Assembly: GCA_964520705.1 (NCBI GenBank)
Contig: CAZFPS010000002.1
Location: 1-50,804 of the forward strand
Length of the DNA stretch: 50,804 bases
Direction of reading: 5' to 3'
Source of the DNA: an uncultured Planctomycetia bacterium
GTDB taxonomy: Bacteria; Omnitrophota; Gorgyraeia; Velamenicoccales; JABMQK01
Positions 1-50,804 of this stretch are shown in pieces. A model generated the notes under the pieces. The model searched no databases and was not told the DNA's origin. It worked only from the letters and a program-made list of their open reading frames with translations. The position numbers were made by a program, and so were the translations under genes. How positions within the stretch are numbered: the stretch's first letter is position 1; each line of letters opens with the position of its first letter.

Positions 1-1
1 G

Positions 2-1627
2 CCCATCAAAGATGAAAATTTGACCAAAGCAATTGAAGAAATTGTGGAAGCAAACGGCACTACTTTAATCCACAGGACACCCGAGAAAATTATTACAGAA
101 TTAGAGGAGAAAGTAGGCGCAAACGACAAGACGCTCAAGGAGCGTGTTGCCTTCTTGAGGGCCGCCATAGAAGAAGCTTATGCGCCAGCCAATAGCGGCA
201 GATACACATTCTATCATGCCTTAGTTGCCATCAGCAATTTCTTGGTTGAGGTTGCCCAGCAGATTGCTAAGAGCGAGAATCATCTTAATGTATATCTGGC
301 AAGAGACGGTATCAACTTCTGGTTAGCCGGTTATCTATGGGCCAAGAAGGAGAACAAATTGTCAGAGTTCAAAGACAATAACGTTATCTTTCACCTCTCC
401 CGTTCACAATTGGGCCATGCCCATGAAGTGATGAAGATGATTGCAGAGGATACTGCTGCTATCGTAGCAAAAGACGATAAAGCAGATTACTGGCAGACCT
501 TTATGAAATATTTTGAGGCTTATGTAAACGAAGATGCAGAATTCAGAACAATTGTAGAAGTAACTGCCAACCGTTTAACTAAGAAGATAAAAGATGCGCC
601 TCAGGTGAGGATTGTGGAAAGCTTTGCCGAAGGCCTCTTAACTGGGTTCTTAAAGGCAGTTATATTAAAGAATAATCCGCAGGCCAATGTTGAGGAATTC
701 ATCACTGCTCCTAAATGGATACCTGAAGCCAAGAGGGGGGTAGCTTCATTCAAGTTCAATGAGAATAAACTTCAAGAAAGAATAGCTGGTTGGTTTGTTA
801 AAGAAGGGTTAGCTGCTCCTGAGCAGATAGAAGTAACATCGTTTGATAAAGTAGACGACAAGAAAGAAGTAACAGGCGCAGATGATAGGAAGCTTGAGAG
901 AAAATATCTTGAGGCTCAGGTTTATCCAATGGATTATCCTTTGGCAGAAGTTAACCTAGGCCATCCCATTGATTCTCGTAACGGCGCCACTGTAAAGTCC
1001 AGTGAAACCAAACAGGAGAGCTTCTATTTAAGACAGCTACTGATCATTAACGCTATCGCAGAAGGTACTTCTTTACCAGTTCGGTTCCCTGCTCCTGCTG
1101 AAGAAAGAAGAGATCTGGTTAACCACTTAGTCTTTACGCATAACGAGATATTTACTACCGTCTCTGATAGTGAACAGCAGGAATTATTGAATAGGCTTAA
1201 CGCTTGGGTAAGGTTAATGAGCCGTGTTTATGGAACAAGCTTTAACAGTGTAGTAGAAGGCATAATTGAATCAGGAAAAGACGCAGTTTATAGATGGCAG
1301 TTCCAGCGCTTCCTATTTGAATTCAGACAGTTTGATACCTTTGAGAACTTTTATGAGACTATGACTTGGGCAGTGGTTTCTACGGCCAAGCCAGAAGCCT
1401 TCTATACCAAACAGCCCACCAAAGACGGTGCTTCTACCTATTACACCTTATTTGATATTGTTAACAGATTAAGAGAAACCAGAGCCATTATCGGTAAGGT
1501 CAGGAGAGATGTTACCAAACACAAGAGAATTAAGATCGCCTACGGCGAAGAAGAGACCAAAGGTGCAGGGGCAACTGCCCGCCAGGCCAAGAAAGATGAT
1601 TTTATAGATTTGGTAGAAAAGTATAAT
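2..1627 (+). other. Module of unknown function, N-terminally cut by the window edge
   Basis: Coherent non-repetitive translation (..RYTFYHALVAISNFLVEVAQQ..VYLARDGINFWLAGYLW..). No motif I can assign. Ends at the first SSSPV linker (1628-1642). Confidence 0.4.
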
Positions 1628-4600
1628 AGCTCAAGCCCTGTCCGTTGGATAGAAACATTGGTTTTGAACCGGAGAATTAAGAAATACATTAATACGGGAG
1701 ATTATTATACAGGAATAGAACTGATGAAAGTTGGCGAGCCAATAATACAGTTACTCATCAGCTATTTGTCAAGAGATTTATACAATGATCAAAGAGAAAG
1801 GGTGATGGAGTTATTAAGTAAGTTAGGAGTTAAACACAAAGAATTAATTCCTGTATATGAGGTTTTATTAAATAATAAATATTGGAACGTAAGAAAATTT
1901 GCTGCGCAACAGTTTGAAGAAATGGATTGCCCAGCTAAACTTATAACTGATCGAGCAATTAAAGCTTTGATTATCTTGTTAGATGATCCTTATGCCAATA
2001 CTGAAGCAGCGAAAGCGTTACAGAAATTAGAGTGGTCGCCAAGGGATCAAGCAGAAAAAGCAATTTATTTGATAGTAAAAGGAGAACTTAGGGAGTTAGT
2101 TAGAACTTATCCTTCTAGAGCTGCGGCAGATTTTCTATTGAAAGCTTTCATGTATTTACCTGGAGATGATAATCGTATCTCGGTAGCAGATGCGATAGCA
2201 GAAACAGGATTTTCTGAAGCAATAGATAAGATGCGATCTCACATGTCGGTTGGTGTTTTGTATCTAATGGGTGATGAAAAAGCAGTGGAGGTTCTAGATG
2301 AAAGATTAGACGTGATTTATTGCGCTAGAGATTACTATCTTGCTTTAAGTATCCAAAATTTAGAAAACCGCCATGGCATGTTGCAGAAAAAATTCCCACA
2401 ATTGCTAAAGAAAGTAGAGAAAATTATATCTAACCGGACATTTAGTTCCGCTCCTTCGGTTTGGCGTGGTCCCTGCCCCAATAATGTTGGGGGGGATGGT
2501 CCCTATCCTGTAGCTTTGTCACAGGAAGAAAGTTTTTCAGGTTTTGATTCTCGCGATATGCGTTCAGAAATACTTTCAGAAGGACGACGGCCAGGTGATT
2601 ATCGCGGTAGAATAGATGATAATTATGCTCAAAAGGTTATTGCTGGTTACGCAAGGAGGGGAAAGGGCGATTCTGAAGAATATGTAGATATTCCTCGCAA
2701 TAACAGGATTCCTTTAAAGATCAATCCAAAAACAGGCGAAGTGTGGCATATTACATGGCAAGAATATGATGCACATATAAATAAACATGTGGATGGAATA
2801 AAAAGTTGTGGTTTAGGCGTATACACTCTGGTAGGGAAGGTCGATGACAATGCCCAAGCAAAAACCAAGGCAATTGTAGAAAAAACTGGAAAAGAAGGAA
2901 GAGTTAAGAAATTTGCCGATTTACCCGAAACCATAAAATCACAAATCCAGTCTCAGGGAATTAGAAGCGCCTTAGAAAAGGCAAATGTCCATATTATTAT
3001 GCCTGAATCAGGTATTGATTCAAGGGCACCTCCGTTCGTCTGGTATGAATCCCGCGATAGATTTGTGGTTGCCTGCACAATTGATGGTAAAGTTTACCTG
3101 CCATTATCACTCGTTAAGCTCGTCATACTTGCCAACGATGAATCTTTAATAGATTCTATATTAGAACATGAACAAAAAGATTTAAGGGAAAGAACAGAAC
3201 ATCCGGAAGAAGGAACTAAGTTAGCCCTGAAAGTAAGAGATTTGGAAGAAGATTTTTATGTTGCCGTTGTCCCTGTGTTTAAGAGCAGAGATGGTAAGGT
3301 TACCTATAAATATCAGCAGGGTGTGCAAGCTTTATTCGGTGGCCGAGTGTCGGAAGAAGCTATATCTATTTGGCAGAATTTTGTAAACGAAGAATTTAAA
3401 AATTCAGGTTTAATTCGTAAAGCTGTTATTGATGGAAGAGTTCAGCTGCTCAGAGGAAAGAAGAGCACTACTTTAATGTTCGTTGCTCCTCGTTCAATGA
3501 TAGTTGAAGGCAGGACCAAAGAAGAGAAAATAAGGAAAGAAGTAGAATTGGCATTGGATAGGGCAACAATTGCATTCATGAAACATTTCGGCGGTGACGA
3601 AGAAAAAGGTATCAAGGGTAGAGACATTAAGGCAGTCGCTACCATGACCACCTTTGCCTTGCCTCGCGATAGCCATACCTTAAAGCAGGTTAGCGATTCC
3701 TTACATGAATTAAGGATTTTACATAGAACTCCTGTTGTGAGCGTACAAGGTAACACCATATTCTACACAACAGCCAAGGAAGTAATTGATAGCACTGATG
3801 AGACGATGGCTAAAGAGGCGGAAAAGAAAGCCAGAGAAGAAAAGGCCGCAGAAGAAGCAGCGAATCCCAGGAAAGAAGAGAAAGAAGAAGTAATCAGGTA
3901 TCAGCTGATTAGCGAAGAGGCCAGCCAGAAATCTATTGAGGTTCTTGCTAAGATCATGGGCCGTAGCAAAGATGTGGCTACCAAGAAAGTCGAGATTTAC
4001 TTAAGCTACTTACAGTGGGCTGCCAGAGAACAATTAGGCACAACCATGGTCAGGCCTCAGGATGTGTTTAGATTAAATGAATTAACTGCAGAAGAGAAGA
4101 CCAAATTACAGGCTGCCGCAAAATACTTTGCCGCAGATGACGAGACCACGGCTTTAATCAATCATTTTGCCGGAGTAAGAACCAATGATGAAGGGATTAT
4201 AGTTGTCTTAAAAGGCGGAGTAAGAGCCGGATTAGAAGCTGAGACCCAGAGCGAAATAGTCAGGACCTTAAGCGATCGATATAATGTTACCCTTACTTCC
4301 CAGATAACCCTTGATCCGGATAGAATAGTTAAGCTTTGGAAAGTCCAGTTAATTAAACAGGTCAAGGCATTGGCTAAGGATAATATTCCTCAGCAGAAGA
4401 TCAACAAGCTTTTGAATCTGCTCAGCGCTAACCAAGGAAAAGCGTTTAAGGAGGCAGTTGATGAATTAAAGGCTGAGTTTACCAGGTCTCAGAAAGTCAA
4501 GGCCTTAGCTTATTCTATTACTTTCTTAAGCGGAAATATCAGGATTGTAAGATTAACCAGAAATAGCACTGAGCAGATTAAGTTAGAAGGCACTGATAGA

Positions 4601-7600
4601 GTAGCGACTATTGAGGAAGTAATCAAGGCGTATACTGAAGCCCTGGATAAGATAGTTGAGGCCAGGTTAGCCGCCAATATGGCCTTAGCGCATACCTTAG
4701 ATGAAGCCAAGAAAGCCGGGCTCACCGAAGAAACCATCAAAGAAGTTGTTTCTGCCTTTGAGTTTGTGGGCGCTGACAGAGTAGAAACAGTATTGGATGT
4801 GCTGAACCAGGAAGAGCGTAATAGGTTAGATAATGGTGAAAATTCTCCTTCAATTGAAAGAGAAATATTAAGAGAATATAAGATAACTGCCGGTGACCAG
4901 ACTGCAGTTGAGGAGTTATATGGAAGATTAGTCACTTTAGGCAATGCAGTAAGGCCGGAAGATACCGCAGCTGTCGCAAGAGACTTAGAAGGTATATTTA
5001 CCGGCACAGCCAATGCCGCAGAAGCCTTTGCGGATTATGCCAGAACCGAGAGATTTTTAACTGCGGTTCCGGAGTTTGCGGAGTTAAGGGATGTCGCTCA
5101 TAGAAGATATCATAGTACCATTACCATGTTTGAGCATAGCTTAATGGGTATCAAGGCTCTTGCTCAGGTAGAAGAAGCAGCGAAGTTAGTCACATTTATT
5201 TCATTGAGCAGCTTAAAAGAGGTAAGGGAAGCTTTGGCTACCGGAAACAGGACTGCAATAGTTATTGAAAATGAGAAACTTCTCAAAGAAAAAATGGAAG
5301 CTTATATCAAGGCAGTGCCTGGACTTAAAGGTATGAGCCGCGAGACATTCATCCAGTTTATCTGGGCATATCAGCAGGCAATTAACATCAGCTTAAAGAA
5401 CGGTAAGAACGCCAAGATGTTTATCTATATGCTTATGCTCTTGCATGATATCGGAAAGGCTGTAACTACCGGCCAGCACTTAAGCTTAGGTAAAGAGCTG
5501 ATCAAGAACGTTATGGAGCGTTTTGGATTTGCTGCCGAAGATATAGAGTTAGCTTCCTTCCTTGTGCTTAACCATAGTGTAAATACCAAGCTTTTGACCG
5601 GTAGCGATACTTATGCGGGTTTTGCTGAGCAGTTAAATAACATAGCCAAGGCAGAAGATAGAGACAGAATCTTGGCAGCGCTGGCTATGATGATAGTTGG
5701 CGATATCGCTGGTATAACTAATCCGGCGATAGCTTTGAATAACCAGAGACTGCTTGAGATATTAGGAATGGTAGTAAATAGAGAGCGCGTAGAAGAGAAG
5801 GCAGCCAATATCGAAGCCCAACTTATTAGTCGCATAGCTATCCAGATGAATTATCAGCCCACTGCTATCGGCGCAGACGAGCAAGTAGTAGCTAAGTTTA
5901 CCAAGGTATTTGAGCTCTTACCTGCTGATTTAAGAATACAGGCGATGGCTATACTTAGCGACAGGACTACCAGCATAGAAGAAAAGATGGATGCAATAGT
6001 CAAAGCTGTGAATGCTTTTGTAGCCGGCTTAGATGAAAACGCCATTAACAAATTCTCCTTACCAGACAGGCCTAAATCTTTGGTTACAGGTGAGTTGAAT
6101 CGTAAAGAATTGGCTGCCTACTTTGTCCAGGCTATTAAAGATGCGCAGTCTGCTGAGGAGTTGGTTCAGATAATCAGTCTCTTATCTATAGGCGCGCAGA
6201 GGAAAGTAGGAGAGGAAACAGCAAATGCAGAATTCTTTGAGACTCAAAGAGCAGTAGTTGCTAAGGCAGTTGAGAAATATTACAATGGCCAGAATGCTTT
6301 GGACAGGATACAGGAAATAAGGGCCGTCGCTGGCATGTATTTTGCCTATCTGTTTAATTCCAAGAAAGTTAAATCCGATAGATTCAGCAGTGTAATTAAT
6401 TTAATTAATGAAATAGAAAATACCAACTCCGGATTCAAGAGCTTCCTGAGCCGCGCGCAATTCAATTACACTGCTATCTTCTTCCAGAAGGCTTCTCCTG
6501 AAGCCATTGTCAACTTCTTGTATCTGGCTTACAGATATTATAGAGATAATAATATTACCGGCGTTCCTTTTATAATCTTATACACTGGTAAAGAAATTAC
6601 GGAGCAGGATATCAAGGTATTAGATATTAAATTAGCCACAGTTAGAATCTGGGAAAGCAATATTACTGATATTGAGGAAGAAGCAAGGGTTTATAGTCTG
6701 TATCCGGCTAACTTCCCGGCTCGCTCTCCTACCATAATTATGCATTTTACCGCCACTGAAGTTCCCTATATAGGTGAGCCATTTACCAGAAAAGAAGGGG
6801 TTATGCCGGAAGTAAAGGTAGAGAACAAACAGCAGGCGGCAACCCAGACCACTGAAGAAATACTGCAGGAAGCAGGATTAAAACTTGGCAATAATGCTGA
6901 GATTGTGGTCGTAAGTAAAGAAGGCAAGAAGCTTACGGCTGTTTTCGCTGCAGCTTTCGCAGGCGCACTCAAAGATGAGACAGGCAATGCAAGAGAATTA
7001 AGCGGCAGGATATTAATTGATGTAGATAAACAGTTCATCTGGTTAAGAGACAGCAAAGAAATATTTATCTTGGACGGTGAGGTGTTGGGTGGTGAGTTAA
7101 AGAGCTTTGTTGTACCTGAAGACCTGATTGCAAAGTTGGCTTATCTTGGCAAAGCAGATGTCCTTAAGGAAATAACGGAATTATTAAAGAAGGCCGATGA
7201 TGAATTATACAAGAAATTAGCAGTAGCAGCGTTGTTCATTCCTGGGTTAAAGAAAATTATGGAAGAGACAGCATTCTATCATAAAGAGTATGTCAATAGC
7301 CATATCAAGGTTCTTGAGGCTGCGCTTAAGGATTATATGAACGTATTGACTACCGGACAGTTAATACCTATGCCGTTGAATTTGGAGGATGAAAAGAAAG
7401 AAGAAGTTAAAGAAGTAAAGCTCGTTTACCCGGCAAAATTCGTAGAAATTTCTGCATTTAAGCCAGAGCAGGAAGGTGATCTTAGAAAAGCCTTGGCGGT
7501 TTTAAAATTAGACGGTTCTACTCGTAGTAAAGTGGATGCTATCTTAAATGACCAAGGCAAAGATTTTGAAGGTAAAAAGAAAGATATCAAAGAAGCCATT

Positions 7601-10600
7601 GAAGGATATGTCAAAACATTGGATCCTAATTCAATTGCTAAGTATATCGAAGTTGTCCTTAAAGGGCGCCAGGAATCATTTGAGGTTAAATATGATGTTG
7701 GTTTATCTAATATGGCAAAGTTTGATTTTGATGGTCAGAAAATCATTGTAACAATTAATATGGCTTTGCTCATGGGTGCTCCTGCTTACAGCACTTCTGA
7801 CGAAGCCTCGCAGGCCTTCCAGTTGGTAATAAATGACATTTTTGCCCATGCCGCGCTCTATAAGGAAGGGAAAGACAAATGGGCAGTTTTTGCTGACAGG
7901 GCAGAGAAATATTTCAAGTATCATCCTGAAGAGATAATTACTATTACCGAGGCTTTGACTTCCGGGGCCTACGATGTTATAGAAGGCATCAAGAACTTCA
8001 GCATCTTCAGGCCTAATATAACCAATAAAGGTCCTAAAGAGGCAGATGGAGATGATCTCTGCTATCTCACACTTTTAAGGATTAACTCTTTAAGAAAACT
8101 ACGTGAAGATTTAGAAGAAGAGTTAAAAAATAATCCTGCTAGCACAGAACATTCTATTGCCCGCAAGTATTTTGAAAGATTTAGTGAGTTTAAGCCTGAA
8201 TCTCAAGATTGGCCTTCCAGATTTACTCTTCCTATTGAGACCAACTGGTTGGTAACAATAGAAGAGGTAGGTAAGGCCAAGAGGTTCTTTGTTGCTTCCA
8301 GTGAAAGTATCACAGAATTAAATCCGATCCTTAAAGACAATAACCTGCGTATCAAAATCGCAGTTATCGTAGGTATGCATAAGGAAAAGAGCCGCCTTAT
8401 GCCTGCCCATGTAATAGATAATCCTAATGGCGAAGATTCGGTAATGAAGAAGATAAACCAACTTGAAGAACTCTTTGACGGCACCAACATTGATTGGGAG
8501 CTTATCTTTGTTGCCCATGTGAACTCACCGGATAATAGCGGCAAGGTGGTGGAAGACTTGCTTAAAGGAAGCGATAATGATAAACATCGTAAATATTACT
8601 ATTCAGGCCAAGTGCGTTCTGCTTATATGACCGGTCCTGGTGTAGGTAAAGGCGGCAAGGTTTACTTCGGTATGAAAGATGCCTTACGCAATACCTTAGA
8701 CCATAAGCCTGCTGATATACTGCTATATACCGATGCTGATGTTACCGTAGATTTAAGGCAGACTGGCCTCTTACTTAAGCCAATGCTCTTAGATGAAGAT
8801 GGTAAATTAAGAGTAGATAGCCAAGGTAGATTTAACGGCAGAATGGGTGCTTATGGTTCAAGATTTGGAGTTAAGGGAATTGAAGGTTTCTCTATGCCTG
8901 GACTTGATCCTTCGCCCACTGCTGAAGAAAATGTGGTAAATGACGCCGGCAGGGCATTTACTGCTAAATATCTCTTTGCGCCTATCAAAGCAAAAGGCTA
9001 CAGGGAAACTCAGTGTGGCTACAAGGCCTATCCTAAAGCTATTATAGAAGATATTATTGATACTGTAAAAGATACCACCTTTAGCTTTGACACCGAACTT
9101 ATGCATTTGACTTTGGAAGCAGGTGGCAGTCTTAAGGAAACAGGTATCTTTTGGTCTGATTCTTCAGCTGAGGCTTCAGGCACCAGCACCTTGGAACGTT
9201 GGAGAATGTTTAAGGCTTGGATTGAGCAGTATAGGAATATCCAGAAAGTTAAGACTATTGATGAAGAAGATCTAAAGATTGTTGAAGGGGCTGTTGATAA
9301 AGCTCTTGTATTAAAAACTACTAAAAAAGATACTATTGATATCGCCAATGAGATTATTAAATTCGGAAAAGCATTAGAAGAAAAAGAAAAGGCTAAAAAA
9401 TCCTCCTCTCCCATTGAATACTTAAAGCAGCCTTTGATTTTATCAGTTCACCTCCCAGACTGGGAAGAAAATAATCACTGCGGCTCACTGTTAGCTACAC
9501 CTTTAGCCTTAGAGCTTGCCAAGCAGGAAGCAAATAGAAGAAGAGAGCTAGCTTTAAATGGTGATGAAAAGTACTCTTCCTACAAAGATATTGATTTAGC
9601 CAAGCTCATTGAAGAGCGCAAGGTGCGTATCGCCGTATTCCATGACGCAGGTTCTGCTAAGCGTTGTTCTACATTATCCCAGTCCCAGAACGGCACAAGA
9701 GCTGACCTTAGGATATTAGGTGATATCAAGACTAAGGACGGAAGAACTTTTCCTTTAACCTTAGTCTTAGCCGTAGCTATCCAGAATTCAATATACGCCA
9801 CTACTCCGGAAGTAGTGGATGTCCACTATGTATCCCAGCTTTACTTTAATAAGGAATTAAAGCTAGAAGAATACCGCAAGTTCATGGAATCAGACAAGGA
9901 ATACGATGGCTACGATGTAATCATTGTTACTTCTTCCGACCCAGAGATAGTTAAGCTTCATCAGAAAACTTTTGACGCTGTATTTGGTCAAAGAGAAATC
10001 ACTAAGAATAGAGAGAATGTAGCGATACCGACAATGATTACTAAATTTGTTATCGGCACCGATCCGTCTATTGCTAAGCCTGAAGACTTACGTGACTTAG
10101 GTATGTACTTAATGGATCCTGCTGGCAATGTAAGAGTAAACCTTCCTAAAGGAAGTTATGCTACTAAAGAAGAGCTTAAAACCGGCAATGCAAAACAAAA
10201 AGGTTTACCTGCGCTTTCAGCTGAATACGACACTACTTTTAGCGCAGCCTACTCTTGTGGTTCCCATAGATTACATTATGACTTTATTGCTGCTTTAAAT
10301 GAGTTCTTTGGTGAAAGAGTTGCTAGAAGAACTGAGAAGGTAACTGTTCAACTTGAAGCCCCTGATTTTATTCAGCCTACACTTATATTGATAAAAGCCC
10401 TGCAGGATGCTACATCCAGGGGCATTGATACAAATACGCTTACTACCTCCGAAGCAGTCTTATCCGCAATCACCCCCGAAGACAAAGCAAGATTAGAAAA
10501 GTTCAACGACAGAAACCGTTACATCGATATCATCAACTTCTATTTAACCTACAGACACAAATTCTCTACTTGGGTTGGCGGCTACACTATCGGCAACAAC

Positions 10601-13600
10601 ATGCTCTGGGTACGTAACCGTCGTCCTGATGAGAATTACGCAGAGAAGATGCAGATTATCGCTGATCTTATTGGTAGCTATATCTTTGTGGATGCCAAGG
10701 GCGCTATCGTTTTAACTCCTGCAACCAAAGAACAGGCTAAAGAAGCTCAATTCTTAAGAGCCTTTAGAGGTATAACCAATAATCCTATTACCAATGCTAC
10801 TATCGGTGATGTCTACATAGATCATAAAGGCATAAGATCTGATAACAATAGGCCAGTAAGTTTATATGACATATCAGAAGGTATTACTATCAGCGGCATC
10901 TACATCAGAAATTCCATTATCCGTAATTCAACTATTAAAGAAGGTAACATCATTAATTCAGTCGTATCTGATTCACTTATCGCCAAGCTTACTTCAGATC
11001 ATGCTTATGTCCAGGATTCCTACATCAAAGAGTTAAAATCATCCTTCTCAATAATCTATAACACCGTAAGGACCTATCTTGAAGCTAAGCCAGCCGTAAG
11101 CTATGCCGATGTATTTAGAGCTGAACATATCCAGACTACAGTTCCCTTTGGCACTGACTCTAAGGCTTGGGATAAGAAACCTCTTGCAGAATACGGCAAT
11201 ACCCATTCCTTTGAGGATTTAAGGGCATTAGATAACAATATAGATACTAATGGCCTGACCAAATTTATCTCTATCCTAAAGACAGGCTTATTCAAAGCCG
11301 CAGTCTTTGATCTTGATGGTGTCTTGACTGCCACTGCCAAGATCCACTACGCATCCTGGAAGAAGATGTTTGAAGGCGATGCTCTCATCGCAAGAGAATT
11401 CACTCATGAAGATTACTTAAAGTATACCGATGGTATTCCCAGATACGATGGCTGTCTTGCCATGTTACATCAAGGCCCTGGCACTGCCAAGTTCTTAAAA
11501 TTACCTAAGTTCGTTGACCCGGATAAGAACAAAGATGAATTCAATGCTCTAACTCCTGAACAGCAGGCCTTAGACAGAGAAACCATCCGTTTAGGCGACA
11601 TCAAAGACGGCTATTACAACCAGCACTTAAATGATCATCCTGAAGATATCACAGTTATGCCCGGGACAAAGGATATCTTAGATTACTTAAGGGCTCAAGG
11701 CATACGTATGGCTGTAGCTTCATCTAGCAAAAACACGCCTAAGATACTTGAATTGACCGGATTAAGAGAATACTTCGTAGAAGTCATCTCCGGTCATGAC
11801 ATCGGTAACCATTCAACTTACCTTAACAAACAGATAGTCGGAAAACCTGATCCAGATATCTTTACTGAAGCCATTGCTAGATTAGGCGTATCTACCAAAG
11901 AAGCCTTTGGCTTAGAAGACGCAGTCAAAGGCGTCAAGGCTATCAAGGCTTCATATATGCTTACTATAGGCGTAGATACTGAGAAAAAAGGCCTCTTAGG
12001 CGAAGCAGATTTCGTAATAGATAGCGTAGCTGATATAGTAAAGAGATTATCTTCATCTTCTATAGGTGCTCTGGTCGGTATGTTTACTTCAACTAAAGAC
12101 GTATCTTCGCCTATATTCAGAGCAGTTATCTTTGACCTAGATGGGGTATTGACTTCTACTGCTACCGTACATTCTACTGCTTGGAAAGAAACATTTGATG
12201 CTTACATGAGATTAAGGTCTCAGGAATTTAATGAGTCCTTCAGCGAATTTACCAGAGAAGATTATTTAACCTATGTAGACGGCAAGTCCAGATATGTAGG
12301 TACAGACAGCTTCTTTAAATCAAGAGGCATTACTCTTACCTGGGGTGATGAGCAGAATGATGTCTGGATACCTGGTACTTTTCAGATGGCAACTGTGTGT
12401 GGTTTGGCTAACTTCAAGAATACCAAATTCAATGAAATATTAGACAGCCGTGATTCTATAGATAGGTTTGAAGGCAGCATCAGATTTGTAGAAGAGTTAA
12501 AATCCCAGGGCATAATGACTGCCATTGCCTCTAGTTCCAAGAATACTCCTAAGATACTTAAGAAAGCAAATATAGATCATTTATTTGATGCCGTGGTTTG
12601 CGGCCTGGATATTACTGATCCTAAGACACAATCTAAGCCTGCGCCATTTCTTTTTGTTGAAGCTGCCAAGAGATTAAATGTTGCGCCTCTTAGTGCAGTA
12701 ATGGTTGAAGACGCTGAAGCAGGTGTTGAAGCTGGCCGCCGCGGAAACTTCGGCTTAGTCTTAGGTGTTGCCAGAGAAAACAACATTGATAAGTTAAAAG
12801 AAAACGGCGCTGACATCGTAGTTACTGATCTTTCAGAGATAACTATTAGAGAGATAGAAGAGTGGCTTAGAAATAAAGTCAGCTCAAGTCCTATTACCTT
12901 ATCCGAATTCATCTCCCGTATTAAGTCCGGCATCTACAAAGCCGCAGTCTTTGACCTTGATGGTGTATTAACTGCCACTGCTAAGATCCACTTCGCTGCC
13001 TGGAAGAAGATGTTTGAAGGTGATGCAGGTATTGGTAGAGAGTTTACTCATGAAGATTATTTAAAATACACTGACGGCATACCCAGATACGATGGCTGTT
13101 TAGCCATGTTACATCAAGGGCCTGGCACTGCCAAGTTCTTAAAACTTACCAAATTTGTTGATCCTGACAAGAGCCAGGAAGAATTCAGCACCTTAATTGC
13201 TGAACAGCAGGAATTAGACAGAGAAGTTATCCGTCTCGGTGACATCAAGGACGGCTACTACAACCAGCATCTCTTTGCTCATCCTGAAGATATCACTGTT
13301 ATGCCTGGTACTCAGGCAATATTGGATTATCTTAAAGCACGTGGCATACGCATGGCTGTTGCCTCATCCAGCAAAAATACACCTAAAATACTGGAGCTGA
13401 CTAACCTTAATAGCTACTTCCAAGAAGTAATCTCAGGTCATGACATCGGCAATCATTCCACATTACTTAATAAACAGATAGTTGGCAAACCTGCTCCAGA
13501 TATCTTCACCGAAGCCCGCTTAAGAATGAATGCTTCAGTTGAAGAATCAATAGGCTTTGAAGATGCCTTCAAGGGTGTTCAGGCAATCAAGGCTTCAGGC

Positions 13601-16600
13601 ATGCTCACTATCGGCGTAGACACTGAGAAGAAAGGCTTACTTGGCCAGTACTCAGACTTCGTGATCAACAGTGTCCAGGATATTGTAGATGGTTTAGGGT
13701 TGAGCTCAAGCCCGGTAGAAGCTTTAACCTATCCCGCTAAATTCACCGCCACCGTTATCCAGCCTACAGATAAACAGACAGCTAATCTCGAGAAGTATCT
13801 AACTAAATTTTCTGGTTATGAATTTGGCACTGTTACAACCGGTAACCTCGCCCGCTACGAAGCTGGTAAAGTTACCTTAGACAACCGCCTAGCTACTATA
13901 GTTCCTGATTACAACGAGTCAGATGCTGCCTCCCAGGCCTTCCAGCTGGTAATCAATGACATCTTTGCCCATGCCGCTCTCTATAAGGAAGGGAAAGATA
14001 AATGGGCAGTGTTTGCCGACAGGGCAGAGAAGTACTTTAAATATCATCCCGAAGAAATGATCATACTTACCGAAGCCTTAACCTCTGGTGCTTATGATAT
14101 TATAGATGGAACCAAGGGTTTCAATATTAAGGTCCCTAACATCACAAACAAAGGTCCTAACGCTGCCTCAGGCGACGATCTTTGCTATCTTACCTTAATA
14201 AGAATTAATACATTAAGAAGATTACGCGAAGAGCTTGAGAATAATCCAGCTAGCACAGATCATTCTATTGCTCGTAAATATTTTGAAAGATTTTCTGCCC
14301 TTAGGACTGGCTCTGCTAACTGGCCGGCTAGATTCGTTAGCCCTATTGAGACTAATTGGTTGGTAACAGTAGAAGAAGTGGAGAAGGCTAAGCAGTTCTT
14401 TGTAACCTCAGCCAATAACATAGAAGAGATAGATAGAAAACTTAAAGCTAGCGGTTCAAAGATTAAGATTAGTGTAATTGTAGGTATGCATAAGGAAAAG
14501 AGCCGCCTTACTGCTGCAGATGAAGAGAACAATCCTGATGGCGAAGATTCTATTAGAAAGAAGATCGAGCAGTATGAAGAATTATTTGGTAGGCCAAATG
14601 ATTCTAATAAAACCAACATTGATTGGGAGTTTATCTTTGTAGCTCATGTTAACTCACCTGATAACAGCGGCAAGGTTGTTGAAGAAACAGTTAAAGAAAT
14701 TCGTCCTAAATATTACCGCTCAGGAAAGGTTCGCGCTATCTATATTACTGGTCCTGGAGTAGGCAAAGGCGGCAAGGTATACTACGGTATGAGAGATGCC
14801 TTGCGTGATATCCCTGGCCATCAACCTGCTGACATAGTTCTCTACACCGATGCTGACACTACTGTTGATTTAAGACAAACAGGCCTCTTACTTAAATCCA
14901 TGTTCATAAAAGAAGACGGAACCTTAAGAGTAGATGCAGAAGGTAGGTTTAACGGAAGAATGGCAGCATATGGTTCAAGAGTACCTGTTGGAGAAATCAA
15001 GGGTTTTGCTATGCCTGGCCTTGATCCTTCGCCTAATGCCGAAGAAAACAGAATTAATGCTGCCACTAAATCTATTAATACTAAGTATCTCTTTGCTACT
15101 TTGAAAAAATATAAAGAAACCCAGTGTGGTTTTAAAGCTTACCCTGCACCAGTTCTAGGGGATATTCTTGGTTCAGTAAAAGACACAACTTTTGCTTTTG
15201 ATACCGAGCTAATGAGCTTGACTCTTGAAGTAGGCGGTGGCATAAGGGAAACCGGCATCTTTTGGTCTGATTCTTCAGCAGAAGCCTCAGGTACCAATGC
15301 CCTCGAACGTTGGACTATGTTCAAGGCCTGGATTGATCAGTATAAAAATATTCAGAAAGAAAAGACCATTGAGGACAAGGATCTTGAGATCATTGAAAGA
15401 GCTGTAGATAAGGCTATGGTTATGAAGAAAGCCAAGAAAGACACTACAGCTGTTACGTTTGAGTTCGAAAATTTCGCCAAAGTTTTAGCTGCAAAAGATG
15501 CGGCTAAGAAATCCTCTTCTCCCATCCTTACTCAACCTTTGATTTTATCCGTCCACCTTCCGGATTGGGAAGAGAATCATCATTGCGGCTCACTCCTGGC
15601 TACGCCTTTAGCATTAGAATTAGCTAAGGCTAAAGCGCAAGAGAGAGGAATAGACTTAGCCAAATTAATAGCGGGGCGTAAGGTTAGAATTGCCGTCTTC
15701 CATGATGCAGGAAGTGCCAAGCGTTGTTCGCCTTTATCCCAGTCTCAGAACGGTACCCGCGCTGACCTTAGGATCTTAGGTGAGCTTAATACCAAAACAG
15801 GAGAGGTTATTCCGCTTACCTTAATATTAGCCGTAGCCATACAAAACTCTCTCTATGCCACTACCCCTGAAGTAGTAGATGTGCACTATGTCTCCCAGTT
15901 CTACTTCAACAAAGATTTAGATTTAGCAGAGTACCGTAAGTTTATGGAGTCAGATAAGGAATATGACGGTTATGATGTTTTAATCGTTACCTCAAGTGAC
16001 CCAGAGGTAGTTTCTCTCCACGACCAAACCTTTAATGCTGTATTTGGTACTCGCACCATCACAACTCATAGGCCGCATGTAGCGATCAACAATCTCTTAA
16101 CCAAATTTGTTATCGGCACTGATCCGTCTATTGCTAAGCCTGAAGACTTACGTGACTTGGGTATGTACTTAATGGATCCTGCTGGCAATGTAAGAGTAAA
16201 TCTTCCCAAGGGTTCCTTTAAAGACAAGGAATCTTTAGCTCAAGGTTTATCTAATATATCCTCAGAGTTTGGTAATACTGTTTTTAACGCTGCCTACTCC
16301 TGCGGCTCTCACAGGTTACATCATGACTTTATCGCAGCATTAAATGAGTTCTTTGGCGATAGGGTTGCCAGGCGTATCGAGAAGGTAACCGTTCAGCTGG
16401 AAGCGCCTGACTTTATCCAGCCAACACTTATACTCTTAAGGGCCATACAGGATGCTACTTCTAGGGGTATTAATACTGAAGCTTTAACTACCCCTGAAGA
16501 AATTCTCGCTAACATCTCTCCGGGAGCAAAAACCTCTCTTGAAAAGTTCAACGACAGAAATCGTTACATCGATATCATCAACTTCTATTTAACCTACAGG

Positions 16601-19600
16601 AATAGATTTAACGCCTGGATAGGTGGTTACACTATCGGCAACAACATGCTCTGGGTACGTAACCGCAGACCTGATGAGAACTACGCTGAGAAGATGCAGC
16701 TTATCGCTGATCTTATCGGCAGTTATGTATTTGTTGATGCCAAGGGACAAATTATCATTACTCCTACAACTAAAACTCAAAGCGAAGAAGCATTTTATTT
16801 AAGAGCATTCCGTGCCATAGATCATCCGATTACTAATTCTACTATTGGCGGCATATATATAAACCATGAAGGTGTGCGTACTGACACCAACACTGCAATT
16901 ACTTTTGAAGATATCCACAGCGGCCTAACCATTGGCAATGTCTACTTAAAGAATTCTATCGTTACTAACTCTAATATTACCGAAGGCAACGTCATTAACT
17001 CAGTTATCTCTGATTCTGTAATTACCAAGCTCTCTGTAGATTATACCTACATTCAGGATTCCTATATTCAAGAACTAAATTCATCCTTCTCAATCATTTA
17101 TAACACAGTAAGAAGCTCACTTAATGCTGCTGTTGCTGTTTGCTATGCTGATGTTTTTAGAACTGAACACATTCAGAACGCTGTACCATTCGGCACAGAT
17201 GCCAAGACCTGGGATAAGAAGCCCATGTCAGGCAACACCCATTCCTTTGAAGACCTGCGCGCATTAGACAATCATATTGCTACTAATGTACAAACTAAGC
17301 TGGTTGCAATAAGGGCATTGAGGTTTATCCCTAACCTCGAGGCTGCTGTCTTTGATCTAGATGGCGTGATTACTGATACTGCTACTGTTCATGCTGCTGC
17401 CTGGACTGAGACCTATAATAGAGTCTTAAAGAGATTTGAGGCAACTTGCGGCTTGGCTTATCAAGAATTTACTCCTAAAGAATACGAAGAGTATGTTGAT
17501 GGTAAGAATCGCTACCGCGGCACTGAAGCTTTTTTTAGAAACCGCGGTATCGGTCTAGATATGCTTCCGTACGGCGATGAAAAGAATAAAAAAGAAATCT
17601 GGGATGAAGAACAAAATGAATATTTTACTATCGTCGGTATAGCTAACCGCAAGAACGTAAAATTCAATGAATTACTGGATACTGGTGAAGCCAAGGCAGA
17701 AGTCTTTGCAGATGGTGTAAGATTAGCCAGATTATTAAAGGCAATAGGCGTCAAAATAGGTATTGCTTCAGCTTCTCAAAACACACCTAAAATATTAAGA
17801 GCTGTAGGGTTATTTGAATTATTCGACACGATCGTCTGTGGTTTGGATGTAACTAACAGTAAATCGCAGTCCAAGCCTTCGCCTTGGTTATTTATCGAAG
17901 CAGTCAATCGTTTAGGCACCGATCCCAGATACGCGATGATGGTCGAAGATGCTGAAGTAGGAGTAGAGGCAGGCCTGGCTGGTAACTTCAGGCGTGTACA
18001 GGGCATTGCCAGAAAGAAACATGATGATAAAGAAGGTGATTATGAAAAAAGAATTAATACATTAGCTAAGTTTGCTCATCATGTTGCAGGTAACTCTTTA
18101 GACCAAGTTTCAATAAAGAGTTTAAGAGAGTGGCTTGATAAAATACCTCAAGTCAAAGAGCAATCCATTACTACTCAGATTCCTGGTTTGGTGGCTGCTG
18201 TCTTTGACCTGGATGGCGTTATCACCGACACCGCTATTGTCCATGCTTCTGCTTGGACTGAGACCTACAATAGGGCACTGAGACGTTTAGAAAATACCCA
18301 TAGCATTGCTTATAGTGAATTTACTCCTAAGGAATATGAGGAGTATGTGGATGGTAAATCTAGATATCGCGGCACCGAGGCATTCTTTAGAAGCCGCGGC
18401 ATAGGAGAGGATGTTCTTGCTTATGGTGACGAAAAGGCCGATATCTGGGATGATAATACAGTTAGTTTTACTATCTGCGGTGTTGCTAATAGAAAAGATA
18501 AGTTATTCAATGAACTCATCGATACAGGAAGAGCAAAAGTAGAAATATTTGACGACGGTGTTAGGTTGGTAAGGGTCTTAAAGGCAGCAGGGGTCAAGAT
18601 TGGAATTGCTTCTGCTTCTAAGAATACTCCCAAGATACTTAAGGCTGTAGGTTTGTTTGAGTTATTCGATACCATCGTCTGCGGCTTGGATGTAACCAAC
18701 ACCAAGGCTCAATCTAAACCTAGTCCGTGGCTTTTCATTGAAGCAGCCAATCGCTTAGGCGCTGATCCTAGATACGCGATGATGGTTGAGGATGCCGAGG
18801 TAGGGGTGCAGGCTGGTTCAGCCGGTAACTTCAGATACGTGCAGGGTATTGCCAGAAGAAAACATAATGATAAAGAAGGAGACTATTCAAATCGTGTTGC
18901 CGCTCTTACCCAATTCGCGCACCATGTTGCTGATAATTCTTTAGATCAAGTAACAGTAGGAGAGGTGACCAACTGGTTTACCGGCAAAAGTTCTTCACCG
19001 GTTGCAGAGGGCAAGAGTCAGACTAAAAAATATAACTTCAAGATTGAATGTGCATGGCCGCTTACAGAAGAACAAAGGAATAAGATTGAGTTAATCCTTA
19101 CTACTTCTTACGAGAATATGGCGGAGGCTGCCAAGATATTAAGAGAACAGAATAAGAAGATTAAAGTTTGGGTTGTATTTGCCGTCTATAACGAATTATC
19201 AAGGATAATGCCTAAAACTGAAGATAATCCACATGGTGAAGATGCCTTGCGGGTTAAAATTGATCAACTCGAATATCTTTTTAGCCCTTATAAAGACGTT
19301 TTGGATTGGAGATTAGTAATGGTTGATAACCGTTCGCCAGATAAAACTAGCGAGGTGGCCGTAAGTATACTTAAAGACGACCCGCGCTATAGGCATTTTG
19401 TAGAGTCGGGGAGTTTTAGGACAATAAGAGTATTTGATCTTGCGCTATATATGGAGAAAGGCGGCACATTATTGTATGGCCTTAATGAGCTTATGCCGGA
19501 ATTTTCTGAAGATGATTTGATAGGCTATACCGATTGCGACATTACCACCCGGCTTGATCAGTTAGGACTACTTGTTTATCCGCTTGTGCTGAATAAGAAA

Positions 19601-22600
19601 GCAGTAGCTACGGGCACTAGGGCGTCTAAGGATGCGGTTGCCCTTCCAGGACCTAGTTCTGAAGACAAGAAGATAGGTGATGAATTAAAACCAATCAAGG
19701 AATATGTATTAAGCGGTCTGCTGGATGAAGTTAAGGATACACAGTGCGGTTTTAAATTCTTTCAGCTGGGTGCAATAAACGCTATCCTTAAGTACGCCAA
19801 GGATACACGCTGGGCATTTGATACTGAGTGGTTGCTGCTTGCTTTGTATGCCGGGTATTCGTTTATACAATTGCCTATCTTCTGGACAGATTCTGAGGCA
19901 CTTTCCAAGACTAATGTTATAGCAAGGTTGGGAATGGGGGCGGATTGGGTTAAACAAAAAGCACGCCTAATTGATGATCGTACCATCGCTCATGCCTTAG
20001 GTTATGTTTTTCCTGAAGAACGCGACATCCATATTCACTCTCTCTTATTATTTAGAGAAGCTAATAGATTATTTAGAACAGGAGAGAGCTTGATAGTCAA
20101 AGGTGATTATCTAGAGGCGAGGATTAATTATCTTATGGCTAAAGAGCTTTATCAGAGGCTTAGTATATCAGGAGGCGCAGAGATTAAGCCGCAAACAAAG
20201 AGGAATTTAGCGATTGTAGACTTGAGGTTATTTCGCATAGACGGATATATTAGGTCTGAAGAGATAGATATCCTCGATGGAGAAGGAAAAATAACTGGTC
20301 AGTCAGTTGCCTATGTCAGGGCGCATGTTTTAGGAATGCATCATGCCAGCGCTTATGTGATTGTTAAAGCTCCTAGCGGTAAGATCTATCTGCAGTTGCG
20401 TGGTCAAAATAAATATATGTTCCCGGAAACCCAAACCCTTACCGTAACCGGAGCTGTATCAAAGGGTGAAAAAGCAATAGCCGCCGGAATGAGGGAATTT
20501 GGCGAAGAACTCGGTATTCCTGCAGATGGTAGTAAGTTTTTTAAAGTGGTAAAAGATGAGAGCCTAGAATTTGATCATCCAATTTATTTTGATATGTACG
20601 AGTTTACCGCAGTTACTCCAGAAGAAGAATTAGCCCTTTTGCAGATACGCCAGAAATTAGAAGCCAAATCCGCCAGGGAAGAAAGTATGCCTCTTAAGCG
20701 TGCGCTTTTTATCTATCAACAGGCTTATAGAACCATTTTTGTTTATACCTTTGATGAATCAAAATCTGGAGAATTAAGAGGATATGCAGAAGAAATCGCA
20801 CAGGAGACAGGGGTGCCGTTTAGTGACCATATGATTAACCGTGAGTGGATAGCTTTGTTTGTGTATTCTGCCTTAGAAGAAGAGGCAGAGAATATCCGTC
20901 CTGAACGCGCAGAGGGTATTGCTGGATTTATTGAAAGAGATATTCATGAAGTAAGGGATTCTTTCTTGGCGCACCCGGCTGATTTTACTGATGCCCTCAT
21001 TCCTGCTTTTGCTGATAAAGCAACTTTCCAGAAAATCAAGGAACTTTTAGGTATTCAAAGCAACTCGCCCATAGATTTTGATAACGAGTCCTTGAGGGAG
21101 GAAATCATTAATAAGCTGTTTGGAGAAATTAAAGGGTCAGTCAGTTCTCCTATTTATATTCGCACTGGTTTAACGCCGGATACGATTATTGAGATTGATA
21201 ATGGTGTAGAAGAAGGGCATCTTGAAAAGATAATTGAAGCCAGATTTGTAGAATTAGTTGAGCAGTCGCGCAAGAGTGAATTAATTGTCCCGCAGCAATA
21301 TTACGAACAAAGAATGGAAATTTCCCTACTACCCTTATTAGTGCCTCTTCCAACAGGGGATTCGGTAAACGTTAACCTTGCTTTCTGTCCATGGAGGACA
21401 GGTTATGTAAAAGATACTAACAGGCCTTTAGATATGAAGCATCCTGTAGATTCTACCAGATGTATTTTATGTACTAATGTTGGCCCGGAACGTATTTTAT
21501 TTAGACTAAAAATTAACAATAATTTATACAGGTTAGTGGTAAACAAAATTCCCTGGGCAACATATCACATGCTTTTAATGAGCGAAGAAGCCCTGAGTCA
21601 GGATTTTACCTTGAGAATCAAAGATTCCCTGCTTTTCAAAAAAGCCTTAGGCAATAGATTCACAATAATAATGCATTCGCCTAGAGCTGGAGCAAGTATA
21701 CCTCATTTTCATTTACAGTTTTTCAAAGAAGAACTTCCCTTGTTGACGCATATAAAAAAAGGTAGGATGGCTTTTACAGAGACTAACGATAAGAATTCTG
21801 TAATAAAGTCCAGTGTAAATAATTGGCTTGGAAAATTAGAGTCATTTTCTTCTTATTTGCTTGATGATTTGGAGATAGCCAGTAGAGATTATCTGAATGC
21901 ATTTAAACAAAAAGACGTTCCTTTTGGTGTAGTTTTAGATTATGAAAAGGGTTTTTATTCTATTATTTCTGCTGTGGTACTTAATGATGTTGCAAGAAGC
22001 AGTCTATTACCTATGTTTGTTTTTCTAGTAAGTGTAGTTGAGCATGCAGGTAGAATAGCTCTTTATAGTTCCGAAGCGCTTGATATGTTAAAACGAAATC
22101 CCGGGTTTATTCGCGAAGCACTGAAAGCCAGCCAGTCTACGCATTCATCATCTCCCGTTCATCCGGCTAAGCTTAGAAAAGATTCCATTGCGTCTGGTAC
22201 TGCCAAGTCAAATAAGATAGAGGGAGAGTCAGTCTTTGCTGAATGCAGTGAATCTTTTCACCGCATTAATATTTTAAAAGAGTTTTTAGCCAGAGCTCCT
22301 CCTTATGGGGTTAACGCCCACACTACCTTTACTACCATTAGTTCGTCGCCCATCACCCTATCCGAATTCATCTCTAACCTGAAATCCGGACTCTATAAGG
22401 CAGCAGTTTTTGATCTTGACGGTGTCTTGACTACTACCGCCAAGATTCATTTCATTACCTGGAAAGAGATGTTTGAAGGTGATGCTGAAATAGGCAGGGA
22501 ATTCACTCATGAGGATAATCTAAAATACGTTGAGGGCATATTTAGGTATAACGGGTGTTTAAACATGTTGCAGCGAGGACCAGCTACCAAGGATAAATTT

Positions 22601-25600
22601 CTTAAACTCGTTAAATTCGTTGATCCTAATAAAAATAAGGCCGAATTCGACGCTCTAATTCAAGAACAGCAATATTTAACAAGAGAGGTTATCCGCTTAG
22701 GTGATACTAAGGACGGCTACTACAACCAGCATCTCTTTGCTCATCCTGAAGATATTACCGTTATACCTGGTACTCGGGCCATACTGGATTATCTAAAAGC
22801 CAAAGGCGTGCGTATGGCTATAGCCTCATCCAGTAAGAATGCGCCCATGCTGCTAGAATTAACCGACCTAAGAGAATATTTTACAGAAGTAATCTCTGGC
22901 CATGACATTGGCAACTACTCATCTTATCTTAATAGGCAGATAAAAGGAAAACCTAGTCCGGACATCTTCTCCGAAGCCCTTGCCAGGTTAGGCGTATCTG
23001 CCAAAGAAGCCTTTGGTTTAGAGGATGCAGTTCCAGGTGTTCAAGCCATTAAGGCTTCAGGAATGTTAACTATTGGTGTTGATACTGAAGGCAAGGGCTT
23101 TTTAGGCGAAGCGGATTTTGTTATAGATAGCGTAGCTGATATAGTAAATAGATTATCCTCCTCCCCCATACTCAAGGCCGCTGTATTTGACCTGGATGGG
23201 GTAATCACCTCCACTGCCAAGTTCCATTCCATTGCCTGGGGTGCGATGTTTAATGATTACCTTAAAGAGAAATACGCCGAGCTTATTGCTAGTCTTGGCC
23301 AGGAACAAGCCAATAAATTCGAATTTTTCTTCAGGCCATTCACCCATGAAGGGGATTATCTCCCCTTTGTGGACGGTAAGCCCAGGTATAACGGCGTAGG
23401 CAACTTCTTTGAATCCCGCGGCTTTACTATAATCAATACACCTTCAACCTATACCTCTCTTAATCAGGGCCAGCTAGAGCTTATCAGAAGCACCCATACT
23501 AAAGAACAACTAGAGTTATTGAAGGCAGTAAATATCCAACTGAACTGGAAGGCTACCCCTCCAACAGTAAAAGACGATGATGAGCCTGTTACTGAGAAAA
23601 CCGCTCTAGGCCTAGGCAACAAGAAACAAGTCATCTTCCAGGAATTAGTCTTAAGAGACAAGGCAGATGTCTTTGAAGGGACAGTAACCCTTATTAAGGA
23701 ACTCATTAATGCAGGTATTCAGCTGGCCATAGCCACTTCCAGCAAAAACTGTGATTTTGTCTTAGAGAATGCCAAGATCCCAAGCTTAAGGGCATATTTT
23801 AAAGCCCAGATCGATGGTAAAGTATCAGCAGAACTAAAACTTAAAGGCAAGCCCCAGCCGGATATCTTCATTACTGCCGCAGAGTATATCGGAGCTACAT
23901 CTCAAGAGGCAATTGTCTTTGAAGATGCGGTATCCGGAGTCCAGGCCGGTAAGCACGGCAACTTCGGCTTAGTCATTGGCGTTGCCAGGGAAGACAACCA
24001 CAAAGAACTTAAAGAAAACGGCGCAGACATCGTAGTTACTGATCTCTCAGAGCTTAACCTTAAGACAATAATTGAAGAATTCAAGAAGAAACAGGGGTCA
24101 TCGCCTGTTAAAGATAATAAACCTGAATCTAGTATCAATAGCTCTCTTTCTATAATAAAAATAGATATTGATTTGGCTTGCATTAGCCAATCAATCGGGA
24201 ATATTATAGAAAGTCTTAGGTTCCAGGGGGCGCATGTTAGTATTGATCCTGGAGCTTATCCTACGCCAAAGAATGTGTTTATTACCGATAATCCAAGTTC
24301 AGCTTGGCACGCAAAACACGTTTCATTCGAATTAATTATAGGTTTATCCAGCGGGAAAGACGCTAATGAAAAAATTGTTGAAAACTCGGATATTATCTTG
24401 CCGGATTTACAAGGGATTAATCTTGAGCAGATAACAGCATGGCTTAAAGAAGCGAAAGCGCCTGTTAATTCTTATTTGCAATCAAATAGTCATATATTTA
24501 GAGGAGTGCCTCTTTTAGTTATAGATAAGATTCGTAGTAGAGAGTTTAAAAATACCACATTAAACAAAATAGGTATTATTAGAGTGAAAAGTTATCCTAA
24601 TAATGTAGATCAATATTGGTTCAAAGCGATGGAAGAATTTGATTATGAATTTACCGATAAGTTAAAATTAGAGTTTCCTGTATTAATTAAAGACATCCCT
24701 ACCCATGCAATACATGAAATATTTTCGAACGCCGTAAAGCATGGTAACAGTTATCTTGGGTCAAAATATGTGACTTTAGCTTGGCAGATAACAGATAAAA
24801 AAATATTATTTATCATATCCGATGAAGGTAGAAGTTCGTTTACATCAAATGATCAGGCTCGGTATCTTAATAAAGGCGAAGAAGAAGTAAAAGCAAATGC
24901 TGAACTGGCATGGCAATTGTTTTGTGAAGGTAATCTGCGTGGTGCTGGCTTAGGAATTTATAAAGCTGGTAAGTACAGCGATGAGATTAAATTTAATATG
25001 CTTGTTAATAAGTTTAATAAGAAAATTGGCACAGAAGTTACAATAGTTAAATATTTAAAAGTTAATAAATCCTCCTCCCCCCTCGGCGCCCTGGTAGTTT
25101 TAATCAGCTCAACTAAAGATTCCTCCTCCCCCATACTCAAGGCCGCTGTATTTGACCTGGATGGGGTAATCACCTCCACTGCCAAGTTCCATTCCATTGC
25201 CTGGGGTGCGATGTTTAATGATTACCTTAAAGAGAAATACGCCGAGCTTATTGCTAGTCTTGGCCAGGAACAAGCCAATAAATTCGAATTTTTCTTCAGG
25301 CCATTCACCCATGAAGGGGATTATCTCCCCTTTGTGGACGGTAAGCCCAGGTATAACGGCGTAGGCAACTTCTTTGAATCCCGCGGCTTTACTATAATCA
25401 ATACACCTTCAACCTATACCTCTCTTAATCAGGGCCAGCTAGAGCTTATCAGAAGCACCCATACTAAAGAACAACTAGAGTTATTGAAGGCAGTAAATAT
25501 CCAACTGAACTGGAAGGCTACCCCTCCAACAGTAAAAGACGATGATGAGCCTGTTACTGAGAAAACCGCTCTAGGCCTAGGCAACAAGAAACAAGTCATC

Positions 25601-28600
25601 TTCCAGGAATTAGTCTTAAGAGACAAGGCAGATGTCTTTGAAGGGACAGTAACCCTTATTAAGGAACTCATTAATGCAGGTATTCAGCTGGCCATAGCCA
25701 CTTCCAGCAAAAACTGTGATTTTGTCTTAGAGAATGCCAAGATCCCAAGCTTAAGGGCATATTTTAAAGCCCAGATCGATGGTAAAGTATCAGCAGAACT
25801 AAAACTTAAAGGCAAGCCCCAGCCGGATATCTTCATTACTGCCGCAGAGTATATCGGAGCTACATCTCAAGAGGCAATTGTCTTTGAAGATGCGGTATCC
25901 GGAGTCCAGGCCGGTAAGCACGGCAACTTCGGCTTAGTCATTGGCGTTGCCAGGGAAGACAACCACAAAGAACTTAAAGAAAACGGCGCAGACATCGTAG
26001 TTACTGATCTCTCAGAGCTTAACCTTAAGACAATAATTGAAGAATTCAAGAAGAAACAGGGGTCATCGCCTGTCTTTAATTCTGACAGCTTATCAGAAAA
26101 TATCGTTAATGATGTAGCTAGTAGTGCTATTAGTAAGGTTGAGTATACTTCAGGGCAGATGGGTGGCGCAGTACCAATTAAGCAGGGCAGCCTAGAAGAA
26201 ATATCCAGTTTTCTAATTCAAGAAGGGTGGTCAAACGAACGTATAGAAAATTTAAAAATAGCATATCGTAATGCATTTTTAAAAGCCAAGGAGAAATCTG
26301 GTTTTGAAAGAGAGTTGGATATAATATTAGTAAAGAGGGCATATTACAGCACTGCTTATTTGTTTGACTCCACTAGAAATTACGGCGCGGTTATTATTAA
26401 TGCGGAAATCACTTCGTGTAGGCCGTATATGGAAAGTAACCTTGAAGAAGAATTTTTACATCTATCCCGTCATTTTGATTCAACTCGCCAGCCGACAACG
26501 CCAACCGAAGACGCGATTATAGAACTTGTTACAGATAAAATCAGAGTAGAGTTTTTTCATAGATTATCAGTAGCTGAACAGGCAGAGTTTTTGTATTTTG
26601 CAATGACTAAAGGTCACGACATCTATGAATTCTGGAAAATATTCATTCGCACTTATCCCGGAAGAAATAAGTTTCAAGAATTGTTAGAAGTCATTCAGCT
26701 TAACCATGGCTATAAAGATATCTATATTTTAGAAAATGTCTATGCTCAAGGCGGAGAGATTGATGACCTCGTATTCGCCTATGCTATTCGCCCCGGGATT
26801 TATGGTTACGAGATTGCGGAAACTTTATTATCGTTACGAGAGACTAATCAGTTAACTTTTGATTATTGTTTTGGTGTTCCTAATAAATCCTCTTCTCGCT
26901 TCGGCACTTCGATAGCTTTGGTTAGCTCAACTGGAAATACCTCCTCGCCAATCTACTGGAGCGAAATAAAATTAGTTAGTGAAAGTATTATGGAAATCAT
27001 GAGAAAAGAATTGAAAGTTACTCAGTCAAGAATAGAAAGTATTCTTAGGAAAGAGAGTGAACCTTTCACTTCATGGGAGGCGTTGATCTATTATTTAAAT
27101 ACCGGCCGCATACGTTTTATAGAAGAAGATAATGTGAGCGCGCTGGATATTTATTTCCGGACTGACCCCCCAGTCAAGGGAGTATCAACTTACTTAACGT
27201 TAAATTTTATCTATGATGATTTAAGAAAAGTGATTGATGAAAAAAAATACGGTAAATTGCCCCAGAATGAGAAAAATAACTATAAAGTAGTCTATCTTAT
27301 TCATATTTCAAAAAGCGCGCTGCGGTCGGAAGACGAAAAAAAATTAGCTAAGGCGATAATCCACGAGTGGATTGAATGCTTTATGCCTTTTTTTGATGAC
27401 AAGAGTTCATTTATTAGAGGTATCCCTGGACATGAAAGCTACTTTATAGATAAGAATTTATTAAGAAATATATATTCGGCATACAAGAGGAAAAGCGCAG
27501 AATATTTGTTTGGGTTTTTGGCTAATTATTCAGTATTTAAGGATCCCGCGGGCATGCTTAAGCAGGCCGCGTTCATGGCATTAAAAAGAATGGAAAATAA
27601 AAAAGGTAGTGTGTGGCTTATCAAAGAAATCACAGATAGTCGCCTTCTCATGGCTTGGTATTATTACTATTTTGAAAGCAGGGTAAGGGGGTTGGTACAG
27701 TCTAAAGGATTTGTGCTTGAAGATATAAGCCGGATATTAGATACTCATTTGCCTGCCTTGCTGGAGTCATGCCTGCAGGAAGATTTACTTTTTGAATATG
27801 CATATAAAGAAGGAACCCAAGAAATTAAACTGTACTTGCCTCAATCTTTACAGCCAGAGCATGTAAGATTTGAGATTGGAAAGAAGCTAGGTAAAGGAAT
27901 CCCGAGGGAAATAGTTTCACGTGGTGCGAAAGCTATCAGAGAGATTATTAGTTATAGAGACATACTCAGGAAGAGAATAAGCACTCTGGTAAGCGAAGTG
28001 GATAAAGGAGAGGTATTAGAGGAAATAATAGAGGCAAACTTTGATATAGATAGAATTTCAGATAGAATTTCTCGTTGGGATAACAGTCAATTTATTGAAT
28101 ATATTACCGGACAGATTATTAATTTATTAAGAAAGAACCAGGGTAGGCGCGTAATTATCGGCTTTATGGGGCCTTCAAGCGCCGGAAAGACAACTTTCGT
28201 TAAGATGTTACGAGCGTCATTAATAAAAGTAGGATGTAAAAAAGAAGAAATTGATTATTTAGGTTTGGATAGCTATTTGCATGATAAGGATTTCAGGTAT
28301 ATTCCGATCAAGGCGGGTGAAAGATTCACCATTCTTAGGGGGCAGGGCATTTACAATTTAAAGAAGCTCCGCCAGGATTTATATGATTTTAGAAACTCAA
28401 AGGAAATTGAAGTTAGGGTTGATCAGAATGATAAGAATGTGCTGGAAAATATAAAAGCAAAGATAAGAAAGATTTCACCAAAAACAGAAATATTGATAAT
28501 GGATATCACGTGTCTAGGCATTGATAACCAGGTGTATGGAGAGCTAGATTATTTAATTCCTATCCTTCATAAAAATGATGCTGTAAGGCTTCAAAGAAGG

Positions 28601-31600
28601 CTGGAGCGCGATACGCGCCCAAGAGAAGAAGAGGAATACAAGGATAAAGAAAAAAGAGGCAGGTCGTTATCAACCATGGTGGTATTAAATGATTTTACTG
28701 AAAAGCAATTCCAAGAGATTAATGAGGCTGCAAGAATATTTATTTCTGAAGGCAAGTTTATTTGGCAAAGAGATACTGATTGTTTATATGTTAAAAATGC
28801 GCTAAATCAGAGCTTAATTGATATCACATCATTTAAGGCTGCCATCTTTGATCTGGATGGCGTGCTTGCAATAGTTAACCATTTGCATTATCTTTCCTGG
28901 AAGATGATATTTGAAGAAGGTTTGCTCCTCGGAAAAGAACTTACCAGGGAGGATTATAGAGAATACTTGAGCGAATATGTAAGACATGACGGCTGCCTGA
29001 ATATGTTGAAGCAAGGACCAAATACAAAAGAGAAATTTTCAAAGTTAGCCAGTTACATTCATCCTGAGATAAATAAACAGGAATATAGATCTTTGCCAGA
29101 GGATATCAAGAAGCTTATACAAGAAATAAAGTTTTTAGCTGATAAAAAAGATGAGTATCTTAATCATTTGTTGGAAGAGAGAAAAGAAGAAATAAAGGCT
29201 TTACCAGGGGTACGAGAGCTGTTGGGTTATTTTAGAGACAGGGGGGTGAAATTAGCCGTCGCCACGGTTAGTAAAACCGCAATTCATATATTAAAGCTTC
29301 TGGAATTGGATGCATTATTTGACGTTATTATTACCGGGAATGATATCGGTCATTTTAGCAGTTATCTAAAGAAGAATATCGAAGGTAAGCCATTACCGGA
29401 TATCTTCCTTGAGGCAGCAGCTCGTTTAGGGCTTCAGCCTCAGGAATGCATAGGTTTTGAAGATACAAGTAAAGGAGTTGCTTCCCTTAAAAGTGCAAAT
29501 ATATTTACCATCGGGATAGACCCAGATGTCAAGGGGTTGCTTTCTCATGCAGATTTGGTAGTTAGAAATTTAGAGGAGTTAATAATTGCATGTCGCATTA
29601 GAGTTAAAGATCCTTCCTGTCCATTCCCGGGGCAACCATTGCCTTCCCCTGAAGCAGTAAAGAAAGAGGTCTTAAGGTATAATATCGGGAAGCTTGATAT
29701 TATTGCCGCTGATTCTTATGAAATCACGCAAGCTGTAGCCTATTTGTGTCATATAAATGAAATGGCTATGGCCTGCTACTTAGAATACTTAGCCAATGTG
29801 GGTTTAATTCGGGCAGGTCCATTCAAAGGATTCTTAGCTACTACTTATACGGATGGTCAGGCTGATGAATATATTCTTTTATCCAATTTTTATTCTGAAT
29901 ACAACATTCCTCTTCAGTTATCCGCTTCTTTAGTACATGAAATAGGCGCAACTTTTAAATTCCATAATACCCATCAGGAAAACAAACAAAGAGAAGATTT
30001 ATTCAGATTGCTTATACGCTTAGCTAAGATTAAGCCAGAAGATGAATTTCATGATTATACTGAACACATGCTCGGTGATCTGCAAAGCAAAGTAGGTGAT
30101 TATCAAGAAGCAAGGCATTATATAGAGTTAAGCTCTTCACCAGCGGATAATAAAGATTATTTAAATTTTATTAGACTTATCAAGTCTTTAGCCGATAAAG
30201 GGATATCTCCGGTAGTGATAGCAGATATGGATGAAACACTGACTCCTTCTCGCAGCATAATTAGTAAAGAGGTTGTCCAAGGCATGATAGGGATTCTATC
30301 TATAGGAAGACAATTTGTAATCCTTTCAAGTTCCGATAAAGCAGCAGTTGAGAAACAAATATTAAGCGAGTTTTTACCATTAGTTTCCAATAAGAATATC
30401 TTAATAAATCTTTATTTATTTGTTAACGCTGGCGCAGAGGCTTACAGGTATAATTTAAAAGAAGATAAGTTTGAACAAATATATAAGCTTGATTTAGCTT
30501 TTGAGCTAGGAGTAAGCGCGATAGCAAGCATTGAGCGGATTATCTTTGAAACAGTGGATAAATTTAATATTAAAGCCATAAGGGGAGAGTTTATAGATAA
30601 TAGGGGTGGGCAGATTACCTTTTTGGTAATTGGTAAAGACGCTACAAAAGAAGATAAACATCAATATAATGTCGATGGGGGGAGAACGAAGAGAGAATTG
30701 TACGCCGGGTATATCAACCAAAGATTAAAAGAAGAACAGTTTAATACGGTTGAAGCTAAAGTTGGCGGGACGACTTCGATAGATATCGGTTTGATAAATG
30801 CAAAAGGCAACGCCATAGATAAGATTATTAAAATGTTAAATATCAAAAGAAGTTCAGTTATTTACTTTGGGGATTCTTTTGATTTATCTGGAAATGATAC
30901 TCCGGTAATAGAGAAAGTAAATTATATAGTCAACGCTGGGCCGCATATTCTTAAAGTATCCAATGATAAGAAGGTGTTTACTCCCGCAATAATTGGTCCT
31001 GAAGGAATAATAGAATATTTAGCTGTTCTCGGCAGGGTTTCAAAGGAAAATACGTCTTCAAAATCAGCATCCCCCGTTTTAGATAAGAAAAATGATATGT
31101 TAGCTATAGGGGTAGATTTGGGGGGGACTAAAATTTCGGCTGCGGCAGTTAATGCCCGCGGTAAGCTGATAAGAGATTCGTATACGGTGATACCAACAGA
31201 TGCCAAGCTCGGAAAAGATAGAATAATAGACAACATATTACTGCAGATCAATAAATCTCTTGGGGTGAGCGCAATTGTATTATCGCAAATAAAAGGGATA
31301 GGAATTGCCGCCCCTGGAATTTTAGATCCCGCGTTAGGAGTGATCAAGAAAGCCAATCACCTCCCTGGTTTTATAGATTTAAATTTGAAGGATATTATTG
31401 AACAGGAGTTAAAACACAGGTATGGGGCATACTGGCCGGTGTTCATCCAGTACGATGCGACTGCTGCTGCTTTAGGGGAGGCGGTTTTCGGAGTCGGGAA
31501 AAAGTTCAGGGATTTCTATTATATGTCAATAGGCACCGGCATAGGCTCCGGGATAATTCGTAACCGGATGCTATTGAGCAAGGAAGAGGGAAATGATTTT

Positions 31601-34600
31601 CATATAAAAGAGTCTGGCTATATGTTGGGCATCGATCCGGTGAGGCCGGATGTGAAATTAACAAATTTAGCCTCCGGATCAGCAATGATACACGATATTC
31701 AGCAGGCCATCAAGGAAGGGAGGGTAAGCGCATTTAGCGATACTAACGAAGGCCGTAGGATAAACAGTGATAATATTATAAGAGATGGGGCTAAAAGCAA
31801 AGATGAAGTCATATTGCAAATTATCAGGAGGTCGGCAAGGTATATCGGGTTGGCCTTATCTTCACTGATCGAAGAATATAGTGAAGAAATATTTATGCTC
31901 GGAGGCGGAGTAGTCAAGCTTGGTAATATTTATATTAAAGAGATAAGAAAGACTATGGAGGAAAGAAAGCCCGGATTTAACATCAATAATATACAATCTA
32001 CAAGATTATTCGATAAGGCCGGTATTTTAGGCGCGGTATTATTTATCCCTGGTTTTATAGATAAAGGCTTAATAAATTATTCCAGTTCTCCTGTAATATC
32101 GATGAAATCCGATTTAATTTTGCCTATTGGAAAGCAAAAGATGTATAGCAGAAATAAATCTTCCAGCTCACCAGCGGAGAAAAATTTTTATACTGAAAGG
32201 AAAACGGTTTCAGACCAGCGCGGAATACAGGATAGCCAAATATTTGAAGTTACATTCGATAAGGGAGATATAGGTAGAATAACTTTCAAAATAAATATCC
32301 CAGTGGGCCTTGATAAGTCACAAAGAATTAAGAAAATGGCTGTGCAGATTTATAACCGCTTAATGGTTAATCTATCGCATGAGATTATTGTCCGGTGTTC
32401 CCTTCCTGAATTTGATGAAGTAGTAGAAGCATTTAATAGAATTGACGAGCAGGGCAAGATAAGGGATAGAATAAGGATTATTTTCGGTAAATCCCTGGAA
32501 TTTAAGCATGTTGAATATTCAATTTCTCATTTAGATGTGCCTGATCGCATACTTTGGAGTCTTAAAGAACTTCCAAAGATTACAGAAAACGCATTATTTA
32601 TCGGAATCAATATCGGAAGCACTTATACGCGTTGCTCAGTGATCAGGGGAGATAAGGTATTGGTTAAGGCAAGTCAAATTCTCTGGAATTCTGAAAGAGG
32701 AACCCAGAATTGGGCGCGGCCTGCAACATATGCACAATTTGTTGAAGGCATTGAGCAGTTTATACGTACAACATTGGCAGGAGAAAACATAGATATAAAT
32801 GAGGTAAAAGGCATAGGTATCGGCACAGTGGGTATGGTTAAAGACAACAGTATTGTAACCACGGCAAATGTGACCCGGGGTCTCTGTGATGTTGATTTTT
32901 CTAAAGTTGCATCGCTGAAAGTTGATTTATCAAAGCGTCTTGGCGGAATGCCTGTTTCAATCGAGATGGATAATAAGGTTGCAGCATTAGGTGAACGGTT
33001 TGGCATAGGAGTAAAAAATGCGTTAATTGCAAAACTTGGTACTGCTATGGCAGGGAAAATGATTAATAAGGATGGAGATATCACTGAGAACTATGAAGAA
33101 GTAAGGCAGATTATAATCGACGAATCTTTCGACGCGTTAGTTAATCCGCATACAGGGGTGCGAGGAACGCTGCGTAGTTATGGTACGGCCGAGGCGTTTA
33201 TGAATCTTTCTCAAGAAGTATTAGGTGAACCGCTTAATTATAATCAAGTAGTAGATTTGTTTAATTCAGGAAAAGAACTAGAGGCAGAAGAAGTTTTTGT
33301 GTTAAACGGAAAATATCTTGCTAAAGGCTTTGCTGAGCTGGCGAGTATCTTTGGTAATGAGTGCGTGGTTATATCTGGTAAAAACCTTGAAGGCCGCCCC
33401 GGAGATATTATATTAAGGTCTATTGAAGAAACACTTAAAAAAGAATATTCCGATTTATCCTTAAAGGTAATGATAAGCGATATTGGCGTTGATTACGCCG
33501 TTGCTATAGGCGCGGCATATATGGCAGCTATAGATTATATGCAATCCCGCAAGTATGCCGAATTAAGCAAAATATATGGCCTTAACGAAGTTGAAATAGG
33601 CGATGTGCGTTTAATTGAAGAAAAGCTTGGGGTAACAGTTTTGCCGCGGACCGGCGCTGTAAAGAAATATATGCACCGTCTTATCGGATGCCAATATGAT
33701 ATAAAGAAGAATATCTTTTTGGAGAATACCCTGGTTAAAGAGAATTATTTCCGTCATCTGCGTCGTAATCTTGAAAGCGTTGGTAGGCAAATGCTGTGGA
33801 GGATTATCCATCGTGGTTATTCGAGCAAGCTGGAGAATGTTATCCGTGCAACCAGACAGGCAAATCTTGCTTTAGCGATAGAACAGATCCGTGGATGTAT
33901 CGATACAAGTAAAATACATTATTATGACGCAGCTCTTATTGCCGCATATCGTAAAGCGCTAGATAAGCTATTCGCTAGAGCGATTCGCGACAATGGATAT
34001 TTTGGAAGAGAACGTCTGCATAGCCTTAAGTTCAATATTGAAATATATTGTACGCTTTTACCTGTTTCGTTTTCGCTATTCACAGATATGTATGATTTCA
34101 TCAGGCGTATTTATGATGATTTGTTTGGTCTTGGCTATAATATTCGTATGGTAGAAAAACTGGAAGAGCAGCTGGGTATGCGGCAAAGAGGCAGTAGTTA
34201 TCAACTTCGTTTCTTCAGGCGAGATGATTCTAGTAAACGCTTCTTGGTTCATCCTTATGCAGGATTTATCGCGCCAGAAATTAAGGCTGTATCTCTTAAA
34301 ACAGGAATACGGGCTTTAAATAATAAGATTCTCATCCGATTAAAACAGCATCCTACTAATCCTGTGATAGTAAGAATAGATGGTAGACCGGGTAACCGTA
34401 AATCACATTCCATTTCATTGCTTATAGAAAGTTTGGCAAGGCACGTAAACAAAGATGAGATAGCTTTAATTGAAGTTAATGATTACAAGAAACCGGATCT
34501 TTTCTTATTTGATAGTGACTCTTTTTCTCGTGATTATCAGGCATTATTATCCAGCAAGAAATACAAGGTTATTCTAGTAGAGGGTACCATTATCGAATTG

Positions 34601-37600
34601 TATATGCCTCACCCGTTGCCGATAGGAGATTTTACCGTATACATTGAATCAATAGAACAACGAAGAATGGAGTATCTTTTAAACGGGAACGACAAGGAAC
34701 GTTTAGAATATTTCTTGCAGTATTATCCCTACCATAACATTATTATGCGATATCGCACCGATTATATGCGCCAGATCGCGGATTTCGTTATAGACACATA
34801 CCTTATACCTGAGGAAAATATTACTAATGTTGAAGAATTATGTTCTTCACAGTCTTTACTGTATAAATTAGCATCAGGAGAATATTTTGCTCCTGATAGA
34901 TTAAACCAGGGATTAATTAACGGGGGTTCTGCGGAAAGAATATTTGGCAGCCAAACAGTTATAGCAAAGGCTTTTGCTTGGTTATCTGAGAAACAACTTA
35001 TAGATAGCCAAGATGGGTTACGAGTTAACATTTTTACTTCTAATGGATTCATCTCTGGTTATGATGATAATGGCTTTGGTTTCGCTGAAAGCATTTTTAC
35101 AAATGAAAACCTAAGTATAGAGGAAAAAAATAGCCTTGTTTTGTTTAACCTTTTCCTGTTGTTTAAAAATAGAGAAATAACCATTAAAGGGCTTAATGGA
35201 GAGCCGATTAAGTACAGCATATATAGGGAAACAGTAGCATTGCCTACCCTTGTAAAGGAGCGGAATAATTTATATAATTTAGCATCATTTATTTCCGGAG
35301 TTGAAAAGTTAGGTGGTTCTAATGAACAAATTAGAGAATTCATAGGGTTGAGCATGACCAGTGTTACTGCATGTCCTGCTACCTCTTTAGAAGAAATATT
35401 CCAGTATCTTTCTCATTACCAGCAGAATTTTAGCCAGCCTCTATATGTTGTGCATTTGGTGAATATAAATATGCCGGCAACGATTACAAAAATTATGCAA
35501 GGGTTAACAGCTAAAGTACTTAGTTTTCCCTTCTCCGTTAACAATAGTGAATATGAGGTATTTAATCCTGTAAAATTAAAAGCTGTTATCAGCGATAGGA
35601 GAGTTTTATTGGGAATTCTTGAGGGGCATTTGACGCCTGTTCAGTTTAATAATTTGCAGGCGAGATTTGATTTGGTTCATCCTTACTTAGCGCATGCCCC
35701 TCCGGAAAAACAGGAGCTAGTTATTTATATAACCCCACGGACAAGCCAGACCGCACAAGGAAGAATTATCGCCGAATATATTAAAGACGGTATAAATTAT
35801 CCCAACGTAGTTCAGTTACACCCCATCATTTTAAATAGTAATTTAGGCGCAGAATACCTCAACCATTTCTTTATCGCTGTCCTTTTTGATGAAATCCAGT
35901 TCCACCATTTACTTGGATACGATCAGAAAAATGGGGATATACACACGTTTGGCTTTTTAGAAGCACAACCCACAATTCTAAAAGCAGTCAGCGGTAATAT
36001 TGATGCGTTAGCTAATATGGGAATTATTCCTGATCCTATATGGGGGCAAAAAATCAGTGCAGAGGGATCAAAAGTAGTTTCTGAGTCAAACTATTTTATT
36101 AAAGAATTTTATAGTAGGCTTCAAGGATTGGGGTTGCGTTTTACCTTTGCCACGCTTAGCATAGATTATGATGATATCAATGCAGATTTATCTTATGCTA
36201 CAAAAGGATTTGTAGCGCATCTAGATAAGCATATAACGGTTAACGATAAACATCCGCGTTTTGCTATTAGTATCCTTGGGTTACCCACCGGTCCCTCTGT
36301 GGGTATCGACTTGTTACAGGATTTCTTGGCTTCGATGGTGGAGGCTACGGATGCCATTGGTATCCCGATTGTCGGAGGGCATACCGTTGAAAACTCCGGT
36401 ATAATTTATACCATTGTATTCGTAGAGGTTATAGCTGAATCTAAATTACTCTTAGCGGTTCAGAAAGAAGAAGTTGCTCTTGCTCAAACTGGCAAGTGGG
36501 CATTCAATGAAGATAAGTTAATTACTACTTTCCGAGCGCAAGGGTGTGCCGCGAAATATCCCCCGGATAAACTAGATGAGATTATTAAACATGCGATAAC
36601 AAAGCTTCCATTAAATAATTTCGGTAACATACATGTTAAGGATGATGTTATTCTCTACCATCTTGATGATCAAAGTTCGATTGCTTTTACTGTTGATATT
36701 ATTAAACCCATTGTTAATTCCAGTAAGCTTTTTAGCCGCATTGCCGTGGTACATGCCACAAGCGACTTGTATGCTAAAGGCATATTTCCTGAAGGTTCAA
36801 TTGGAGTAATGTTTACGCCTGCATATATAAAGCCAGCAAGTTTAACCAATATAATACAAGGTGGAAAAGAAGAGATGTCGCGTCTTACAACTACATATCT
36901 CGGGAGTTATTCTGTACCCAACAAAGATTTATTCTATGGTGCCCTTATGTATGGCATATGCGAACGTAGTGCTTATATCAGTAATTCTACTGTTCAGGAA
37001 GGGGACTGGTTAATTCTTACGAAACCTCTAGGGTCAGGGGTTATAGCGAGCTATATGATTATGAAAGGGCTCGAGTTGAGTCCCGAAGAAATTAAGATAT
37101 ATGAGAATATGTTAAGCCACCTTATAGAGCCAAATGACAAGGCATGTTATGCAATGCGTACGATAGGCGCGCATGCTTCTACTGATGTGACTGGTTTTAG
37201 CCTCATCGGGCACCTAAATGAGATGTTGGAGTTGACTGGCTTAGGAGCAGAATTGTGGTTTAATAACATCCCATTTTTACGCAGCGCAGAACAGTTTTAT
37301 TCAGGGGCATTTTCGTGTAGCGTAAACCGTAATATGCATTATTTCTCGGATCTTGTTGAAATCTCCAGAAATGTAGATAGCTATGCTAATGCTGGAAGAA
37401 TAGCTTTGTTGTATGATGCGCAGACCTCTGGAGGCATGCTTATTTCCGCTAGTCCAGAACAGGCGCGAAGGATAATGGAGATCCTTGATAATAATGATAT
37501 AGAAGGTGCGGTTATTGGCCGGGTAACTTCACGCCTTGAACGACCTATCAGAATAGTAGAGAAACCTGATTGTTATATTCCGATTATTTCTTCTTGCGCA

Positions 37601-40600
37601 GAGAAAAAAGGCATGGATTCATCTATTACCTCCAGCTCGCCGGTTGAGAATAGATCCAGCAGTCTGATAAATCTGGAACTTGGTTTACCTATTGCTATAG
37701 TGTCTTCTGCTATAGATGTGAAAGCATTCTCATTAACAGAGGCACTTCATGATATCAAAAATAAGTTTATTGCTGTCAATGGGTTCATGTCTCTTTTTAC
37801 TAGGAAAATGCCCGGGCCAGAAAATGAGTCGTTGATTGTCTTCATGGAATTAGGAGTAAGATTTGAAGATTATCTCAAGAATTATCTTAAAGGAAAGCTG
37901 GGAAGCGAAGTAACATTAGAATATTTGCAGAATAATTTAATGGCGTTTATTGACGCAAGAACGCAACTGGAGAAATGGTTCGCCTTGAATAGGAACAAAC
38001 TGGATACGCGTTCACTAAAGTGGGTAAGTATGGTTATCGAAGATTCCGGAAAAACAATTGATTCTATTCTGTCGCTTTCCTATGTTTGGATGGGGCATTC
38101 CATGAGAGACGCTGATATTATTAAAGAGATAATCGGTTTTTCTGTAGAAAAGTTTAGGCACTTACATCCTAAAACAATTATAAACGTTTATATGGAAAAC
38201 GTGCCGACTACTCCAGTATTTATTTATGCCGATATTTTGAGAGCTGCTTTAGATGAAGCTCTTTATAATGCGTGGAAATACGGCGATAGAATACAAATTG
38301 CTTTAAATGTAAGAGTCATCAAAGGCAATGAATTAGAAGTTAAAGTTTCAAGTTTTGGTGAAGTTTTATCAAGCGAAACCTTGGCAAGAATATTCTTACC
38401 TAGAGAGCGGGGAGAAGCGGTAGAGGCTATTGAAGGCTCGGGTATTGGTTTAGCAGCCATTAAAAGGAATTGTGATCTTATTGGCGGCAAGGCAGTTTTT
38501 GCTAGTACTAGCAATCAAGAAAATATCCTCACTTTAACCACGCCCATGAATGCATCACTGCATACACTGCCTTTTATCAGTCATGTTAGCCCGCATAATC
38601 TTCTTATTGTAATTTCCGGGCTTGCTGGTTCAGGGAGGCGGGTTTCTGCGCGTGCTTTGGCCGGCCGTCTAGGTCTTAGATACATTAATGCCGGATTTTT
38701 GATGAGAGTTTTATTCTATTTCCTTGTGAAGGATAATCCCGGAATTTCCTTAAAAGACGAAGCCACTATTTCACGGTATTTAATTAATTTCTTTCAAGAT
38801 AACAGGATTATCTGGGAAGAGCCTTTAATTATTGACGGTATTAATAGCGCTAAAAGAGGAAATGACGGTACATCTTTGCGGGTAAAAATTAAGTTGGAAG
38901 TCGCTAATCGTATTGAAATGTTTGATGCCTTTGCAAATTTAGATTTTGTGAAAGCAATTCTTCAGAGTCAATTGAACAGAATTGTAGAATATCTTATGCA
39001 TGGATATGCATATAGTGGAATAGTTATTAGGTCTACTGAGCCTTGGCTTGAAGCCGACCTGAATATTATGTTAGATGCGGATACGGAAGTTAGGGGTATC
39101 CGCTTAGGAGAAATCCTTGAAGTAGTTGATAAGCGGGATAAAGAAACAGGAAGGGTTGATTTTGGGCCGCAGCAATTTCCGGAAATTACCGGCATCGAAG
39201 TCATACATAATGACAATATGTCGGCCAGGGATGTTGTAGACAGGATTATTGAATTAATTACGATGTTAAGAAAAGATGTGGAGCAGTTTAATAAGTTAAT
39301 GAATGAATGGACGCTTTTGTATTACAGCAAAGACATGCATACTATTAGGAAGGTTGTTATAGAAGAGATAAAGGATAATTATGGTCAATTATATTTATCC
39401 TTCGGGATGAATCCGTCTTGTATGTTGGAAGATGCGCTGTCTTATTTCGATGATCTCATTCGGGCTATGCCTGATAAGTTTGAGACATACAAAGATAATT
39501 ATAAGGCTGTTCTTGAGAAAGAAAGTCTAGAGCGAGAACGAATAGAACAAGAAGCCGCAAGAATTTATACTTTGTTGTCAAGGCGGAAACAGGAATATTT
39601 AAAGAGAGAATACCTTGTTTTCTTCTCTAAGAATAACCTTGGTTTAGGTCGCTCCAGCTCGCCGGTGGAGGCGAGGGCGCCAAAGGATATTCTTAAGGAT
39701 ATCCTTAAGGCGAGGCAGGAAGCGTATGAGTATTCACGGGAATTATTGAGCCATCAGCAGGATACACCTGCGGTCGGGCCGAATGCTTATAAGGCTATTT
39801 ATAAGGATTCTTTGATGGCGCTTGAGGCAGCGCGGGCTTACTTACAGGAACTCTTAAATTGTCCGCAAGATATATCTTTACAGCTAAAGCAGCTGGATGA
39901 ATTAGGTTTATTGGCTGAACTTCAGTCATCTCAAACCCCGAGTAAAGAGGCCAGCTCGCCGGCGGAAGAGAGGATTGCCGCTTCGACTTATACAAAATAT
40001 AAGATAATTATAACTAGCCGCTTAGGCTTGCATACAAGAGTAGCGGTAGGAATAGCAAAGATAGTTAACGAATCAAATGCCAGTGTAACTATTTATAAAG
40101 GAGATAACAAGGCTAATGCCGAATCTATTATGCAACTTTTGGCACTTGCTGCTGGTTATGGGGATTCTGTAGTAATAGAAGTTAGAGGTAATGAGACATT
40201 GGGTATAGCTAAAAGTATTGAGAGGTTGATTGCAAATGAAGCATTCGCAATCGAAAGTAGAGAGAGTACCGATAGAACAAATATACAAATCAAAGCTTTC
40301 GATAATGGTAGAGCTAATATCATAGTGAAATTCTATAATATAAAAACAAATGTATATGGTTATGCAGAAGGCAGCCATTTTATGGGAAATCGTATTTCCG
40401 AAAATATAAACGCAGGTCCGAAATTATTAAAAGAAAATATACCGGATTTAGAATTTGAAGTGACAAAAGAAGCGGAAGAGGTTTGGGATCATGCAGGCGG
40501 AACAGCTTTCTATGAGAATGTAACTATTCTTTGCCCGGTAAATAGAGTTAATGAAGTAGTAAGGACTATTACTGCTATTTTAGATATTAATGTAAAAGAA

Positions 40601-43600
40601 AAATCCAGCAGCCCGATACATCAAGCTTATAAAGAGAGAAATCAGTCTTTAGCTTCGCGTCTTGCAAAAATATCATTTATCCCCGCGGTTTGTATTGTTA
40701 TTTCCTGGTTTTCAGGTGATTTATATATTTCTTCCGTAAAGGCCTCTTTTTTGAGTGGATTAGCTATAGCTGGTATCGTGGGAGGTATAGCACGGGGTTG
40801 TGGGAGCTTTATTAGTCAGACGATAAGAAGGGAAGATGTTGATTGGGTTAAGGTGAGGCGCTGGATAATTGCAGGTGTAGCATTCAATGGGTTGATAGGT
40901 TTTGGTCTATGGTTTTGGTTCCAAGCCAACTTTATAAGTAGCAATTTATTAAAAGTGTTAATTGATTTAACTGCCTATACCATAATCGTAGTTTTACCTA
41001 TAAATTTCTTAATCCAGAAATATTTTATCTACAGAGAGGATAAAGCAAAAGTAAATTGGGAGAAAACCCTGAAAGATTTTATGCGTATTTATACCTTTAG
41101 CACTTTGTATTGGGGACCCGCTTTATTTATTGGATGGACCTTCTGGCCTGAAAAAATTGTACTTATTGCCGCAAATATGACAGTAATCTGGAGCGGGATA
41201 TTAATATATTTGTTAGATTTATGGATAAGTAAAATGCAGGTAAGCAGAAACGCGTCTCTCAATAATAATAGATCCTCTAGCTCACCGGTTGAAGTTAAAG
41301 ATATTACCTCCTTTATCCAGGGTGAAATTTATAAACTCGCGAAATTTATTTCTAAAGTCGGTCTTAAGTATGACCCAGAAGGCTTTGGCTACATTACTTT
41401 TGAAGAGGATGGCGAAGGAAGGGCTCCCAGGTTTGGCGAAGAAATGAATACAGCATTAAAATCAATAGATAAGTTTGTCGAACGCCATTATGGGGAAAAC
41501 TTTGAATCATTCCAGAATCCAGTTATTATCTCTGGTATAGGCATAGGCGGTCAGACTACCTGCGCGGTTCCGGCCTTGGGTTTTGTCGTAAAACACGGAA
41601 ACAGATTATTATATGTATGCGATTCTTTTGGGACTGATTACCGGGCCTTAGAAGAAAAGTGGCTGCAGGCCTTAAGAGATAATCCAAAAACAAAAATTCT
41701 CTGGGTAGTGGGTTCAAAATCCGGCAGTACTGATGAGACTATGGTTAACTTCCAGATGAATCTGAAGACGATGATCAGGATCTGGTCAAGGTTTATATAT
41801 GGAGACAAGGAAGTGGATAAAATCACAGAAGGGCTTTTTGTTAAATTATTTGATGGAAAGCCGCTCTCTGAGAAAAGATTCGCCAGCCTTAATCTAACTA
41901 CGGAGCAACTTCAAATTCTGCGGATTGTGTTTAAGAATTTGATTATTGTTACGGGTAGTAAGGAATCGGGTTCCAGATTAGCAGGATTGAAAGTCTTATT
42001 TGATGAACTTTATGATAAGGAAGAAGATAAAGTTATTTCAATTACTATGCTTAATAATCTAGGCGGAAGGTTCCAGGGCTTAAGCCCTAATTCCTTTATC
42101 TATAATGCGCTTTTAGGCATGAATGTAAGAGCCATGCTTGAGGTAGCCAGAGAGGTAGCTATTCTGCAAAGGACAGAATCTGTTTATAGGTCAAAAAAAG
42201 AGGCTATAAATCTATGGCTTAGCAAAGTACAGCATTTATTGATCGCTGTACCCAATGACATTATCTTTGGTCGTCTAGCAGAAGCCTTGGGCCAGATGGT
42301 TCCGGAGAGCACTGGTAAGGGAAGAAGAGCGAAAACACCGGTAGGCATACAGACTTATGCCTATGACTCAGCGGTAATAAATAAAGCTTTTAAGGATATC
42401 AAGCCAGCCGATAAAGCTTACTTAGTATTGGATATTAAAGGAAATGAACCCATAAAACTGGATAAAGAGATTGGAAGCAACAATTTGATTATCCGGTATG
42501 AGCTACAAGAAATATCCGAAACGGAATTAGCTAAATTAGTCCAATTTCTAGAAGATGTAACGGCAAACTTCGGTATATTTAATACTGCCAGGGCACTCTT
42601 GGATAAGTACGCTGAATTAGGCAGTCCGCAATCAGTAGATTTATTTAAGGAAGAGTCAATTATAAAGATTATGTTTACACCTAATGAAAAAGACCCTAAA
42701 TACGCGGCTTTAGATGGTGCGCATAAAGGACTAAATGGAGTTTTTAATGACATAACTCCTTTCCGTCAGCCGGATGTGGAATTTGCCAAAGAATTAGTCA
42801 AGGGTGGATTAGGTGTTAAACAATTCAATGATGCCGGGAATACGGATGAAAATAAACTTCCTGTAAGAGATGAGAAGCAAAGAGATTTAGCTTATAAAGA
42901 AGATAGCTTAAAAGTATCTCAGGGCGCAGTTTTAGACTTGAGTACCCTGGTTCTAAAAGTAAACAATAACCAAGAATATCAAATAGGCGCTCAGGCAGGA
43001 GCGACCCTCTTGCAGATTCTTGAAAGATTGCCTTACCAGTCCCGCGCGCCCAATACCAATAACAAAAAAGACGCAATCATTACACTTATTGATGAATTAG
43101 AATCCCTGCAGAAAGAAATCCTACGAACAGGCATGCCAATAGATTCCTACCAGGATATAGAGGCCCTTAAGAATAGAAGAAATGAATTCTTTGATAATAT
43201 CATAAGGCTCGCATCAGATACTCCATTAACTAGCCAGGAAGAAGAAACAGCTAAGCAGTTAGCTGTTTTAATGCTTAAAGCCCACAAGGATGCTAAGAGT
43301 CTGAATTTTGTGCTCTATGAAGATAGAAACATCCTTACTGAGATTATTAAGAAATTTGCCGATTTCTTAGGCCTTGACCGTTTTGATTTTGGCCCCGCAG
43401 AGCAGCACAAATCTTTCCAGCTTACATCAGGCGGTATAGATGTATCAACAGAGGTGCTTATCCAGTCTGTAAAAGATTTAAAAAAGGTGCAAAATACCGA
43501 AGAGCCCATTATCTATGATGGATGCGTACCTAATTATCTCCATGGTTTATATCCTTCTGAAGTTGGAACCATATACTTAAGGGCTTATACCAAGAGGTTT

Positions 43601-46600
43601 AGCGAAGTTCGGACCGAGGCAGTAGTGTTGATGGCTAAAGATTTAACCGAAAAAGAAAACATAGCCAGCCTGATGGTTTTATTTACTAGGATGATGGAGG
43701 TTTATAGAGGAGTAAACTCCAGCTCGCCGGTTGAGGAAAAAAGAAGTGCTTTCGATTCTTTGATTGTTTGTATGGATAAATATACTCGAAATTATTTATT
43801 CAATGTCTTAACCCTTGGTGTGATGGCCGGGATATTCTTAGGATTAGGTTTATATCCTGAAAAAATAGCCAGCGGACAAGCCAGCGGTTATTTGAATATA
43901 TGGCTAGAGGCAGTCAGGACGACTATTTTTAATATAGAGGTTTTGTGGAAGACATTCGTTGGGTTTTTTGTTTTTGGGGTCATGACGGATTATTTAGCCA
44001 AGCGTACTAATAGAGAGGAGTATTCTTGGAAGGCCTTTAAAGGGGCCACAATGTATGCCTTATTGAAGTTTCTTATTGTGCCGGCATTCTTTATCGCGAT
44101 TGCTCCGTTTAATAAATTTGTGCGTGGTTTTATTTCAGGGCTCTTGCTTAGTTACCTTCTTTTAAATATCCGGGCAAAGACATTTTATACCAAGCATCAG
44201 AACGGAAATGCGGGAGTGTTAAAGACCCAGCGCGCATATGAGATGTATTGGTTGACGCGCCTATGGATTTTTGGACAGAACTTTATTGTGCAAATTCTCT
44301 TTCCCATTGAACGTAGGGCGTTAGCAAATGTTATTATTTCGCAGTTACATTCCTTATATAACAGTTATGGGTTGCATGAACAGAAGGCTTCGCTGATTGA
44401 AAGACAAGATTTAATGGAGTCAATTAGACGGTCACTCTTTATAAAATGGCTCAGGAATGTCCAAAACGGCATAGAAGGTTTAACATCCGTTAAGCTTGGT
44501 AGGCCATGGGATAATTCGGCAGCGCTGTTGGTACATGGTCTTGTTGCGCCGTTCACTTTATTAGCAAATAAATTGAATGCAAGGCTACGGATTGCACGTA
44601 TTTCCAGGCTGGGAGAGAAAGATGAAGGTACCGCCAATTTTAGCATTAGTTCCATCCCAGAGGTAATCAAAGATTTAAAGCAAGGCAGGATGATTATTAT
44701 AGTTGATGATGCAAATCGTGAGAATGAGGGCGATCTTATGATTGCCGCCCAGAAGATTACTCCTGAGGCAATCACTTTTATGGCTAAAGAGGCAAGCGGG
44801 CTTATCTGTATGCCTATGGAGGCTAAGAGATTGGATGAGTTAAAGATTGGGCTGATGTTTAAGGGGAGCGGTGACAAGCAGGGAACCGGGTTTACGGTTT
44901 CTGTTGATGCCAGAGAAGGGACCACTACCGGCATCTCTGCCTCTGATCGCGCTCAGACAGCTAAGGTTTTGATTAATCCAGCAACTAAGCCTGAAGACTT
45001 AAACCGTCCCGGACACATGTTTCCTCTGCGGGCCAGAGAGGGAGGGGTGTTGGAAAGAGCCGGACATACCGAGGCCTCAGTTACTTTAGCAAAATTAGCC
45101 GGCCTTTATCCGGCAGCGGTAATCTGTGAAATTATGAACGAAGATGGGACTATGGCTCGCCTGCCGCAGCTGGTGGAGTTCTCCAAAAAGTATAATCTAA
45201 AGATTGCTACTATAGCTGATTTAATTAAATATGTATCCGGCGCCACTTCTAGCTCACCGGTTGATAAAGACAAGAAGAATATAGAACCGTCCCCGATTTT
45301 ACAAGATTCTAAAAAGTTCTCTGTTCCGCTTACTCGGCTGATCGGAGAGTTGCAGAAAGAGCGCGCGATGGTTTGTTCTATCCAGTCGCGGTGGGAGCCG
45401 GCAGTAGCGGTAACAATTTTCGGAAGCGCGCGTATTTCTGAAGAAGATCCTTACTACCAAATCGGCGTTAATTTGGGAAGAGCTATATATAACCACGGTA
45501 TGGTTATTCGCACAGGCGCAGGCCCGGGAATGATGGATGCGCCATTCAGGGGGTATATAGAAGCCAGGGAATCTTCGGGCGTAGAAAAAACAGAAGAAAA
45601 TGCAACTCAAGGCGTAAGAATCACTCTTCCTTTTGAACAAGAAGCTTCTCCTTACTGCGAAGATATCCTGACATATTCTCACTTTATTAACCGTAAATTA
45701 GCTCTTTGTGAAAATATTATAGGAACTATTGTTTTGCCGGGCGGCTTTGGTACGATAGATGAATTATTCGAGAGTTTGCTTAGAGGCGTGCCGACAGTTC
45801 TTTTAGTCAAAAGTTACTGGCAGCCGATTATGGATGCTTTTGAGGAGAGTTGGGCGAGGGGCTCTTTACAGAAGAATATCGGACTGCGGTTTTTAATTAC
45901 AGATTCTATCGGAGAGGCCTTAGCGCACATCAAGAGTAACGCGCAGAATATTGAACTTATTAAGCCCGACCAAAATAAACTGGGGCAGGACAATAAGGAG
46001 ATTGAAGAAGGCCTGTTGCGGCTTAAGGGTTTACCGCCGACAGTTACCTTTGTCGGCCGGCCAGGAGAAGATTACTTTGGATTAGATATTGTTGGAGAAA
46101 TAGCCTTCCGCCTCTTGTCCTATGGTATCGCTATTCGTACAGCCAGCCGCGATGTATTATTCAAGCGGCTTTTAAAAACTACTCAGGATAATCATAAACT
46201 TAATTTACTGCAAGCTACTATTTTCTTGCCGGAAAAAGATATTCCTCTGACCGTAGAAGAACTAAGTTTAGGCAGGAATCTTATAGTTATCCAGGATATC
46301 TTTAACCATCAGGTTTTGATCACTGAAAATTCTTTGGGTTTTGTGTTTCTGCCCGGCGGGATAGGCACATTAAATAAATTATTTGATATACTCTGCGTAA
46401 TGCAGACGGGAAAAGTGTCCCGTAGGCCCATTGTGCTCATCGGTGGGGAATTCTGGCAGCCCATAAAGGATGCCATTGTAAATGCTACTCTATTTCGCTC
46501 GCCACCTTTGATTTCCGCGGGAGATGAGAACTTAATGCGTATTGTTGATACAACAGAACAGGCTTTGGAGATTTTAGGATTAGAACAGATTGCTAGTTCG

Positions 46601-49600
46601 CCGGTAGATCAAGGTATTGAGTCTCAAGATTTAGGAGAGTTAGGGTATATCGTTAGAAACATTCTAAGATATAAAAGAGCAAAGGCTGTAAAAGAAGATA
46701 AAAAAGGAAGATTGAATGCGCCTCAGCTTTTAGTAATAGCAATGTCCTTGTCGGTTATACTTAATAAAGAATATAAGCTAATTGAAGATATTGTTTTTAA
46801 AGAATACAGCCGTTTGTTGGATGAAGGAAAATCTGGATCAAGTCCTATACGGGCTTATCCTTTGAATGTCCCGGCGGCCGAGCAGAAAGAGGCATCAGTT
46901 AAATTTGGAGCGGATTTATTTGTCAGGTTATCTTTTATTCTCTATGGCAACAATTATGAAATAACTTTAAGCGAAGGACAAATGCACAAGGAGTGGGAAG
47001 AGGATTTAAGGGATTTAGCCTATAATTTATCTTCAAAGATTCGCGGCCCTCCTAGAAAACTTACCTTTTACATTTCTACTGATATAGAATTTACCGATTA
47101 CAGCGTTGCCGTAAGATTAACCGCAACCCACATAGTCCTGCACCCGTATTTCTTTAATCTATTCTCTGACTGTAAAAAGATCTGGCAGACTGAAATAATC
47201 CTAGATCTGCTGAATAAAAAATCAAAATCTTCATCTCCTCTGGGCTCCATAGTCAACACCTTTACCTCCAGCTCCCCCATCCAGCATCAGCTCGTCATCG
47301 ACCTTGTTTCTAATCAAATCATTCAGCGGCCTTCGGTTACCGGCAAGCGCATCTTGCGTAAAGAAGGCATTAGCGAAGGTATGGTTCTTGAGGGTATTGC
47401 TAACGGAACACTCAAGCTAATCTCTGAAAAAGCTTTTATCGAATCTTTAGATAGGTCTACTACCGGTATTGGTATCTCAGGCGGCGGCGACTGCGCCGGT
47501 ATAGCTGACTTCTTCCGTTCTTTAAGGTATAATCTAAAACCTGAATTAACCATGCTCGGTGTCAGGAATGCCGGTGAAGGCTTAATGGATAAAGACTTCT
47601 TAAGCAAGCTAATCTTAGTTGACCCTCTTTTAGCTGAAGACTTCCTCGGCCAATCCTCTACTCCCTACGGCTCTTCCCGCGAAGATCCTTTAAAAAAGAA
47701 TAAAGAAACCACGCAAAGGAATCTCTCCGGTTTTAAATTCTTCTATGGCACCGGCGGTAATGATCATTTAGGCCTCTTAGAGCGCTTCTCTCGATTGCTT
47801 CCAGAATTAGTGGTAGTAGGGACTTTTAAAAGTATTGATGGTGATGGTTGGGTTGCCGGCAGGCCTGCTCAGATGCTGGGTTTTTACACTGCAACCGGAG
47901 TTTACCAAAGGCAGCTTTGGGCAATTACCCAGAACGCCTATACTCATCAGCAGCGGCATGTGGTTGAGACTTTTGGCCGGGGTTGCGGCAAACTTGCCTA
48001 TGCTTCAAGCCGCAGATATCCAGAGAATTTTAATACACTCTCCAAAGAAGAGCAGCGTAAAATTATTGAATTCCGCGACCTGGTAATGATTATCGTTCCT
48101 GAAAAACCTACTTCTTTGCGTTCCATTGCCCAGGAAGCCAAAAGGATTAAGCAAGAACAGGGTGGAGTAGTGGTGGTAGTAGCCGAGGGTTTTATGCCTC
48201 CAGAATTAAAATCAGAGATCATCAGGCTTGGTTTAGATGAATCATTAAGAGACCGCTGGTTCAGGCATGACCTTCCTGTTGAAAGTATCTCTAGCCTTAT
48301 CCACAAAGAAGGAAGAGAGTCTCCGACTGATGACTTAAGTCTCATGCTTCAAGATCCGGAATTAGCTGCTCAATTTGCCAAGACCACCTGGCAGGCTAAA
48401 TTTGACCCCCATGGCAATGTCACTAAACTCGCTGGAATCACAAACTTCATCATCAAGGCCTTAGAAGTATTGGGCGGCGCTACTAAAGTCAACAGAGTCC
48501 TCTTTAATTACGGAGCCAGAGACGCTACCCCGGATGCTTATGATATTCATATGGGGGAAAAGATCGGTGTTGTCGCAGCGCAGCTTATTAATGACAATGT
48601 CATTGGCGGTAAAGCCGTAGTTTATTTTGAAGGGATGAATCCTAAAGAAGAAGAGCCTGAAGTTGTAGACTTAGTAGGTGTATCCGATAAGAACAACCTG
48701 AATAATCCGGACCTTTATACTGAAGAAGAATTAATTAAGAATGGAGTGTATTGGGAGAAAAAGACCAGCTCACCGGTAGTTCGAGATAACGCAGAGATGC
48801 TACAACTAATCTTTAATTTATTTAATTATTTTGACTGTCAGAATAAAATTCTTAGGCAACAGGTTTTATCTTTAAATAGGCCATTGAGTTTAGATGGGGA
48901 AGAGCCTGGTTACCTCGGGTATATTCCTTATGCTTATTATTATACTGATATTTTATATCTTATCTGGCGGTATTCCTCTTATCTAAATAAACAGCAAGAG
49001 ATAAAGGCCTTGGAGATTGGTTCAGGCGCAGGATGGTTCCTGTTGTTCCTTAAGGCCTTAAAAGAAAAGCCTCTAAAAGATAATCTGCGGCTGGAAGAAT
49101 TCCAGAAAAAGTTAATGAATATGGAATACGATAGATGGTTTAAAAAATTAAAAAGGCTGCTAGAAAATATGGAGTTTGAGGGGATTGATATTAATCTATA
49201 TCTTTGCCGCTTTGCCCAATGGAGAGGATTAAATGTATTAAATGCCGATATCTTGAATCCTCCTGTTTTAGATCATTACGACCTTACTTTTAGTGAAAAT
49301 GTATTAGATCTTTTGCAGGTTAATGGAAAGTTGTTTAAGCCCTATAACCCCGAAGCCAGCTTTGAATTAGGGAAAGAAGCATTGGTGAGGATCAGCCAAT
49401 TGACTAAGGCTGGAGGCTTAAGCATCCATACTTCTGATTTTGGCTTTCCTCTTAGAAGGGAAAGTATTAAAGAGTCTGGTTTTGAAATTTTAGAAGGCGA
49501 TCCGGCAGGAAGGATTCTTGTACTTCGTAAGGGTTACTCCAGCTCACCGGCGGAAAGAGATTTATCTTCGGCGATAAGCGTCTTCTCTAGTGTCTACTCC

Positions 49601-50803
49601 ATCTATGACAATGCTTTTGCCTACAAGATAAAAACAGATACGGTATTTTCCTACTCTGAATCTGTGAGTGGCGGGAGGCAGGTTAACGAGAGGTTTGGCA
49701 AAATACAAGGGTTTACCGGAAGAAATATAGAGGCCAATTTTTTCTATAATGCGTTTTTTCAGCGGGAGAGGAAGCTTTTTAAATTCCCGTTCGCCGGCAG
49801 GAGCAAACTCAACTTTGGTAAGCATAGCAAGATTCAGGACAGCCCTAATTTATGCTTAATTTTATCAAAGGACACCAACCCCAGCGTTTGGGCCTCCACA
49901 ATGCCTTTCTTTAATCTTAAGGCTAGCTTAGGGTTAATCGGCAGGCGTTCTTCAATTCCATCAATAAGCCAGCCAACAGGATTATGGAAGACGTACTCTT
50001 TAGCGGGAGCGGATTCCTCAAATTTAGCGTCAAACGCGCAGAGGAGATCCCATAGGGAGCCCGTATCAAAGATAAAATATTTAGGGGCGCCGTTTTTATC
50101 CACAACTGCCGCAGCCTTAAAATTCTTAAGTTCCGATTTCTTAAATTCTTTAGGAATAGCCGCAAATTTCTCAATGGGCTCTACTTTGACAAGTTCTTTA
50201 ACTGATAACTTAACTAATGATTTTGATCTCATTTTTTCGCTCCCCTCTATTTTTAAGCAGTATAACACATTCTTTTTTAATCTGTCAAGCCCGATATCGT
50301 TAACGAATACACCTGATTCTTTACTGGCAAAGTCAACCTGCTTCAGCTTGACGGTACGAGGCATGGCTGATAGTGGGTTTTTATTTTTACCTTTGCGGAA
50401 AGCGCTTTCGTTGTATAGCCATATTTTACGTAATCCCAAACGCACTAGCTCTCCGGTGGAGGCGAGGACGTCAGAAGATATTCTTAAGGATATTCTTAAG
50501 GCGAGGCAGAGAGCGCATGAGTACTCACAGGAATTATTGAGTCACCAGCAGGATACGCCTGCGGCCGGGCCGAATGCTTATAAAGTTATCCATAAGGATT
50601 CTTTGAGAGCGCTTGAGGCAGCGCGGGCTTACTTACAGGAACTTTTAAATTGTCCGCAAGATATATCTTTACAGCTAAAGCAGCTGGATGAATTAGGCTT
50701 ATTGGTTGAACTTTACTCATCCCAAACCCCGAAGAAAGAAGCCAGCTCGCCGGTAGGTAAAGAGGCGATTGCCGAGATGATGCTGCGAGAAGACGTAAGA
50801 GGA
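2..50803 (+). CDS. Single giant multi-enzyme ORF, open at both window edges (16,934 codons); chain of ~40 enzyme-like modules separated by SSSP[V/I/A] linkers
   Basis: Frame-2 translation read end to end shows no TAA/TAG/TGA. Every recognisable catalytic motif in the window lies in this frame: HAD DxDG, GT2 DAD/QCGFK, Nudix box, HxHxQ, ROK DxGGT, PGI SKSGxTDET, PFK, RibB, LOG PGGxGT, HPr GLHTR. The supplied ORF track lists no + strand frame-2 ORF ending inside the window, as expected if the frame never closes. Confidence 0.9.
1700..2300 (+). other. HEAT/PBS-lyase-like helical repeat region
   Basis: Helical repeats such as ..YWNVRKFAAQQFEEM.. and ..ITDRAIKALIILLDDPYANTEAAKALQKLEW.. resemble HEAT_2-type repeats. 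Pattern recognition only. Confidence 0.35.
5100..5715 (+). other. HD-superfamily metal-dependent phosphohydrolase-like domain
   Basis: ..MFEHSLMGIKAL.. then MLMLLHDIGKAVTTGQHLSLGKEL..FLVLNHS..MIVGDIAG. This gives the H..HD..H..D arrangement. The HD dyad codons are at 5444-5449. Confidence 0.55.
7798..8340 (+). other. Conserved domain of unknown function preceding GT2 (copy 1)
   Basis: ..SQAFQLVINDIFAHAALYKEGKDKWAVFADRAEKYFKYHPEE..CYLTLLRIN... Closely similar at nucleotide level to 13922-14458. Confidence 0.5.
8351..9240 (+). other. GT-A fold family-2 glycosyltransferase domain (DPM1/ALG5/GpgS-like), copy 1
   Basis: IKIAVIVGMHKEKSRL..NPNGEDS..IDWELIFVAHVNSPDNSGKVV..LYTDADVTVD (DAD near 8729-8740)..ETQCGYKAY (9011-9025)..FSFDTELMHL. 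Confidence 0.7.
9413..11290 (+). other. Large conserved module (copy 1): nucleotide-sugar-enzyme-like N-half and hexapeptide (left-handed beta-helix-like) repeats near the C-terminus
   Basis: ..RIAVFHDAGSAKRCSTLSQSQNGTRADLRILG.. resembles the G-rich loop of NTP-transferases. ..ISGIYIRNSIIRNSTIKEGNIINSVVSDSLIAKL.. has 6-residue periodicity. The family is not identified with certainty. Confidence 0.35.
11291..12049 (+). other. HAD-IA beta-phosphoglucomutase-like domain, subtype A, copy 1
   Basis: [26 protein letters not shown] (motif I); [12 protein letters not shown] (II); GKPDPDIF (III); LEDAVKGVKA (IV). Confidence 0.75.
12113..12880 (+). other. HAD-IA beta-phosphoglucomutase-like domain, subtype B, copy 1
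   Basis: [57 protein letters not shown]. Confidence 0.75.
12893..13702 (+). other. HAD-IA beta-phosphoglucomutase-like domain, subtype A, copy 2
   Basis: [71 protein letters not shown]. Confidence 0.75.
13922..14458 (+). other. Conserved domain of unknown function preceding GT2 (copy 2)
   Basis: ..SQAFQLVINDIFAHAALYKEGKDKWAVFADRAEKYFKYHPEE..CYLTLIRIN... Paralogue of 7798-8340. Confidence 0.5.
14459..15350 (+). other. GT-A fold family-2 glycosyltransferase domain, copy 2
   Basis: KIKISVIVGMHKEKSRL..NPDGEDS..IDWEFIFVAHVNSPDNSGKVV..LYTDADTTVD (14846-14857)..ETQCGFKAY (15122-15136)..FAFDTELMSL. Confidence 0.7.
15524..17338 (+). other. Large conserved module (copy 2) with hexapeptide-repeat-like C-terminal part
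   Basis: Paralogue of 9413-11290: ..RIAVFHDAGSAKRCSPLSQSQNGTRADLRILG.. and ..IGNVYLKNSIVTNSNITEGNVINSVISDSVITKL... The stretch 16101-16210 is almost identical to 10041-10150. Confidence 0.35.
17339..18160 (+). other. HAD-IA beta-phosphoglucomutase-like domain, subtype B, copy 2
   Basis: [57 protein letters not shown]. Confidence 0.75.
18161..18988 (+). other. HAD-IA beta-phosphoglucomutase-like domain, subtype B, copy 3
   Basis: [56 protein letters not shown]. Confidence 0.75.
19150..19960 (+). other. GT-A fold family-2 glycosyltransferase domain, third, more divergent type
   Basis: KIKVWVVFAVYNELSRI..NPHGEDA..LDWRLVMVDNRSPDKTSEV..GYTDCDITT (19526-19540)..DTQCGFKFF (19741-19756)..WAFDTEWLLL. 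Confidence 0.7.
20264..20620 (+). other. Nudix hydrolase domain
   Basis: GAVSKGEKAIAAGMREFGEELGI at 20450-20518 fits the Nudix box GX5EX7REUXEEXGU exactly. Upstream is ..HHASAYVIVKAPSGKIYLQLRG... Confidence 0.75.
21152..22144 (+). other. HIT-superfamily, GalT/Ap4A-phosphorylase-branch nucleotidyltransferase-like domain
   Basis: CILC at 21461-21472; ..VVNKIPWATYHMLLMS..; ..ASIPHFHLQFF with H-x-H-x-Q at 21704-21718. Confidence 0.55.
22352..23155 (+). other. HAD-IA beta-phosphoglucomutase-like domain, subtype A, copy 3
   Basis: [71 protein letters not shown]. Confidence 0.75.
23156..24108 (+). repeat. Direct repeat copy 1 (953 bp), apparently identical to 25121-26073
   Basis: Same sequence at an offset of 1965 nt. 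The shadow ORFs 23464-23706 and 25429-25671 translate identically. The repeat starts at tcctcctcccccata and ends at tcatcgcctgt. Confidence 0.85.
23168..24097 (+). other. HAD-IA beta-phosphoglucomutase-like domain, subtype C (long cap insertion), copy 1
   Basis: [57 protein letters not shown]. Confidence 0.7.
24690..25060 (+). other. GHKL / HATPase_c-like ATPase domain (no DHp His seen upstream; anti-sigma-type Ser kinase-like)
   Basis: IHEIFSNAVKHGNS (N-box-like); ISDEGRS; LRGAGLGIYKAG (G2-like); GTEVTIVKYL. Confidence 0.55.
25121..26073 (+). repeat. Direct repeat copy 2 (953 bp), apparently identical to 23156-24108
   Basis: See copy 1. Bounded by SSSPI (25121-25135) and GSSPV (26063-26074). 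Confidence 0.85.
25133..26062 (+). other. HAD-IA beta-phosphoglucomutase-like domain, subtype C, copy 2
   Basis: Amino-acid sequence identical to 23168-24097. Confidence 0.7.
28140..28760 (+). other. Uridine kinase / phosphoribulokinase-family P-loop kinase domain
   Basis: RVIIGFMGPSSAGKTTFVKML (Walker A, 28161-28200); LGLDSYLHD; ILIMDITCLG; RLQRRLERDTR. Confidence 0.6.
28829..29590 (+). other. HAD-IA beta-phosphoglucomutase-like domain, divergent subtype A, copy 4
   Basis: [57 protein letters not shown]. Confidence 0.65.
30205..31030 (+). other. HAD-IIB (phosphomannomutase / Cof-type phosphatase-like) domain
   Basis: VVIADMDETLTPSRS (DxDxT); VILSSSD; GGTTSIDIGLINAKGNAI; YFGDSFDLSGNDTPV. 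Confidence 0.6.
31097..32060 (+). other. ROK-family sugar kinase (glucokinase-like) domain
   Basis: MLAIGVDLGGTKISAAAV; GIGIAAPGILD; YDATAAALGEAVFG; YMSIGTGIGSGII; MLGGGV. Confidence 0.7.
32591..33540 (+). other. Second ASKHA/ROK-like sugar-kinase-fold domain (divergent)
   Basis: LFIGINIGSTYTRCSVI; GIGIGTVGMV; MDNKVAALGERFGIG; LGTAMAGKMI; AVAIGAAYMA. Confidence 0.5.
34360..34800 (+). other. Udk/PRK-like fold with degenerate Walker A (possible pseudokinase)
   Basis: VIVRIDGRPGNRKSHSISLL replaces GxxGxGK[ST]. It is followed by YKVILVEGTII and FTVYIESIEQRRMEYL, matching the layout of 28140-28760. Confidence 0.35.
36250..36440 (+). other. PurM/AIR-synthase-superfamily N-domain-like fragment
   Basis: ISILGLPTGPSVGIDLLQDFLASMVEATDAIGIPIVGGHTVEN. 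Confidence 0.3.
36500..37560 (+). other. Selenophosphate synthetase (SelD)-like PurM-superfamily domain
   Basis: FRAQGCAAKYPP (Cys codon 36545-36547); DDQSSIAFTVDIIKPIVNSSKLFSRIAVVHATSDLYAKG; ASTDVTGFSLIGHL; DAQTSGGMLIS. Confidence 0.6.
37700..38520 (+). other. Histidine-kinase core (DHp-like H-box plus HATPase_c), no sensor domain evident
   Basis: LTEALHDIKNKFIAVNGFMSLF (His codon 37748-37750); LDEALYNAWKYG; IEGSGIGLAAIKRNCDLIGG. Confidence 0.55.
38600..39260 (+). other. Cytidylate kinase-like domain with altered P-loop
   Basis: [36 protein letters not shown] follows the Cmk N-terminal pattern, but GSGRR replaces GSGK[ST]. Confidence 0.45.
39665..39961 (+). repeat. 99-aa helical module, copy 1 (paralogue of 50456-50752)
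   Basis: VEARAPKDILKDILKARQEAYEYSRELLSHQQDTPAVGPNAYK..LQELLNCPQDISLQLKQLDELGLLAEL... Bounded by SSSPV and ASSPA. Confidence 0.8.
39992..40240 (+). other. HPr (phosphocarrier protein)-like domain
   Basis: KIIITSRLGLHTRVAVGIAKIV (His codon 40031-40033); ANAESIMQLLALAAGYGDSVVIEVRG (Ser46-like site). Confidence 0.65.
40616..41287 (+). other. Integral-membrane module, about 6 predicted TM helices
   Basis: Hydrophobic ~20-aa stretches: ISFIPAVCIVISWFSG, FLSGLAIAGIVGGIA, WIIAGVAFNGLIGFGLWFWF, LIDLTAYTIIVVLPINFLI, LYWGPALFIGWTFW, IVLIAANMTVIWSGILIYLLDLWI. Confidence 0.6.
41330..43700 (+). other. pgi: Glucose-6-phosphate isomerase (SIS/PGI) domain with large insertions
   Basis: ISGIGIGGQT; WVVGSKSGSTDETMVNF (41711-41740); GPAEQHKSFQLTSGG (about 43398-43440). 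Confidence 0.65.
43790..44310 (+). other. Second integral-membrane module, about 4-5 predicted TM helices
   Basis: FNVLTLGVMAGIFLGLGLY, FVGFFVFGVMTDYL, ALLKFLIVPAFFIAIAPF, FISGLLLSYLLLNI, LWIFGQNFIVQILFPI. Confidence 0.55.
44650..45235 (+). other. ribB: 3,4-dihydroxy-2-butanone-4-phosphate synthase (RibB) domain
   Basis: [117 protein letters not shown]. Confidence 0.85.
45400..45950 (+). other. LOG-family (TIGR00730-type) domain 1
   Basis: VTIFGSARI; GMVIRTGAGPGMMDA; IVLPGGFGTIDELFE (PGGxGTxxE, 45737-45775). Confidence 0.7.
46035..46580 (+). other. LOG-family domain 2 (more divergent)
   Basis: GFVFLPGGIGTLNKLFD; RRPIVLIGGEFWQPI. Confidence 0.55.
47330..48740 (+). other. pfk: 6-phosphofructokinase (PfkA-family) domain
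   Basis: GIGISGGGDCAGIADF; FFYGTGGNDHLG (47747-); VVGTFKSIDGDG; ETFGRGCGKLA; VVVVAEG. Order and spacing match the PfkA motifs. The phosphoryl donor (ATP or PPi) cannot be called. Confidence 0.65.
48900..49520 (+). other. Class I SAM-dependent methyltransferase domain
   Basis: ALEIGSGAGWFLLFL (motif I, 49010-); FEGIDINLY; YDLTFSENVLDLL; LTKAGGLSIHTS. Confidence 0.55.
49562..49825 (-). CDS. RelE/ParE-family type II toxin, antisense inside the giant ORF
   Basis: 87-aa ORF. ..EREFKKLPLPLKKRIIEKI..THRFRVGKYRICFYLVGKSIVIDGVDTREDAY fits the RelE/ParE pattern (RvGdYRiiY..v.hR.eaY). It starts 8 nt after the partner ORF. The + strand turns pyrimidine-rich here, unlike the rest of the window. Confidence 0.75.
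   Translation of the reverse strand: MLTKVEFAPAGEREFKKLPLPLKKRIIEKIGLYISSGKPLYFAKPLVNLPPATHRFRVGKYRICFYLVGKSIVIDGVDTREDAYRRR
49834..50232 (-). CDS. Putative cognate antitoxin (132 aa, Phd/YefM-like core)
   Basis: ATG at 50232 is preceded by GGGGAG (7-nt spacer) and a sigma70-like promoter. ..KNFKAAAVVDKNGAPKYFIFDTGSLWDLL.. resembles the Phd/YefM core. It lies directly upstream of the toxin in the usual operon order. Confidence 0.6.
   Translation of the reverse strand: MRSKSLVKLSVKELVKVEPIEKFAAIPKEFKKSELKNFKAAAVVDKNGAPKYFIFDTGSLWDLLCAFDAKFEESAPAKEYVFHNPVGWLIDGIEERLPINPKLALRLKKGIVEAQTLGLVSFDKIKHKLGLS
50240..50245 (-). promoter_or_regulatory. Shine-Dalgarno site for the antitoxin
   Basis: The minus strand reads GGGGAGcgaaaaaATG. 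Confidence 0.6.
50259..50288 (-). promoter_or_regulatory. Sigma70-type promoter driving the antisense toxin-antitoxin operon
   Basis: The minus strand reads cTTGACAgattaaaaaagaatgTGtTATACTgc. The -35 TTGACA is at 50283-50288, the spacer is 18 nt, and the extended -10 TGnTATACT has its -10 at 50259-50264. Confidence 0.6.
50456..50752 (+). repeat. 99-aa helical module, copy 2 (paralogue of 39665-39961)
   Basis: VEARTSEDILKDILKARQRAHEYSQELLSHQQDTPAAGPNAYK..LQELLNCPQDISLQLKQLDELGLLVEL... Roughly nine in ten nucleotides match copy 1 by eye. Confidence 0.8.
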
Positions 50804-50804
50804 T

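Follow-up and report, generated by a model that had tools for sequence, protein, structure and literature searches.

Omnitrophota are documented to carry giant open reading frames (ORFs) commonly, at sizes from 20 kb to >400 kb, and one class of them, described as a "multi-enzyme metabolic cluster," has a repertoire of HAD, ROK, NUDIX, Lysine_decarbox, HATPase, HEAT, and methyltransferase domains (PMC10066038; bioRxiv 10.1101/2023.11.21.568195; bioRxiv 10.64898/2026.06.07.730766). Published studies have set the size threshold for such ORFs at 20 kb, 10 kAA, or 90 kb, one catalogue listing 5,761 proteins of at least 10 kAA (bioRxiv 10.64898/2026.06.07.730766), and N-terminal C39/S8 peptidase and SecA_DEAD-like domains have been described for full-length Omnitrophota giants. 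A coat made up of the giant protein (39,678 aa) has been proposed for V. archaeovorus LiM (PMC10066038). For "Archaeovorin," West-Roberts et al. (2023) thought cleavage likely, with the cleavage points unknown (bioRxiv 10.1101/2023.11.21.568195). The central open question about these giants is whether they work as a single megadalton chain or give rise to many products, and at which points cutting would occur.

Here we describe a 50,804-nt stretch of DNA (the window). Judged by its sequence, the ORF that fills it is a member of the described Archaeovorin or "multi-enzyme metabolic cluster" class. Like the published members, it is a single frame tens of kilobases long (at least 10,000 codons) with Omnitrophota relatives, in which many enzyme families are tiled, Pfam families recur, transmembrane (TM) segments are scattered, and conservation outside known domains is poor. 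It differs from them in its punctuation: the papers on the published giants report no inter-module motif, and literature searches on such a motif or on polyproteins in Omnitrophota gave nothing relevant. Reported here for the first time are the S-S-S-P-[V/I] punctuation, duplications whose limits run from junction to junction, and a nested antisense toxin-antitoxin cassette.

RESULTS

Frame +2 of the window belongs to the interior of a single giant ORF (Table 1). Translation of bases 2 to 50803 gave no stop of any type, while the remaining five frames contained 582 to 1,804 stops and had longest open stretches of 63 to 235 codons. At 40% GC, a frame of this length cannot have originated by chance, and zero stops over 50.8 kb imply selection on read-through translation. 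A sliding codon-usage score placed frame +2 well over all other frames window-wide, with the exception of 49.8 to 50.4 kb. The stop count, the domain scans, and the codon-usage score all support the first-pass annotation, which had described a domain-rich internal slice of one frame of >16,900 codons that stays open all along and runs off both edges. It had further held that the ORF is not an adhesin, an RTX toxin, or an NRPS/PKS, and a Pfam scan indeed found no adhesin, RTX, dockerin, or NRPS/PKS domains; its view that ORFs of this size are very rare in bacteria does not fit the Omnitrophota record cited above. Neither Rfam families, ribozymes, nor tRNAs were found in the whole window.

Table 1 Coordinates of features in the window, in nucleotides counted from its first letter
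Feature	Position	Strand	Evidence or remark
Internal slice of giant ORF	2..50803	+	16,934 codons, open at both ends
First junction motif	1631..1642	+	
HEAT-repeat stretch, sub-threshold	1748..2020	+	PF13646, 23.6 bits; Pfam gathering score 27.7
HD-domain stretch, sub-threshold	5423..5578	+	PF01966, E = 3.5e-4, 21.3 bits; gathering score 22
Block A (aa 2566-3823)	7697..11470	+	Paralogue of block B; runs into HAD module
HAD hydrolase module	11291..11950	+	PF00702/PF13419, up to 238 bits; paralogy by self-comparison
Further HAD modules, approximate	12125-12745, 12893-13714, 17348-18151, 18194-18823, 22400-23080, 23174-23956, 25139-25921, 28832-29500	+	
Block B	13832..17539	+	Paralogue of block A
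NUDIX domain	20336..20569	+	PF00293, E = 9e-7
DUF4922/Ap4A-phosphorylase-like (HIT/GalT-like) domain	21437..21721	+	PF16269, E = 5e-7
Perfect 953-nt direct repeat, copy 1	23156..24108	+	One HAD cassette
HATPase_c_2 (anti-sigma-kinase-like ATPase) domain	24707..25045	+	PF13581, E = 7e-8
17-aa mini-module between two junctions	25082..25132	+	SSSP-LGALVVLISSTKD-SSSP
Perfect 953-nt direct repeat, copy 2	25121..26073	+	
HAD module, PMM-like	About 30215-30931	+	
ROK-family sugar kinase	31106..32044	+	PF00480, 143 bits; variant junction SASPV before it
FGGY_N-like sugar-kinase domain	32597..32830	+	PF00370, E = 1.8e-7
AIR-synthase-related N and C domains (PurM/ThiL/SelD-like)	36251..37534	+	PF00586, PF02769
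HATPase_c, then cytidylate-kinase-like domain	38231..39259	+	PF02518, E = 1e-9; PF02224, E = 8e-6
99-aa helical spacer module, copy 1	39650..39962	+	Bounded by junctions; repeat D5, 313 nt, 89% identity
HPr (PTS phosphocarrier) domain	40001..40234	+	PF00381, 57 bits; starts 14 aa past junction
Membrane module, ~5 hydrophobic segments	40616..41287	+	Kyte-Doolittle; exactly one junction-to-junction unit
Hydrophobic (TM-like) region opening RibB module	43730..44641	+	Kyte-Doolittle scan
RibB (3,4-dihydroxy-2-butanone-4-phosphate synthase) domain	44660..45232	+	PF00926, 285 bits, full profile length; ends 9 aa before junction
Two LOG/SLOG (Lysine_decarbox) domains	45407..46570	+	PF18306, PF03641; end 11 aa before junction
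Second mini-module	47240-47278	+	SSSP-LGSIVNTFT-SSSP
Phosphofructokinase (PFK) module	47279..48775	+	Equals whole free-standing PFK
Weakly methyltransferase-like module	48776..49549	+	PF13649 only, E = 0.28
Giant-frame stretch reading through antisense cassette	49550..50455	+	S/F/L-rich translation
RelE/ParE-family toxin, 87 aa	49562..49825	-	Homologues and PDB match
Antitoxin partner, ~132 aa	49834..50232	-	By position and conservation; upstream of toxin, 8-nt gap
Promoter-like site, TTGACA-18-TGtTATACT	50259..50288	-	Consensus match only, 11/12 positions
Spacer module, copy 2	50441..50753	+	Directly after toxin-antitoxin cassette
Last junction motif in window, EASSPV	50744..50755	+	
S-S-P-x codon starts 1-17	1631, 9404, 12104, 12884, 13706, 15515, 18992, 21143, 22148, 22343, 23159, 24098, 25073, 25124, 26063, 26942, 30134	+	
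S-S-P-x codon starts 18-35	32084, 32165, 37634, 39656, 39953, 40607, 41279, 43721, 45251, 46595, 46838, 47231, 47270, 48767, 49541, 50285, 50447, 50744	+	

At least 20 distinct Pfam families occur along the chain, which is not dominated by an adhesin repeat; HAD modules number at least 11, and ROK, PFK, RibB, LOG, HPr, NUDIX, AIRS, HATPase, and HEAT complete the set. Since this set matches that of the published giant ORFs, and since the closest relatives are Omnitrophota MAG fragments, the ORF is a further member of an already known kind. The PFK module is 50 to 58% identical to free-standing PFKs of 446 to 582 aa over about 95% of the module's length, and the termini of the free-standing proteins map ~12 to 30 aa from both of its flanking junctions. 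One search pattern of the metagenome scan fell in the RibB domain, so that the scan returned mostly ordinary ribB genes, to which the domain is 55 to 67% identical. Glycosyltransferase matches (E = 0.008) were weak, as were those to methyltransferases. All nine hydrophobic segments detected by a simple hydropathy scan lie in two units. No peptidase Pfam family was detected in the 16.9 kaa of the window, nor were the C39, S8, and SecA_DEAD-like domains of full-length giants, the window being an internal slice with the ORF ends outside it.

The most over-represented tripeptide in the frame is SSP (P about 1e-27). The window contains 35 copies of S-S-P-[VIAL], compared to 2.5 expected, and the residue after SSP is V, I, A, or L in every copy. 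Residues -2 to -4 are rich in K, giving the overall form (K-rich)-S-S-S-P-[V/I]; the SSP at 50285 is probably a chance occurrence. All 35 junctions lie outside the stretches matched by Pfam (P about 8e-5), and Pfam domains near junctions either start 3 to 25 aa after one or end 9 to 16 aa before one. The motif is dispensable between some domain pairs, because long units of 2,591, 1,823, and 1,159 aa each comprise several enzymes without a motif inside and because some paralogues have lost it at positions homologous to junctions.

The translation had been described as non-repetitive in the first-pass annotation, which is contradicted by the recurring HAD modules and by duplications of several sizes. 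By self-BLASTP, block A is 55 to 74% identical to aa 4611-5846; at the nucleotide level, this ~3.7-kb block is duplicated ~6.1 kb downstream at 72 to 81% identity, with one 113-nt piece (D17) at 95%. Units of block A without a Pfam match include a weakly glycosyltransferase-2-like paralogue family. The two copies of the 953-nt repeat are 100% identical and 1,965 nt apart, and identity collapses right outside them; each copy opens exactly with the first Ser codon of an SSSP and closes with the GT of the Val codon that comes after the next SSP. A mismatch map of the 313-nt D5 spacer repeat likewise had similarity starting and stopping at junction motifs. That repeats and insertions are bounded by junctions suggests how giant genes grow.

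Best matches to three parts of the window came from Omnitrophota metagenome-assembled genomes (MAGs), namely, L001 (69% identity), P0001 (74%), and, for the toxin described below, P0063 (77%). On these best hits, the gene is probably that of an Omnitrophota bacterium. L001, the sole relative returned by the genome-collection scan, is itself a single fully open frame of 1,769 codons. It keeps orthologous SSP junctions, including a double junction (SSSPLGSLVNTLGRASSSPV), though the neighboring module differs, and module order differs between L001 and the window. The more distant fragments P0113 and P0166, also from Omnitrophota MAGs, have no significantly enriched motif. In the distant relative L090/L091, the same module types are split into genes of 1 to 7 kaa with Shine-Dalgarno sequences and ATG starts; SSP is absent, and K[AS]xSAG stands in the junction position (11 observed versus 0.03 expected). 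The viral-contig scan found no relative, and a protein search with aa 1881-2880 returned no matches, the window's own protein included. A recurrent HE[WV][IT]E domain (module 17; also in P0113 and P0166) was considered as a candidate protease; it had no PDB sequence match, its AlphaFold model reached a pLDDT of only 53, and the Foldseek matches were meaningless (best E about 0.9).

The first-pass annotation had noted only short ORFs in the other five frames; taken to the letter this is right, but two of them, on the minus strand, are real genes, for a RelE/ParE-family toxin and its putative antitoxin. The toxin has 53 homologues, up to 80% identical and nearly all of 82 to 105 aa (three shorter matches, of 48 to 65 aa, are probably partial); several are named RelE/ParE in Omnitrophota MAGs, and some carry PF05016. 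It matched PDB entry 3g5o_B (Rv2866) over its full length (E = 0.0018) and had no direct match in Pfam or NCBIfam scans; a look-up of its exact sequence gave no record. For the antitoxin, Pfam, NCBIfam, and other comparisons gave no family match. The same two-gene cassette is found free-standing at six loci among L082-L088, with a first gene of 134 to 143 aa, a gap of 5 to 8 nt, and a second gene of 87 to 88 aa. In the window, the promoter-like site is followed by GGGGAG and then by an ATG at 50232. The read-through translation of the giant frame across the cassette has no homologues. The antisense frame over the coding part is stop-free in three of the six free-standing cassettes; once the 216-nt upstream flank is counted as well, each of the six contains 1 to 11 stops, compared to 0 in the window. 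As proof of selection, the open frame across the cassette would count only weakly. A 3,269-aa neighbor of the free-standing cassette in L083 was considered as a parallel and discarded, being unrelated and lacking the SSP motif.

DISCUSSION

The reading that we favor, at about even odds, is a polyprotein that would be cut, or at least hinged, at its SSSP-V/I junctions. The frame consists of ~35 cassettes, each a complete enzyme or small enzyme group, joined in frame by (K-rich)-S-S-S-P-[V/I]. Most of these have sugar phosphates or nucleotides as substrates (HAD phosphatases/mutases, ROK and FGGY kinases, PFK, and PMM-like, NUDIX, HIT-like, CMP kinase, RibB, LOG, HPr, and AIR-synthase-like units); the others include two membrane units and several units without known relatives. 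Translation of the giant gene would yield a polyprotein, with the junction peptide as the recognition site at which a dedicated protease, encoded elsewhere in the ORF or the genome, would cut the chain into separate enzymes. At a minimum, units that fold independently would be connected at the junction by a defined hinge. Cassettes would have been duplicated, moved, and replaced at junctions, one of them by the antisense toxin-antitoxin insert. The membrane units and a ~300-aa nonsense unit, which is the giant frame's translation across the antisense cassette, stand among cytosolic enzymes, each bounded by junctions, which would be tolerated more easily if the units were separated. The distribution of SSP and K[AS]xSAG by lineage is the pattern expected of a recognition site co-evolving with its reader. 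The polyprotein reading is also supported by the enrichment of the motif and its position between units, the mixed Ser codons, the PFK module that equals whole enzymes, the junctions kept in L001, the junction-bounded repeats, and the lack of an excess of Shine-Dalgarno sequences with start codons past junctions. Counting against it are the failure to detect a protease domain in the window, the poor model and fold matches of the HE[WV][IT]E domain, the long multi-enzyme units and the paralogues without the motif, the nucleotide sub-consensus of about 13 junctions described below, and the lack of a significantly enriched motif in P0113 and P0166.

Viral polyproteins (those of picorna-, poty-, flavi-, and nidoviruses) offer a likeness. 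They too have many complete functional units in one frame, membrane units interleaved with soluble enzymes, short spacers between double sites, and, between units, a short, strict, lineage-specific peptide rich in small residues, which in the viruses is cut by the cognate protease. The window differs in that it is part of a cellular metabolic-enzyme gene, is 5 to 50 times longer, and gave no match to a peptidase family; the analogy is one of mechanism only and not of homology. Eukaryotic fusions such as AROM, CAD, and fatty-acid synthase similarly hold complete enzymes of related pathways in one chain at fixed stoichiometry; however, they have 3 to 7 domains, variable linkers, and no common motif, and they are uncleaved, whereas the window has at least 35 units and a strict motif.

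More tentatively, Omnitrophota giants in general may be true cellular polyproteins, in which a lineage-specific peptide (S-S-S-P-V/I here and K-A-x-S-A-G elsewhere) would mark the protease cuts that free dozens of core-metabolism enzymes. The junctions would double as seams for duplication, shuffling, and capture, and even a selfish toxin-antitoxin unit inserted in antisense would be tolerated, being read through and then discarded. We think this wider proposal somewhat less probable than not; if true, it would extend to cells a gene organization and expression mode so far known only from RNA viruses.

The strongest competing explanation is an uncleaved mega-enzyme or scaffold, in which SSSP-[V/I] would only be a hinge, carry phosphorylated or O-glycosylated Ser, or pause translation so that each unit can fold. 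That no protease was found in the window is as expected for such a chain, many inter-domain linkers resemble the motif in being Ser/Pro-rich, and a coat has been proposed for the V. archaeovorus giant protein (PMC10066038). Rare codons are over-used at the motif (TCG, 31% versus 7% overall; CCG, 43% versus 22% overall), which would fit a translational pause, but this bias is largely due to one nucleotide sub-family of junctions. Moreover, plain linkers normally vary in sequence and length, whereas S-S-P-[VIAL] is invariably kept here and the motif of the distant lineage is equally strict, and an uncleaved chain would have to accommodate membrane units and the nonsense unit in alternation with cytosolic enzymes. 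We therefore hold an uncleaved chain to be possible but rather unlikely.

Improbable, in our estimate, is a motif that is a scar or site of DNA-level recombination, by microhomology or site-specific joining, with a peptide that has no function of its own. The limits of repeats do lie exactly at junctions, those of the perfect 953-nt copy included; AGCTC[AT]CCGG[CT]GGA borders the toxin-antitoxin insert at either end; and module order differs between the window and L001. About 13 junctions also have in common the nucleotide sub-consensus TCCAGCTC[GA]CCGGT, so that junction conservation could partly reflect common descent or DNA-level processes. Yet it is the peptide that is invariant, and not the codons: AGY and TCN Ser codons are mixed, all four Pro codons occur, and at least three nucleotide sub-families can be distinguished. 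The mixing of Ser codon families points to conservation at the peptide level, as does the restriction of the downstream residue to V, I, A, or L. The repeat analysis revealed neither inverted repeats nor a palindromic structure. Recombination at the junctions can, in any case, coexist with a function of the peptide and need not replace it.

Still less credible is a stop-less operon, the units of which would be made singly through internal initiation, mRNA processing, or peptide-bond skipping at the motif. Comparable units in L090/L091 are separate genes with their own starts, and GGAGG-like strings occur in some versions of the junction; however, a Shine-Dalgarno sequence with an in-frame start lies within 30 codons past only 3 of the 35 junctions (2.8 at random), and the first Met is often >40 residues away. 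The window has no Rfam family or ribozyme, and the selected read-through translation implied by its open frame speaks against units made one at a time. In L090, the separate genes themselves contain the punctuation motif of that lineage, which indicates that junctions are not equivalent to gene borders. An artefact, whether a chimeric or collapsed assembly or a decaying pseudogene array, has next to no probability: the perfect 953-nt repeat is a feature that assemblers mishandle, but chimeras or decay would bring stops or frame changes, of which the frame has none, the coding signal is uniform, the independent MAG contig L001 has the same architecture and motif, and complete genomes from long reads have confirmed the existence of this class of giant ORFs.

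Returning to the polyprotein reading, the strict junction peptide provides the first concrete candidate cutting sites for Omnitrophota giant proteins. It yields exact predictions, with peptide termini between SSSP and V/I to be sought in metaproteomes, and the type of motif offers a handle on the responsible protease through co-occurrence. For structure prediction, the junctions are also a rational basis on which giants can be divided into units.

The nested cassette is apparently functional as a toxin-antitoxin system. Like RelE/ParE type II systems, it has a toxin homologue of 87 aa, a small upstream partner, and its own promoter-like site and Shine-Dalgarno sequence, and the cassette stands in varied contexts in other genomes. 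In contrast with those systems, it is wholly enclosed, on the opposite strand, by a frame that has no stop along the cassette, a reminder that gene callers can hide real genes beneath giant ORFs.

A giant open frame of a known Omnitrophota class

Frame +2 ran through 16,934 codons without a stop, as the first-pass annotation had stated, and the remaining five frames held 582-1,804 stops each, with longest open runs of 63-235 codons. The window has a G+C content of ~40% and a coding strand that is purine rich along its full length, and codon-usage log-odds in sliding 600-nt windows placed frame +2 clearly above the other frames except at 49.8-50.4 kb. Frame length, coding score, and stop counts therefore confirm the giant frame, the openness of which lies far beyond chance. 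Searches of the window for tRNA genes and Rfam families found none. The description of the other frames as holding only short ORFs was accurate as to run length but overlooked real genes on the minus strand (a RelE/ParE toxin gene and its antitoxin partner; toxin-antitoxin [TA] cassette), and such genes nested antisense within a giant ORF are one reason for reporting the window.

The closest relatives of the window are Omnitrophota MAG fragments, and these best hits indicate that it probably belongs to that phylum. Contig L001 (JBDRLN010000077.1; 5,308 nt) is open throughout its 1,769 codons and 69% identical over the phosphofructokinase (PFK) unit; P0001, a 751-aa partial protein of Candidatus Omnitrophica with PFK and starch-synthase domains, is 74% identical; and two partial proteins named as Omnitrophota, P0113 (3,550 aa) and P0166 (919 aa), have several unit types in common with the window. 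Most Velamenicoccia and Omnitrophia genomes contain ORFs of >20 kb, and a 39,678-aa protein is encoded by V. archaeovorus LiM (PMC10066038). Giants of up to 85,804 aa have been described, as has an “Archaeovorin” type with abundant transferases, NUDIX, HAD_2, and Lysine_decarbox (bioRxiv 10.1101/2023.11.21.568195); giants of up to 147,155 aa and a class of “multi-enzyme metabolic clusters” with HAD, ROK, HATPase, NUDIX, HIT, and HEAT have also been reported (bioRxiv 10.64898/2026.06.07.730766). The window fits the latter class; thus, the giant ORF is real but is not unprecedented, since its class is already known and common in Omnitrophota.

A peptide motif separates complete-enzyme units

When overlapping 1,000-aa pieces and single units were scanned against Pfam, the matches comprised at least 11 HAD hydrolase modules (one PMM-like), ROK and FGGY_N sugar kinases, PFK, DHBP synthase (RibB; 285 bits, full profile length), two LOG/SLOG domains, HPr, NUDIX, a DUF4922/Ap4A-phosphorylase-like (HIT-like) domain, AIR-synthase-related N and C domains, two HATPase domains, and a cytidylate-kinase-like domain. 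HD and HEAT matches both fell under the Pfam gathering scores, and large parts of the frame, including aa 1-2,500 and a twice-present ~1,250-aa block, had no Pfam family match. Scans of the window pieces returned no adhesin, RTX, dockerin, or NRPS/PKS domain, in agreement with the earlier view that the product is not an adhesin, RTX toxin, or NRPS/PKS.

Reading of the translation revealed a recurring S-S-S-P-[V/I]. In an unbiased scan, S-S-P was the most over-represented tripeptide (35 copies versus 2.5 expected; P ~1e-27); the next residue is V, I, A, or L at all 35 sites, and positions -2 to -4 are Lys rich. One copy, at aa 16,762, lies inside a nonsense read-through and probably occurs there by chance. 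None of the 35 sites falls within a Pfam-matched stretch (P ~8e-5 under random placement); domains typically start 3 to 25 aa past a junction (HAD, HPr, PMM-like) and end 9 to 16 aa ahead of one (RibB, LOG, ROK, HATPase_c_2). Free-standing PFKs of 446-582 aa share 50-58% identity with the PFK unit across ~95% of its length; their C-termini map no more than ~12 aa from the downstream junction and their N-termini no more than ~20-30 aa from the upstream junction. The units are whole proteins and form complete enzymes. The motif is not universal: three long multi-enzyme units lack S-S-P, and a variant junction, SASPV, precedes the ROK kinase.

Hydrophobic segments resembling transmembrane segments were limited to two units. 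The RibB domain sits behind a ~300-aa hydrophobic region in one junction-to-junction unit, which is an odd location for a cytosolic riboflavin-pathway enzyme. The window has four double junctions, in each of which a conserved hydrophobic mini-peptide of 13 to 17 aa ([LIF]G[AST][LI]V..[ST]ST..SSP) lies between two Ser-rich motifs, resembling the spacer peptides of polyproteins.

The 1,769 aa of L001 contain six S-S-S-P-[VIL] sites, and the two tripeptides most enriched there are SSS and SSP. L001 keeps orthologous junctions at both PFK ends, together with a double junction with a 13-aa hydrophobic spacer (SSSP-LGSIVNTFT-SSSP-I in the window; SSSP-LGSLVNTLGRA-SSSP-V in L001), whereas the unit following PFK is starch-synthase-like in L001 and weakly methyltransferase-like in the window. 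In the distant relatives L090 and L091 (ENA metagenome contigs NODE_3668 and NODE_12376), unit kinds like those of the window (NTP-transferase-like and HAD arrays, ROK) form separate genes of 1 to 7 kaa with stop codons, Shine-Dalgarno sequences, and ATG starts; each of these genes has a hydrophobic N-terminus. SSP is absent from both contigs, and K-[AS]-x-S-A-G occurs within their genes (11 copies versus 0.03 expected) in a position equivalent to that of the junction, e.g., 5 aa ahead of the HAD DxDG motif. Two lineages with two strict, differing punctuation peptides are what would be expected of a recognition site co-evolving with its reader. P0113 and P0166 showed no significantly enriched motif. 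Upstream of P0113, on contig L089 (JAPLLZ010000019.1), nt 1-1954 form an open stretch of at least 643 codons in a different frame that runs off the contig start and stops just ahead of the P0113 ATG; the two are either adjacent large genes or parts of a larger ORF with a frameshift.

Positions of features in the window (nt unless stated) and in L001
Feature	Position	Strand	Remark
Giant frame +2	2-50803	plus	open at both edges
NDIFAHAALY domain	~7,850; ~13,980		two copies
Double junctions	~12050-12115; 25073-25135; ~26880-26953; 47231-47281
Double junction, L001	aa 1398-1416		one orthologous copy
953-nt direct repeat	23,156-24,108; 25,121-26,073		perfect; 1,965 nt apart
HE[WV][IT]E[CH]F domain	aa 9115-9135 (~27350)
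Junctions with TCCAGCTC[GA]CCGGT	32084 onward, e.g., 37634, 39656, 43721, 48767, 49541
313-nt repeat	39,650-39,962; 50,441-50,753		89% identity
Hydrophobic units	aa 13,539-13,762; aa 14,577 to ~14,880
RibB unit	43730-45232
RelE/ParE-type toxin gene (predicted)	49,825-49,562	minus	87 aa; homologues and PDB match
Antitoxin-position partner gene	50,232-49,834	minus	~132 aa; 8 nt upstream of toxin gene
TA cassette with promoter-like site	49562-50288	minus	exactly between two junctions

Duplications run from junction to junction

The translation had been described as nonrepetitive, which does not hold. The perfect 953-nt direct repeat extends from the first Ser codon of one junction to the GT of the Val codon that follows the next one, and identity collapses directly outside its ends; it arose either by very recent copying of a cassette or by gene conversion. 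The 313-nt repeat is also junction bounded, and the HAD-A paralogues start at the Pro codon of their own junctions. Thus, the junction-to-junction segment is the unit of duplication and rearrangement, which suggests how giant genes grow. Such boundaries could reflect recombination at the short shared junction sequence or the sole survival of events of this kind.

The junction as a putative processing site

Membrane units and the nonsense unit alternate with cytosolic enzymes, and junctions border each of them. We infer that the giant frame would be translated as a polyprotein and that the motif would be a recognition site at which the chain is cut into separate products or, at minimum, a defined hinge. 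This reading fits the suggestion of West-Roberts et al. that giants are processed, for which no cleavage points are known (bioRxiv 10.1101/2023.11.21.568195), and the punctuation peptide makes whether and where giant proteins are cut directly testable. Some multi-enzyme units lack the motif, which argues against cleavage, and searches of the window detected no protease. A conserved HE[WV][IT]E[CH]F marks a domain of unknown fold that is also present in P0113 and P0166, and a second domain reads NDIFRHETVH (HExxH) in P0113 versus NDIFAHAALY in both window copies. The two domains are possibly remnants of zincin-like peptidases; structure prediction of the HExxE-motif domain was too poor for assignment.

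Alternatively, the chain could be an uncleaved scaffold in which the motif acts as a hinge or as a site of modification or pausing; pausing would agree with the over-use of the rare codons TCG and CCG at the motif. Within the second half of the window, ~13 junctions share the nucleotide sub-consensus TCCAGCTC[GA]CCGGT, which employs TCG (elsewhere the rarest Ser codon) and CCG; others carry TCCTCCTC[TC]CCCAT or AGCTCAAG[CT]CC. The sharing could reflect common descent, cassette-exchange microhomology, or a translational pause. A DNA-level recombination scar is disfavored as the sole explanation, since Ser codons of both the AGY and the TCN type occur at the junctions and Pro is encoded by all four of its codons; the conserved entity is therefore the peptide. 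Separate translation of the units is countered by the lack of Shine-Dalgarno or start-codon enrichment past the junctions. For the entire frame, assembly artefact is ruled out, and chimeric assembly cannot yield an open frame of such length; the perfect 953-nt repeat is the one spot where a long-read assembly check is needed.

A TA cassette nested antisense in the giant frame

Frame +2 was outscored in a single region, which is located between the junctions at nt 49,541 and nt 50,447. The 87-aa protein encoded there on the minus strand has 53 homologues (up to 80% identity; nearly all 82-105 aa), several of which are named RelE/ParE toxins of Omnitrophota MAGs, some with PF05016, and its alignment with the PDB entry for Rv2866/RelG spans the full length (E=0.0018); when scanned directly against Pfam and NCBIfam, the protein gave no match. 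A promoter-like site (TTGACA-18-TGtTATACT; 11/12 consensus) is followed by a Shine-Dalgarno sequence, GGGGAG, and then ATG, and an equivalent two-gene cassette is free-standing at six further loci in varied contexts. By homology and gene order, we identify the pair as a complete RelE/ParE-type TA cassette. Gene callers that accept the giant ORF would hide these genes.

The giant frame crosses the cassette antisense without a stop, giving an S/F/L-rich stretch of ~300 aa for which no homologues were found. Over the coding part only, the equivalent antisense frame is stop free in three of the six free-standing cassettes; once the promoter flank is counted, each of the six has 1 to 11 stops versus none in the window, a modest sign that selection keeps the giant frame continuous. 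In the free-standing cassettes of L082-L088, the antisense frame aligned with the toxin codons has 0 to 4 stops (coding part) and the other two antisense frames have 15 to 29 (cassette plus flank); this stop-poor frame may be why the cassette is tolerated within an open frame.

Follow-up and report, generated by a model that had tools for sequence, protein, structure and literature searches.

A recurrent Ser-Ser-Pro-aliphatic motif at the junctions of a giant multi-enzyme gene of probable Omnitrophota origin

The window analysed here, a stretch of 50,804 nucleotides, lies within a giant multi-enzyme gene, probably from a member of Candidatus Omnitrophota. The encoded polypeptide strings together enzyme-sized cassettes, and the linkers between them are short, exposed and rich in lysine. 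The linker core has the consensus [S/A/G/T]-S-S-P-[V/I/A/L], with E or D as a frequent next residue. The evidence set out below supports the placement of this motif in such exposed linkers, where one enzyme-sized unit gives way to the next.

Read from base 2, the sequence is free of stops over 16,934 codons and open at both window ends; the remaining five frames have 582-1,804 stops each.

2..50803, +: single ORF, part of giant multi-enzyme gene (stop count, domain content)

About 18 Pfam families tile the polypeptide, with no dominant scaffold repeat. HAD is the commonest family (about 11 copies), and it is found together with NUDIX, PRK, two ROK, Cof-type HAD/PMM, AIRS, two HATPase (RsbW/SpoIIAB-like, of the serine-kinase type), cytidylate-kinase-like, HPr, DHBP synthase, LOG/SLOG, PFK and three GT2-like modules. 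Eight hydrophobic 19-mers are recognised by hydropathy alone, at aa 12133-12153 (one), 13554-13738 (five) and 14598-14704 (two). Within the 16,934 aa of the window, beyond both ends of which the gene continues, Pfam and NCBIfam gave no peptidase family, no HExxH or GDSGG-type catalytic motif was present, and profile searches detected no Peptidase_C80/CPD and no RTX/MARTX repeats.

The motif and its position between units

The original prediction listed 35 motif positions and argued that the motif is translated and too frequent for chance. All 35 positions are indeed in the one stop-free frame, and 34 are true S-S-P-[V/I/A/L]; the one at 31067 is the variant SASPV, and an LSSPI at 50282-50296 had been missed. 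The enrichment was confirmed against 2,000 residue shuffles, with 35 copies of SSP vs 2.54 +/- 1.57 expected (maximum 10) and 23 copies of SSSP vs 0.18 (maximum 2). V, I, A or L follows every SSP, so that SSP[VIAL] also has 35 copies (0.80 expected). No 4-mer of the whole protein is more over-represented than SSSP, and the reversed controls PSSS and [VIAL]PSS have no copy in the ORF. S-S-P is invariant, carrying approximately 4-5 bits per position over the three positions, with about 2 bits at -3 and +1. Relative to the Pro, K is found at -5 in 13 of the 35 sites and E at +2 in 10 (E or D in 13), while Leu directly follows the Pro in only two. Near misses are rare compared with the 35 exact sites, SNSPI and SASPV being the clearest, followed by TTPV, SSTPY and SSSR. 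The junctions, with the evidence for each in brackets, are the following.

1628..1642, +: SSSPV, aa 543-547 (in-frame motif)
9401..9415, +: SSSPI, paralogous to 15512 (motif, paralogue comparison)
12101..12115, +: VSSPI; HAD envelope 3 aa downstream; end of mini-spacer 1 (motif, Pfam)
12881..12895, +: SSSPI; 18 aa past HAD envelope; paralogous to 18989 (motif, Pfam, paralogue)
13703..13717, +: SSSPV (motif)
15512..15526, +: SSSPI, paralogous to 9401 (motif, paralogue comparison)
18989..19003, +: SSSPV; SSSPM in relative P0005 (motif, relative alignment)
21059..21073, +: variant SNSPI, aligned with ASSPL of P0005 (near miss, relative alignment)
21140..21154, +: VSSPI (motif)
22145..22159, +: SSSPV (motif)
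22340..22354, +: SSSPI; HAD envelope 15 aa downstream (motif, Pfam)
23156..23170, +: SSSPI; left edge of 953-bp repeat copy 1 (motif, repeat)
24095..24109, +: GSSPV; right edge of 953-bp repeat copy 1 (motif, repeat)
25070..25084, +: SSSPL; 12 aa past HATPase_c_2 envelope; start of mini-spacer 2 (motif, Pfam)
25121..25135, +: SSSPI; left edge of 953-bp repeat copy 2; confident HAD fold from next residue (AlphaFold)
26060..26074, +: GSSPV; right edge of 953-bp repeat copy 2; confident HAD fold stops here (AlphaFold)
26939..26953, +: TSSPI; end of mini-spacer 3 (motif)
30131..30145, +: SSSPA; Cof-type HAD envelope 25 aa downstream; coil pLDDT < 50 (Pfam, AlphaFold)
31064..31078, +: variant SASPV between Cof-HAD and ROK units; coil pLDDT < 50 (AlphaFold)
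32081..32095, +: SSSPV; 16 aa past ROK envelope; coil pLDDT < 50 (Pfam, AlphaFold)
32162..32176, +: SSSPA (motif, AlphaFold model)
37631..37645, +: SSSPV (TCCAGCTCGCCGGTT); 36 aa past AIRS_C (motif, Pfam)
39653..39667, +: SSSPV; left edge of 99-aa helical unit (motif, repeat)
39950..39964, +: ASSPA; HPr 14 aa downstream; right edge of 99-aa unit (motif, Pfam)
40604..40618, +: SSSPI; then unit with five hydrophobic segments (motif, hydropathy)
41276..41290, +: SSSPV (motif)
43718..43732, +: SSSPV (motif)
45248..45262, +: SSSPV; 9 aa past DHBP synthase envelope (motif, Pfam)
46592..46606, +: ASSPV; 11 aa past LOG envelope (motif, Pfam)
46835..46849, +: GSSPI (motif)
47228..47242, +: SSSPL; start of mini-spacer 4 (motif)
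47267..47281, +: SSSPI; end of mini-spacer 4, start of PFK unit (motif, profile)
48764..48778, +: TSSPV; end of PFK unit (motif, profile)
49538..49552, +: SSSPA (motif)
50282..50296, +: LSSPI, absent from the original prediction (motif)
50444..50458, +: TSSPV; left edge of 99-aa unit, second copy (motif, repeat)
50741..50755, +: ASSPV; right edge of 99-aa unit, second copy (motif, repeat)

That nearly all sites lie at recognisable domain borders, as originally claimed, was an overstatement. With Pfam envelopes taken from arbitrary 1000-aa chunks of the polypeptide, no site of the 35 falls inside an envelope (7.95 expected, P about 2e-4) and 10 are outside one but within 25 aa of its edge (2.3 expected, P < 2e-4); the other sites adjoin unannotated sequence. 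Clear HAD starts without the motif are found inside units at aa 3752, 5776, 6060 and 9604. The spacing between sites gives a median unit length of 303 aa, and the profiles of ROK, Cof-type HAD, PFK, HPr, DHBP synthase and LOG are each contained in one unit. One HAD unit aligns nearly end to end with free-standing enzymes: for 35 free-standing HADs, homology starts at a median of aa 4039, the motif Pro being at 4037, and the projected C-termini have a median of aa 4291, the next SSSP being at 4294-4297.

The overlay of structure models agrees with the predicted relation between motif and folds, given that in two AlphaFold models the sites are in low-confidence coil outside the confident folds. 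For aa 8200-8700, the residue that follows SSSP marks a rise in pLDDT from <50 to about 94, with a new drop at the next SSP, and for aa 10030-10740 the ROK fold (pLDDT about 90) has motif sites on either side in coil with pLDDT < 50. The distance from site to confident fold goes from 1-2 residues (HAD) to about 10-15 (ROK) in these models. Positions -8 to -1 form a hydrophilic, positively charged dip. After the motif the models have coil, beta-strand, or a helix 3-4 residues later, with low confidence throughout.

Several other candidate roles were rejected or judged unlikely. A helix N-cap box (S-P-x-E) is improbable, as no more than 13 of the 35 sites carry E or D at +2 and, in the two models, with their low confidence at these residues, no helix starts at the motif. 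The aliphatic residue after the Pro as a vestigial start codon does not fit the codons used, mostly GTT, GTA and ATA, not ATG, GTG or TTG, and an internal Shine-Dalgarno sequence (GGAGG, from GTG GAG G) is found at only two sites, without a start codon after it. A signal peptidase I site is unlikely because this enzyme is blocked by Pro at +1. At the motif sites, Rfam gave no match and Tandem Repeats Finder no repeat, its sole result being a 12-nt doublet at 50477-50501.

Codon use, duplications and relatives

The use of both AGY and TCN Ser codons had been put forward as an argument for conservation at the protein level. Both families do occur, but the sites fall largely into two sets at different places along the gene: TCN encodes the first Ser of SSP at 16 of the 18 sites upstream, AGY at 14 of the 17 downstream (Fisher 3e-5), and AGCTCNCCGG is present in 10 exact copies within the last 13 kb. 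The TCN/AGY split and these copies indicate that many junctions share DNA ancestry. Identical 9-mers at junctions are also in excess (16 pairs vs 4.9 expected, P = 0.002). The junction DNA forms two dialects, which do not follow background codon usage; their segregation along the gene means that junctions were also copied. Because some of the junction DNA is identical by descent, recent copying, and not selection, may account for part of the uniformity, and codon diversity as a sign of independent protein-level conservation needs correction in this respect.

Conservation of the protein sequence itself is nonetheless upheld by other comparisons. The paralogous junctions at 12881 and 18989 keep SSSP despite four synonymous codon changes, including AGT<->TCA, those at 9401 and 15512 keep SSSPI through two, and the aligned junction in relative P0005 keeps SSSP. 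Because SSSP is kept through synonymous changes at paralogous junctions, selection acts on the protein, and amino-acid-level constraint on the motif is supported by these alignments. The motif is always in frame and always SSP, and every single-mismatch DNA copy is still synonymous. Its codons are shifted to rare G/C-ending ones (TCG 31% vs 7% in the background, CCG 43% vs 22%, TCC 57% vs 15%).

Cassettes are duplicated at motif junctions. Two DNA duplications start and stop at the motif, one of them 100% identical over 953 bp, and double sites enclose spacers of 9-14 aa.

23156..24108, +: HAD cassette, 953-bp repeat copy 1, motif-bounded (100% DNA identity to copy 2)
25121..26073, +: HAD cassette, 953-bp repeat copy 2 (100% DNA identity to copy 1)
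39650..39980, +: 99-aa helical unit with both junctions (88% DNA identity to 50441-50774)
50441..50774, +: 99-aa helical unit, second copy, with both junctions (DNA repeat)
12050..12115, +: mini-spacer 1, SSSS-IGALVGMFTSTKDV-SSPI
25070..25135, +: mini-spacer 2, SSSP-LGALVVLISSTKD-SSSPI
26888..26953, +: mini-spacer 3, SSSR-FGTSIALVSSTGNT-SSPI
47228..47281, +: mini-spacer 4, SSSP-LGSIVNTFT-SSSPI

On its two sides, the perfect 953-bp cassette has unlike versions of the motif, TCCTCCTCCCCC on the left and TCATCGCCTGT on the right; a target-site duplication by a cassette-inserting element was rejected on these unlike flanks.

The best relatives are proteins of Candidatus Omnitrophota/Omnitrophica MAGs, such as P0001 (51% identity) and L005 (66% over the GT-like module). 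The original prediction proposed looking for the motif in homologous giant ORFs, where it was found only in part: P0005 (60% identity) has SSSP, ASSP and ASSA at aligned junctions, but the motif was not found at homologous junctions of relatives at about 50% identity, and P0001, L001, L005 and L009 have unrelated residues at homologous junctions. Two relatives seem to carry other recurrent junction strings, with few sites that are statistically only suggestive. L001 and P0092 have A-[N/S]-S-A-G directly before HAD modules, and L004 has A-x-S-L-G seven times, with scrambled codons. For the motif-rich 3' part (aa 12545-13760), there was no relative at E <= 1e-3. The only results of a metagenome scan with the GT/NUDIX region were a short fragment and L086, a free-standing GT homologue of 459 aa, and the genome scan gave mostly generic GT2 genes, with L005, L009, L011, L012 and L063 the only ones from Omnitrophota. 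The gene neighbourhood of L086 is an ordinary one. In-frame stops between the L001 genes were considered as decayed junctions, a reading that was not adopted. Each downstream ORF there begins with a Met of its own and a hydrophobic N-terminus, and the L001 locus contains a run of N.

Proposed processing and rival explanations

The motif may be recognised at the protein level, most likely as a site of endoproteolytic processing, with its copies as candidate cleavage sites; this is a tentative reading, to which we give somewhat less than an even chance. For a strict motif of 4-5 residues that lies in unconserved linkers between unrelated folds and is replaced in relatives, a trans-acting reader would be the simplest explanation. 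A protein acting in trans would read the junction motif, most likely a site-specific endoprotease cutting at or next to Pro-[V/I/A/L], and the giant product would be processed in the manner of a polyprotein, yielding short spacer peptides along with enzymes that are free or nicked. Elastase-like S1 and subtilisin-like S8 proteases have substrates of a similar x-x-Pro-aliphatic form (AAPV, AAPL and AAPF). As in polyproteins, a short consensus recurs between autonomous units in accessible linkers, and the 9-14-aa spacers between double sites are like the spacer peptides of such precursors. Neighbouring junctions are uniform in their DNA, which shows that junctions have also spread by copying as cassettes were added or duplicated.

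A more specific version, which we regard as doubtful, is that of a bacterial metabolic polyprotein, in which a lineage-specific endoprotease would cut between S-S-S-P and [V/I], co- or post-translationally, freeing ordinary enzymes by the dozen, and short spacers with them, from a single translation product. The enzymes freed would be HAD phosphatases, sugar kinases, HPr, RibB, LOG, PFK and others, and co-evolution of junction code and protease would explain the unlike junction strings in relatives. We know of no precedent for cytoplasmic metabolic polyproteins in bacteria, and for this reason the prior for processing is low. The negative protease search, in a gene that is incomplete in the window, the HAD starts inside units without a motif, and the share of junction uniformity that copying may explain also weigh against processing.

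The main rival, in our view rather unlikely, is that the motif is an uncleaved hinge, only a structural spacer in a protein that works as one membrane-tethered string of enzymes. The Ser would give flexibility, the Pro would stop secondary structure from running between cassettes, and uniformity would come from copying along with the cassettes. In the anchored-scaffold picture of 10.64898/2026.06.07.730766, scattered transmembrane helices hold a mostly cytoplasmic chain, and the candidate transmembrane-like segments that hydropathy gives in two of the units would fit it. The placement of the sites in low-confidence coil between folds in the two AlphaFold models, the negative protease search of the window, and the copying seen in the segregated dialects, the ten copies of AGCTCNCCGG and the excess of identical 9-mers are also in line with a hinge. 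In multi-domain proteins, however, passive linkers are usually less conserved than any other part, and here S-S-P is invariant and +1 always aliphatic, with near-miss variants rare against 35 exact sites. SSSP has moreover outlasted four synonymous changes at an old paralogous junction with diverged flanks, and it is not evident what double sites around a conserved hydrophobic mini-spacer would do in a hinge.

It is improbable that the motif serves for modification or docking, with Ser-Ser-Pro phosphorylated, O-glycosylated or bound by a domain of the same protein so as to regulate or pack the enzyme string. A strict short motif in exposed linkers would suit this role, as would the presence in the ORF of RsbW/SpoIIAB-like serine-kinase-type HATPase, about 11 HAD phosphatase-type and three GT2-like modules. 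Nonetheless, the HADs belong to the beta-phosphoglucomutase (HAD_2) type and the GT2-like modules are similar to polyprenyl-phosphate sugar transferases, so that neither group is evidently protein-modifying. No reader domain was identified in the ORF, and nothing links modification to cassette borders in particular.

A signal at the DNA level is quite improbable. TCC AGC TCR CCG G or TCC TCC TCY CCC would be microhomology for duplication or shuffling, or else a ribosome-slowing patch in which rare TCG, CCG, TCC and CCC at cassette borders help co-translational folding, and it is true that both recent duplications break exactly at the motif, that its codons are enriched for rare G/C-ending TCG, CCG and TCC, and that the dialects depart from background codon usage; but the flanks of the 953-bp cassette differ, with no duplicated target, many sites have quite different codons, L004 keeps its own motif with the codons scrambled, the string is not palindromic, the sites match nothing in Rfam and hold no tandem repeat, and the motif is invariably in-frame SSP, with single-mismatch copies all synonymous.

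Significance and comparison with known systems

Giant Omnitrophota genes reach about 147,000 codons, and their products may work either as one chain or as cut pieces. Cleavage of these proteins was proposed by West-Roberts et al. (10.1101/2023.11.21.568195), who reported S8 and C39 domains in them and wrote that, for want of information on cleavage points, they could not subdivide them. The searchable literature, including this paper and 10.64898/2026.06.07.730766, makes no mention of a recurrent junction, linker or cleavage motif. Since it recurs in flexible joints between enzyme-sized units, the motif marks candidate points at which giant proteins such as this may be cut or hinged, the first concrete ones to be put forward. 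It gives objective cassette borders for annotation and structure prediction, testable candidate cleavage or modification sites and, because recent duplications break at it and junction DNA is regionally copied, a handle on the growth of giant genes. Were cleavage confirmed, a bacterium would here be making housekeeping enzymes by a polyprotein strategy.

With more than 16.9 kAA and many enzyme families, the ORF is like the Omnitrophota 'multi-enzyme metabolic cluster' giants (10.64898/2026.06.07.730766), and its 16,934 codons place it in a class defined by a single ORF of at least 10,000 aa. It shares HAD, ROK, NUDIX, HATPase, PMM-like modules, kinases and, judging by hydropathy, possibly occasional transmembrane-like segments with the Omnitrophota giants of both papers (10.64898/2026.06.07.730766; 10.1101/2023.11.21.568195), and differs in the recurrent junction motif, which neither paper mentions.

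Viral polyproteins are alike in having a short ordered, lineage-dependent consensus between autonomous protein-sized units, with some spacer peptides. Picornavirus 3C cuts between Q and G, and coronavirus Mpro between LQ and S or A. Here, in contrast, the host is bacterial, the cargo consists of cytoplasmic-type metabolic enzymes, the cleavage sites are candidates, and the search of the window found no cognate protease. The analogy originally drawn with CPD-processed MARTX arrays finds no support in the domain content, Peptidase_C80/CPD and RTX repeats not having been detected in the window. MARTX toxins also have independent enzyme modules in a very large bacterial protein, with unstructured linkers between them, in which they are processed by a cysteine protease domain that needs only Leu at P1; here S-S-P-aliphatic is strict, Leu follows the Pro in 2 of 35 sites, and the enzymes are of housekeeping type, not toxins.

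A short conserved linker also separates the units of the Euglena LHCII and Nicotiana proteinase-inhibitor precursors, whose decapeptide and EEKKN linkers, respectively, are identical throughout and removed by a dedicated protease, but those units are repeats of one family, whereas unrelated folds are joined here. The Ser/Pro/Thr-rich or polyserine linkers of cellulases and scaffoldins likewise place Ser and Pro between domains of large multi-modular bacterial proteins. Those linkers are long, of low complexity and variable in length and order, whereas the motif found here has 4-5 residues in fixed order with an obligatory aliphatic residue after the Pro, which sets it apart from an unordered low-complexity linker.

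Reading frame and enzyme modules

The forward strand reads from base 2 through 16,934 codons without a stop on frame translation, against 582-1,804 stops in the other five frames. The ORF listing of the window holds nothing else of note because the main ORF extends past both ends. Given that the stop-free frame is open at both ends, the window is an internal portion of a gene of more than 50.8 kb. Pfam scans, run on arbitrary 1000-aa chunks and on motif-delimited units, returned a series of mostly enzyme modules, and weak NCBIfam similarity to glucose-6-phosphate isomerase and methyltransferases was found. The nearest database proteins are partial, from Candidatus Omnitrophica/Omnitrophota MAGs; the related protein P0001 is 51% identical and the related locus L005 66% over a GT2-like module.

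Modules found by Pfam
HAD (HAD_2/Hydrolase) modules, about eleven
Cof-type HAD/PMM module, one
ROK kinases, two
PRK/uridine-kinase module; cytidylate-kinase-like module
PFK, NUDIX, DUF4922
AIR-synthase-related N and C domains
HATPase modules, two, one RsbW-like
HPr, DHBP synthase, LOG/SLOG
HEAT repeats, HD motif

Other features (window nucleotides, forward strand)
About 7697-9412, 13715-15523 and 19001-20000, +, GT2-like module in three copies (signatures YTDAD...TQCGFK...FSFDTE)
12050-12115, 25070-25135, 26888-26953 and 47228-47281, +, four double junctions
23156-24108 and 25121-26073, +, direct repeat of 953 bp
About 29621-29683, +, PFPGQPLPSPEAVKKEV
39650-39980 and 50441-50774, +, repeat with 88% identity
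39665-39961 and 50456-50752, +, 99-aa helical unit
40661-41215, +, five hydrophobic transmembrane-like segments (a unit, aa 13539-13762)
43793-44113, +, two such segments (aa 14598-14704)
50477-50501, +, 12-nt tandem doublet GATATTCTTAAG x2

The transmembrane-like clusters are embedded in an otherwise soluble-enzyme string, the first occupying one motif-delimited unit. Conservation among Omnitrophota relatives is highest in the GT2-like module, which locus L086 carries as a free-standing gene of 459 aa.

Enrichment and position of the junction motif

The original prediction held that some 35 SSSP[V/I/A] motifs mark module boundaries. The motif is translated, strongly enriched and located at junctions: S-S-P occurs 35 times, versus 2.54 +/- 1.57 in 2,000 shuffles (maximum 10), and S-S-S-P, the top over-represented 4-mer of the window protein, 23 times versus 0.18 expected from shuffles, while the reversed strings have 0 occurrences in this protein. 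The residue after S-S-P is V in 16, I in 13, A in 4 and L in 2 of the copies. Lysine is favoured at -4 to -6 relative to the proline (position -5 in 13/35 sites), and E or D occupies +2 in 13/35. All 35 predicted coordinates lie in the coding frame, and the list is right but for two points: 31067 reads SASPV, a variant, and the site LSSPI at nt 50282 had been overlooked. A further variant, SNSPI, lies at nt 21059 and is aligned with ASSPL in the relative P0005.

When the Pfam envelopes come from chunks cut independently of the motif, no site falls within a domain (0/35 versus 7.95 expected, P about 2e-4), and 10/35 lie outside an envelope but at most 25 aa from its edge (2.3 expected, P < 2e-4). 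The envelopes of DHBP synthase and LOG end 9 and 11 aa before a site, and those of HPr and HAD start 14 and 3 aa after one. The expectation that nearly all sites sit at domain borders thus holds in part, but the remaining sites flank unannotated sequence. Nor is the motif at every domain border, since four HAD modules start without it, all within longer units; the motif-delimited units include long ones of 2,591, 1,823 and 1,159 aa.

The motif is found in exposed linkers, with a dip in mean hydropathy and a positive net charge at positions -8 to -1. In the AlphaFold model of aa 10030-10740, the ROK fold reaches a pLDDT of about 90 (model residues about 338-655), and all four motif sites are in coil with pLDDT < 50. 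In that of aa 8200-8700, the residue following the second SSSP brings a rise in pLDDT from <50 to about 94, and the next SSP a fall, so that a confident HAD fold is delimited by the motif to 1-2 residues. Between the two sites of each double junction lies a hydrophobic, conserved stretch of 9-14 aa, as in SSSP-LGALVVLISSTKD-SSSPI, to which AlphaFold assigns pLDDT < 50. The consensus of the double junctions is SSS[P/S/R]-[L/I/F]-G-x-[L/S/I]-[V/I]...[S/T]-[S/T]...-SSPI, the final residue always being Ile.

Units as proteins and as duplicated DNA

Judged by comparison with homologues, the motif-delimited units behave like complete proteins. Counting internal units only, there are 34, and their median length is 303 aa. 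Those for ROK (339 aa), Cof-HAD (311 aa) and PFK (499 aa) give one near-complete profile match apiece. From the 14,573 HAD relatives that an exhaustive HMMER search with aa 3752-4575 returned, 35 that are free-standing and no longer than 300 aa were compared. Their homology starts at a median of aa 4039, the motif proline being at 4037, and the median position projected for their C-termini is aa 4291 (IQR 4287-4295.5); the next SSSP occupies 4294-4297.

The same units are units of DNA duplication, and the motif coincides with the borders of both protein-sized cassettes and duplications. The 953-bp repeat encodes a whole HAD cassette with 100% identity from TCCTCCTCCCCCATA (SSSPI) to just past TCATCGCCTGT (SSPV), between unrelated, unique flanks; it stems from gene conversion or from a duplication that is very recent, though an assembly artefact is possible too. 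Between its copies lies the RsbW-like HATPase unit. Each copy of the 88% repeat comprises the 99-aa helical unit and both junctions. This helical unit (73% amino-acid identity over the repeat including upstream sequence) has no family match and might serve as an adaptor or in docking; one copy is directly upstream of HPr. The 12-nt doublet encodes DILKDILK just past a junction, and the same peptide is encoded by its paralogue at about nt 39680.

From codon diversity the original prediction had argued for conservation at the protein level, and the motif amino acids are indeed under purifying selection. In an old internal duplication (aa 2566-4298 versus 4611-6334, 61% identity), two junction pairs are comparable. 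The pair 12881/18989 (AGC TCA AGT CCT ATT versus AGT TCT TCA CCG GTT) kept SSSP through four synonymous changes while its flanks diverged, and the pair 9401/15512 kept SSSPI through two. In-frame junction copies within one mismatch of AGCTCNCCGG all still encode SSP. Nonetheless, the argument needs qualifying. Upstream of aa 10700, the first serine of SSP is TCN in 16/18 sites; downstream, it is AGY in 14/17 (Fisher 3e-5). The proline codon is CCG in 2/18 upstream versus 13/17 downstream sites (Fisher 1e-4), with the same background Ser and Pro codon usage in both halves. AGCTCNCCGG has 10 exact copies, all in frame and only at 37.6-50.7 kb, versus an estimated 0.2 by chance, and identical SSP 9-mers number 16 pairs versus 4.9 expected (P = 0.002) once recent duplicates are removed. 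This means that junction DNA was copied regionally, and both protein-level and DNA-level conservation contribute. The codon patterns suggest that the junctions in the two parts of the gene were gained or spread independently of each other, and the gene may therefore be a mosaic. Motif codons are skewed to rare G/C-ending ones, and the one peptide motif is written in two DNA dialects, TCN-TCN-CCY (1628-32095) and AGC-TCR-CCG-G (37631-50755).

Relatives and possible reading of the motif

Among relatives the motif was recovered only in part. P0005 (60% identity) has SSSPM, ASSPL and ASSAL at aligned junctions, but homologous junctions of more distant relatives carry unrelated residues: KKKEPEIAPYPLGL in P0001, KDSRMRPDNPMIL in locus L001, GCVVSSRTEE... 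about 25 aa upstream in L005, and QSRS in locus L009. The strict motif was not found in P0037 or P0039, and the strict SSSP[V/I] code is thus confined to the window lineage and P0005. Some relatives show recurrent strings of their own, in counts that are low and no more than suggestive: A-[N/S]-S-A-G immediately ahead of HAD modules in L001 and P0092 (for example ANSAGELKGIIFDLDG, aligned to the window's SSSPILKAAVFDLDG, with a HAD envelope 3 aa later by Pfam), A-x-S-L-G in seven places in locus L004, where the Ser and Leu codons are completely scrambled, and VSS eight times versus 1.5 expected in L005. PFPGQPLPSPEAVKKEV resembles RPLPG[Q/E]PMP[S/T]REEVN.EV of P0002 and P0039 (twice) and may be another conserved module-start element common to several lineages. 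In L001 (ENA NODE_12376, 8970-21677) the enzyme array is divided into consecutive large genes in the same frame with one or two stop codons between; every downstream gene begins with Met and a hydrophobic N-terminus, and there is a stretch of N around 8970-9070. In locus L011 (Omnitrophota GFS_5990, 102-kb contig) the whole 16-kb locus is fully open, with a giant frame of 5,335 codons and five transmembrane-like element repeats (three QWGW[I/V]GLGVLA..., two KIISAGLGVLTV...).

When a short string keeps a strict order in linkers that are otherwise unconserved and that join unrelated folds, it is typically a site recognised by an enzyme, and for this reason the motif is probably read by something. 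The reader would be an endoprotease, whose subsite span fits the 4-5 informative positions; x-x-Pro-aliphatic is similar to the substrates classically used for S1 and S8 proteases, e.g., AAPV, AAPL and AAPF. Endoproteolytic processing at the motif is tentatively preferred, although Pfam, NCBIfam and motif scans found no protease in the window's 16.9 kAA, which counts against it, and copying could explain part of the motif's uniformity. That the linkers act as uncleaved hinges is less likely, the coil predicted at the sites being set against the strict order of the string. A modification or docking site is improbable. Least probable, by a little, is a DNA- or translation-level signal, with junction DNA copied regionally but amino acids kept through synonymous changes.

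Processing of Omnitrophota giants was proposed earlier from S8 and C39 domains elsewhere in such proteins (West-Roberts et al., 10.1101/2023.11.21.568195), and the motif bears directly on a question explicitly posed as open: whether these giants are cut at all and, if so, at which points. The gene class is already known, and the junction motif would be a new feature of it: the motif and the word 'linker' are absent from that paper and from 10.64898/2026.06.07.730766, Seymour et al. 2023 do not mention the motif, and full-text literature searches for SSSPV or SSSPI gave nothing relevant. In its domains and nearest relatives, the window matches the 'multi-enzyme metabolic cluster' giant-protein class reported for Omnitrophota (10.64898/2026.06.07.730766) and the giant genes described by West-Roberts et al. 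(10.1101/2023.11.21.568195), and the four peptides enclosed by its double junctions recall the spacer peptides of polyproteins.

Follow-up and report, generated by a model that had tools for sequence, protein, structure and literature searches.

Why should enzymes that normally stand alone be encoded end to end in one reading frame? The question is raised by a 19-kb stretch (positions 30143-49549) of the 50,804-nt segment of DNA analysed here, referred to as the window. Bases 2-50803 of its + strand form a single frame of 16,934 codons devoid of TAA, TAG and TGA, compared to 582-1804 stops in the other five frames. Since no stop interrupts these 16,934 codons, the 19-kb stretch is part of a much larger ORF, and since the frame is open at both ends of the 50.8-kb window, it is a segment of a gene longer than 16,934 codons and is missing from the list of open reading frames. 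Profile HMM searches with Pfam and NCBIfam yielded more than 20 independent domain matches (Pfam), all within the one long frame, bearing out the original prediction that normally separate enzymes are concatenated here. No RNA genes were found embedded in the window. The frame holds gene-sized enzyme modules by the dozen and most closely resembles giant genes known from Omnitrophota, and we consider it likely (probability of about 0.7) that the 19-kb stretch is a piece of such a gene, of the 'multi-enzyme metabolic' class, assembled from punctuated cassettes. The modules are as follows.

2..50803, + strand, giant-gene segment in one stop-free frame (six-frame stop count)
11291..29500, +, upstream array of nine beta-PGM-type HADs with interspersed modules (Pfam); HAD DxD motifs at aa 3768, 4043, 4316, 5783, 6067, 7469, 7728, 8383 and 9615
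19148-19921, +, GT2-like region, sub-threshold (E 0.0015, 19 bits against a cutoff of 23.3)
20336-20569, +, Nudix domain, Nudix box intact (Pfam)
21437-21721, +, DUF4922/GalT-like HIT domain, HxHxQ intact (Pfam)
24707-25045, +, HATPase_c_2 (Pfam)
28154-28624, +, PRK/Udk domain, P-loop GPSSAGKTT intact (Pfam)
30146..31063, +, PMM-like HAD-IIB module (43 bits against 41.8), DMDETL and GD..GND present
31076..32083, +, ROK1 sugar-kinase module (ROK E 8e-36)
32177..37633, +, large module: ROK2, about 880 aa without annotation, partial AIRS repeat, SelD (Pfam, NCBIfam)
32600-33526, +, ROK2, degenerate (second ROK/FGGY_N match, E 2e-12)
36524-37543, +, SelD (TIGR00476, 229 bits against 125)
37646..39655, +, histidine-kinase core and Cmk-like module (Pfam, NCBIfam)
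38231-38548, +, HATPase_c (E 9e-9), with an H-box-like LHDIKNKF in the kinase core
38606-39259, +, Cmk-like domain (cytidylate kinase, 26.2 bits against 26)
39965..40606, +, HPr module (domain 40001-40234; PTS-HPr E 2e-15; TIGR01003, 60.4 against 47.9)
40619..41278, +, six-helix membrane module (hydropathy and positive-inside charge counts)
41291..43720, +, divergent PGI-like (double-SIS) module, extended C-terminally by about 300 aa (NCBIfam, relatives' profile, AF2/Foldseek)
43733..45250, +, membrane module of about four helices fused to RibB (hydropathy, RibB profile match)
44660-45232, +, RibB (DHBP synthase; 285 bits; TIGR00506, 241.6 against 177), signature motifs all present
45263..46594, +, LOG1 and LOG2 module (LOG/SLOG; TIGR00730, 103 bits against 96)
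45407-45934, +, LOG1, PGGFGTIDE intact
46037-46570, +, LOG2, Gly-rich motif and Glu lost
47282..48766, +, PFK-like module with a large insertion (PFK E 9e-21)
48779..49540, +, putative class I methyltransferase-like module (motif-I-like ALEIGSGAG; Methyltransf_25 E 0.26, sub-threshold)

The PMM-like HAD-IIB, ROK, SelD, histidine-kinase, Cmk-like, HPr, RibB, two LOG and PFK modules were confirmed by HMM in the order originally predicted. The second ASKHA kinase-like domain proved to be the ROK/FGGY_N match, the 6-TM and second TM modules coincide with two hydropathy clusters, and Pfam recovered the upstream beta-PGM-like, GalT-like, Nudix and Udk-like modules; nearly all family calls were right. 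The methyltransferase and GT2 calls have matching motifs (a motif-I-like LEIGSGAG and typical GT2 motifs, respectively) but stay below the profile thresholds and are putative, and the single-sequence AF2 model of the methyltransferase-like module was unusable (pLDDT 39). The PGI call likewise stood in part. Neither Pfam at E<0.01 nor phmmer against the PDB returned a PGI match and NCBIfam matches were weak (E 4e-6), but a profile built from five relatives of the module matches PGIs only in a PDB search, and PGIs are the top 18 Foldseek matches (E 3e-9) of its AF2 model (pLDDT 72.8). At the level of profile and fold only, the predicted PGI identity holds. The module conserves SKSGSTDET, GGRFQG, PESTGKGR and PFRQPDVEFAK; within the family, which is 44-65% identical across MAGs, the Arg, Glu and Lys of the PGI active site are invariant and the canonical His position is not conserved.

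An audit of catalytic motifs found residues kept in about two thirds of the modules and key motifs degenerate in five. FDLDGV, SSKN, Lys and ED are intact in 9/9 beta-PGM-type HADs, SelD keeps the Cys and Lys of GCAAK, and HPr has GLHTR (His15) and ESIM (Ser46). ROK1 has DLGGT, the catalytic Asp, GTGIGSG and GGG and lacks the zinc motif CxCGxxGC. The PFK-like module carries the PPi-PFK-type signature GGNDH and KSIDGD, with Asn at the Mg-binding Asp103 position (aligned to PDB 5xoe). Besides PFK and LOG2, the degenerate modules are ROK2, whose nucleotide-binding motifs are replaced by NIGST, GTAMAGK and SGK, the histidine-kinase core, which has N and G2 boxes and has lost the G1 Asp, and Cmk, whose P-loop reads GSGRR (Lys to Arg in alignment to PDB 3r20). 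Between ROK2 and SelD, the gap of about 880 aa gave no Pfam match even at E<=1. Judged by their motifs, RibB, SelD, HPr, LOG1 and the HADs seem fully functional, while the ROK, PFK, Cmk and PGI scores lie far under NCBIfam family cutoffs. Most modules appear to be paralogues that have diverged, not textbook housekeeping enzymes, and those without intact catalytic residues look regulatory or inactive.

The closest relatives come from Omnitrophota MAGs: the PGI-like module matches at 65% identity, and the 6-TM module is 68% identical to a section of P0001, an Omnitrophica protein. The likeness of these two modules, and these only, suggests an Omnitrophota assignment of the window. In relatives the same modules occur in different orders and contexts with different neighbours, and other Omnitrophota encode the PGI-like module as a gene of its own, 778-877 aa long. 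A Kyte-Doolittle hydropathy scan combined with charge counts, used rather than a trained predictor, delineated two hydrophobic clusters (aa 13549-13742 and aa 14599-14722), which suggests 6 and about 4 membrane helices with cytoplasmic enzyme modules. Two stand-alone relatives of the PGI-like module have a signal-peptide-like start, which would place this module extracellularly, against the cytoplasmic topology.

We propose that the gene consists of in-frame cassettes the size of genes (roughly 100 to 2,600 aa), many of which would correspond to whole stand-alone proteins of relatives, linked cassette to cassette by a punctuation peptide, (S)SSP[V/I]. The two even-numbered bundles would probably anchor the protein at the inner membrane, and, given their even numbers, the window's enzyme modules would all face the cytoplasm. 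There they could carry out sugar-phosphate chemistry (nine beta-PGM-type HADs, PMM-like HAD, ROK kinases, PGI-like, PPi-type PFK-like), sugar-nucleotide and nucleotide chemistry (GT2-like, GalT-like HIT, Nudix, Udk, Cmk-like, LOG) and cofactor steps (RibB, SelD), with HPr and the histidine-kinase core as candidate signalling parts. We infer both this topology and the enzymatic activity of the modules.

The core of the punctuation peptide, SSP, occurs 35 times in the window ORF against 2.5 expected (14-fold). All 35 lie outside the 31 annotated domains (P = 3e-8); 40% fall within 25 aa of a domain edge, compared to 13% of random non-domain positions.

30134..50755, +, nineteen (S)SSP[V/I/A/L] motifs in the 3' half of the ORF (sixteen others upstream), at aa 10045, 10695, 10722, 12545, 13219, 13318, 13536, 13760, 14574, 15084, 15532, 15613, 15744, 15757, 16256, 16514, 16762, 16816 and 16915

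The borders first drawn around the 19-kb stretch, 30143 and 49549, coincide with the motifs at aa 10045 and aa 16514, and the PMM-like HAD-IIB module is flanked by SSSPA (aa 10045) and a degenerate SASPV (aa 10355). The recurring SSSPV that sets off the modules may be a cleavage or a module-swap mark. Proteolytic processing as its role falls somewhat short of an even chance, and a part in module exchange is conceivable.

Taken to its conclusion, processing would make the chain a one-frame operon in which a dedicated lineage-specific protease cuts at (S)SSP[V/I], freeing ordinary-sized proteins at fixed stoichiometry; we regard this as a real but tentative possibility. It would account for the over-representation of the motif and its absence from domains, and for an inter-motif spacing that resembles a protein-length distribution. 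Plain-start stand-alone PGI-like ORFs (P0004) begin approximately where the window has its junction motif, and their ends lie no more than about 30 aa from the next; in the HADs the residue following SSSP sits where beta-PGM has Met1. In relatives, motifs particular to the lineage (SSAV, ASSPA, RSExR, AGFGA) stand 803-847 aa apart around this PGI-like module, differing from protein to protein yet each enclosing it; in L007 and L008 the motif codons differ synonymously and freely, suggesting that the peptide is what selection keeps. Cleavage was also proposed for the 'Archaeovorins', with cleavage points stated to be unknown (West-Roberts et al. 2023, 10.1101/2023.11.21.568195). However, a Pfam search found no protease domain in the window, some junction-to-junction units span just 10-100 aa, no motif separates LOG1 from LOG2, the histidine kinase from Cmk or ROK2 from SelD, and no punctuation motif is enriched in the related multi-module proteins P0008, P0024, P0033 and P0001. 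Moreover, motif codons are biased in the window's 3' half (AGC TCR CCG), and the L003 motif retains the same nucleotides while P becomes A, which together hint at a nucleotide-level layer.

Another reading, which we think unlikely, is that the junction is mainly a recombination joint or evolutionary scar of in-frame module duplication, conversion and swapping, within and between giant genes, in a protein that works uncut. Two duplicated cassettes bear on this reading.

23156..24108, +, HAD cassette, copy 1 of a perfect direct repeat of about 950 nt (SSSP junction to SSPV junction)
25121-26073, +, HAD cassette, copy 2, 100% identical to copy 1
39668..39952, +, 96-aa cassette, copy 1, 89% nucleotide identity to copy 2
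50459-50743, +, 96-aa cassette, copy 2, 89% nucleotide identity to copy 1

The 100% identity of the HAD repeat stops exactly at both junction motifs, and that of the 96-aa pair (about 300 nt) begins and ends at them, the flanks being unrelated. Varying module neighbours among relatives also favour a joint, as does the nucleotide consensus CCAGCTCNCCGGT in the 3' half, sense-oriented throughout; AGCTCNCCGG occurs 10 times, on the + strand only, against 0.28 expected, and L003 encodes SSAV as AGC TCG GCG GTK at 5/5 sites. Yet homologous recombination would have only about 14 nt to work with, which is short, the perfect repeat carries different codon versions of the motif at either end, the codons of L007 and L008 vary freely, gene conversion between existing paralogues would likewise end repeats at the limit of homology, and an older 4-kb block duplication does not end at junction motifs. 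Older duplicated blocks are under purifying selection, with dN/dS of about 0.1 (0.126 over 1,145 codons for internal paralogues, 0.099 for a HAD pair).

It is improbable that the modules are the cell's sole glk, pgi and pfk, forming a membrane-tethered metabolon. A canonical hexokinase is present in only 25/176 and PGI in only 67/176 complete Omnitrophota genomes, but pfkA is found in 176/176 (Nielsen & Lui, 10.64898/2026.06.07.730766). The invariant Arg, Glu and Lys of the PGI-like family and the predicted cytoplasmic topology are compatible with such a replacement, whereas the low ROK, PFK and PGI scores, the Asn of PFK and the unconserved PGI His argue against it, and nine beta-PGM copies beside a dead second ROK are unlike a streamlined pathway. 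Of the two readings first offered, upper-glycolysis housekeeping enzymes made as a polyprotein or metabolon and paralogous cargo, low NCBIfam scores, five degenerate modules, nine HADs and module reordering in relatives point to paralogous, diverged copies, and the apparently competent motifs and dN/dS to real function; the junction motif lends the polyprotein idea indirect support.

Slightly more doubtful still is a pseudo-enzyme scaffold or effector, in which a surface or predation apparatus would keep the folds for ligand binding or structure rather than for catalysis. The five degenerate modules, the signal peptides of some PGI-like relatives and the prey-cell-wall roles favoured in the literature on Omnitrophota giants speak for it; complete motifs in the nine HADs, RibB, SelD, Nudix, HIT, Udk, LOG1 and HPr, substrates that are cytoplasmic phosphorylated metabolites, and the low dN/dS speak against it. 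A false long ORF from mis-assembly, misreading or a non-standard code is effectively refuted, even if the exact repeat could in principle mislead an assembler, by the absence of all three stop types against hundreds in each other frame, by domain matches confined to the long frame, by the lack of embedded RNA genes and by related multi-module ORFs in independent assemblies.

The preferred reading, a punctuated giant gene, has published counterparts, as Omnitrophota giant ORFs of concatenated metabolic enzymes were already described (10.1101/2023.11.21.568195; 10.64898/2026.06.07.730766). The window shares with the 'multi-enzyme metabolic clusters' of Nielsen & Lui 2026 an ORF of more than 10,000 aa, many distinct enzyme Pfams on one polypeptide (including HAD PF13419, HATPase_c PF02518, ROK PF00480, NUDIX, HIT and methyltransferase), old diverged internal repeats and few TM helices, and the TM-only, cytoplasmic-domain reading of that class fits; however, the domains prevailing in their sugar module (PGM/PMM alpha/beta/alpha, starch-synthase and GT1) are missing from it, and a term search of that paper turned up no junction or cleavage motif (10.64898/2026.06.07.730766). 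Archaeovorins have HEAT_2, HATPase_c, NUDIX, Lysine_decarbox (LOG) and HAD_2 as top domains in common with it, and glycolytic-type domains, glucose-phosphate isomerase included (10.1101/2023.11.21.568195), but these are predicted extracellular there whereas hydropathy suggests cytoplasmic here, and the window has no SecA-DEAD, C39/S8 peptidase, GT5/GT1, TPR or PPDK domains. Giant genes of this kind being known, the punctuation motif looks like the one new feature.

Viral polyproteins (picorna-, poty- and coronaviruses) carry protease-specific cleavage motifs and resemble the window in their one long frame, gene-sized units and short lineage-specific motif at unit borders; here, in contrast, no cis protease was found, the host is bacterial, metabolic enzymes and membrane anchors make up the units, and cleavage is putative. 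In polymorphic toxins, the demarcation motifs VENN (CdiA) and PxxxxDPxGL (Rhs) similarly border exchangeable modules and are tied to swapping and processing, but each protein has one variable C-terminal toxin, whereas the window has dozens of junctions, enzymes rather than toxins, and no immunity genes. AROM, CAD, FAS and PKS/NRPS also join normally separate enzymes in one chain, uncleaved, for steps that follow one another in a single pathway, order and linkers being conserved; here order varies between relatives, families repeat and several copies are degenerate.

Frame analysis of the window revealed a single forward-strand reading frame (positions 2-50803) that contains no TAA, TAG or TGA in 16,934 codons and is open at both ends, whereas each of the other five frames contains 582 to 1,804 stops. 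Since this frame fills the entire window, the ~19 kb at 30143-49549, where the original prediction had placed a string of concatenated enzymes, is not a gene but the final third of a giant-gene fragment. A listing of closed ORFs shows nothing in this frame only because it has neither end within the window. GC content varies between 37 and 44%, with a GC skew that stays positive along nearly the whole length. For practical purposes, an artefactual origin of the long ORF is excluded. The window contains no Rfam family and no tRNA. Only three closed ORFs in it reach 150 aa, all on the minus strand and antisense to the giant frame (44365-44934, 49834-50445 and 4510-5013); one of them overlaps RibB, and all three are most likely chance ORFs.

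Giant ORFs of Omnitrophota, which are present in most classes of the phylum (Seymour et al. 2023), are a recognized puzzle: whether they yield one chain or many products, whether their enzyme domains work and which side of the membrane these occupy. The commonest domains of Omnitrophota giants include HEAT_2, HATPase_c, NUDIX, Lysine_decarbox and HAD_2, and some giants contain triosephosphate isomerase, glucose-phosphate isomerase, FBPase, PGM/PMM and aldolase domains (West-Roberts et al. 2023, 10.1101/2023.11.21.568195); the same authors explicitly described the cleavage points as unknown. Nielsen & Lui (2026, 10.64898/2026.06.07.730766) defined a class of 'multi-enzyme metabolic clusters', collected 5,761 ORFs of at least 10 kaa, found ROK in 44, HAD in 74 and HATPase_c in 136 long proteins of their domain catalogue, and reported 46% of giants as TM-only, with domains presumed cytoplasmic. 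Type II/IV secretion or pilus genes and glycoside hydrolases are expected to flank members of this class; the window, filled by the giant frame, includes no flanking genes. Compared with the length (one ORF of 10,000 aa or more) and TM content that mark the class, the window's ORF has at least 16,934 codons and encodes two TM clusters, as judged from hydropathy with the N-terminus lying outside the window. About 20 distinct Pfam families tile the chain and none is fully dominant; HAD domains are present in 10 copies, yet cover only ~15% of its length. The closest sequences to two of the modules are Omnitrophota MAG contigs (65% and 68% identity), and the tentative assignment of the ORF to Omnitrophota rests on these two modules, marker genes being absent from the window. 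Archaeovorins, the giants of West-Roberts et al., carry a divergent SecA DEAD helicase with an N-terminal C39 or S8 peptidase, whereas Pfam (E<0.01) detected none of these in the 16,934 aa of the window, outside which they could lie. Likewise, HEAT repeats and GT5/GT1 are commonest in archaeovorins, whereas the window has one sub-threshold HEAT_2 (22.7 bits vs a cutoff of 27.7), a GT2-like region only and no GT5/GT1. Concatenation of normally stand-alone enzymes is already known in Omnitrophota; the window adds one more member to this group and leaves that picture unchanged.

To annotate the modules, we cut the window's translation into overlapping 1,000-aa tiles and compared them with Pfam, and the 30143-49549 stretch also with NCBIfam. 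The PMM-like HAD, two ROK, SelD, HATPase, Cmk, HPr, RibB, two LOG and PFK domains that had been called from the sequence alone were matched in the predicted order.

Modules of the 30143-49549 stretch, forward strand, in order
PMM-like HAD-IIB: 43 bits, cutoff 41.8
ROK (ROK1): E 8e-36
Second ROK/FGGY_N (ROK2): E 2e-12
SelD: TIGR00476, 229.4 bits, cutoff 125
HATPase_c (histidine-kinase core): E 9e-9
Cytidylate kinase (Cmk-like): Pfam, 26.2 bits, right at the threshold of 26
HPr: TIGR01003, 60.4 bits, cutoff 47.9
40619-41278, six-helix (6-TM) module
41291-43720, PGI-like module
RibB: Pfam, 285 bits; TIGR00506, 241.6 bits, cutoff 177.45
Two LOG/SLOG domains (LOG1, LOG2): TIGR00730, 103 bits for LOG1, cutoff 96
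47282-48766, PFK-like (PF00365): Pfam E 9e-21, far under the NCBIfam cutoffs
Methyltransferase-like module: Methyltransf_25, sub-threshold, E 0.26

Both ROK domains score under the TIGR00744 cutoff. Upstream of this stretch lie nine beta-phosphoglucomutase-type HADs, a Nudix domain, a DUF4922 (GalT-like HIT), a second HATPase and a PRK/Udk, the predicted beta-PGM-like, GalT-like, Nudix and Udk-like modules thus being matched by Pfam as well. Two further calls scored below the profile threshold: the GT2 region (E 0.0015, 19 bits vs 23.3) has typical YNE, VDNRSPDKT, TDCD, QCGFKFF and FDTE motifs and no match in the PDB, and the methyltransferase-like module has a motif-I-like LEIGSGAG, its single-sequence AF2 model (pLDDT 39) being too poor to use. 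Some ~880 aa between ROK2 and SelD (33530-36190, aa 11177-12063) have no family match, and neither has the bulk of the initial 3,700 aa (2-11250), in which only the sub-threshold HEAT_2 and a sub-threshold HD were found.

A short peptide recurs between modules of the giant ORF. SSP, almost always as (S)SSP[V/I/A/L], occurs 35 times in the chain compared to 2.5 expected. The 31 annotated domains make up 39% of the chain, and none of the sites falls inside one of them (P 3e-8); 40% of the sites are no more than 25 aa away from a domain edge, compared to 13% of random non-domain positions. Spacing between motifs is mostly 220-900 aa, like the length of ordinary proteins, and the two ends of the 30143-49549 stretch are themselves motif sites. 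In the HAD copies, the residue following SSSP aligns with Met1 of stand-alone beta-PGM, and stand-alone PGI-like relatives with a plain start (P0004) begin about at the window's motif and end within ~30 aa of the next one. Further borders are marked by degenerate forms (SASPV, SSSSI). No description of such junction motifs was found in the literature (SSSPV; Omnitrophota with polyprotein).

The same motif delimits duplicated units. A ~950-nt direct repeat (23156-24108 and 25121-26073) is 100% identical, comprises exactly one HAD cassette, and starts exactly at TCC TCC TCC CCC (SSSP) and stops exactly at TCA TCG CCT GT of the next SSPV, with unrelated flanks; if not an assembly hazard, it represents a very recent duplication or conversion of the cassette. 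A second repeat (39650-39962 and 50441-50753), bounded by the motif on both sides, has 89% nt and 86% aa identity. It encodes a 96-aa cassette without assigned function, the first copy of which precedes HPr; the second lies at the window's end, which implies that a further module follows beyond it. Self-comparison also revealed an old block duplication (aa 2598-3980 and 4650-5990) with a dN/dS of 0.126. Together with the value of 0.099 for the diverged HAD paralogues, this indicates that both copies have been maintained as proteins. The block is ~4 kb long (7793-11941 and 13949-17971) with ~72% aa identity and its 5' border lies away from the junction motif; ~1,150 aa of it have no Pfam and no PDB match.

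A DNA motif spread across the genome (uptake-sequence, Chi or REP-like) was rejected, as every AGCTCNCCGG is in frame and reads in the sense direction; on L003 and L004, two contigs of relatives, it is confined to the multi-module ORF, with none in the other 8-17 kb. Internal starts or Shine-Dalgarno-like sites after the motif were rejected since the codon following Pro is GTN, ATH or GCG, with no ATG and two GTG; nor is there a GGAGG upstream of the junctions. Embedded RNAs or ribozymes at the junctions were rejected as well, there being neither an Rfam match nor a tRNA. From nt 30134 onward, the motif is encoded by yCC AGC TCr CCG GTn GAr, with AGC and CCG each used at 13 of 19 sites compared to an overall usage of 20-22%. 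In the MAG contig L003 (10013-13850, 48% aa identity), SSAV is encoded by AGC TCG GCG GTK at all five sites, nearly the same codons, so that the nucleotides are conserved across a Pro/Ala change. A nucleotide-level layer or a recent spread of junctions is therefore possible.

An unbiased scan for over-represented 4-mers in the multi-module relatives recovered other recurring peptides. SSAV occurs 5 times in P0010 (0.06 expected) and AGFG 11 times in P0040 (0.09 expected), where AGFGA marks 13 sites (L008, 3001-17304); RSE[T/M/V]R occurs at 22 sites in P0041 (L007, 140-18793), and ASSP[A/T] at 5 sites in P0038, the latter found by inspection and pattern search and not by the 4-mer scan. In each of these four proteins, its own motif brackets the homologous PGI-like module, with 803-847 aa between the two sites. 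P0119 is also among the multi-module proteins with a recurring junction peptide of their own around this module, and P0040 is a complete 4,767-aa ORF that adjoins a two-component system. The codons of RSExR and AGFG vary synonymously, indicating that the peptide is the selected level. The punctuation is not universal, as no enriched 4-mer was found in P0001, P0008, P0024, P0033 and others, and a conserved module order was rejected: the PGI-like module alone is shared and its neighbours differ. The junction motif, statistically strong, provides a concrete and testable handle on the giants: it parses the chain into gene-sized units, meets the ends of recent cassette duplications and gives way to other motifs at these borders in distant relatives.

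We put at roughly 30% the probability that some bacterial giants are punctuated polyproteins, in which dozens of former stand-alone genes for enzymes, membrane anchors and signalling parts share one frame and a lineage-specific peptide (SSSPV in the window; SSAV, ASSPA, RSExR and AGFGA in relatives) would be both the site of a dedicated protease and the joint for in-frame duplication and exchange. The two roles are compatible with each other. That the main one is cutting of the chain is a tentative proposal: a conserved short motif at unit borders is what protease-processed polyproteins display, whereas Pfam detected no protease domain within the window. Downstream of SSSPV junctions in the open-ended ORF of the closest relative (L001, ~4330-4610), a Peptidase_M54 (archaemetzincin-like, E 6e-9) is encoded, a candidate processing protease. 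We consider it rather unlikely that in-frame module exchange is the main role; a recombination joint would explain the growth and shuffling of giant genes. Were the chain cut at the motif, giants would become tractable in three respects: their dissection in silico, the prediction of their structures and the reconstruction of their metabolism, the last taking in the hexokinase and PGI steps apparently missing from most complete Omnitrophota genomes. Should the punctuated-polyprotein reading be true, it would supply the cleavage map said to be missing in earlier work on Omnitrophota giants, and a bacterium would express a large metabolic block as an RNA virus does its proteome. Together, punctuation and cassettes allow proteomics to address directly whether a giant is a single protein or several. 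As for the original prediction, concatenation in one frame was borne out, and its reading as a polyprotein or metabolon, or else as paralogous cargo, is supported in part.

The PGI-like module, the one shared among relatives, is very diverged and carries an extra 300 aa. Pfam (E<0.01) gave no PGI match in the window, phmmer of the PGI region against the PDB returned no PGI and that of the C-terminal 768 aa nothing useful, and the NCBIfam matches to PGI were weak (E 4e-6; 25.9 bits vs a cutoff of 487). A scan of species-representative genomes yielded four relatives 47-65% identical to the stretch, three labelled Omnitrophota and one Planctomycetia, in whose alignment SKSGxTDET, NLGGRFQG, PES(T/L)GKGR and PFRQPDVE.AK are invariant. 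When a profile of this alignment was compared with the PDB, the six best matches were all PGIs, with collinear motifs (E 7e-4 to 0.09). An AF2 model based on an alignment of six database homologues reached a mean pLDDT of 72.8, and its top 18 Foldseek matches were PGIs (E 3e-9 and TM 0.62 to 1zzg). The PGI call was therefore right at the level of the fold and failed the curated family thresholds. Searched exhaustively with a profile, 1.84 billion representatives yielded 48 family members at E<=1e-10, followed by proteins of ~400-450 aa (E 1e-10 to 1e-5) whose length and matched profile region are, in our reading, those of canonical PGIs.

The catalytic residues of PGI are Arg272, Glu357, His388 and Lys518 (rabbit numbering). 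Throughout the family, GGRFQG keeps the Arg, PESTGK the Glu and VEFAK the Lys without exception, and no conserved His follows the Glu at the usual distance. An invariant EQHKSxQLTxGG lies out of order in the C-terminal extension, ~200 aa after VEFAK, and may be a permuted or duplicated segment; in the window's module (aa 13764-14573), its spacing equals that of the PGI 'GQHAFYQLIHQG' motif. Hexokinase was found in 25 and PGI in 67 of 176 complete Omnitrophota genomes, and the modules might stand in for these missing housekeeping enzymes, a possible but weak explanation that we regard as unlikely.

Catalytic residues were audited across the array by their motifs, with PDB alignments where cited. 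FDLDGV (DxD), SSKN, Lys and ED (acidic motif IV) are kept in all nine beta-PGM-type HADs, aligned to L. lactis beta-PGM. The catalytic motifs of the PMM-like HAD are intact, as are the Nudix box, the HIT HxHxQ and the Udk P-loop. SelD has GCAAK, DD, TVD, SD and TDVTGF, the Asp ligands and the N-terminal Cys/Sec-x-x-Lys loop; HPr has GLHTR (His15) and ESIM (Ser46); RibB has DDxxRENEGD, the Cys, PGHMFPL and GHTE; and PGGFGTIDE is intact in LOG1. ROK1 keeps its ATP motifs and catalytic Asp, the Cys of the zinc motif GHx(9-11)CxCGxxGC being absent. Degenerate modules include LOG2, which reads PGGIGTLNK against PGGxGTxxE, with the Glu and the Gly-rich motif lost, and ROK2, in which NIGST, GTAMAGK and SGK replace the nucleotide-binding motifs. 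The histidine-kinase G1 box has lost its Asp, and the Cmk P-loop reads GLAGSGRRV compared to GxxGxGK[ST], a Lys to Arg change on the 3r20 alignment. In PFK, Asp127 and Arg171 are catalytic and Asp103 binds Mg (E. coli numbering); in the likewise degenerate PFK-like module, GGNDH replaces GGDGS, giving Asn at 103 with PPi-type Asp104 and Lys124, and KSIDGD and FGRGCG are present. Its variant motif (GGNDH vs GGDGS/GGDDS) recurs as GWGGNDHS in the multi-module protein P0008, and P0119 has a GGDDH form, suggesting that multi-module proteins have a distinct, conserved PFK-like clade of their own. Far from most modules lacking catalytic residues, the array is a mix of intact and degenerate ones. Most cassettes could plausibly be active in sugar-phosphate, sugar-nucleotide, nucleotide and cofactor chemistry, and some would be regulatory or dead. 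A pure pseudo-enzyme scaffold, which the degenerate modules might suggest, is improbable given that many active sites are intact.

Hydropathy placed helices in two clusters, aa 13549-13742 and aa 14599-14722, and nowhere else but for a marginal peak at aa 12134 within the AIRS repeat. The charges counted on either side of the hydrophobic segments are consistent with six helices for the first cluster and four for the second. By this reckoning, made without a trained predictor, both clusters would be N-in and C-in, so that all enzyme modules of the window could face the cytoplasm, the site of phosphorylated substrates. Best supported is a description of the window as encoding a membrane-tethered giant chain, mostly cytoplasmic, of gene-sized cassettes under selection. 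BLAST identified the 6-TM module in the only match obtained with a 1,803-aa homology query. It is 68% identical to aa 1044-1238 of P0001, a partial Omnitrophica protein with glutamate dehydrogenase and glycogen phosphorylase among its precomputed Pfam domains, and has a weak MnhB-like Pfam match (E 0.014). Its presence in P0001 amid other domains indicates that the membrane anchor is itself a shuffled cassette. Two stand-alone or shorter PGI-like relatives, P0003 (L002, 7733-10366) and P0006, have signal-peptide-like hydrophobic N-termini and P0004 has none; the cellular side of the PGI-like module may differ between lineages.

Follow-up and report, generated by a model that had tools for sequence, protein, structure and literature searches.

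Results

A toxin-antitoxin-like gene pair antisense to a giant open reading frame

The analysed window, that is, the whole stretch of 50,804 nt, is spanned by a single giant open reading frame (ORF): frame 2 of the + strand is stop-free from position 2 to 50803 (16,934 codons) and open at both window ends, and no other frame contains an open stretch of at least 300 codons anywhere in the window. The modules of this host ORF comprise HAD, ROK, PRK, AIRS, cytidylate kinase, HPr, DHBP synthase, LOG, PFK, NUDIX, HATPase and HEAT, with SSSP[VIA] linkers forming the joints between them. The nearest relatives are Omnitrophota MAGs, and the domain set and size of the ORF match the published list for 'Archaeovorin'-type giant genes of Omnitrophota (bioRxiv 10.1101/2023.11.21.568195), which identifies it, at the sequence level, as a gene of this type. 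The Archaeovorin giant genes of West-Roberts et al. contain the same mix of HEAT_2, HATPase_c, NUDIX, Lysine_decarbox and HAD_2 and are of the same scale. A search with Rfam over the window found no RNA family.

Two of the linkers bound the slot considered here: SSSPAE on the left (TCC AGC TCA CCG GCG GAA; 49538-49555, + strand) and TSSPVE on the right (ACT AGC TCT CCG GTG GAG; 50444-50461, + strand). There are 296 codons between them and 302 from start to start. An earlier, sequence-only reading of this DNA came near with about 297 codons and placed SSSPAE correctly at 49538, but put TSSPVE at 50447, which is the first S of SSPVE. Around the slot the linkers form a direct repeat, in which AGCTCTCCGGTGGA (50447-50460) and the left-linker sequence AGCTCACCGGCGGA (49541-49554) are equal at 12 of 14 positions. 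The host frame of the slot encodes a 'shadow' peptide (49556-50443, + strand; 296 codons) that is S/L/F-rich and lacks both stops and any Pfam match. As previously read, the slot length is a multiple of three without a frame-2 stop, and the giant frame remains open throughout. A search among 5.8 billion database proteins gave no match to the shadow peptide at E ≤ 1e-3, either because gene calling leaves the host ORFs out of the protein set or because low-complexity bias suppresses the score. Likewise, no intein or Hint match was detected in the slot or its flanks (SSSPAE, TSSPVE).

The opposite strand of the slot has the layout of a type II toxin-antitoxin (TA) operon, with a putative antitoxin gene first, an 8-nt gap, a toxin gene, and a shared predicted promoter and Shine-Dalgarno site that are conserved. 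The near-consensus sigma-70-type promoter noticed in the sequence-only reading is present at 50259-50288 (- strand), where TTGACA (50288-50283), 18 nt and TG-n-TATACT ending at 50259 give a predicted element that matches the consensus at 11 of 12 positions; its -35 and extended -10 are conserved among cassettes in unrelated contexts. The Shine-Dalgarno-like GAGGGGAG (50240-50247, - strand) precedes the antitoxin ATG by 7 nt, and a purine-rich block is kept at this position in the cassette alignment. The putative antitoxin gene follows at 49834-50232 (- strand; 132 aa plus stop from the ATG, 203 aa from an upstream GTG at 50445); the upstream extension resembles none of the fetched loci. A spacer of 8 nt between antitoxin stop and toxin start (49826-49833, - strand), constant in length within the close clade, leads to the toxin gene (49562-49825, - strand; 87 aa plus a TAA stop). 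The toxin stop codon (49562-49564) lies 6 nt from the left linker, and not 12 nt as first read. Of 19 close relatives, 17 share this gene order and this spacing.

Nucleotide similarity to other loci delimits a shared mobile cassette of ~750 bp (49557-50309, - strand), the similarity ending at the toxin stop codon on one side and ~15-20 nt upstream of the -35 on the other. The remaining 134 nt up to the right linker (50310-50443) form a slot-specific spacer, open in the host frame and similar to none of the fetched loci. Within the cassette, each toxin codon lies exactly opposite a host codon on the other strand, while the antitoxin is offset by one base. The cassette revealed neither a recombinase nor terminal repeats nor any other machinery for mobility, and no terminator-like site was seen after the toxin.

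The toxin belongs to the RelE/ParE superfamily, whereas its partner matches no known antitoxin family

The 87-aa toxin sequence on its own had no match in Pfam or NCBIfam, and a contig look-up with the exact sequence returned no record; profiles of the family and the modelled fold were therefore used to establish its homology. A phmmer search of the PDB with the toxin recovered RelG (3g5o, E = 0.0018), and the family profile recovered RelG again with better scores (3g5o, E = 2.6e-7; 2khe, 1.6e-6) together with RelE (9g12, 1e-3). PF05016 matched 21 of 28 toxin homologues. In total, 53 homologues were collected that share 47-80% identity and are mostly 86-87 aa long, several of them labelled RelE/ParE by NCBI or JGI. 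An AF2 model of the toxin (pLDDT 82.3, pTM 0.70) was compared with PDB structures using Foldseek, and the best nine matches were all RelE (TM 0.67-0.78), with ParE structures ranking lower. Profile and modelled fold together place the predicted protein in the RelE/ParE superfamily, as the sequence-only reading had proposed. Residues R55, R57, R62, R80 and Y84 are invariant in the family alignment, a set of basic and aromatic residues that we take to be compatible with RelE-type active sites.

The case of the 132-aa ORF is different, and only its position and its co-conservation with the toxin agree with the proposed antitoxin role. Its family consists of hypothetical proteins that are always encoded upstream of the toxin; each of the 72 loci covering that region (72/72) has an antitoxin homologue directly before the toxin. 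No known antitoxin family or fold was recovered: the 132-aa sequence on its own matched nothing in Pfam or NCBIfam, the family profile had no match in the PDB, Pfam had none over the alignment, and Foldseek with an AF2 model (pLDDT 69) found no fold match (E > 0.3). The predicted secondary structure, with the order strand, helix, strand, strand and long helix, would be compatible with a Phd/YefM-like N-terminal domain.

The cassette recurs in inteins and giant ORFs

The slot had been read as holding a cassette dropped in from elsewhere, and the comparison with other loci agrees: the cassette is a discrete unit common to more than 15 other loci, where it shows 67-87% nucleotide identity between unrelated flanks. 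In 35 of the 58 non-identical cassette copies, the antisense frame is fully open. Sixteen of these 35 open copies, the window counted, have host ORFs longer than 1,200 codons, reaching more than 6,750 codons among the fetched loci.

Two kinds of surroundings stand out. The first is the intein. Matches to the intein profile PF14890 extend across the insert or over its flanks in 12 loci, with one further weak match, six of the matches being below the Pfam gathering score; the intein feature was found in L007, L008, L010, L024, L027, L028, L035, L060 and L068, and just under the Pfam cut-off in L041, L055 and L070. The intein-borne copies are placed centrally, with the N-terminal splicing region of the intein on one side and the C-terminal one on the other, and the hosts include surface-type proteins of Patescibacteria and Elusimicrobia. 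The second is the giant ORF, where the linker motif occurs within a few residues of the cassette in the window and in L006, L012, L016 and L017. The comparison with related giant ORFs that the sequence-only reading had called for shows the cassette recurring near linkers; L006, the closest relative, has different neighbouring modules. Related giant ORFs also carry other TA types in antisense orientation, namely PIN, DUF433/DUF5615 and ParE. Antisense residence within genes is supported as a recurrent lifestyle of the whole cassette family, inteins included, which extends what had been read from the window alone.

These data raise the question of whom the cassette serves. Most likely, it is a selfish addiction cassette adapted to life within genes. 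Could it instead be domesticated, coupling the giant gene to the toxin through antisense transcription or RNA pairing, or acting in abortive-infection defence, with the open frame as the price? The predicted promoter faces the direction of transcription of the giant gene, extensive transcript overlap is to be expected from the lack of a terminator-like site after the toxin, and the several TA types in related giant ORFs could reflect recruitment. However, the same cassette is found in unrelated hosts, including the inteins of Patescibacteria and Elusimicrobia, and at non-orthologous places of giant ORFs, which a selfish mobile element fits better; we thus consider a host-serving role rather unlikely.

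Another possibility concerns the array itself: the giant ORF might be an integron-like in-frame array in which the linker DNA AGCTCNCCGGYGGA (SSP[VA]E) acts as the recombination site and the TA cassette is an inverted insert. The linker is duplicated on either side of the slot, not only at the 12 of 14 nt seen in the window but also as an identical 18 nt (CGCTCCAGCTCGCCGGCG) in L006, where adjacent linker-bounded slots hold two PIN cassettes. In L015, one pair of direct repeats brackets two different cargo cassettes, and module order varies between close relatives. Linkers are also enriched in the rare codons TCG (31% vs 7% background) and CCG (43% vs 21%), an over-use that suggests a constraint at the DNA level. 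On the other hand, the codons of many linkers in the window's 5' half are quite different, so that linker conservation is partly at the protein level; linker identity could also be explained by recent duplication or gene conversion. Moreover, no integrase or other recombinase was seen among the fetched loci, and the intein-borne copies have no such linkers. On balance, this reading of the slot has a low probability, and a selfish cassette that enters genes of different kinds remains the one that we prefer.

Selection acts on the minus-strand genes and on the openness of the host frame

Mean pairwise differences at codon positions 1, 2 and 3 were 0.28, 0.15 and 0.57 for the toxin and 0.29, 0.18 and 0.55 for the antitoxin, with dN/dS values of 0.12 and 0.085, respectively; this pattern in the alignments points to purifying selection on the - strand genes. 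When the same DNA was read in the host frame, dN/dS was 0.99 for the toxin segment and 0.24 for the antitoxin segment, and the same relative frames at loci where they are not the host frame gave 0.96 and 0.26. Since the host-frame values equal the non-host values, the + frame peptide appears to be under no constraint beyond the effect of the overlap, save for the absence of stops.

It is thus highly improbable that the + strand encodes a functional domain of the giant protein in the slot, whether by dual coding or with the - strand ORFs as mere shadow ORFs. The open frame and the 74% identity of the shadow peptide between the window and L006 would suit such a domain, but this similarity is imposed by the conserved - strand genes, and dN/dS in the host frame is the same as for this relative frame elsewhere. 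In both genes, the third positions of the - strand codons are the most variable, despite the differing offset of the two genes from the host frame, and the slot is the sole part of the window in which a - frame outscores the + frame in host codon usage. The - strand proteins, in addition, also occur as products of free-standing genes whose opposite strand contains stops, and the + strand peptide has no Pfam match or protein-database relative. On the dN/dS, third-position and codon-usage statistics, the + strand domain was rejected.

A further question is whether the host frame is open by chance. Synonymous recoding of both genes with host codon usage yielded a mean of 5.7 host-frame stops and P(0) = 3.5e-4, and the probability of finding no stop in the window cassette ranged from 3.5e-4 to 5e-4 across estimates. 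The other two antisense frames contain 20 and 18 stops. The relative frame used by the host is open in 32 of 32 embedded cassettes. The codons TTA, CTA and TCA account for none of the 367 Leu and Ser codons in embedded toxins, as opposed to 67 of 249 in free-standing toxins and 195 of 712 (27%) in the antitoxins of the same embedded cassettes (raw counts over copies, shared ancestry included). Synonymous sites are saturated (dS about 1.6-2.1), which indicates that the avoidance of stop codons is maintained and is more than mere inheritance. The recoding test and the deficit of TTA, CTA and TCA thereby bear out the proposed constraint to keep the host frame open, and the absence of host-frame stops in these sequences is best read as selected rather than as a chance outcome.

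Three free-standing copies that are nested in the embedded clade (L001, L040 and L002) have 1-4 stops, which may represent relaxation after escape. L001 is sister to L009, which, judging by motif fragments in its flanks, looks like an intein remnant.

That the window holds a recent neutral or mildly harmful insertion with a frame open by luck, or an assembly artefact, is hardly credible and was rejected on the stop statistics and on recurrence in diverged copies: the window is a single sequence and nothing specific speaks in favour, while P(0 stops) is ~4e-4 per cassette, the adjoining stretches of 6 nt and 134 nt are likewise open and in frame, and at least 30 independently assembled, diverged copies always use the same relative frame.

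Discussion

How a cassette could live antisense inside a gene

The slot probably contains a type II TA cassette with its own predicted promoter, of a lineage adapted to antisense life inside long protein-coding genes. Such a cassette would express a putative antitoxin and then a RelE-fold predicted mRNA-interferase toxin, and the host gene would exert purifying selection that keeps one antisense frame of the cassette free of stops. Ribosomes translating the host ORF would cross the cassette and make ~250-300 residues of unconstrained, S/L/F-rich filler. Survival would then be possible only where this filler is harmless, that is, in the middle of an intein or, as in the window, at a linker between modules of a giant ORF from Omnitrophota. 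Filler borne by an intein would leave the protein with the spliced-out intein. As no intein is found in the window, the giant protein would keep the ~296-aa filler, except if cleavage occurs at the SSSP[VA]E linkers.

Persistence may be due to addiction: loss of the segment would free the stable toxin, so that the cassette would be protected from deletion or replacement along with its carrier, be it an intein or a recombination-prone modular stretch of a giant gene. We suppose that the cassette spreads by recombination at its flanks or together with them.

A wider picture can be offered tentatively. Giant Omnitrophota genes might be in-frame arrays of exchangeable modules in which the linker SSSP[VA]E (AGCTCNCCGGYGGA) serves both as recombination junction and as processing site. 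Addiction cassettes of several types (RelE, ParE, PIN, DUF433/DUF5615) might then form a guild whose stop-free antisense frames evolved for colonising these arrays as well as inteins; within inteins, they would take the usual place of the homing endonuclease and let the intein persist by addiction instead of homing.

Comparison with known systems

The cassette resembles RelBE-type type II TA operons (PF05016) in that the antitoxin comes first, the gap is short, the promoter is its own and sigma-70-like, and the toxin is an 87-aa protein of RelE fold. It differs from them in its antitoxin, which is 131-137 aa long in this family and has no detectable kinship to RelB, Phd/YefM, ParD or other known antitoxins, and in lying antisense within an uninterrupted coding frame, which shapes its codon choice.

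In inteins, homing-endonuclease domains are usually found between the N- and C-terminal splicing regions, and at least 12 related cassette loci hold their insert at just that place. In both cases, translation runs across the insert, which splicing later removes, so that the host protein is rescued. However, the homing endonuclease is a sense-strand part of the intein polypeptide, whereas the TA unit consists of two opposite-strand genes whose sense reading is meaningless filler and whose persistence would be by addiction rather than homing; the window copy, moreover, lies outside any intein.

Sedentary chromosomal integrons, such as the superintegrons of Vibrio, contain TA cassettes with their own promoters that are presumed to stabilise the array. 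The window likewise shows a TA unit with its own predicted promoter among many unrelated modules set apart by a repeated junction sequence, and here, too, the presumed role is to stabilise an array prone to recombination. The cassettes of an integron are genes in their own right, bounded by attC sites and accompanied by an integrase, whereas here a single ORF runs throughout, its junctions (SSSP[VA]E) are part of the translated sequence and the TA unit has to keep the opposite frame open.

Finally, shadow ORFs and other antisense overlaps share with the slot a long open frame opposite real genes. Here, however, the 'shadow' is part of a real giant gene and is held open by selection, and the open stretch covers two genes in two different relative frames.

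Significance

The claim that no such embedded antisense TA module has been described agrees with our literature searches, in which no TA genes antisense in ORFs or inteins were found, the full text of the Omnitrophota giant-gene papers included. The 2023 giant-gene paper (bioRxiv 10.1101/2023.11.21.568195) states that the cleavage points of the giant proteins are unknown, and neither this paper nor a 2026 Omnitrophota preprint mentions antisense genes, inteins or linker motifs. A two-gene TA unit residing antisense in a gene of more than 50 kb with the frame intact is a probable lifestyle of a selfish element that we did not find described in the literature.

A practical consequence is that gene callers will split giant ORFs at such slots or overlook the embedded genes, with which the absence of the slot peptide from the 5.8 billion-protein database is in line. 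The slot-flanking linker motifs provide giant Omnitrophota proteins with their first candidates for processing or recombination junctions. Furthermore, the selection acting on one strand is directly legible in the codon usage of the genes on the other.

If the proposed explanation is true, a TA module can parasitise the interior of a gene without destroying it, by means of an opposite-strand frame that the host ribosome can cross. This would be a new niche for addiction modules and, where the operon lies in an intein that itself lies in a gene, a new kind of nested selfish element. It would also explain in concrete terms why inteins without an endonuclease, and giant modular genes prone to deletion, might persist.

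The host frame and its linkers

Frame 2 of the plus strand is open from nt 2 to nt 50803, i.e., 16,934 codons without a stop that occupy the entire 50,804-nt window (G+C content 40%); no open stretch of 300 codons was found in any other frame of either strand. Pfam analysis of the whole frame revealed a row of unrelated small-molecule and signalling domains, namely, many HAD hydrolases, ROK, PRK, AIR-synthase-related, cytidylate kinase, HPr, DHBP synthase, LOG/lysine-decarboxylase-like, PFK, NUDIX, HATPase_c and HEAT. The same domain mix has been published for the 'Archaeovorin' giant proteins of Omnitrophota (bioRxiv 10.1101/2023.11.21.568195), and the host is an Archaeovorin-type giant gene. 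Linkers of the SSP[AVILG] type occur between its modules 35 times versus ~1 expected, and the stricter motif [ST]SSP[AV][ED] occurs 10 times. One linker subclass has the DNA TCY AGC TCR CCG GYN GAR in common, and rare codons are enriched in the linkers (TCG 31% versus 7%; CCG 43% versus 21%). This DNA and codon pattern hints that the linkers either are constrained as DNA or RNA or descend from a recent common source.

Repeats were also observed along the ORF. The form SSSP[VIA] is ~35-fold over-represented, with 35 sites (e.g., 37631, 39653, 43718, 49538 and 50444). The 99-aa module at 50444-50740 (TSSPVEARTSEDILKDI...EASSPVG) is a paralogue of the module at 39653-39952 (SSSPVEARAPKDILKDI...EASSPAE), and the same linker DNA motif bounds each. 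Two 80-aa minus-strand shadow ORFs, at 23464-23706 and 25429-25671, are identical and lie 1,965 nt apart, and the linker context 'ktiieefkkkQGSSPV' is identical at 24098 and 26063, which indicates that ~2 kb of HAD-containing modules were recently duplicated in tandem.

Anatomy of the slot

The sequence-only reading had described a linker-bounded slot in which the giant frame stays open opposite a toxin-antitoxin (TA) operon. This slot is present: the linkers SSSPAE (49538-49555) and TSSPVE (50444-50461), both in the host frame, enclose 296 codons with no host-frame stop, although the right linker starts at 50444 and not at 50447. On the minus strand, the near-consensus sigma70 promoter was borne out as a promoter-like site matching 11 of 12 consensus positions (TTGACA at 50288-50283, an 18-nt spacer and TG-n-TATACT ending at 50259). 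It is followed by a Shine-Dalgarno-like GAGGGGAG 7 nt upstream of the ATG of a 132-aa putative antitoxin ORF (50232-49834), an 8-nt gap and an 87-aa toxin ORF (49825-49562), the stop of which is indeed close to the left linker, at a distance of 6 nt rather than 12. When host codon usage was slid along both strands of the whole window, the minus frame surpassed the plus frame at a single site, 49862-50491. The S/L/F-rich slot peptide has the composition of a real gene's reverse reading; elsewhere in the window, it is minus-strand ORFs that show this composition.

Toxin and putative antitoxin

Relatives of the toxin number 53 in the protein database (47-80% identity, mostly 86-87 aa), and several carry the NCBI/JGI name RelE/ParE and an assignment to Omnitrophota. 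The window protein alone had no match in Pfam or NCBIfam; against PDB, it matched RelG of M. tuberculosis (3g5o, E = 0.0018). A profile of 28 family members matched 3g5o (2.6e-7), RelE of T. thermophilus (2khe, 1.6e-6) and RelE 9g12 (1e-3), and PF05016 was found in 21 of the 28. In the AlphaFold2 model (pLDDT 82, pTM 0.70), the nine best PDB matches were all RelE (TM 0.67-0.78), with ParE structures scoring lower. These profile and model comparisons uphold the proposed RelE/ParE-like toxin and place it in that superfamily, nearest to RelE.

The 57 relatives of the putative antitoxin are all 'hypothetical' and without a Pfam domain; its profile had no match in PDB or Pfam, and a fold search with its model (pLDDT 69) also returned none. 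A homologue lies immediately upstream of the toxin in 72 of 72 loci that contain that region, and we therefore take the 132-aa protein as the antitoxin partner; the earlier label 'antitoxin-like' is thus supported by position and by neither profile nor fold. Close cassettes also conserve the lengths of the two genes (131-137 aa and 87 aa), their order, the frame relation and the 8-nt gap. Both members of the TA-like pair are real genes. Judged by sequence, the operon has the architecture of a type II TA module with an unclassified putative antitoxin.

Selection on the two strands

A key question is which strand and which frame are under selection. Among 18 close cassettes, mean pairwise differences at minus-strand codon positions 1/2/3 were 0.275/0.145/0.566 for the toxin and 0.288/0.178/0.546 for the antitoxin, and own-frame dN/dS (NG86) was 0.12 and 0.085, respectively. 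In the host frame, dN/dS was 0.99 across the toxin (codon-aligned antisense) and 0.24 across the antitoxin (coinciding third positions). Equal values, 0.96 and 0.26, came from the corresponding relative frames of the respective other gene, in which they do not serve as the host frame; thus, the host-frame peptide has no amino-acid constraint of its own, and the slot holds a gene pair, not a conserved sense-strand domain.

The absence of stops is a different matter. Synonymous recoding of the window genes with host codon usage produced a mean of 5.7 host-frame stops (P(0) = 3.5e-4), and permutation of the cassette's own synonymous codons produced 4.5 (P(0) = 5e-4); the remaining two antisense frames are interrupted by 20 and 18 stops. 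An internal control is available, since a host stop over the toxin can arise solely from the toxin codons TTA, CTA and TCA. In raw counts that treat cassettes as independent of kinship, these codons make up 0/367 of the toxin Leu and Ser codons in 32 embedded cassettes (those antisense in an open host frame), versus 195/712 in the accompanying antitoxins, where they do no harm (Fisher 1.6e-40), and 67/249 in the toxins of free-standing relatives (Fisher 1e-29). Saturation of synonymous sites (dS 1.6-2.1) indicates that stop avoidance has been kept up over time and is not just a shared inheritance. The 32 embedded cassettes all share one relative frame and one antitoxin-toxin frame offset, whereas the offset varies among free-standing relatives. 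The open host frame across the cassette is therefore selected, as the suggested constraint on the giant frame implied.

Recurrence in inteins and giant ORFs

Toxin-profile scans of genome and metagenome collections yielded 68 loci, and look-ups of three homologues added five (fetched loci are designated by L numbers). Nucleotide similarity between the window and these loci is limited to 49553-50309. Its limits are the stop codon of the toxin on one side and a point ~15-20 nt upstream of the -35 on the other; in the alignment, the -35 is conserved, as is the extended -10. The antisense frame is stop-free over both genes in 35 of 58 non-identical cassette copies and contains 1-11 stops in the others. 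In 16 of the 35 open copies, the window included, the host ORF exceeds 1,200 codons, reaching >6,750 among fetched loci, and often runs off the contig.

Two kinds of site were found. Intein_splicing (PF14890) spans the insert in L007, L008, L010, L024, L027 and L028 (E = 1e-14 to 1e-25) and either reaches across the insert or matches the flanks in L035, L041, L055, L060, L068 and L070 (2e-8 to 4e-16), with a weak match in L039; six of these matches are below the Pfam gathering score. A block-B-like motif (T..NHPYL) lies upstream and a C-terminal ...HNF.ANG...AHN|T downstream, so that the cassette sits mid-intein, between the N- and C-terminal splicing regions. The window copy failed the intein test and belongs with the giant-ORF hosts without an intein (also L006, L012, L013, L015, L016, L017 and L032). 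Linkers are strongly enriched in these ORFs as well (SSP[AVIL] 13-31 versus ~0.5 expected), with other motifs in some: GARL in L017 (16 versus 0.2) and AAP[AV]G in L012 (4 versus 0.0). The cassette lies 2 residues past a linker in the window and 3-12 residues past one in L006, L012, L016 and L017. L006 is the closest relative (toxin identity 90%, cassette nucleotide identity 87%). Besides the cassette, it has only a single clear module in common with the window, and this module stands at another distance, so that the neighbourhoods are not orthologous. Comparison with related giant ORFs, as the sequence-only reading had proposed, thus places the cassette near linkers in non-orthologous surroundings.

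On the toxin tree, intein-borne and giant-ORF copies are interleaved, and the free-standing L001, L040 and L002 (1-4 stops) branch from within the embedded copies. The sister of L001 is L009, which retains no more than fragments of the intein motifs in its flanks and has no Pfam intein match. Such a pattern would be expected if constraint relaxes once the host ORF is lost.

Two loci deserve separate description. In L003:107-2962, the cassette stands in place of the interior of a small gene, a paralogue of an upstream 664-aa gene; its start (MKKNES...) and end (...DIYNTGIVYVYDNKNVSIEAAP and stop) flank the cassette, across which a 282-codon frame is open. In L002:1-11204 (contig of L014), a 3,269-aa HEAT-containing gene of the opposite strand ends in its stop codon directly before the free-standing copy, which has 4 host-frame stops, and another gene of that strand lies beyond. 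The locus may represent either a giant ORF divided at what was once a slot or a TA of the ordinary intergenic kind.

Other antisense genes in stop-free frames

A survey of long host ORFs of related loci by codon-usage contrast, checked with Pfam, showed that antisense embedding in open frames is wider than one cassette. The stop-free 6,752-codon ORF L006:2-20257, which also bears the closest window-cassette relative, hosts two antisense PIN-domain genes on the minus strand at 4326-5708 (PIN_3 6.8e-18; PIN 4e-4) in adjacent slots, with SSSPAE between them and SSSPVE and SSPL outside. In L015, an open frame that spans at least 4,684 codons (L015:6197-20248) carries an antisense DUF433 and DUF5615/PIN-like pair at 18602-19187 (4.5e-19, 4.2e-15) and an antisense retropepsin-like aspartyl protease gene at 10706-11104; one pair of direct repeats, each 90% identical, brackets both cargos (D3, 10367-10491 and 18446-18570; D4, 11102-11190 and 19247-19335). 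A similar antisense retropepsin-like gene, L032:9101-9499, lies in a stop-free frame just upstream of the TA cassette of that locus. A second ParE_toxin gene, distantly related (PF05016, 2.7e-10) and preceded by a small ORF of its own, is antisense at L013 ~14136-14384 in a 3,114-codon open frame (10920-20261) beside the frame with the main cassette, and a similar second copy at L008:5241-5489 lies over a 261-codon open antisense frame.

Discussion

Selection, stop avoidance and recurrence support the interpretation of a TA cassette within a linker-bounded slot under an open-frame constraint. From sequence and model, a compact TA operon can be regarded as established, with a promoter-like site of its own, a predicted RelE-fold toxin and both proteins under purifying selection. 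The host frame is stop-free by selection and otherwise unconstrained, and the arrangement recurs in unrelated long ORFs at two kinds of site. Translation of the host ORF would run through the cassette, and the resulting filler would be harmless, either leaving with the spliced intein or sitting at an inter-module linker, where it might be removed if linkers are cleavage sites; cleavage of the giant proteins has been raised, with no sites given (bioRxiv 10.1101/2023.11.21.568195). As an addiction module, the TA pair would penalise loss of the segment and could stabilise the cassette, the intein that carries it or a stretch of the giant gene rich in repeats and prone to deletion.

Recombination at linker DNA would also fit as a route of spread, as a rival explanation or an addition. 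Linker copies on either side of the window slot, AGCTCACCGGCGGA and AGCTCTCCGGTGGA, have the same base at 12 of 14 positions, an identical 18-nt CGCTCCAGCTCGCCGGCG stands on both sides of the L006 slot, and the linkers over-use TCG and CCG. Neither a recombinase nor terminal repeats were found in the cassette.

The arrangement has two partial precedents. A homing endonuclease nested in an intein is likewise an insert that is translated through and then removed, and in chromosomal integron arrays, TA cassettes with their own promoter are presumed to stabilise a modular array. Unlike both, the cargo here lies opposite a frame obliged to stay open, and this demand has visibly shaped its codon usage. 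The sequence-only reading knew of no TA module antisense in a coding frame, and our full-text literature searches found no TA genes antisense in ORFs or in inteins. Antisense genes, inteins and linkers are unmentioned in bioRxiv 10.1101/2023.11.21.568195 and in a 2026 Omnitrophota preprint. These data support a type II TA module whose lifestyle inside genes has no earlier description.

The host-frame slot peptide had 0 matches in a collection of 5.8 billion protein sequences, and the exact 87-aa toxin is absent from the records as a called gene. Gene callers seem to resolve embedded loci inconsistently, so that protein databases probably under-represent the embedded cassettes as well as the giant ORFs that host them.

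Follow-up and report, generated by a model that had tools for sequence, protein, structure and literature searches.

Type II toxin-antitoxin (TA) operons of the RelBE type, such as RelBE2 of M. tuberculosis (Rv2865-2866, PDB 3g5o), and toxins such as RelE of T. thermophilus (2khe) are the closest described relatives of the locus reported here, which has the same RelE fold of about 87 aa with sequence similarity, the same order of two genes with the antitoxin first, a short gap between them, and a sigma-70-type promoter of its own. It differs from them in that the upstream partner lies outside the recognized antitoxin families and folds, and in that the operon is nested antisense in the frame of another gene, with a toxin that contains no TTA, CTA, or TCA codon. 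Intein homing endonucleases (LAGLIDADG or HNH, between Hint blocks B and F) are likewise selfish cargo, and many relatives of the present cassette, although not the copy analyzed here, use the same slot, where splicing would rescue the host protein. In contrast to an endonuclease, the TA cargo is on the opposite strand, outside the intein polypeptide, with its own promoter; it is an addiction-type module and not a DNA-cleaving one, and the intein would need only to be translatable through it.

In sedentary chromosomal integrons and in genomic islands, TA cassettes act as anti-deletion stabilizers and are often inverted relative to the array. The present locus is similarly a promoter-bearing TA pair in opposite orientation within a very long, modular, repeat-rich array, and the penalizing of deletions is a plausible common role. 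However, integron cassettes are separate genes, whereas here the array is a single translated open reading frame (ORF), so that the TA pair must also stay stop-free and in phase on the antisense strand. Antiparallel gene overlaps and long antisense ORFs of prokaryotes offer another parallel; of the antisense frames, the in-register one is known to be kept open most easily. The present locus shares with them opposite-strand frames over about 670 nt, but both partners are identifiable, one as a RelE family member with free relatives and the other by its flanking Pfam domains, and one partner is constrained only to contain no stops. Most long antiparallel ORFs have been argued, in one preprint, to be non-functional (10.1101/724807).

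The host gene has the domain repertoire described for the giant enzyme-chain proteins of Omnitrophota, which includes HAD, NUDIX, Lysine_decarbox/LOG, HATPase, methyltransferase-like, and sugar-phosphate enzymes (West-Roberts et al. 2023, 10.1101/2023.11.21.568195; 2026 preprint, 10.64898/2026.06.07.730766). For these giant genes, both end-to-end translation and subsequent cleavage are regarded as unsettled (10.1101/2023.11.21.568195). The text of these two sources mentions no inteins, antisense genes, embedded TA operons, or SSSP linker, and a literature search for natural TA systems nested in inteins or giant genes returned nothing relevant. The window (the whole stretch of DNA analyzed, 50,804 nt) probably carries an autonomous type II TA operon on its minus strand as one module of a giant gene, in all likelihood that of a member of the Omnitrophota, under selection against stops in the host frame.

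The host open reading frame and its modules

The plus-strand frame with codon starts at 2 mod 3 ran through the whole window, 16,934 codons with zero stops (Table 1). Pfam matches along it included many HAD hydrolases, NUDIX, ROK, PRK, HATPase, AIRS, HPr, cytidylate kinase, DHBP synthase, LOG, and PFK. At no fewer than 16,934 codons, it has the feature by which Omnitrophota enzyme-chain giant proteins are recognized, namely, one ORF of >10,000 codons with many unrelated enzyme domains. In codon-usage scoring, the host frame ranked first in every interval except those over the TA module and one marginal interval in the ROK module. The latter, at 31052, was the sole other place in the window where a minus frame outscored the host frame; it was considered as a second antisense-embedded gene and rejected as a chance open frame in the ROK kinase module.

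The tripeptide SSP occurred 35 times in the host ORF, against 2.5 expected, at module boundaries, and the cassette constituted one whole module between two SSSP linkers. The upstream linker plus the residues AE was common to the window and to a relative in another giant ORF, L050. The host module after the cassette had roughly 85% amino acid identity (read off the alignment) with its earlier copy and used the same reading frame, indicating that the host frame is preserved across the cassette. The window extends only 358 nt past the cassette. Between the cassette and the next linker lies a window-specific filler; homology to L050 or to a second such relative, L095, ends at about 50300-50309. 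A 14-nt direct repeat, GCGGAAAG.G.TTT, at 49550 and 50395 could mark an insertion; such short pairs are often fortuitous, and the copy at 50395 is not part of the region common to L050 and L095.

Table 1. Features of the embedded operon and its host gene in the window
Feature	Position	Strand	Remarks
Host giant ORF	2..50804	+	Runs off both window ends; enzyme-module chain
Upstream inter-module linker SSSP (TCC AGC TCA CCG)	49538..49549	+	TA module starts 4 codons later
RelE/ParE-type toxin gene, 87 aa plus TAA stop	49562..49825	-	In codon register with host frame; without TTA, CTA, TCA
Cassette extent common at the DNA level to relatives in other giant ORFs	49572..50309	-	Alignments to L050 and L095
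8-nt spacer, antitoxin stop to toxin start	49826..49833	-	Length 2 mod 3 throughout the embedded copies
Putative antitoxin gene, 132 aa plus TGA stop, uncharacterized family	49834..50232	-	Start ATG at 50232
Shine-Dalgarno GAGGGGAG	50240..50247	-	7 nt upstream of antitoxin ATG; read from sequence
TA operon promoter, TTGACA, 18-nt spacer, TATACT, TG before -10	50259..50288	-	11/12 consensus positions
Window-specific filler between cassette and next linker	50310..50443	+	Host frame open; no identified function
Downstream inter-module linker TSSP	50444..50455	+	SSP boundary motif
Next host module, SSPVEAR...KEASSP	50447..50744	+	In frame; repeat of module 39656-39953

The minus-strand operon

Pfam (E up to 0.1) and NCBIfam (E up to 10) scans of the toxin gave zero matches, PF05016 (ParE_toxin) or its equivalent included, and only 2 of its 53 homologues had a precomputed PF05016 match. 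Because the scans of both minus-strand ORFs were empty, the RelE identity was drawn from PDB profiles, homologues, and fold prediction. As a single sequence, the toxin retrieved RelG (Rv2866) from the PDB over its full length (E = 0.0018), and its family profile retrieved 3g5o (2.8e-7), 2khe (1.5e-6), and RelE 9g12 (0.0025). The AF2 model (pLDDT 84.8, pTM 0.73) showed the RelE fold, with TM scores of 0.66-0.77 to RelE structures, and the top 12 Foldseek matches in the PDB were RelE and related YafQ toxins (TM 0.58-0.77, probability 1.00). The 53 homologues were up to 80% identical and all of about 87 aa, and source annotations gave homologues the name RelE/ParE; the window toxin was full length and kept every family-invariant residue. 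By sequence, it represents a divergent RelE/ParE subfamily. Its conserved residues K29, R55, R57, R62, R80, and Y84 may be compatible with the RelE catalytic positions.

The layout was that of a type II TA operon, which has its own promoter and a small upstream gene that is either set off from the toxin gene by a short spacer or overlaps it. The partner gene was upstream of the toxin in every locus examined, the cTTGAC...TGTTATaCT promoter arrangement was kept in embedded and free copies, and all relatives had a GGAG-type Shine-Dalgarno equivalent. The upstream protein had 57 homologues, all annotated as hypothetical. It gave zero matches to Pfam, NCBIfam, or PDB sequences, its AF2 model (pLDDT 74) gave zero matches to PDB folds, and it belonged to none of the known antitoxin families with a DNA-binding domain (RelB, Phd/YefM, ParD, HigA, and others). 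Its position in the operon suggests that it is the antitoxin.

Exclusion of stop-making codons from the toxin

Toxin codon blocks start at 2 mod 3, in register with the host frame, so that within the toxin only a TTA, CTA, or TCA codon can produce a host stop. Stop-making codons accounted for 0 of the 12 toxin Leu/Ser codons: leucine was encoded by CTT (3), CTC (3), CTG (2), and TTG (1), and serine by TCT, TCC, and AGC. In the host ORF, TTA and CTA made up 39% and 7% of Leu codons, respectively, and TCA made up 19% of Ser codons. The antitoxin of the same cassette used TTA five times and CTA twice among 16 Leu codons, and TCA three times among 8 Ser codons, giving 10/24 (Fisher p = 0.015 against the toxin). 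These codons are harmless to the host because antitoxin codon blocks start at 1 mod 3; in this shifted register, just five Tyr/His/Gln junctions are risky for the host frame. An earlier note on this DNA had drawn attention to the shared register, to the lack of TTA, CTA, and TCA among nine Leu and three Ser toxin codons, to the commonness of TTA across the giant ORF, and to its use by the adjacent antitoxin, and all of these observations were borne out; as a correction to that note, the antitoxin is out of register with the host codons.

The probability of an open host frame was obtained by exact synonymous resampling. Over the toxin it was 0.0021 when codons were drawn at host frequencies, 0.0023 at antitoxin frequencies, and 0.015 at uniform frequencies; over the antitoxin it was 0.22, and the product for toxin and antitoxin was 4.6e-4. 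With local usage, the values for the toxin and for the pair fell far under the 5-10% above which the earlier note would have called such an open frame common.

Embedded and free relatives

The RelE-type operon and its promoter were found repeatedly in very long ORFs of Omnitrophota and CPR bacteria, antisense and with an unchanged frame relation to the host. Two kinds of site were occupied: the slot that holds the homing endonuclease in inteins, and the intervals between SSP linkers in enzyme-chain giant genes. Metagenome loci in long ORFs included L029 (at least 5,415 codons), L041, L037, and L007; in GTDB species genomes, 18 of 44 loci were embedded, including L050 (6,752 codons or more). 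L095 was open over its whole length. Plasmid and phage collections contained zero relatives of the cassette. One locus, L005, was considered as a giant gene split by a TA pair and was rejected, its flanks being the 3' end of a 3,269-aa gene and the 5' end of another gene.

In 23 distinct embedded copies, the toxins had stop-making codons at 0 of 284 Leu/Ser positions, a count that is partly definitional since the embedded class presupposes an open frame, although the antitoxin control and the Pfam domains flanking the insert mitigate this. Their own antitoxins had 191/559 (34%; Fisher 1.5e-40, a pooled value that overstates independence, given the shared phylogeny of the copies). Among 30 non-embedded relatives, the toxins had 110/336 (33%) and the antitoxins 180/522 (p = 0.61). 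The probability of an open frame over each of the 23 embedded toxins, computed with its own host's codon usage, had a median of 0.02. At invariant Leu columns of embedded copies, CTG, TTG, CTC, and CTT interchanged, and TTA and CTA never appeared. Spacer lengths between the two genes were all 2 mod 3 in embedded copies (such as 8, 5, -4, -1, 14, and 20) and varied in free copies.

These counts bear on the explanation that the absence of TTA, CTA, and TCA from the toxin is fortuitous, owing for instance to a GC-richer donor, and that the frame is open by luck. Non-embedded copies did have a lower GC3 on average than embedded copies, an in-register antisense frame stays open more easily than any other, and the value for uniform usage is not astronomically small; yet the GC3 of the window toxin is only 0.37, the probability is 0.002 with local usage and lower still for the TA pair, the antitoxin of the same cassette uses the three codons freely, and the pattern repeats in 23 copies at 0/284 versus 34%. 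The chance or codon-bias explanation is effectively refuted, with a negligible probability.

The nearest relatives of the window cassette were found in Omnitrophota MAGs. Identity with L050 was 86.6% over 738 nt, making the nearest copy only 13% diverged, and identity with L095 was 82.5% over 49820-50298; the flanks were unrelated in both cases. Since the closest copies share the cassette only, recent movement is indicated, and stop avoidance is lineage-wide, so that it may be largely inherited from intein-resident or giant-gene-resident ancestors and not have evolved at the window site. The open frame at this locus could be inherited rather than currently selected, and free copies are consistent with slow decay: the antisense frame was still open in L002 and in L008/L054 (same cluster), and L001 and L011 (same cluster) had only one or two antisense stops. 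A recent arrival from a stop-free resident ancestor, with no ongoing local selection and a host part downstream that is perhaps dispensable, is nonetheless unlikely to be the whole account. A genuine repeated host module continues in frame past the cassette, the window-specific filler is also open (the 214-nt stretch upstream of the antitoxin that includes it was open in 2.1% of shuffles), and in relatives the host ORF continues for 3,300 or more codons past the cassette. Even that account would invoke selection to keep the host frame open, only at an earlier point in the lineage.

Intein-borne relatives

When the cassette was removed in silico, the flanks of relatives formed a single PF14890 match (model positions 10-155 of 155, 81-96 bits), and in P0054, P0055, and P0056 the Pfam match spanned the insert. 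In L077, L055, L053, L007, and P0054-P0056, Hint blocks A/B preceded the cassette in the host frame and blocks F/G followed it. The intein-borne relatives had a canonical class-1 intein with C1, TxxH, and HN followed by Thr at +1. For the window cassette, location inside an intein was ruled out: there was no PF14890 or Hint match at E up to 1 in 48767-50803 or at E up to 0.001 in the whole ORF, and phmmer with TA-flanking intein halves found no match in the window.

Selection on the two frames

The dN/dS of the toxin frame was 0.04-0.16, with synonymous sites saturated, and that of the host frame over the cassette was about 0.9-2.5. The toxin protein is under strong purifying selection, and the host-frame peptide over the cassette is unconstrained and merely kept open. 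The earlier note had proposed selection on both strands, with both readings mattering. Purifying selection on the toxin, the absence of stop-making codons from embedded toxins, and the turnover of Leu codons agree with this proposal, but the host-frame amino acids were not conserved, and it is supported only in the sense that the host frame stays open and in phase.

Host-frame translations of the cassette were 30-53% identical among embedded copies, which might suggest that they form a functional, conserved domain. This likeness is the mirror image of TA conservation, and the dN/dS values argue against constraint on the peptide. Pfam and NCBIfam scans of the host-frame segment gave zero matches, and its composition was atypical, Ser/Phe-rich and Glu/Val-poor (Ser, 15% versus 6.5%; Glu, 2% versus 7.7%). 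In intein-borne copies, moreover, it sits where splicing would remove it. True dual coding is therefore extremely improbable.

The opposite possibility, that the minus-strand ORFs are non-functional relics and the segment is now a spacer or domain of the giant protein, has a small probability, somewhat larger than that of dual coding. Neither ORF alone matches Pfam or NCBIfam, and toxin pseudogenes were present in the relatives L032, L034, and L048. The window toxin, however, is full length with its invariant residues and a confident RelE-fold model, selection acts on the TA frame and not on the host frame, a near-consensus promoter and Shine-Dalgarno sequence are retained, and the host-frame composition is aberrant.

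A proposed cassette lineage in translated frames

According to the preferred reading, an operon of about 750 bp (promoter, Shine-Dalgarno sequence, gene for the 132-aa antitoxin, 8-nt spacer, and gene for the 87-aa RelE-fold toxin) sits inside a gene of >50.8 kb whose ribosomes would have to translate the reverse complement of the cassette. Because ribosomes would have to read through it, a stop or frameshift in the host frame within the cassette would be selected against, and the toxin, being in codon register with the host, would exclude TTA, CTA, and TCA. Stop avoidance would then be inherited throughout a lineage of cassettes that live in the frames of other genes. In intein-borne copies, protein splicing would remove the by-product peptide; in giant-gene copies, such as that of the window, the by-product of about 300 aa would stay in the polyprotein unless processing of the linkers released it. 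Expression of both the TA operon and the host ORF is probable, and transcription from the TA promoter would run antisense to the host mRNA. By penalizing loss of the intein or giant-gene segment, the TA pair may act as an addiction module to its own advantage and perhaps to that of its carrier, although this is speculation by analogy. Tentatively, with a likelihood slightly under even, this RelE-type lineage may be specialized for residence in other genes' frames through a stop-free antisense strand, replacing the homing endonuclease in inteins (addiction in place of homing) and serving as an anti-deletion anchor in giant genes.

This would be an apparently unreported way for a selfish gene pair to inhabit another gene without breaking it: a promoter-bearing TA pair placed antisense to a translated ORF and showing measurable codon-level adaptation, which in relatives appears nested within an intein, itself a selfish element. 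If selection forbids stops in an antisense insert, then translation downstream of the insert matters, and strict stop avoidance, if true, would be direct evolutionary evidence that these ORFs of at least 50 kb undergo translation without interruption. The SSSP linkers on either side of the insert are candidate sites of processing. The cassettes may also serve engineering as natural examples of genes recoded for a stop-free reverse complement.

Gene callers that call the host ORF miss the TA operon, so that embedded systems would be systematically under-annotated; an exact-sequence look-up of the window toxin found no record of it as a called gene. A word-indexed search for homologues of the cassette's host-frame translation gave no matches, and an exhaustive HMMER search found this translation in 26 representative proteins of up to 7,848 aa.

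An antisense operon within the giant ORF

The plus strand of the window is one open frame over all 50,804 nt (16,934 codons, zero stops), and the longest open run in any other frame is 235 codons. The encoded domains included about 10 HAD hydrolases (phosphatases), NUDIX, ROK, PRK, HATPase, AIRS (AIR-synthase-like), HPr, cytidylate kinase, DHBP synthase, LOG, PFK, and an FGGY-like kinase; the ORF looks like a chain of mostly phosphate-handling enzymes, a metabolic "polyprotein." An intermodule motif, [S/T/G/A]-S-S-P-[V/I/A/L] (SSSP type), was present at 35 sites in the window, with varied codons, versus 2.5 expected. In the last 13 kb, the linker DNA followed the consensus TCC AGC TCN CCG GTN GA, and AGCTCNCCGG occurred 10 times (0.28 expected). 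These linkers may mark places where the giant protein is processed or its parts are joined.

Within this frame, on the opposite strand, is an intact RelE-fold toxin operon that excludes host-frame stops and frameshifts, and the toxin-antitoxin (TA) cassette fills exactly one interlinker module. The antitoxin ATG is preceded by GAGGGGAG. The module following the cassette repeats an earlier one in frame, which shows that the cassette leaves the host frame intact; the repeated module has 99 aa (SSPVEAR..DILKDILKARQ...KEASSP), with about 82% nucleotide identity over 357 nt, reaching slightly beyond the module. When the window was scored by codon usage, a minus frame genuinely outscored the host frame only at the TA module. 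The imperfect direct repeat GCGGAAAG(A/C)G(A/C)TTT (14 nt) may be fortuitous or may be the trace of an insertion. Elsewhere, the HAD region contains an apparent tandem duplication, in which the SSPILKAAVFDLDGVITSTAKFHSI and KTIIEEFKKKQGSSPV contexts recur identically 655 codons apart, along with off-frame open stretches of equal spacing.

Features of the TA module and of the surrounding giant ORF
Feature	Position	Strand	Basis or remark
Toxin ORF, 87 aa	49562-49825	-	ORF reading
Spacer, 8 nt	between toxin and upstream ORF	-	sequence
Second ORF (antitoxin), 132 aa from ATG 50232	ends 49834	-	biologically sensible start
Near-consensus promoter, TTGACA-18-TATACT with TG	50288-50259	-	upstream of ATG 50232
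Open antitoxin frame, 235 codons	49834-50541	-	past the ATG, across the promoter, into the next host module
Longer GTG-start ORF	49834-50445	-	probably an artifact of antitoxin-frame openness
Bracketing linkers, SSSP and TSSP	49538-49549; 50444-50455	+	
Module after the cassette and its in-frame counterpart	50447-50744; 39656-39953	+	
Examples of linker sites	9404, 12104, 13706, 37634, 39656, 43721, 48767, 49541, 50447, 50744	+	
14-nt imperfect direct repeat	49550-49563; 50395-50408		around the cassette and part of the window-specific filler
Apparent tandem duplication, ~1,965 nt	~23159-25124; 24098-26063		HAD region

Identity of the toxin and its partner

The toxin has 53 homologs (≤80% identity), nearly all of 86 to 91 aa and mostly from Omnitrophota, several of which carry the source annotation RelE/ParE. 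The family profile matched the RelE-type structures 3g5o (2.8e-7), 2khe (1.5e-6), and 9g12 (0.0025), and the AlphaFold model of the toxin (pLDDT, 84.8) matched RelE structures at TM scores of 0.66 to 0.77. Every invariant family residue is retained in the window toxin. In pairwise comparisons, toxin substitutions fell mostly at third positions (for example, 45, versus 16 at first and 8 at second positions), and dN/dS in the toxin frame was 0.04 to 0.16, with dS saturated. The minus-strand genes are real, and it is very unlikely that the TA pair is a relic. The toxin ORFs of three other loci (L032, L034, and L048) are interrupted by stops or frameshifts and are probably pseudogenes; even so, the antisense frame of L032 (GC, 0.64) is open for 441 codons.

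The upstream partner is kept in every locus. No family, name, or fold match was found for it, and the label "antitoxin" therefore reflects its position.

Codon avoidance in the toxin

The toxin codons lie in the register of the host codons (block starts at 2 mod 3), so that only a toxin TTA, CTA, or TCA codon can create a host stop. The earlier note had reported this register and the lack of these codons, and both were confirmed: the Leu codons are CTT (3), CTC (3), CTG (2), and TTG (1) and the Ser codons TCT, TCC, and AGC, giving 0 of 12 stop-making codons. In the antitoxin, 10 of 24 were of this kind (TTA 5 and CTA 2 of 16 Leu; TCA 3 of 8 Ser), and in the host ORF TTA and CTA made up 39% and 7% of Leu codons and TCA 19% of Ser codons. 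One detail of the note needed correction, in that the antitoxin blocks start at 1 mod 3 and not in the host register; because of this difference, the antitoxin TTA codons are harmless to the host. In the antitoxin register, a host stop can form only where Tyr follows a codon with T or C as its last base, or where His or Gln follows a codon with a final T; just five of these risky junctions exist.

By exact synonymous resampling, the toxin region had a probability of being open of 0.0021 when codons were drawn from host usage, 0.0023 when they were drawn from antitoxin usage, and 0.015 under uniform usage, well below the 5 to 10% above which the earlier note would have regarded openness as common. 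The probability for the antitoxin region was 0.22 (product with the toxin, 4.6e-4), and the stretch of 214 nt preceding the antitoxin was open in 2.1% of shuffles. Chance or codon bias is thus an extremely improbable reason for the open frame.

Read in the host frame, the module gives a peptide of aberrant composition, rich in Ser (15.4% versus 6.5%) and Phe (9.4% versus 4.6%) and poor in Glu (2.0% versus 7.7%), and host-frame dN/dS was about 0.9 to 2.5 in the toxin comparisons. Over the cassette, the host frame stays open and its sequence is not conserved. True dual coding, in which both readings would specify functional protein, accordingly has next to no probability. Selection on both strands, as the note had proposed, is supported in the sense that the host frame is kept open though its peptide is not conserved.

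Recurrence and selection for an open host frame

Antisense nesting recurs in the DNA around toxin relatives, drawn from metagenome contigs and GTDB species genomes, and the frame relation is always identical. Among metagenome contigs, the open frames comprised at least 5,415 (L029), at least 2,400 (L041), at least 2,377 (L037), and 1,531 (L007) codons, and several short contigs with the cassette were open from end to end. In the GTDB species genomes, 18 of 44 loci were embedded, including L050 (at least 6,752 codons), L062, L085, L069, and L060; these were from Omnitrophota, plus some CPR and Elusimicrobia MAGs. Locus L095 is an additional embedded case. An exhaustive search found 26 representative proteins matching the host-frame translation of the cassette, 14 of them 744 to 7,848 aa long. 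A giant-ORF context, usually SSP bracketed, was seen in the window, L050, L069, L061, L058, L060, L086, and L095, and also, with no nearby linkers, in L029.

In 23 distinct embedded copies, TTA, CTA, or TCA accounted for 0 of 284 toxin Leu and Ser codons versus 191 of 559 in their own antitoxins (Fisher P = 1.5e-40), and in 30 nonopen relatives for 110 of 336 versus 180 of 522 (P = 0.61); the embedded class presupposes an open frame, the copies are related, and the free copies have, on average, a higher AT content. Most of these caveats are answered by comparison with the antitoxin as an internal control and by host flanks that carry domains. The median chance of an open toxin under its own host's codon usage was 0.02. 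The spacer was always 2 mod 3 in embedded copies (with values such as 8, 5, -4, -1, 14, and 20) and took all three residues mod 3 in free copies. Two invariant Leu columns were filled in embedded copies by CTG, TTG, CTC, and CTT and never by TTA or CTA, and free copies had TTA there in 6 to 8 of 21; the variety in embedded copies indicates codon turnover. Openness inherited as a preadaptation, with no current selection at the window locus, is unlikely but retains some weight, and it would still be a form of selection for openness. The codon-level signature of the TA cassette is clear.

Intein context and proposed function

In the intein relatives, whose inteins are canonical, the host frame reads C-x-T-G-D-T..., TT-x-N-H-P, the antisense TA pair, VYDIEVEGTHNF..AHN, and then Thr. 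When the cassette was cut out in silico, the flanks joined into a single contiguous Intein_splicing match (positions 10 to 155 of 155; 81 to 96 bits), and the cassette therefore occupies the usual place of the homing endonuclease, on the opposite strand. The Pfam match itself spans the insert in three proteins with the host-frame translation, P0054 (SF1 helicase host), P0055, and P0056. No intein was found in the window. The cassette is of a known kind, type II TA, with an intein as carrier in relatives and a giant gene in the window.

Host ribosomes would pass through the cassette, yielding a by-product segment some 300 aa long. Protein splicing would discard this segment in intein copies; in the window, it would stay between two linkers, or be removed if these are processing sites. 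The TA genes would be transcribed from their own promoter, convergent with the host. Speculatively, by analogy with chromosomal TA loci that oppose deletions, the pair may be an addiction module that makes loss of the intein or giant-gene segment costly.

Two preprints on Omnitrophota giant genes (10.1101/2023.11.21.568195; 10.64898/2026.06.07.730766) describe enzyme-domain architectures and raise the question of cleavage without answering it; in neither text did a search turn up inteins, antisense genes, embedded TA pairs, or an SSSP linker. The arrangement was likewise not found in literature on inteins, toxin-antitoxin systems, homing endonucleases, and opposite strands, a search of limited coverage that does not prove novelty.

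A second intein in the L041 host ORF (aa 1964 to 2388; L041:1-7200, minus strand) has an NYN (PIN-like RNase) domain in the insert slot, another noncanonical intein cargo. In the L041, L037, L043, and L065 hosts (CPR and Omnitrophota), a repeated G(N)(V/I)GIGT(T/S)SP motif adjoins the intein insertion sites, which read ...GQ|C.TGDT and AHN|TYI.GN.GIGT.SP, a position suggesting that homing favors this site in a repeat protein.

Mobility and history of the cassette

L050, whose toxin is 90% identical, and L095 are the closest copies and have the cassette alone in common with the window; the L050 match covers 49572-50309 at 86.6% nucleotide identity, plus an SSSPAE linker, and the flanks and host modules of both are unrelated to those of the window. 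Within the window toxin cluster (≥62% identity), copies in inteins and copies between linkers are interspersed, and 13 of the 18 are embedded. The free copies of this cluster have zero to four stops, and one of them retains intein remnants; the pattern suggests departure from the embedded state followed by relaxed constraint. No recombinase is carried by the cassette.

In that copy, L054/L008 (L054, 9476-10348), the free TA pair is flanked by a Fur-like gene and a gene for 2,012 aa. Its antisense frame is open for 290 codons, and the ends of this frame resemble intein remnants (KEGEEIA... and ...IVKIEPLGRL), which suggests that the cassette traveled along with intein pieces. In L006, the intein segment W.KV.(E/D)LK.GDEIAAARE occurs as a direct repeat in the host frame on either side of the TA cassette; this repeat may be a footprint of cassette insertion.
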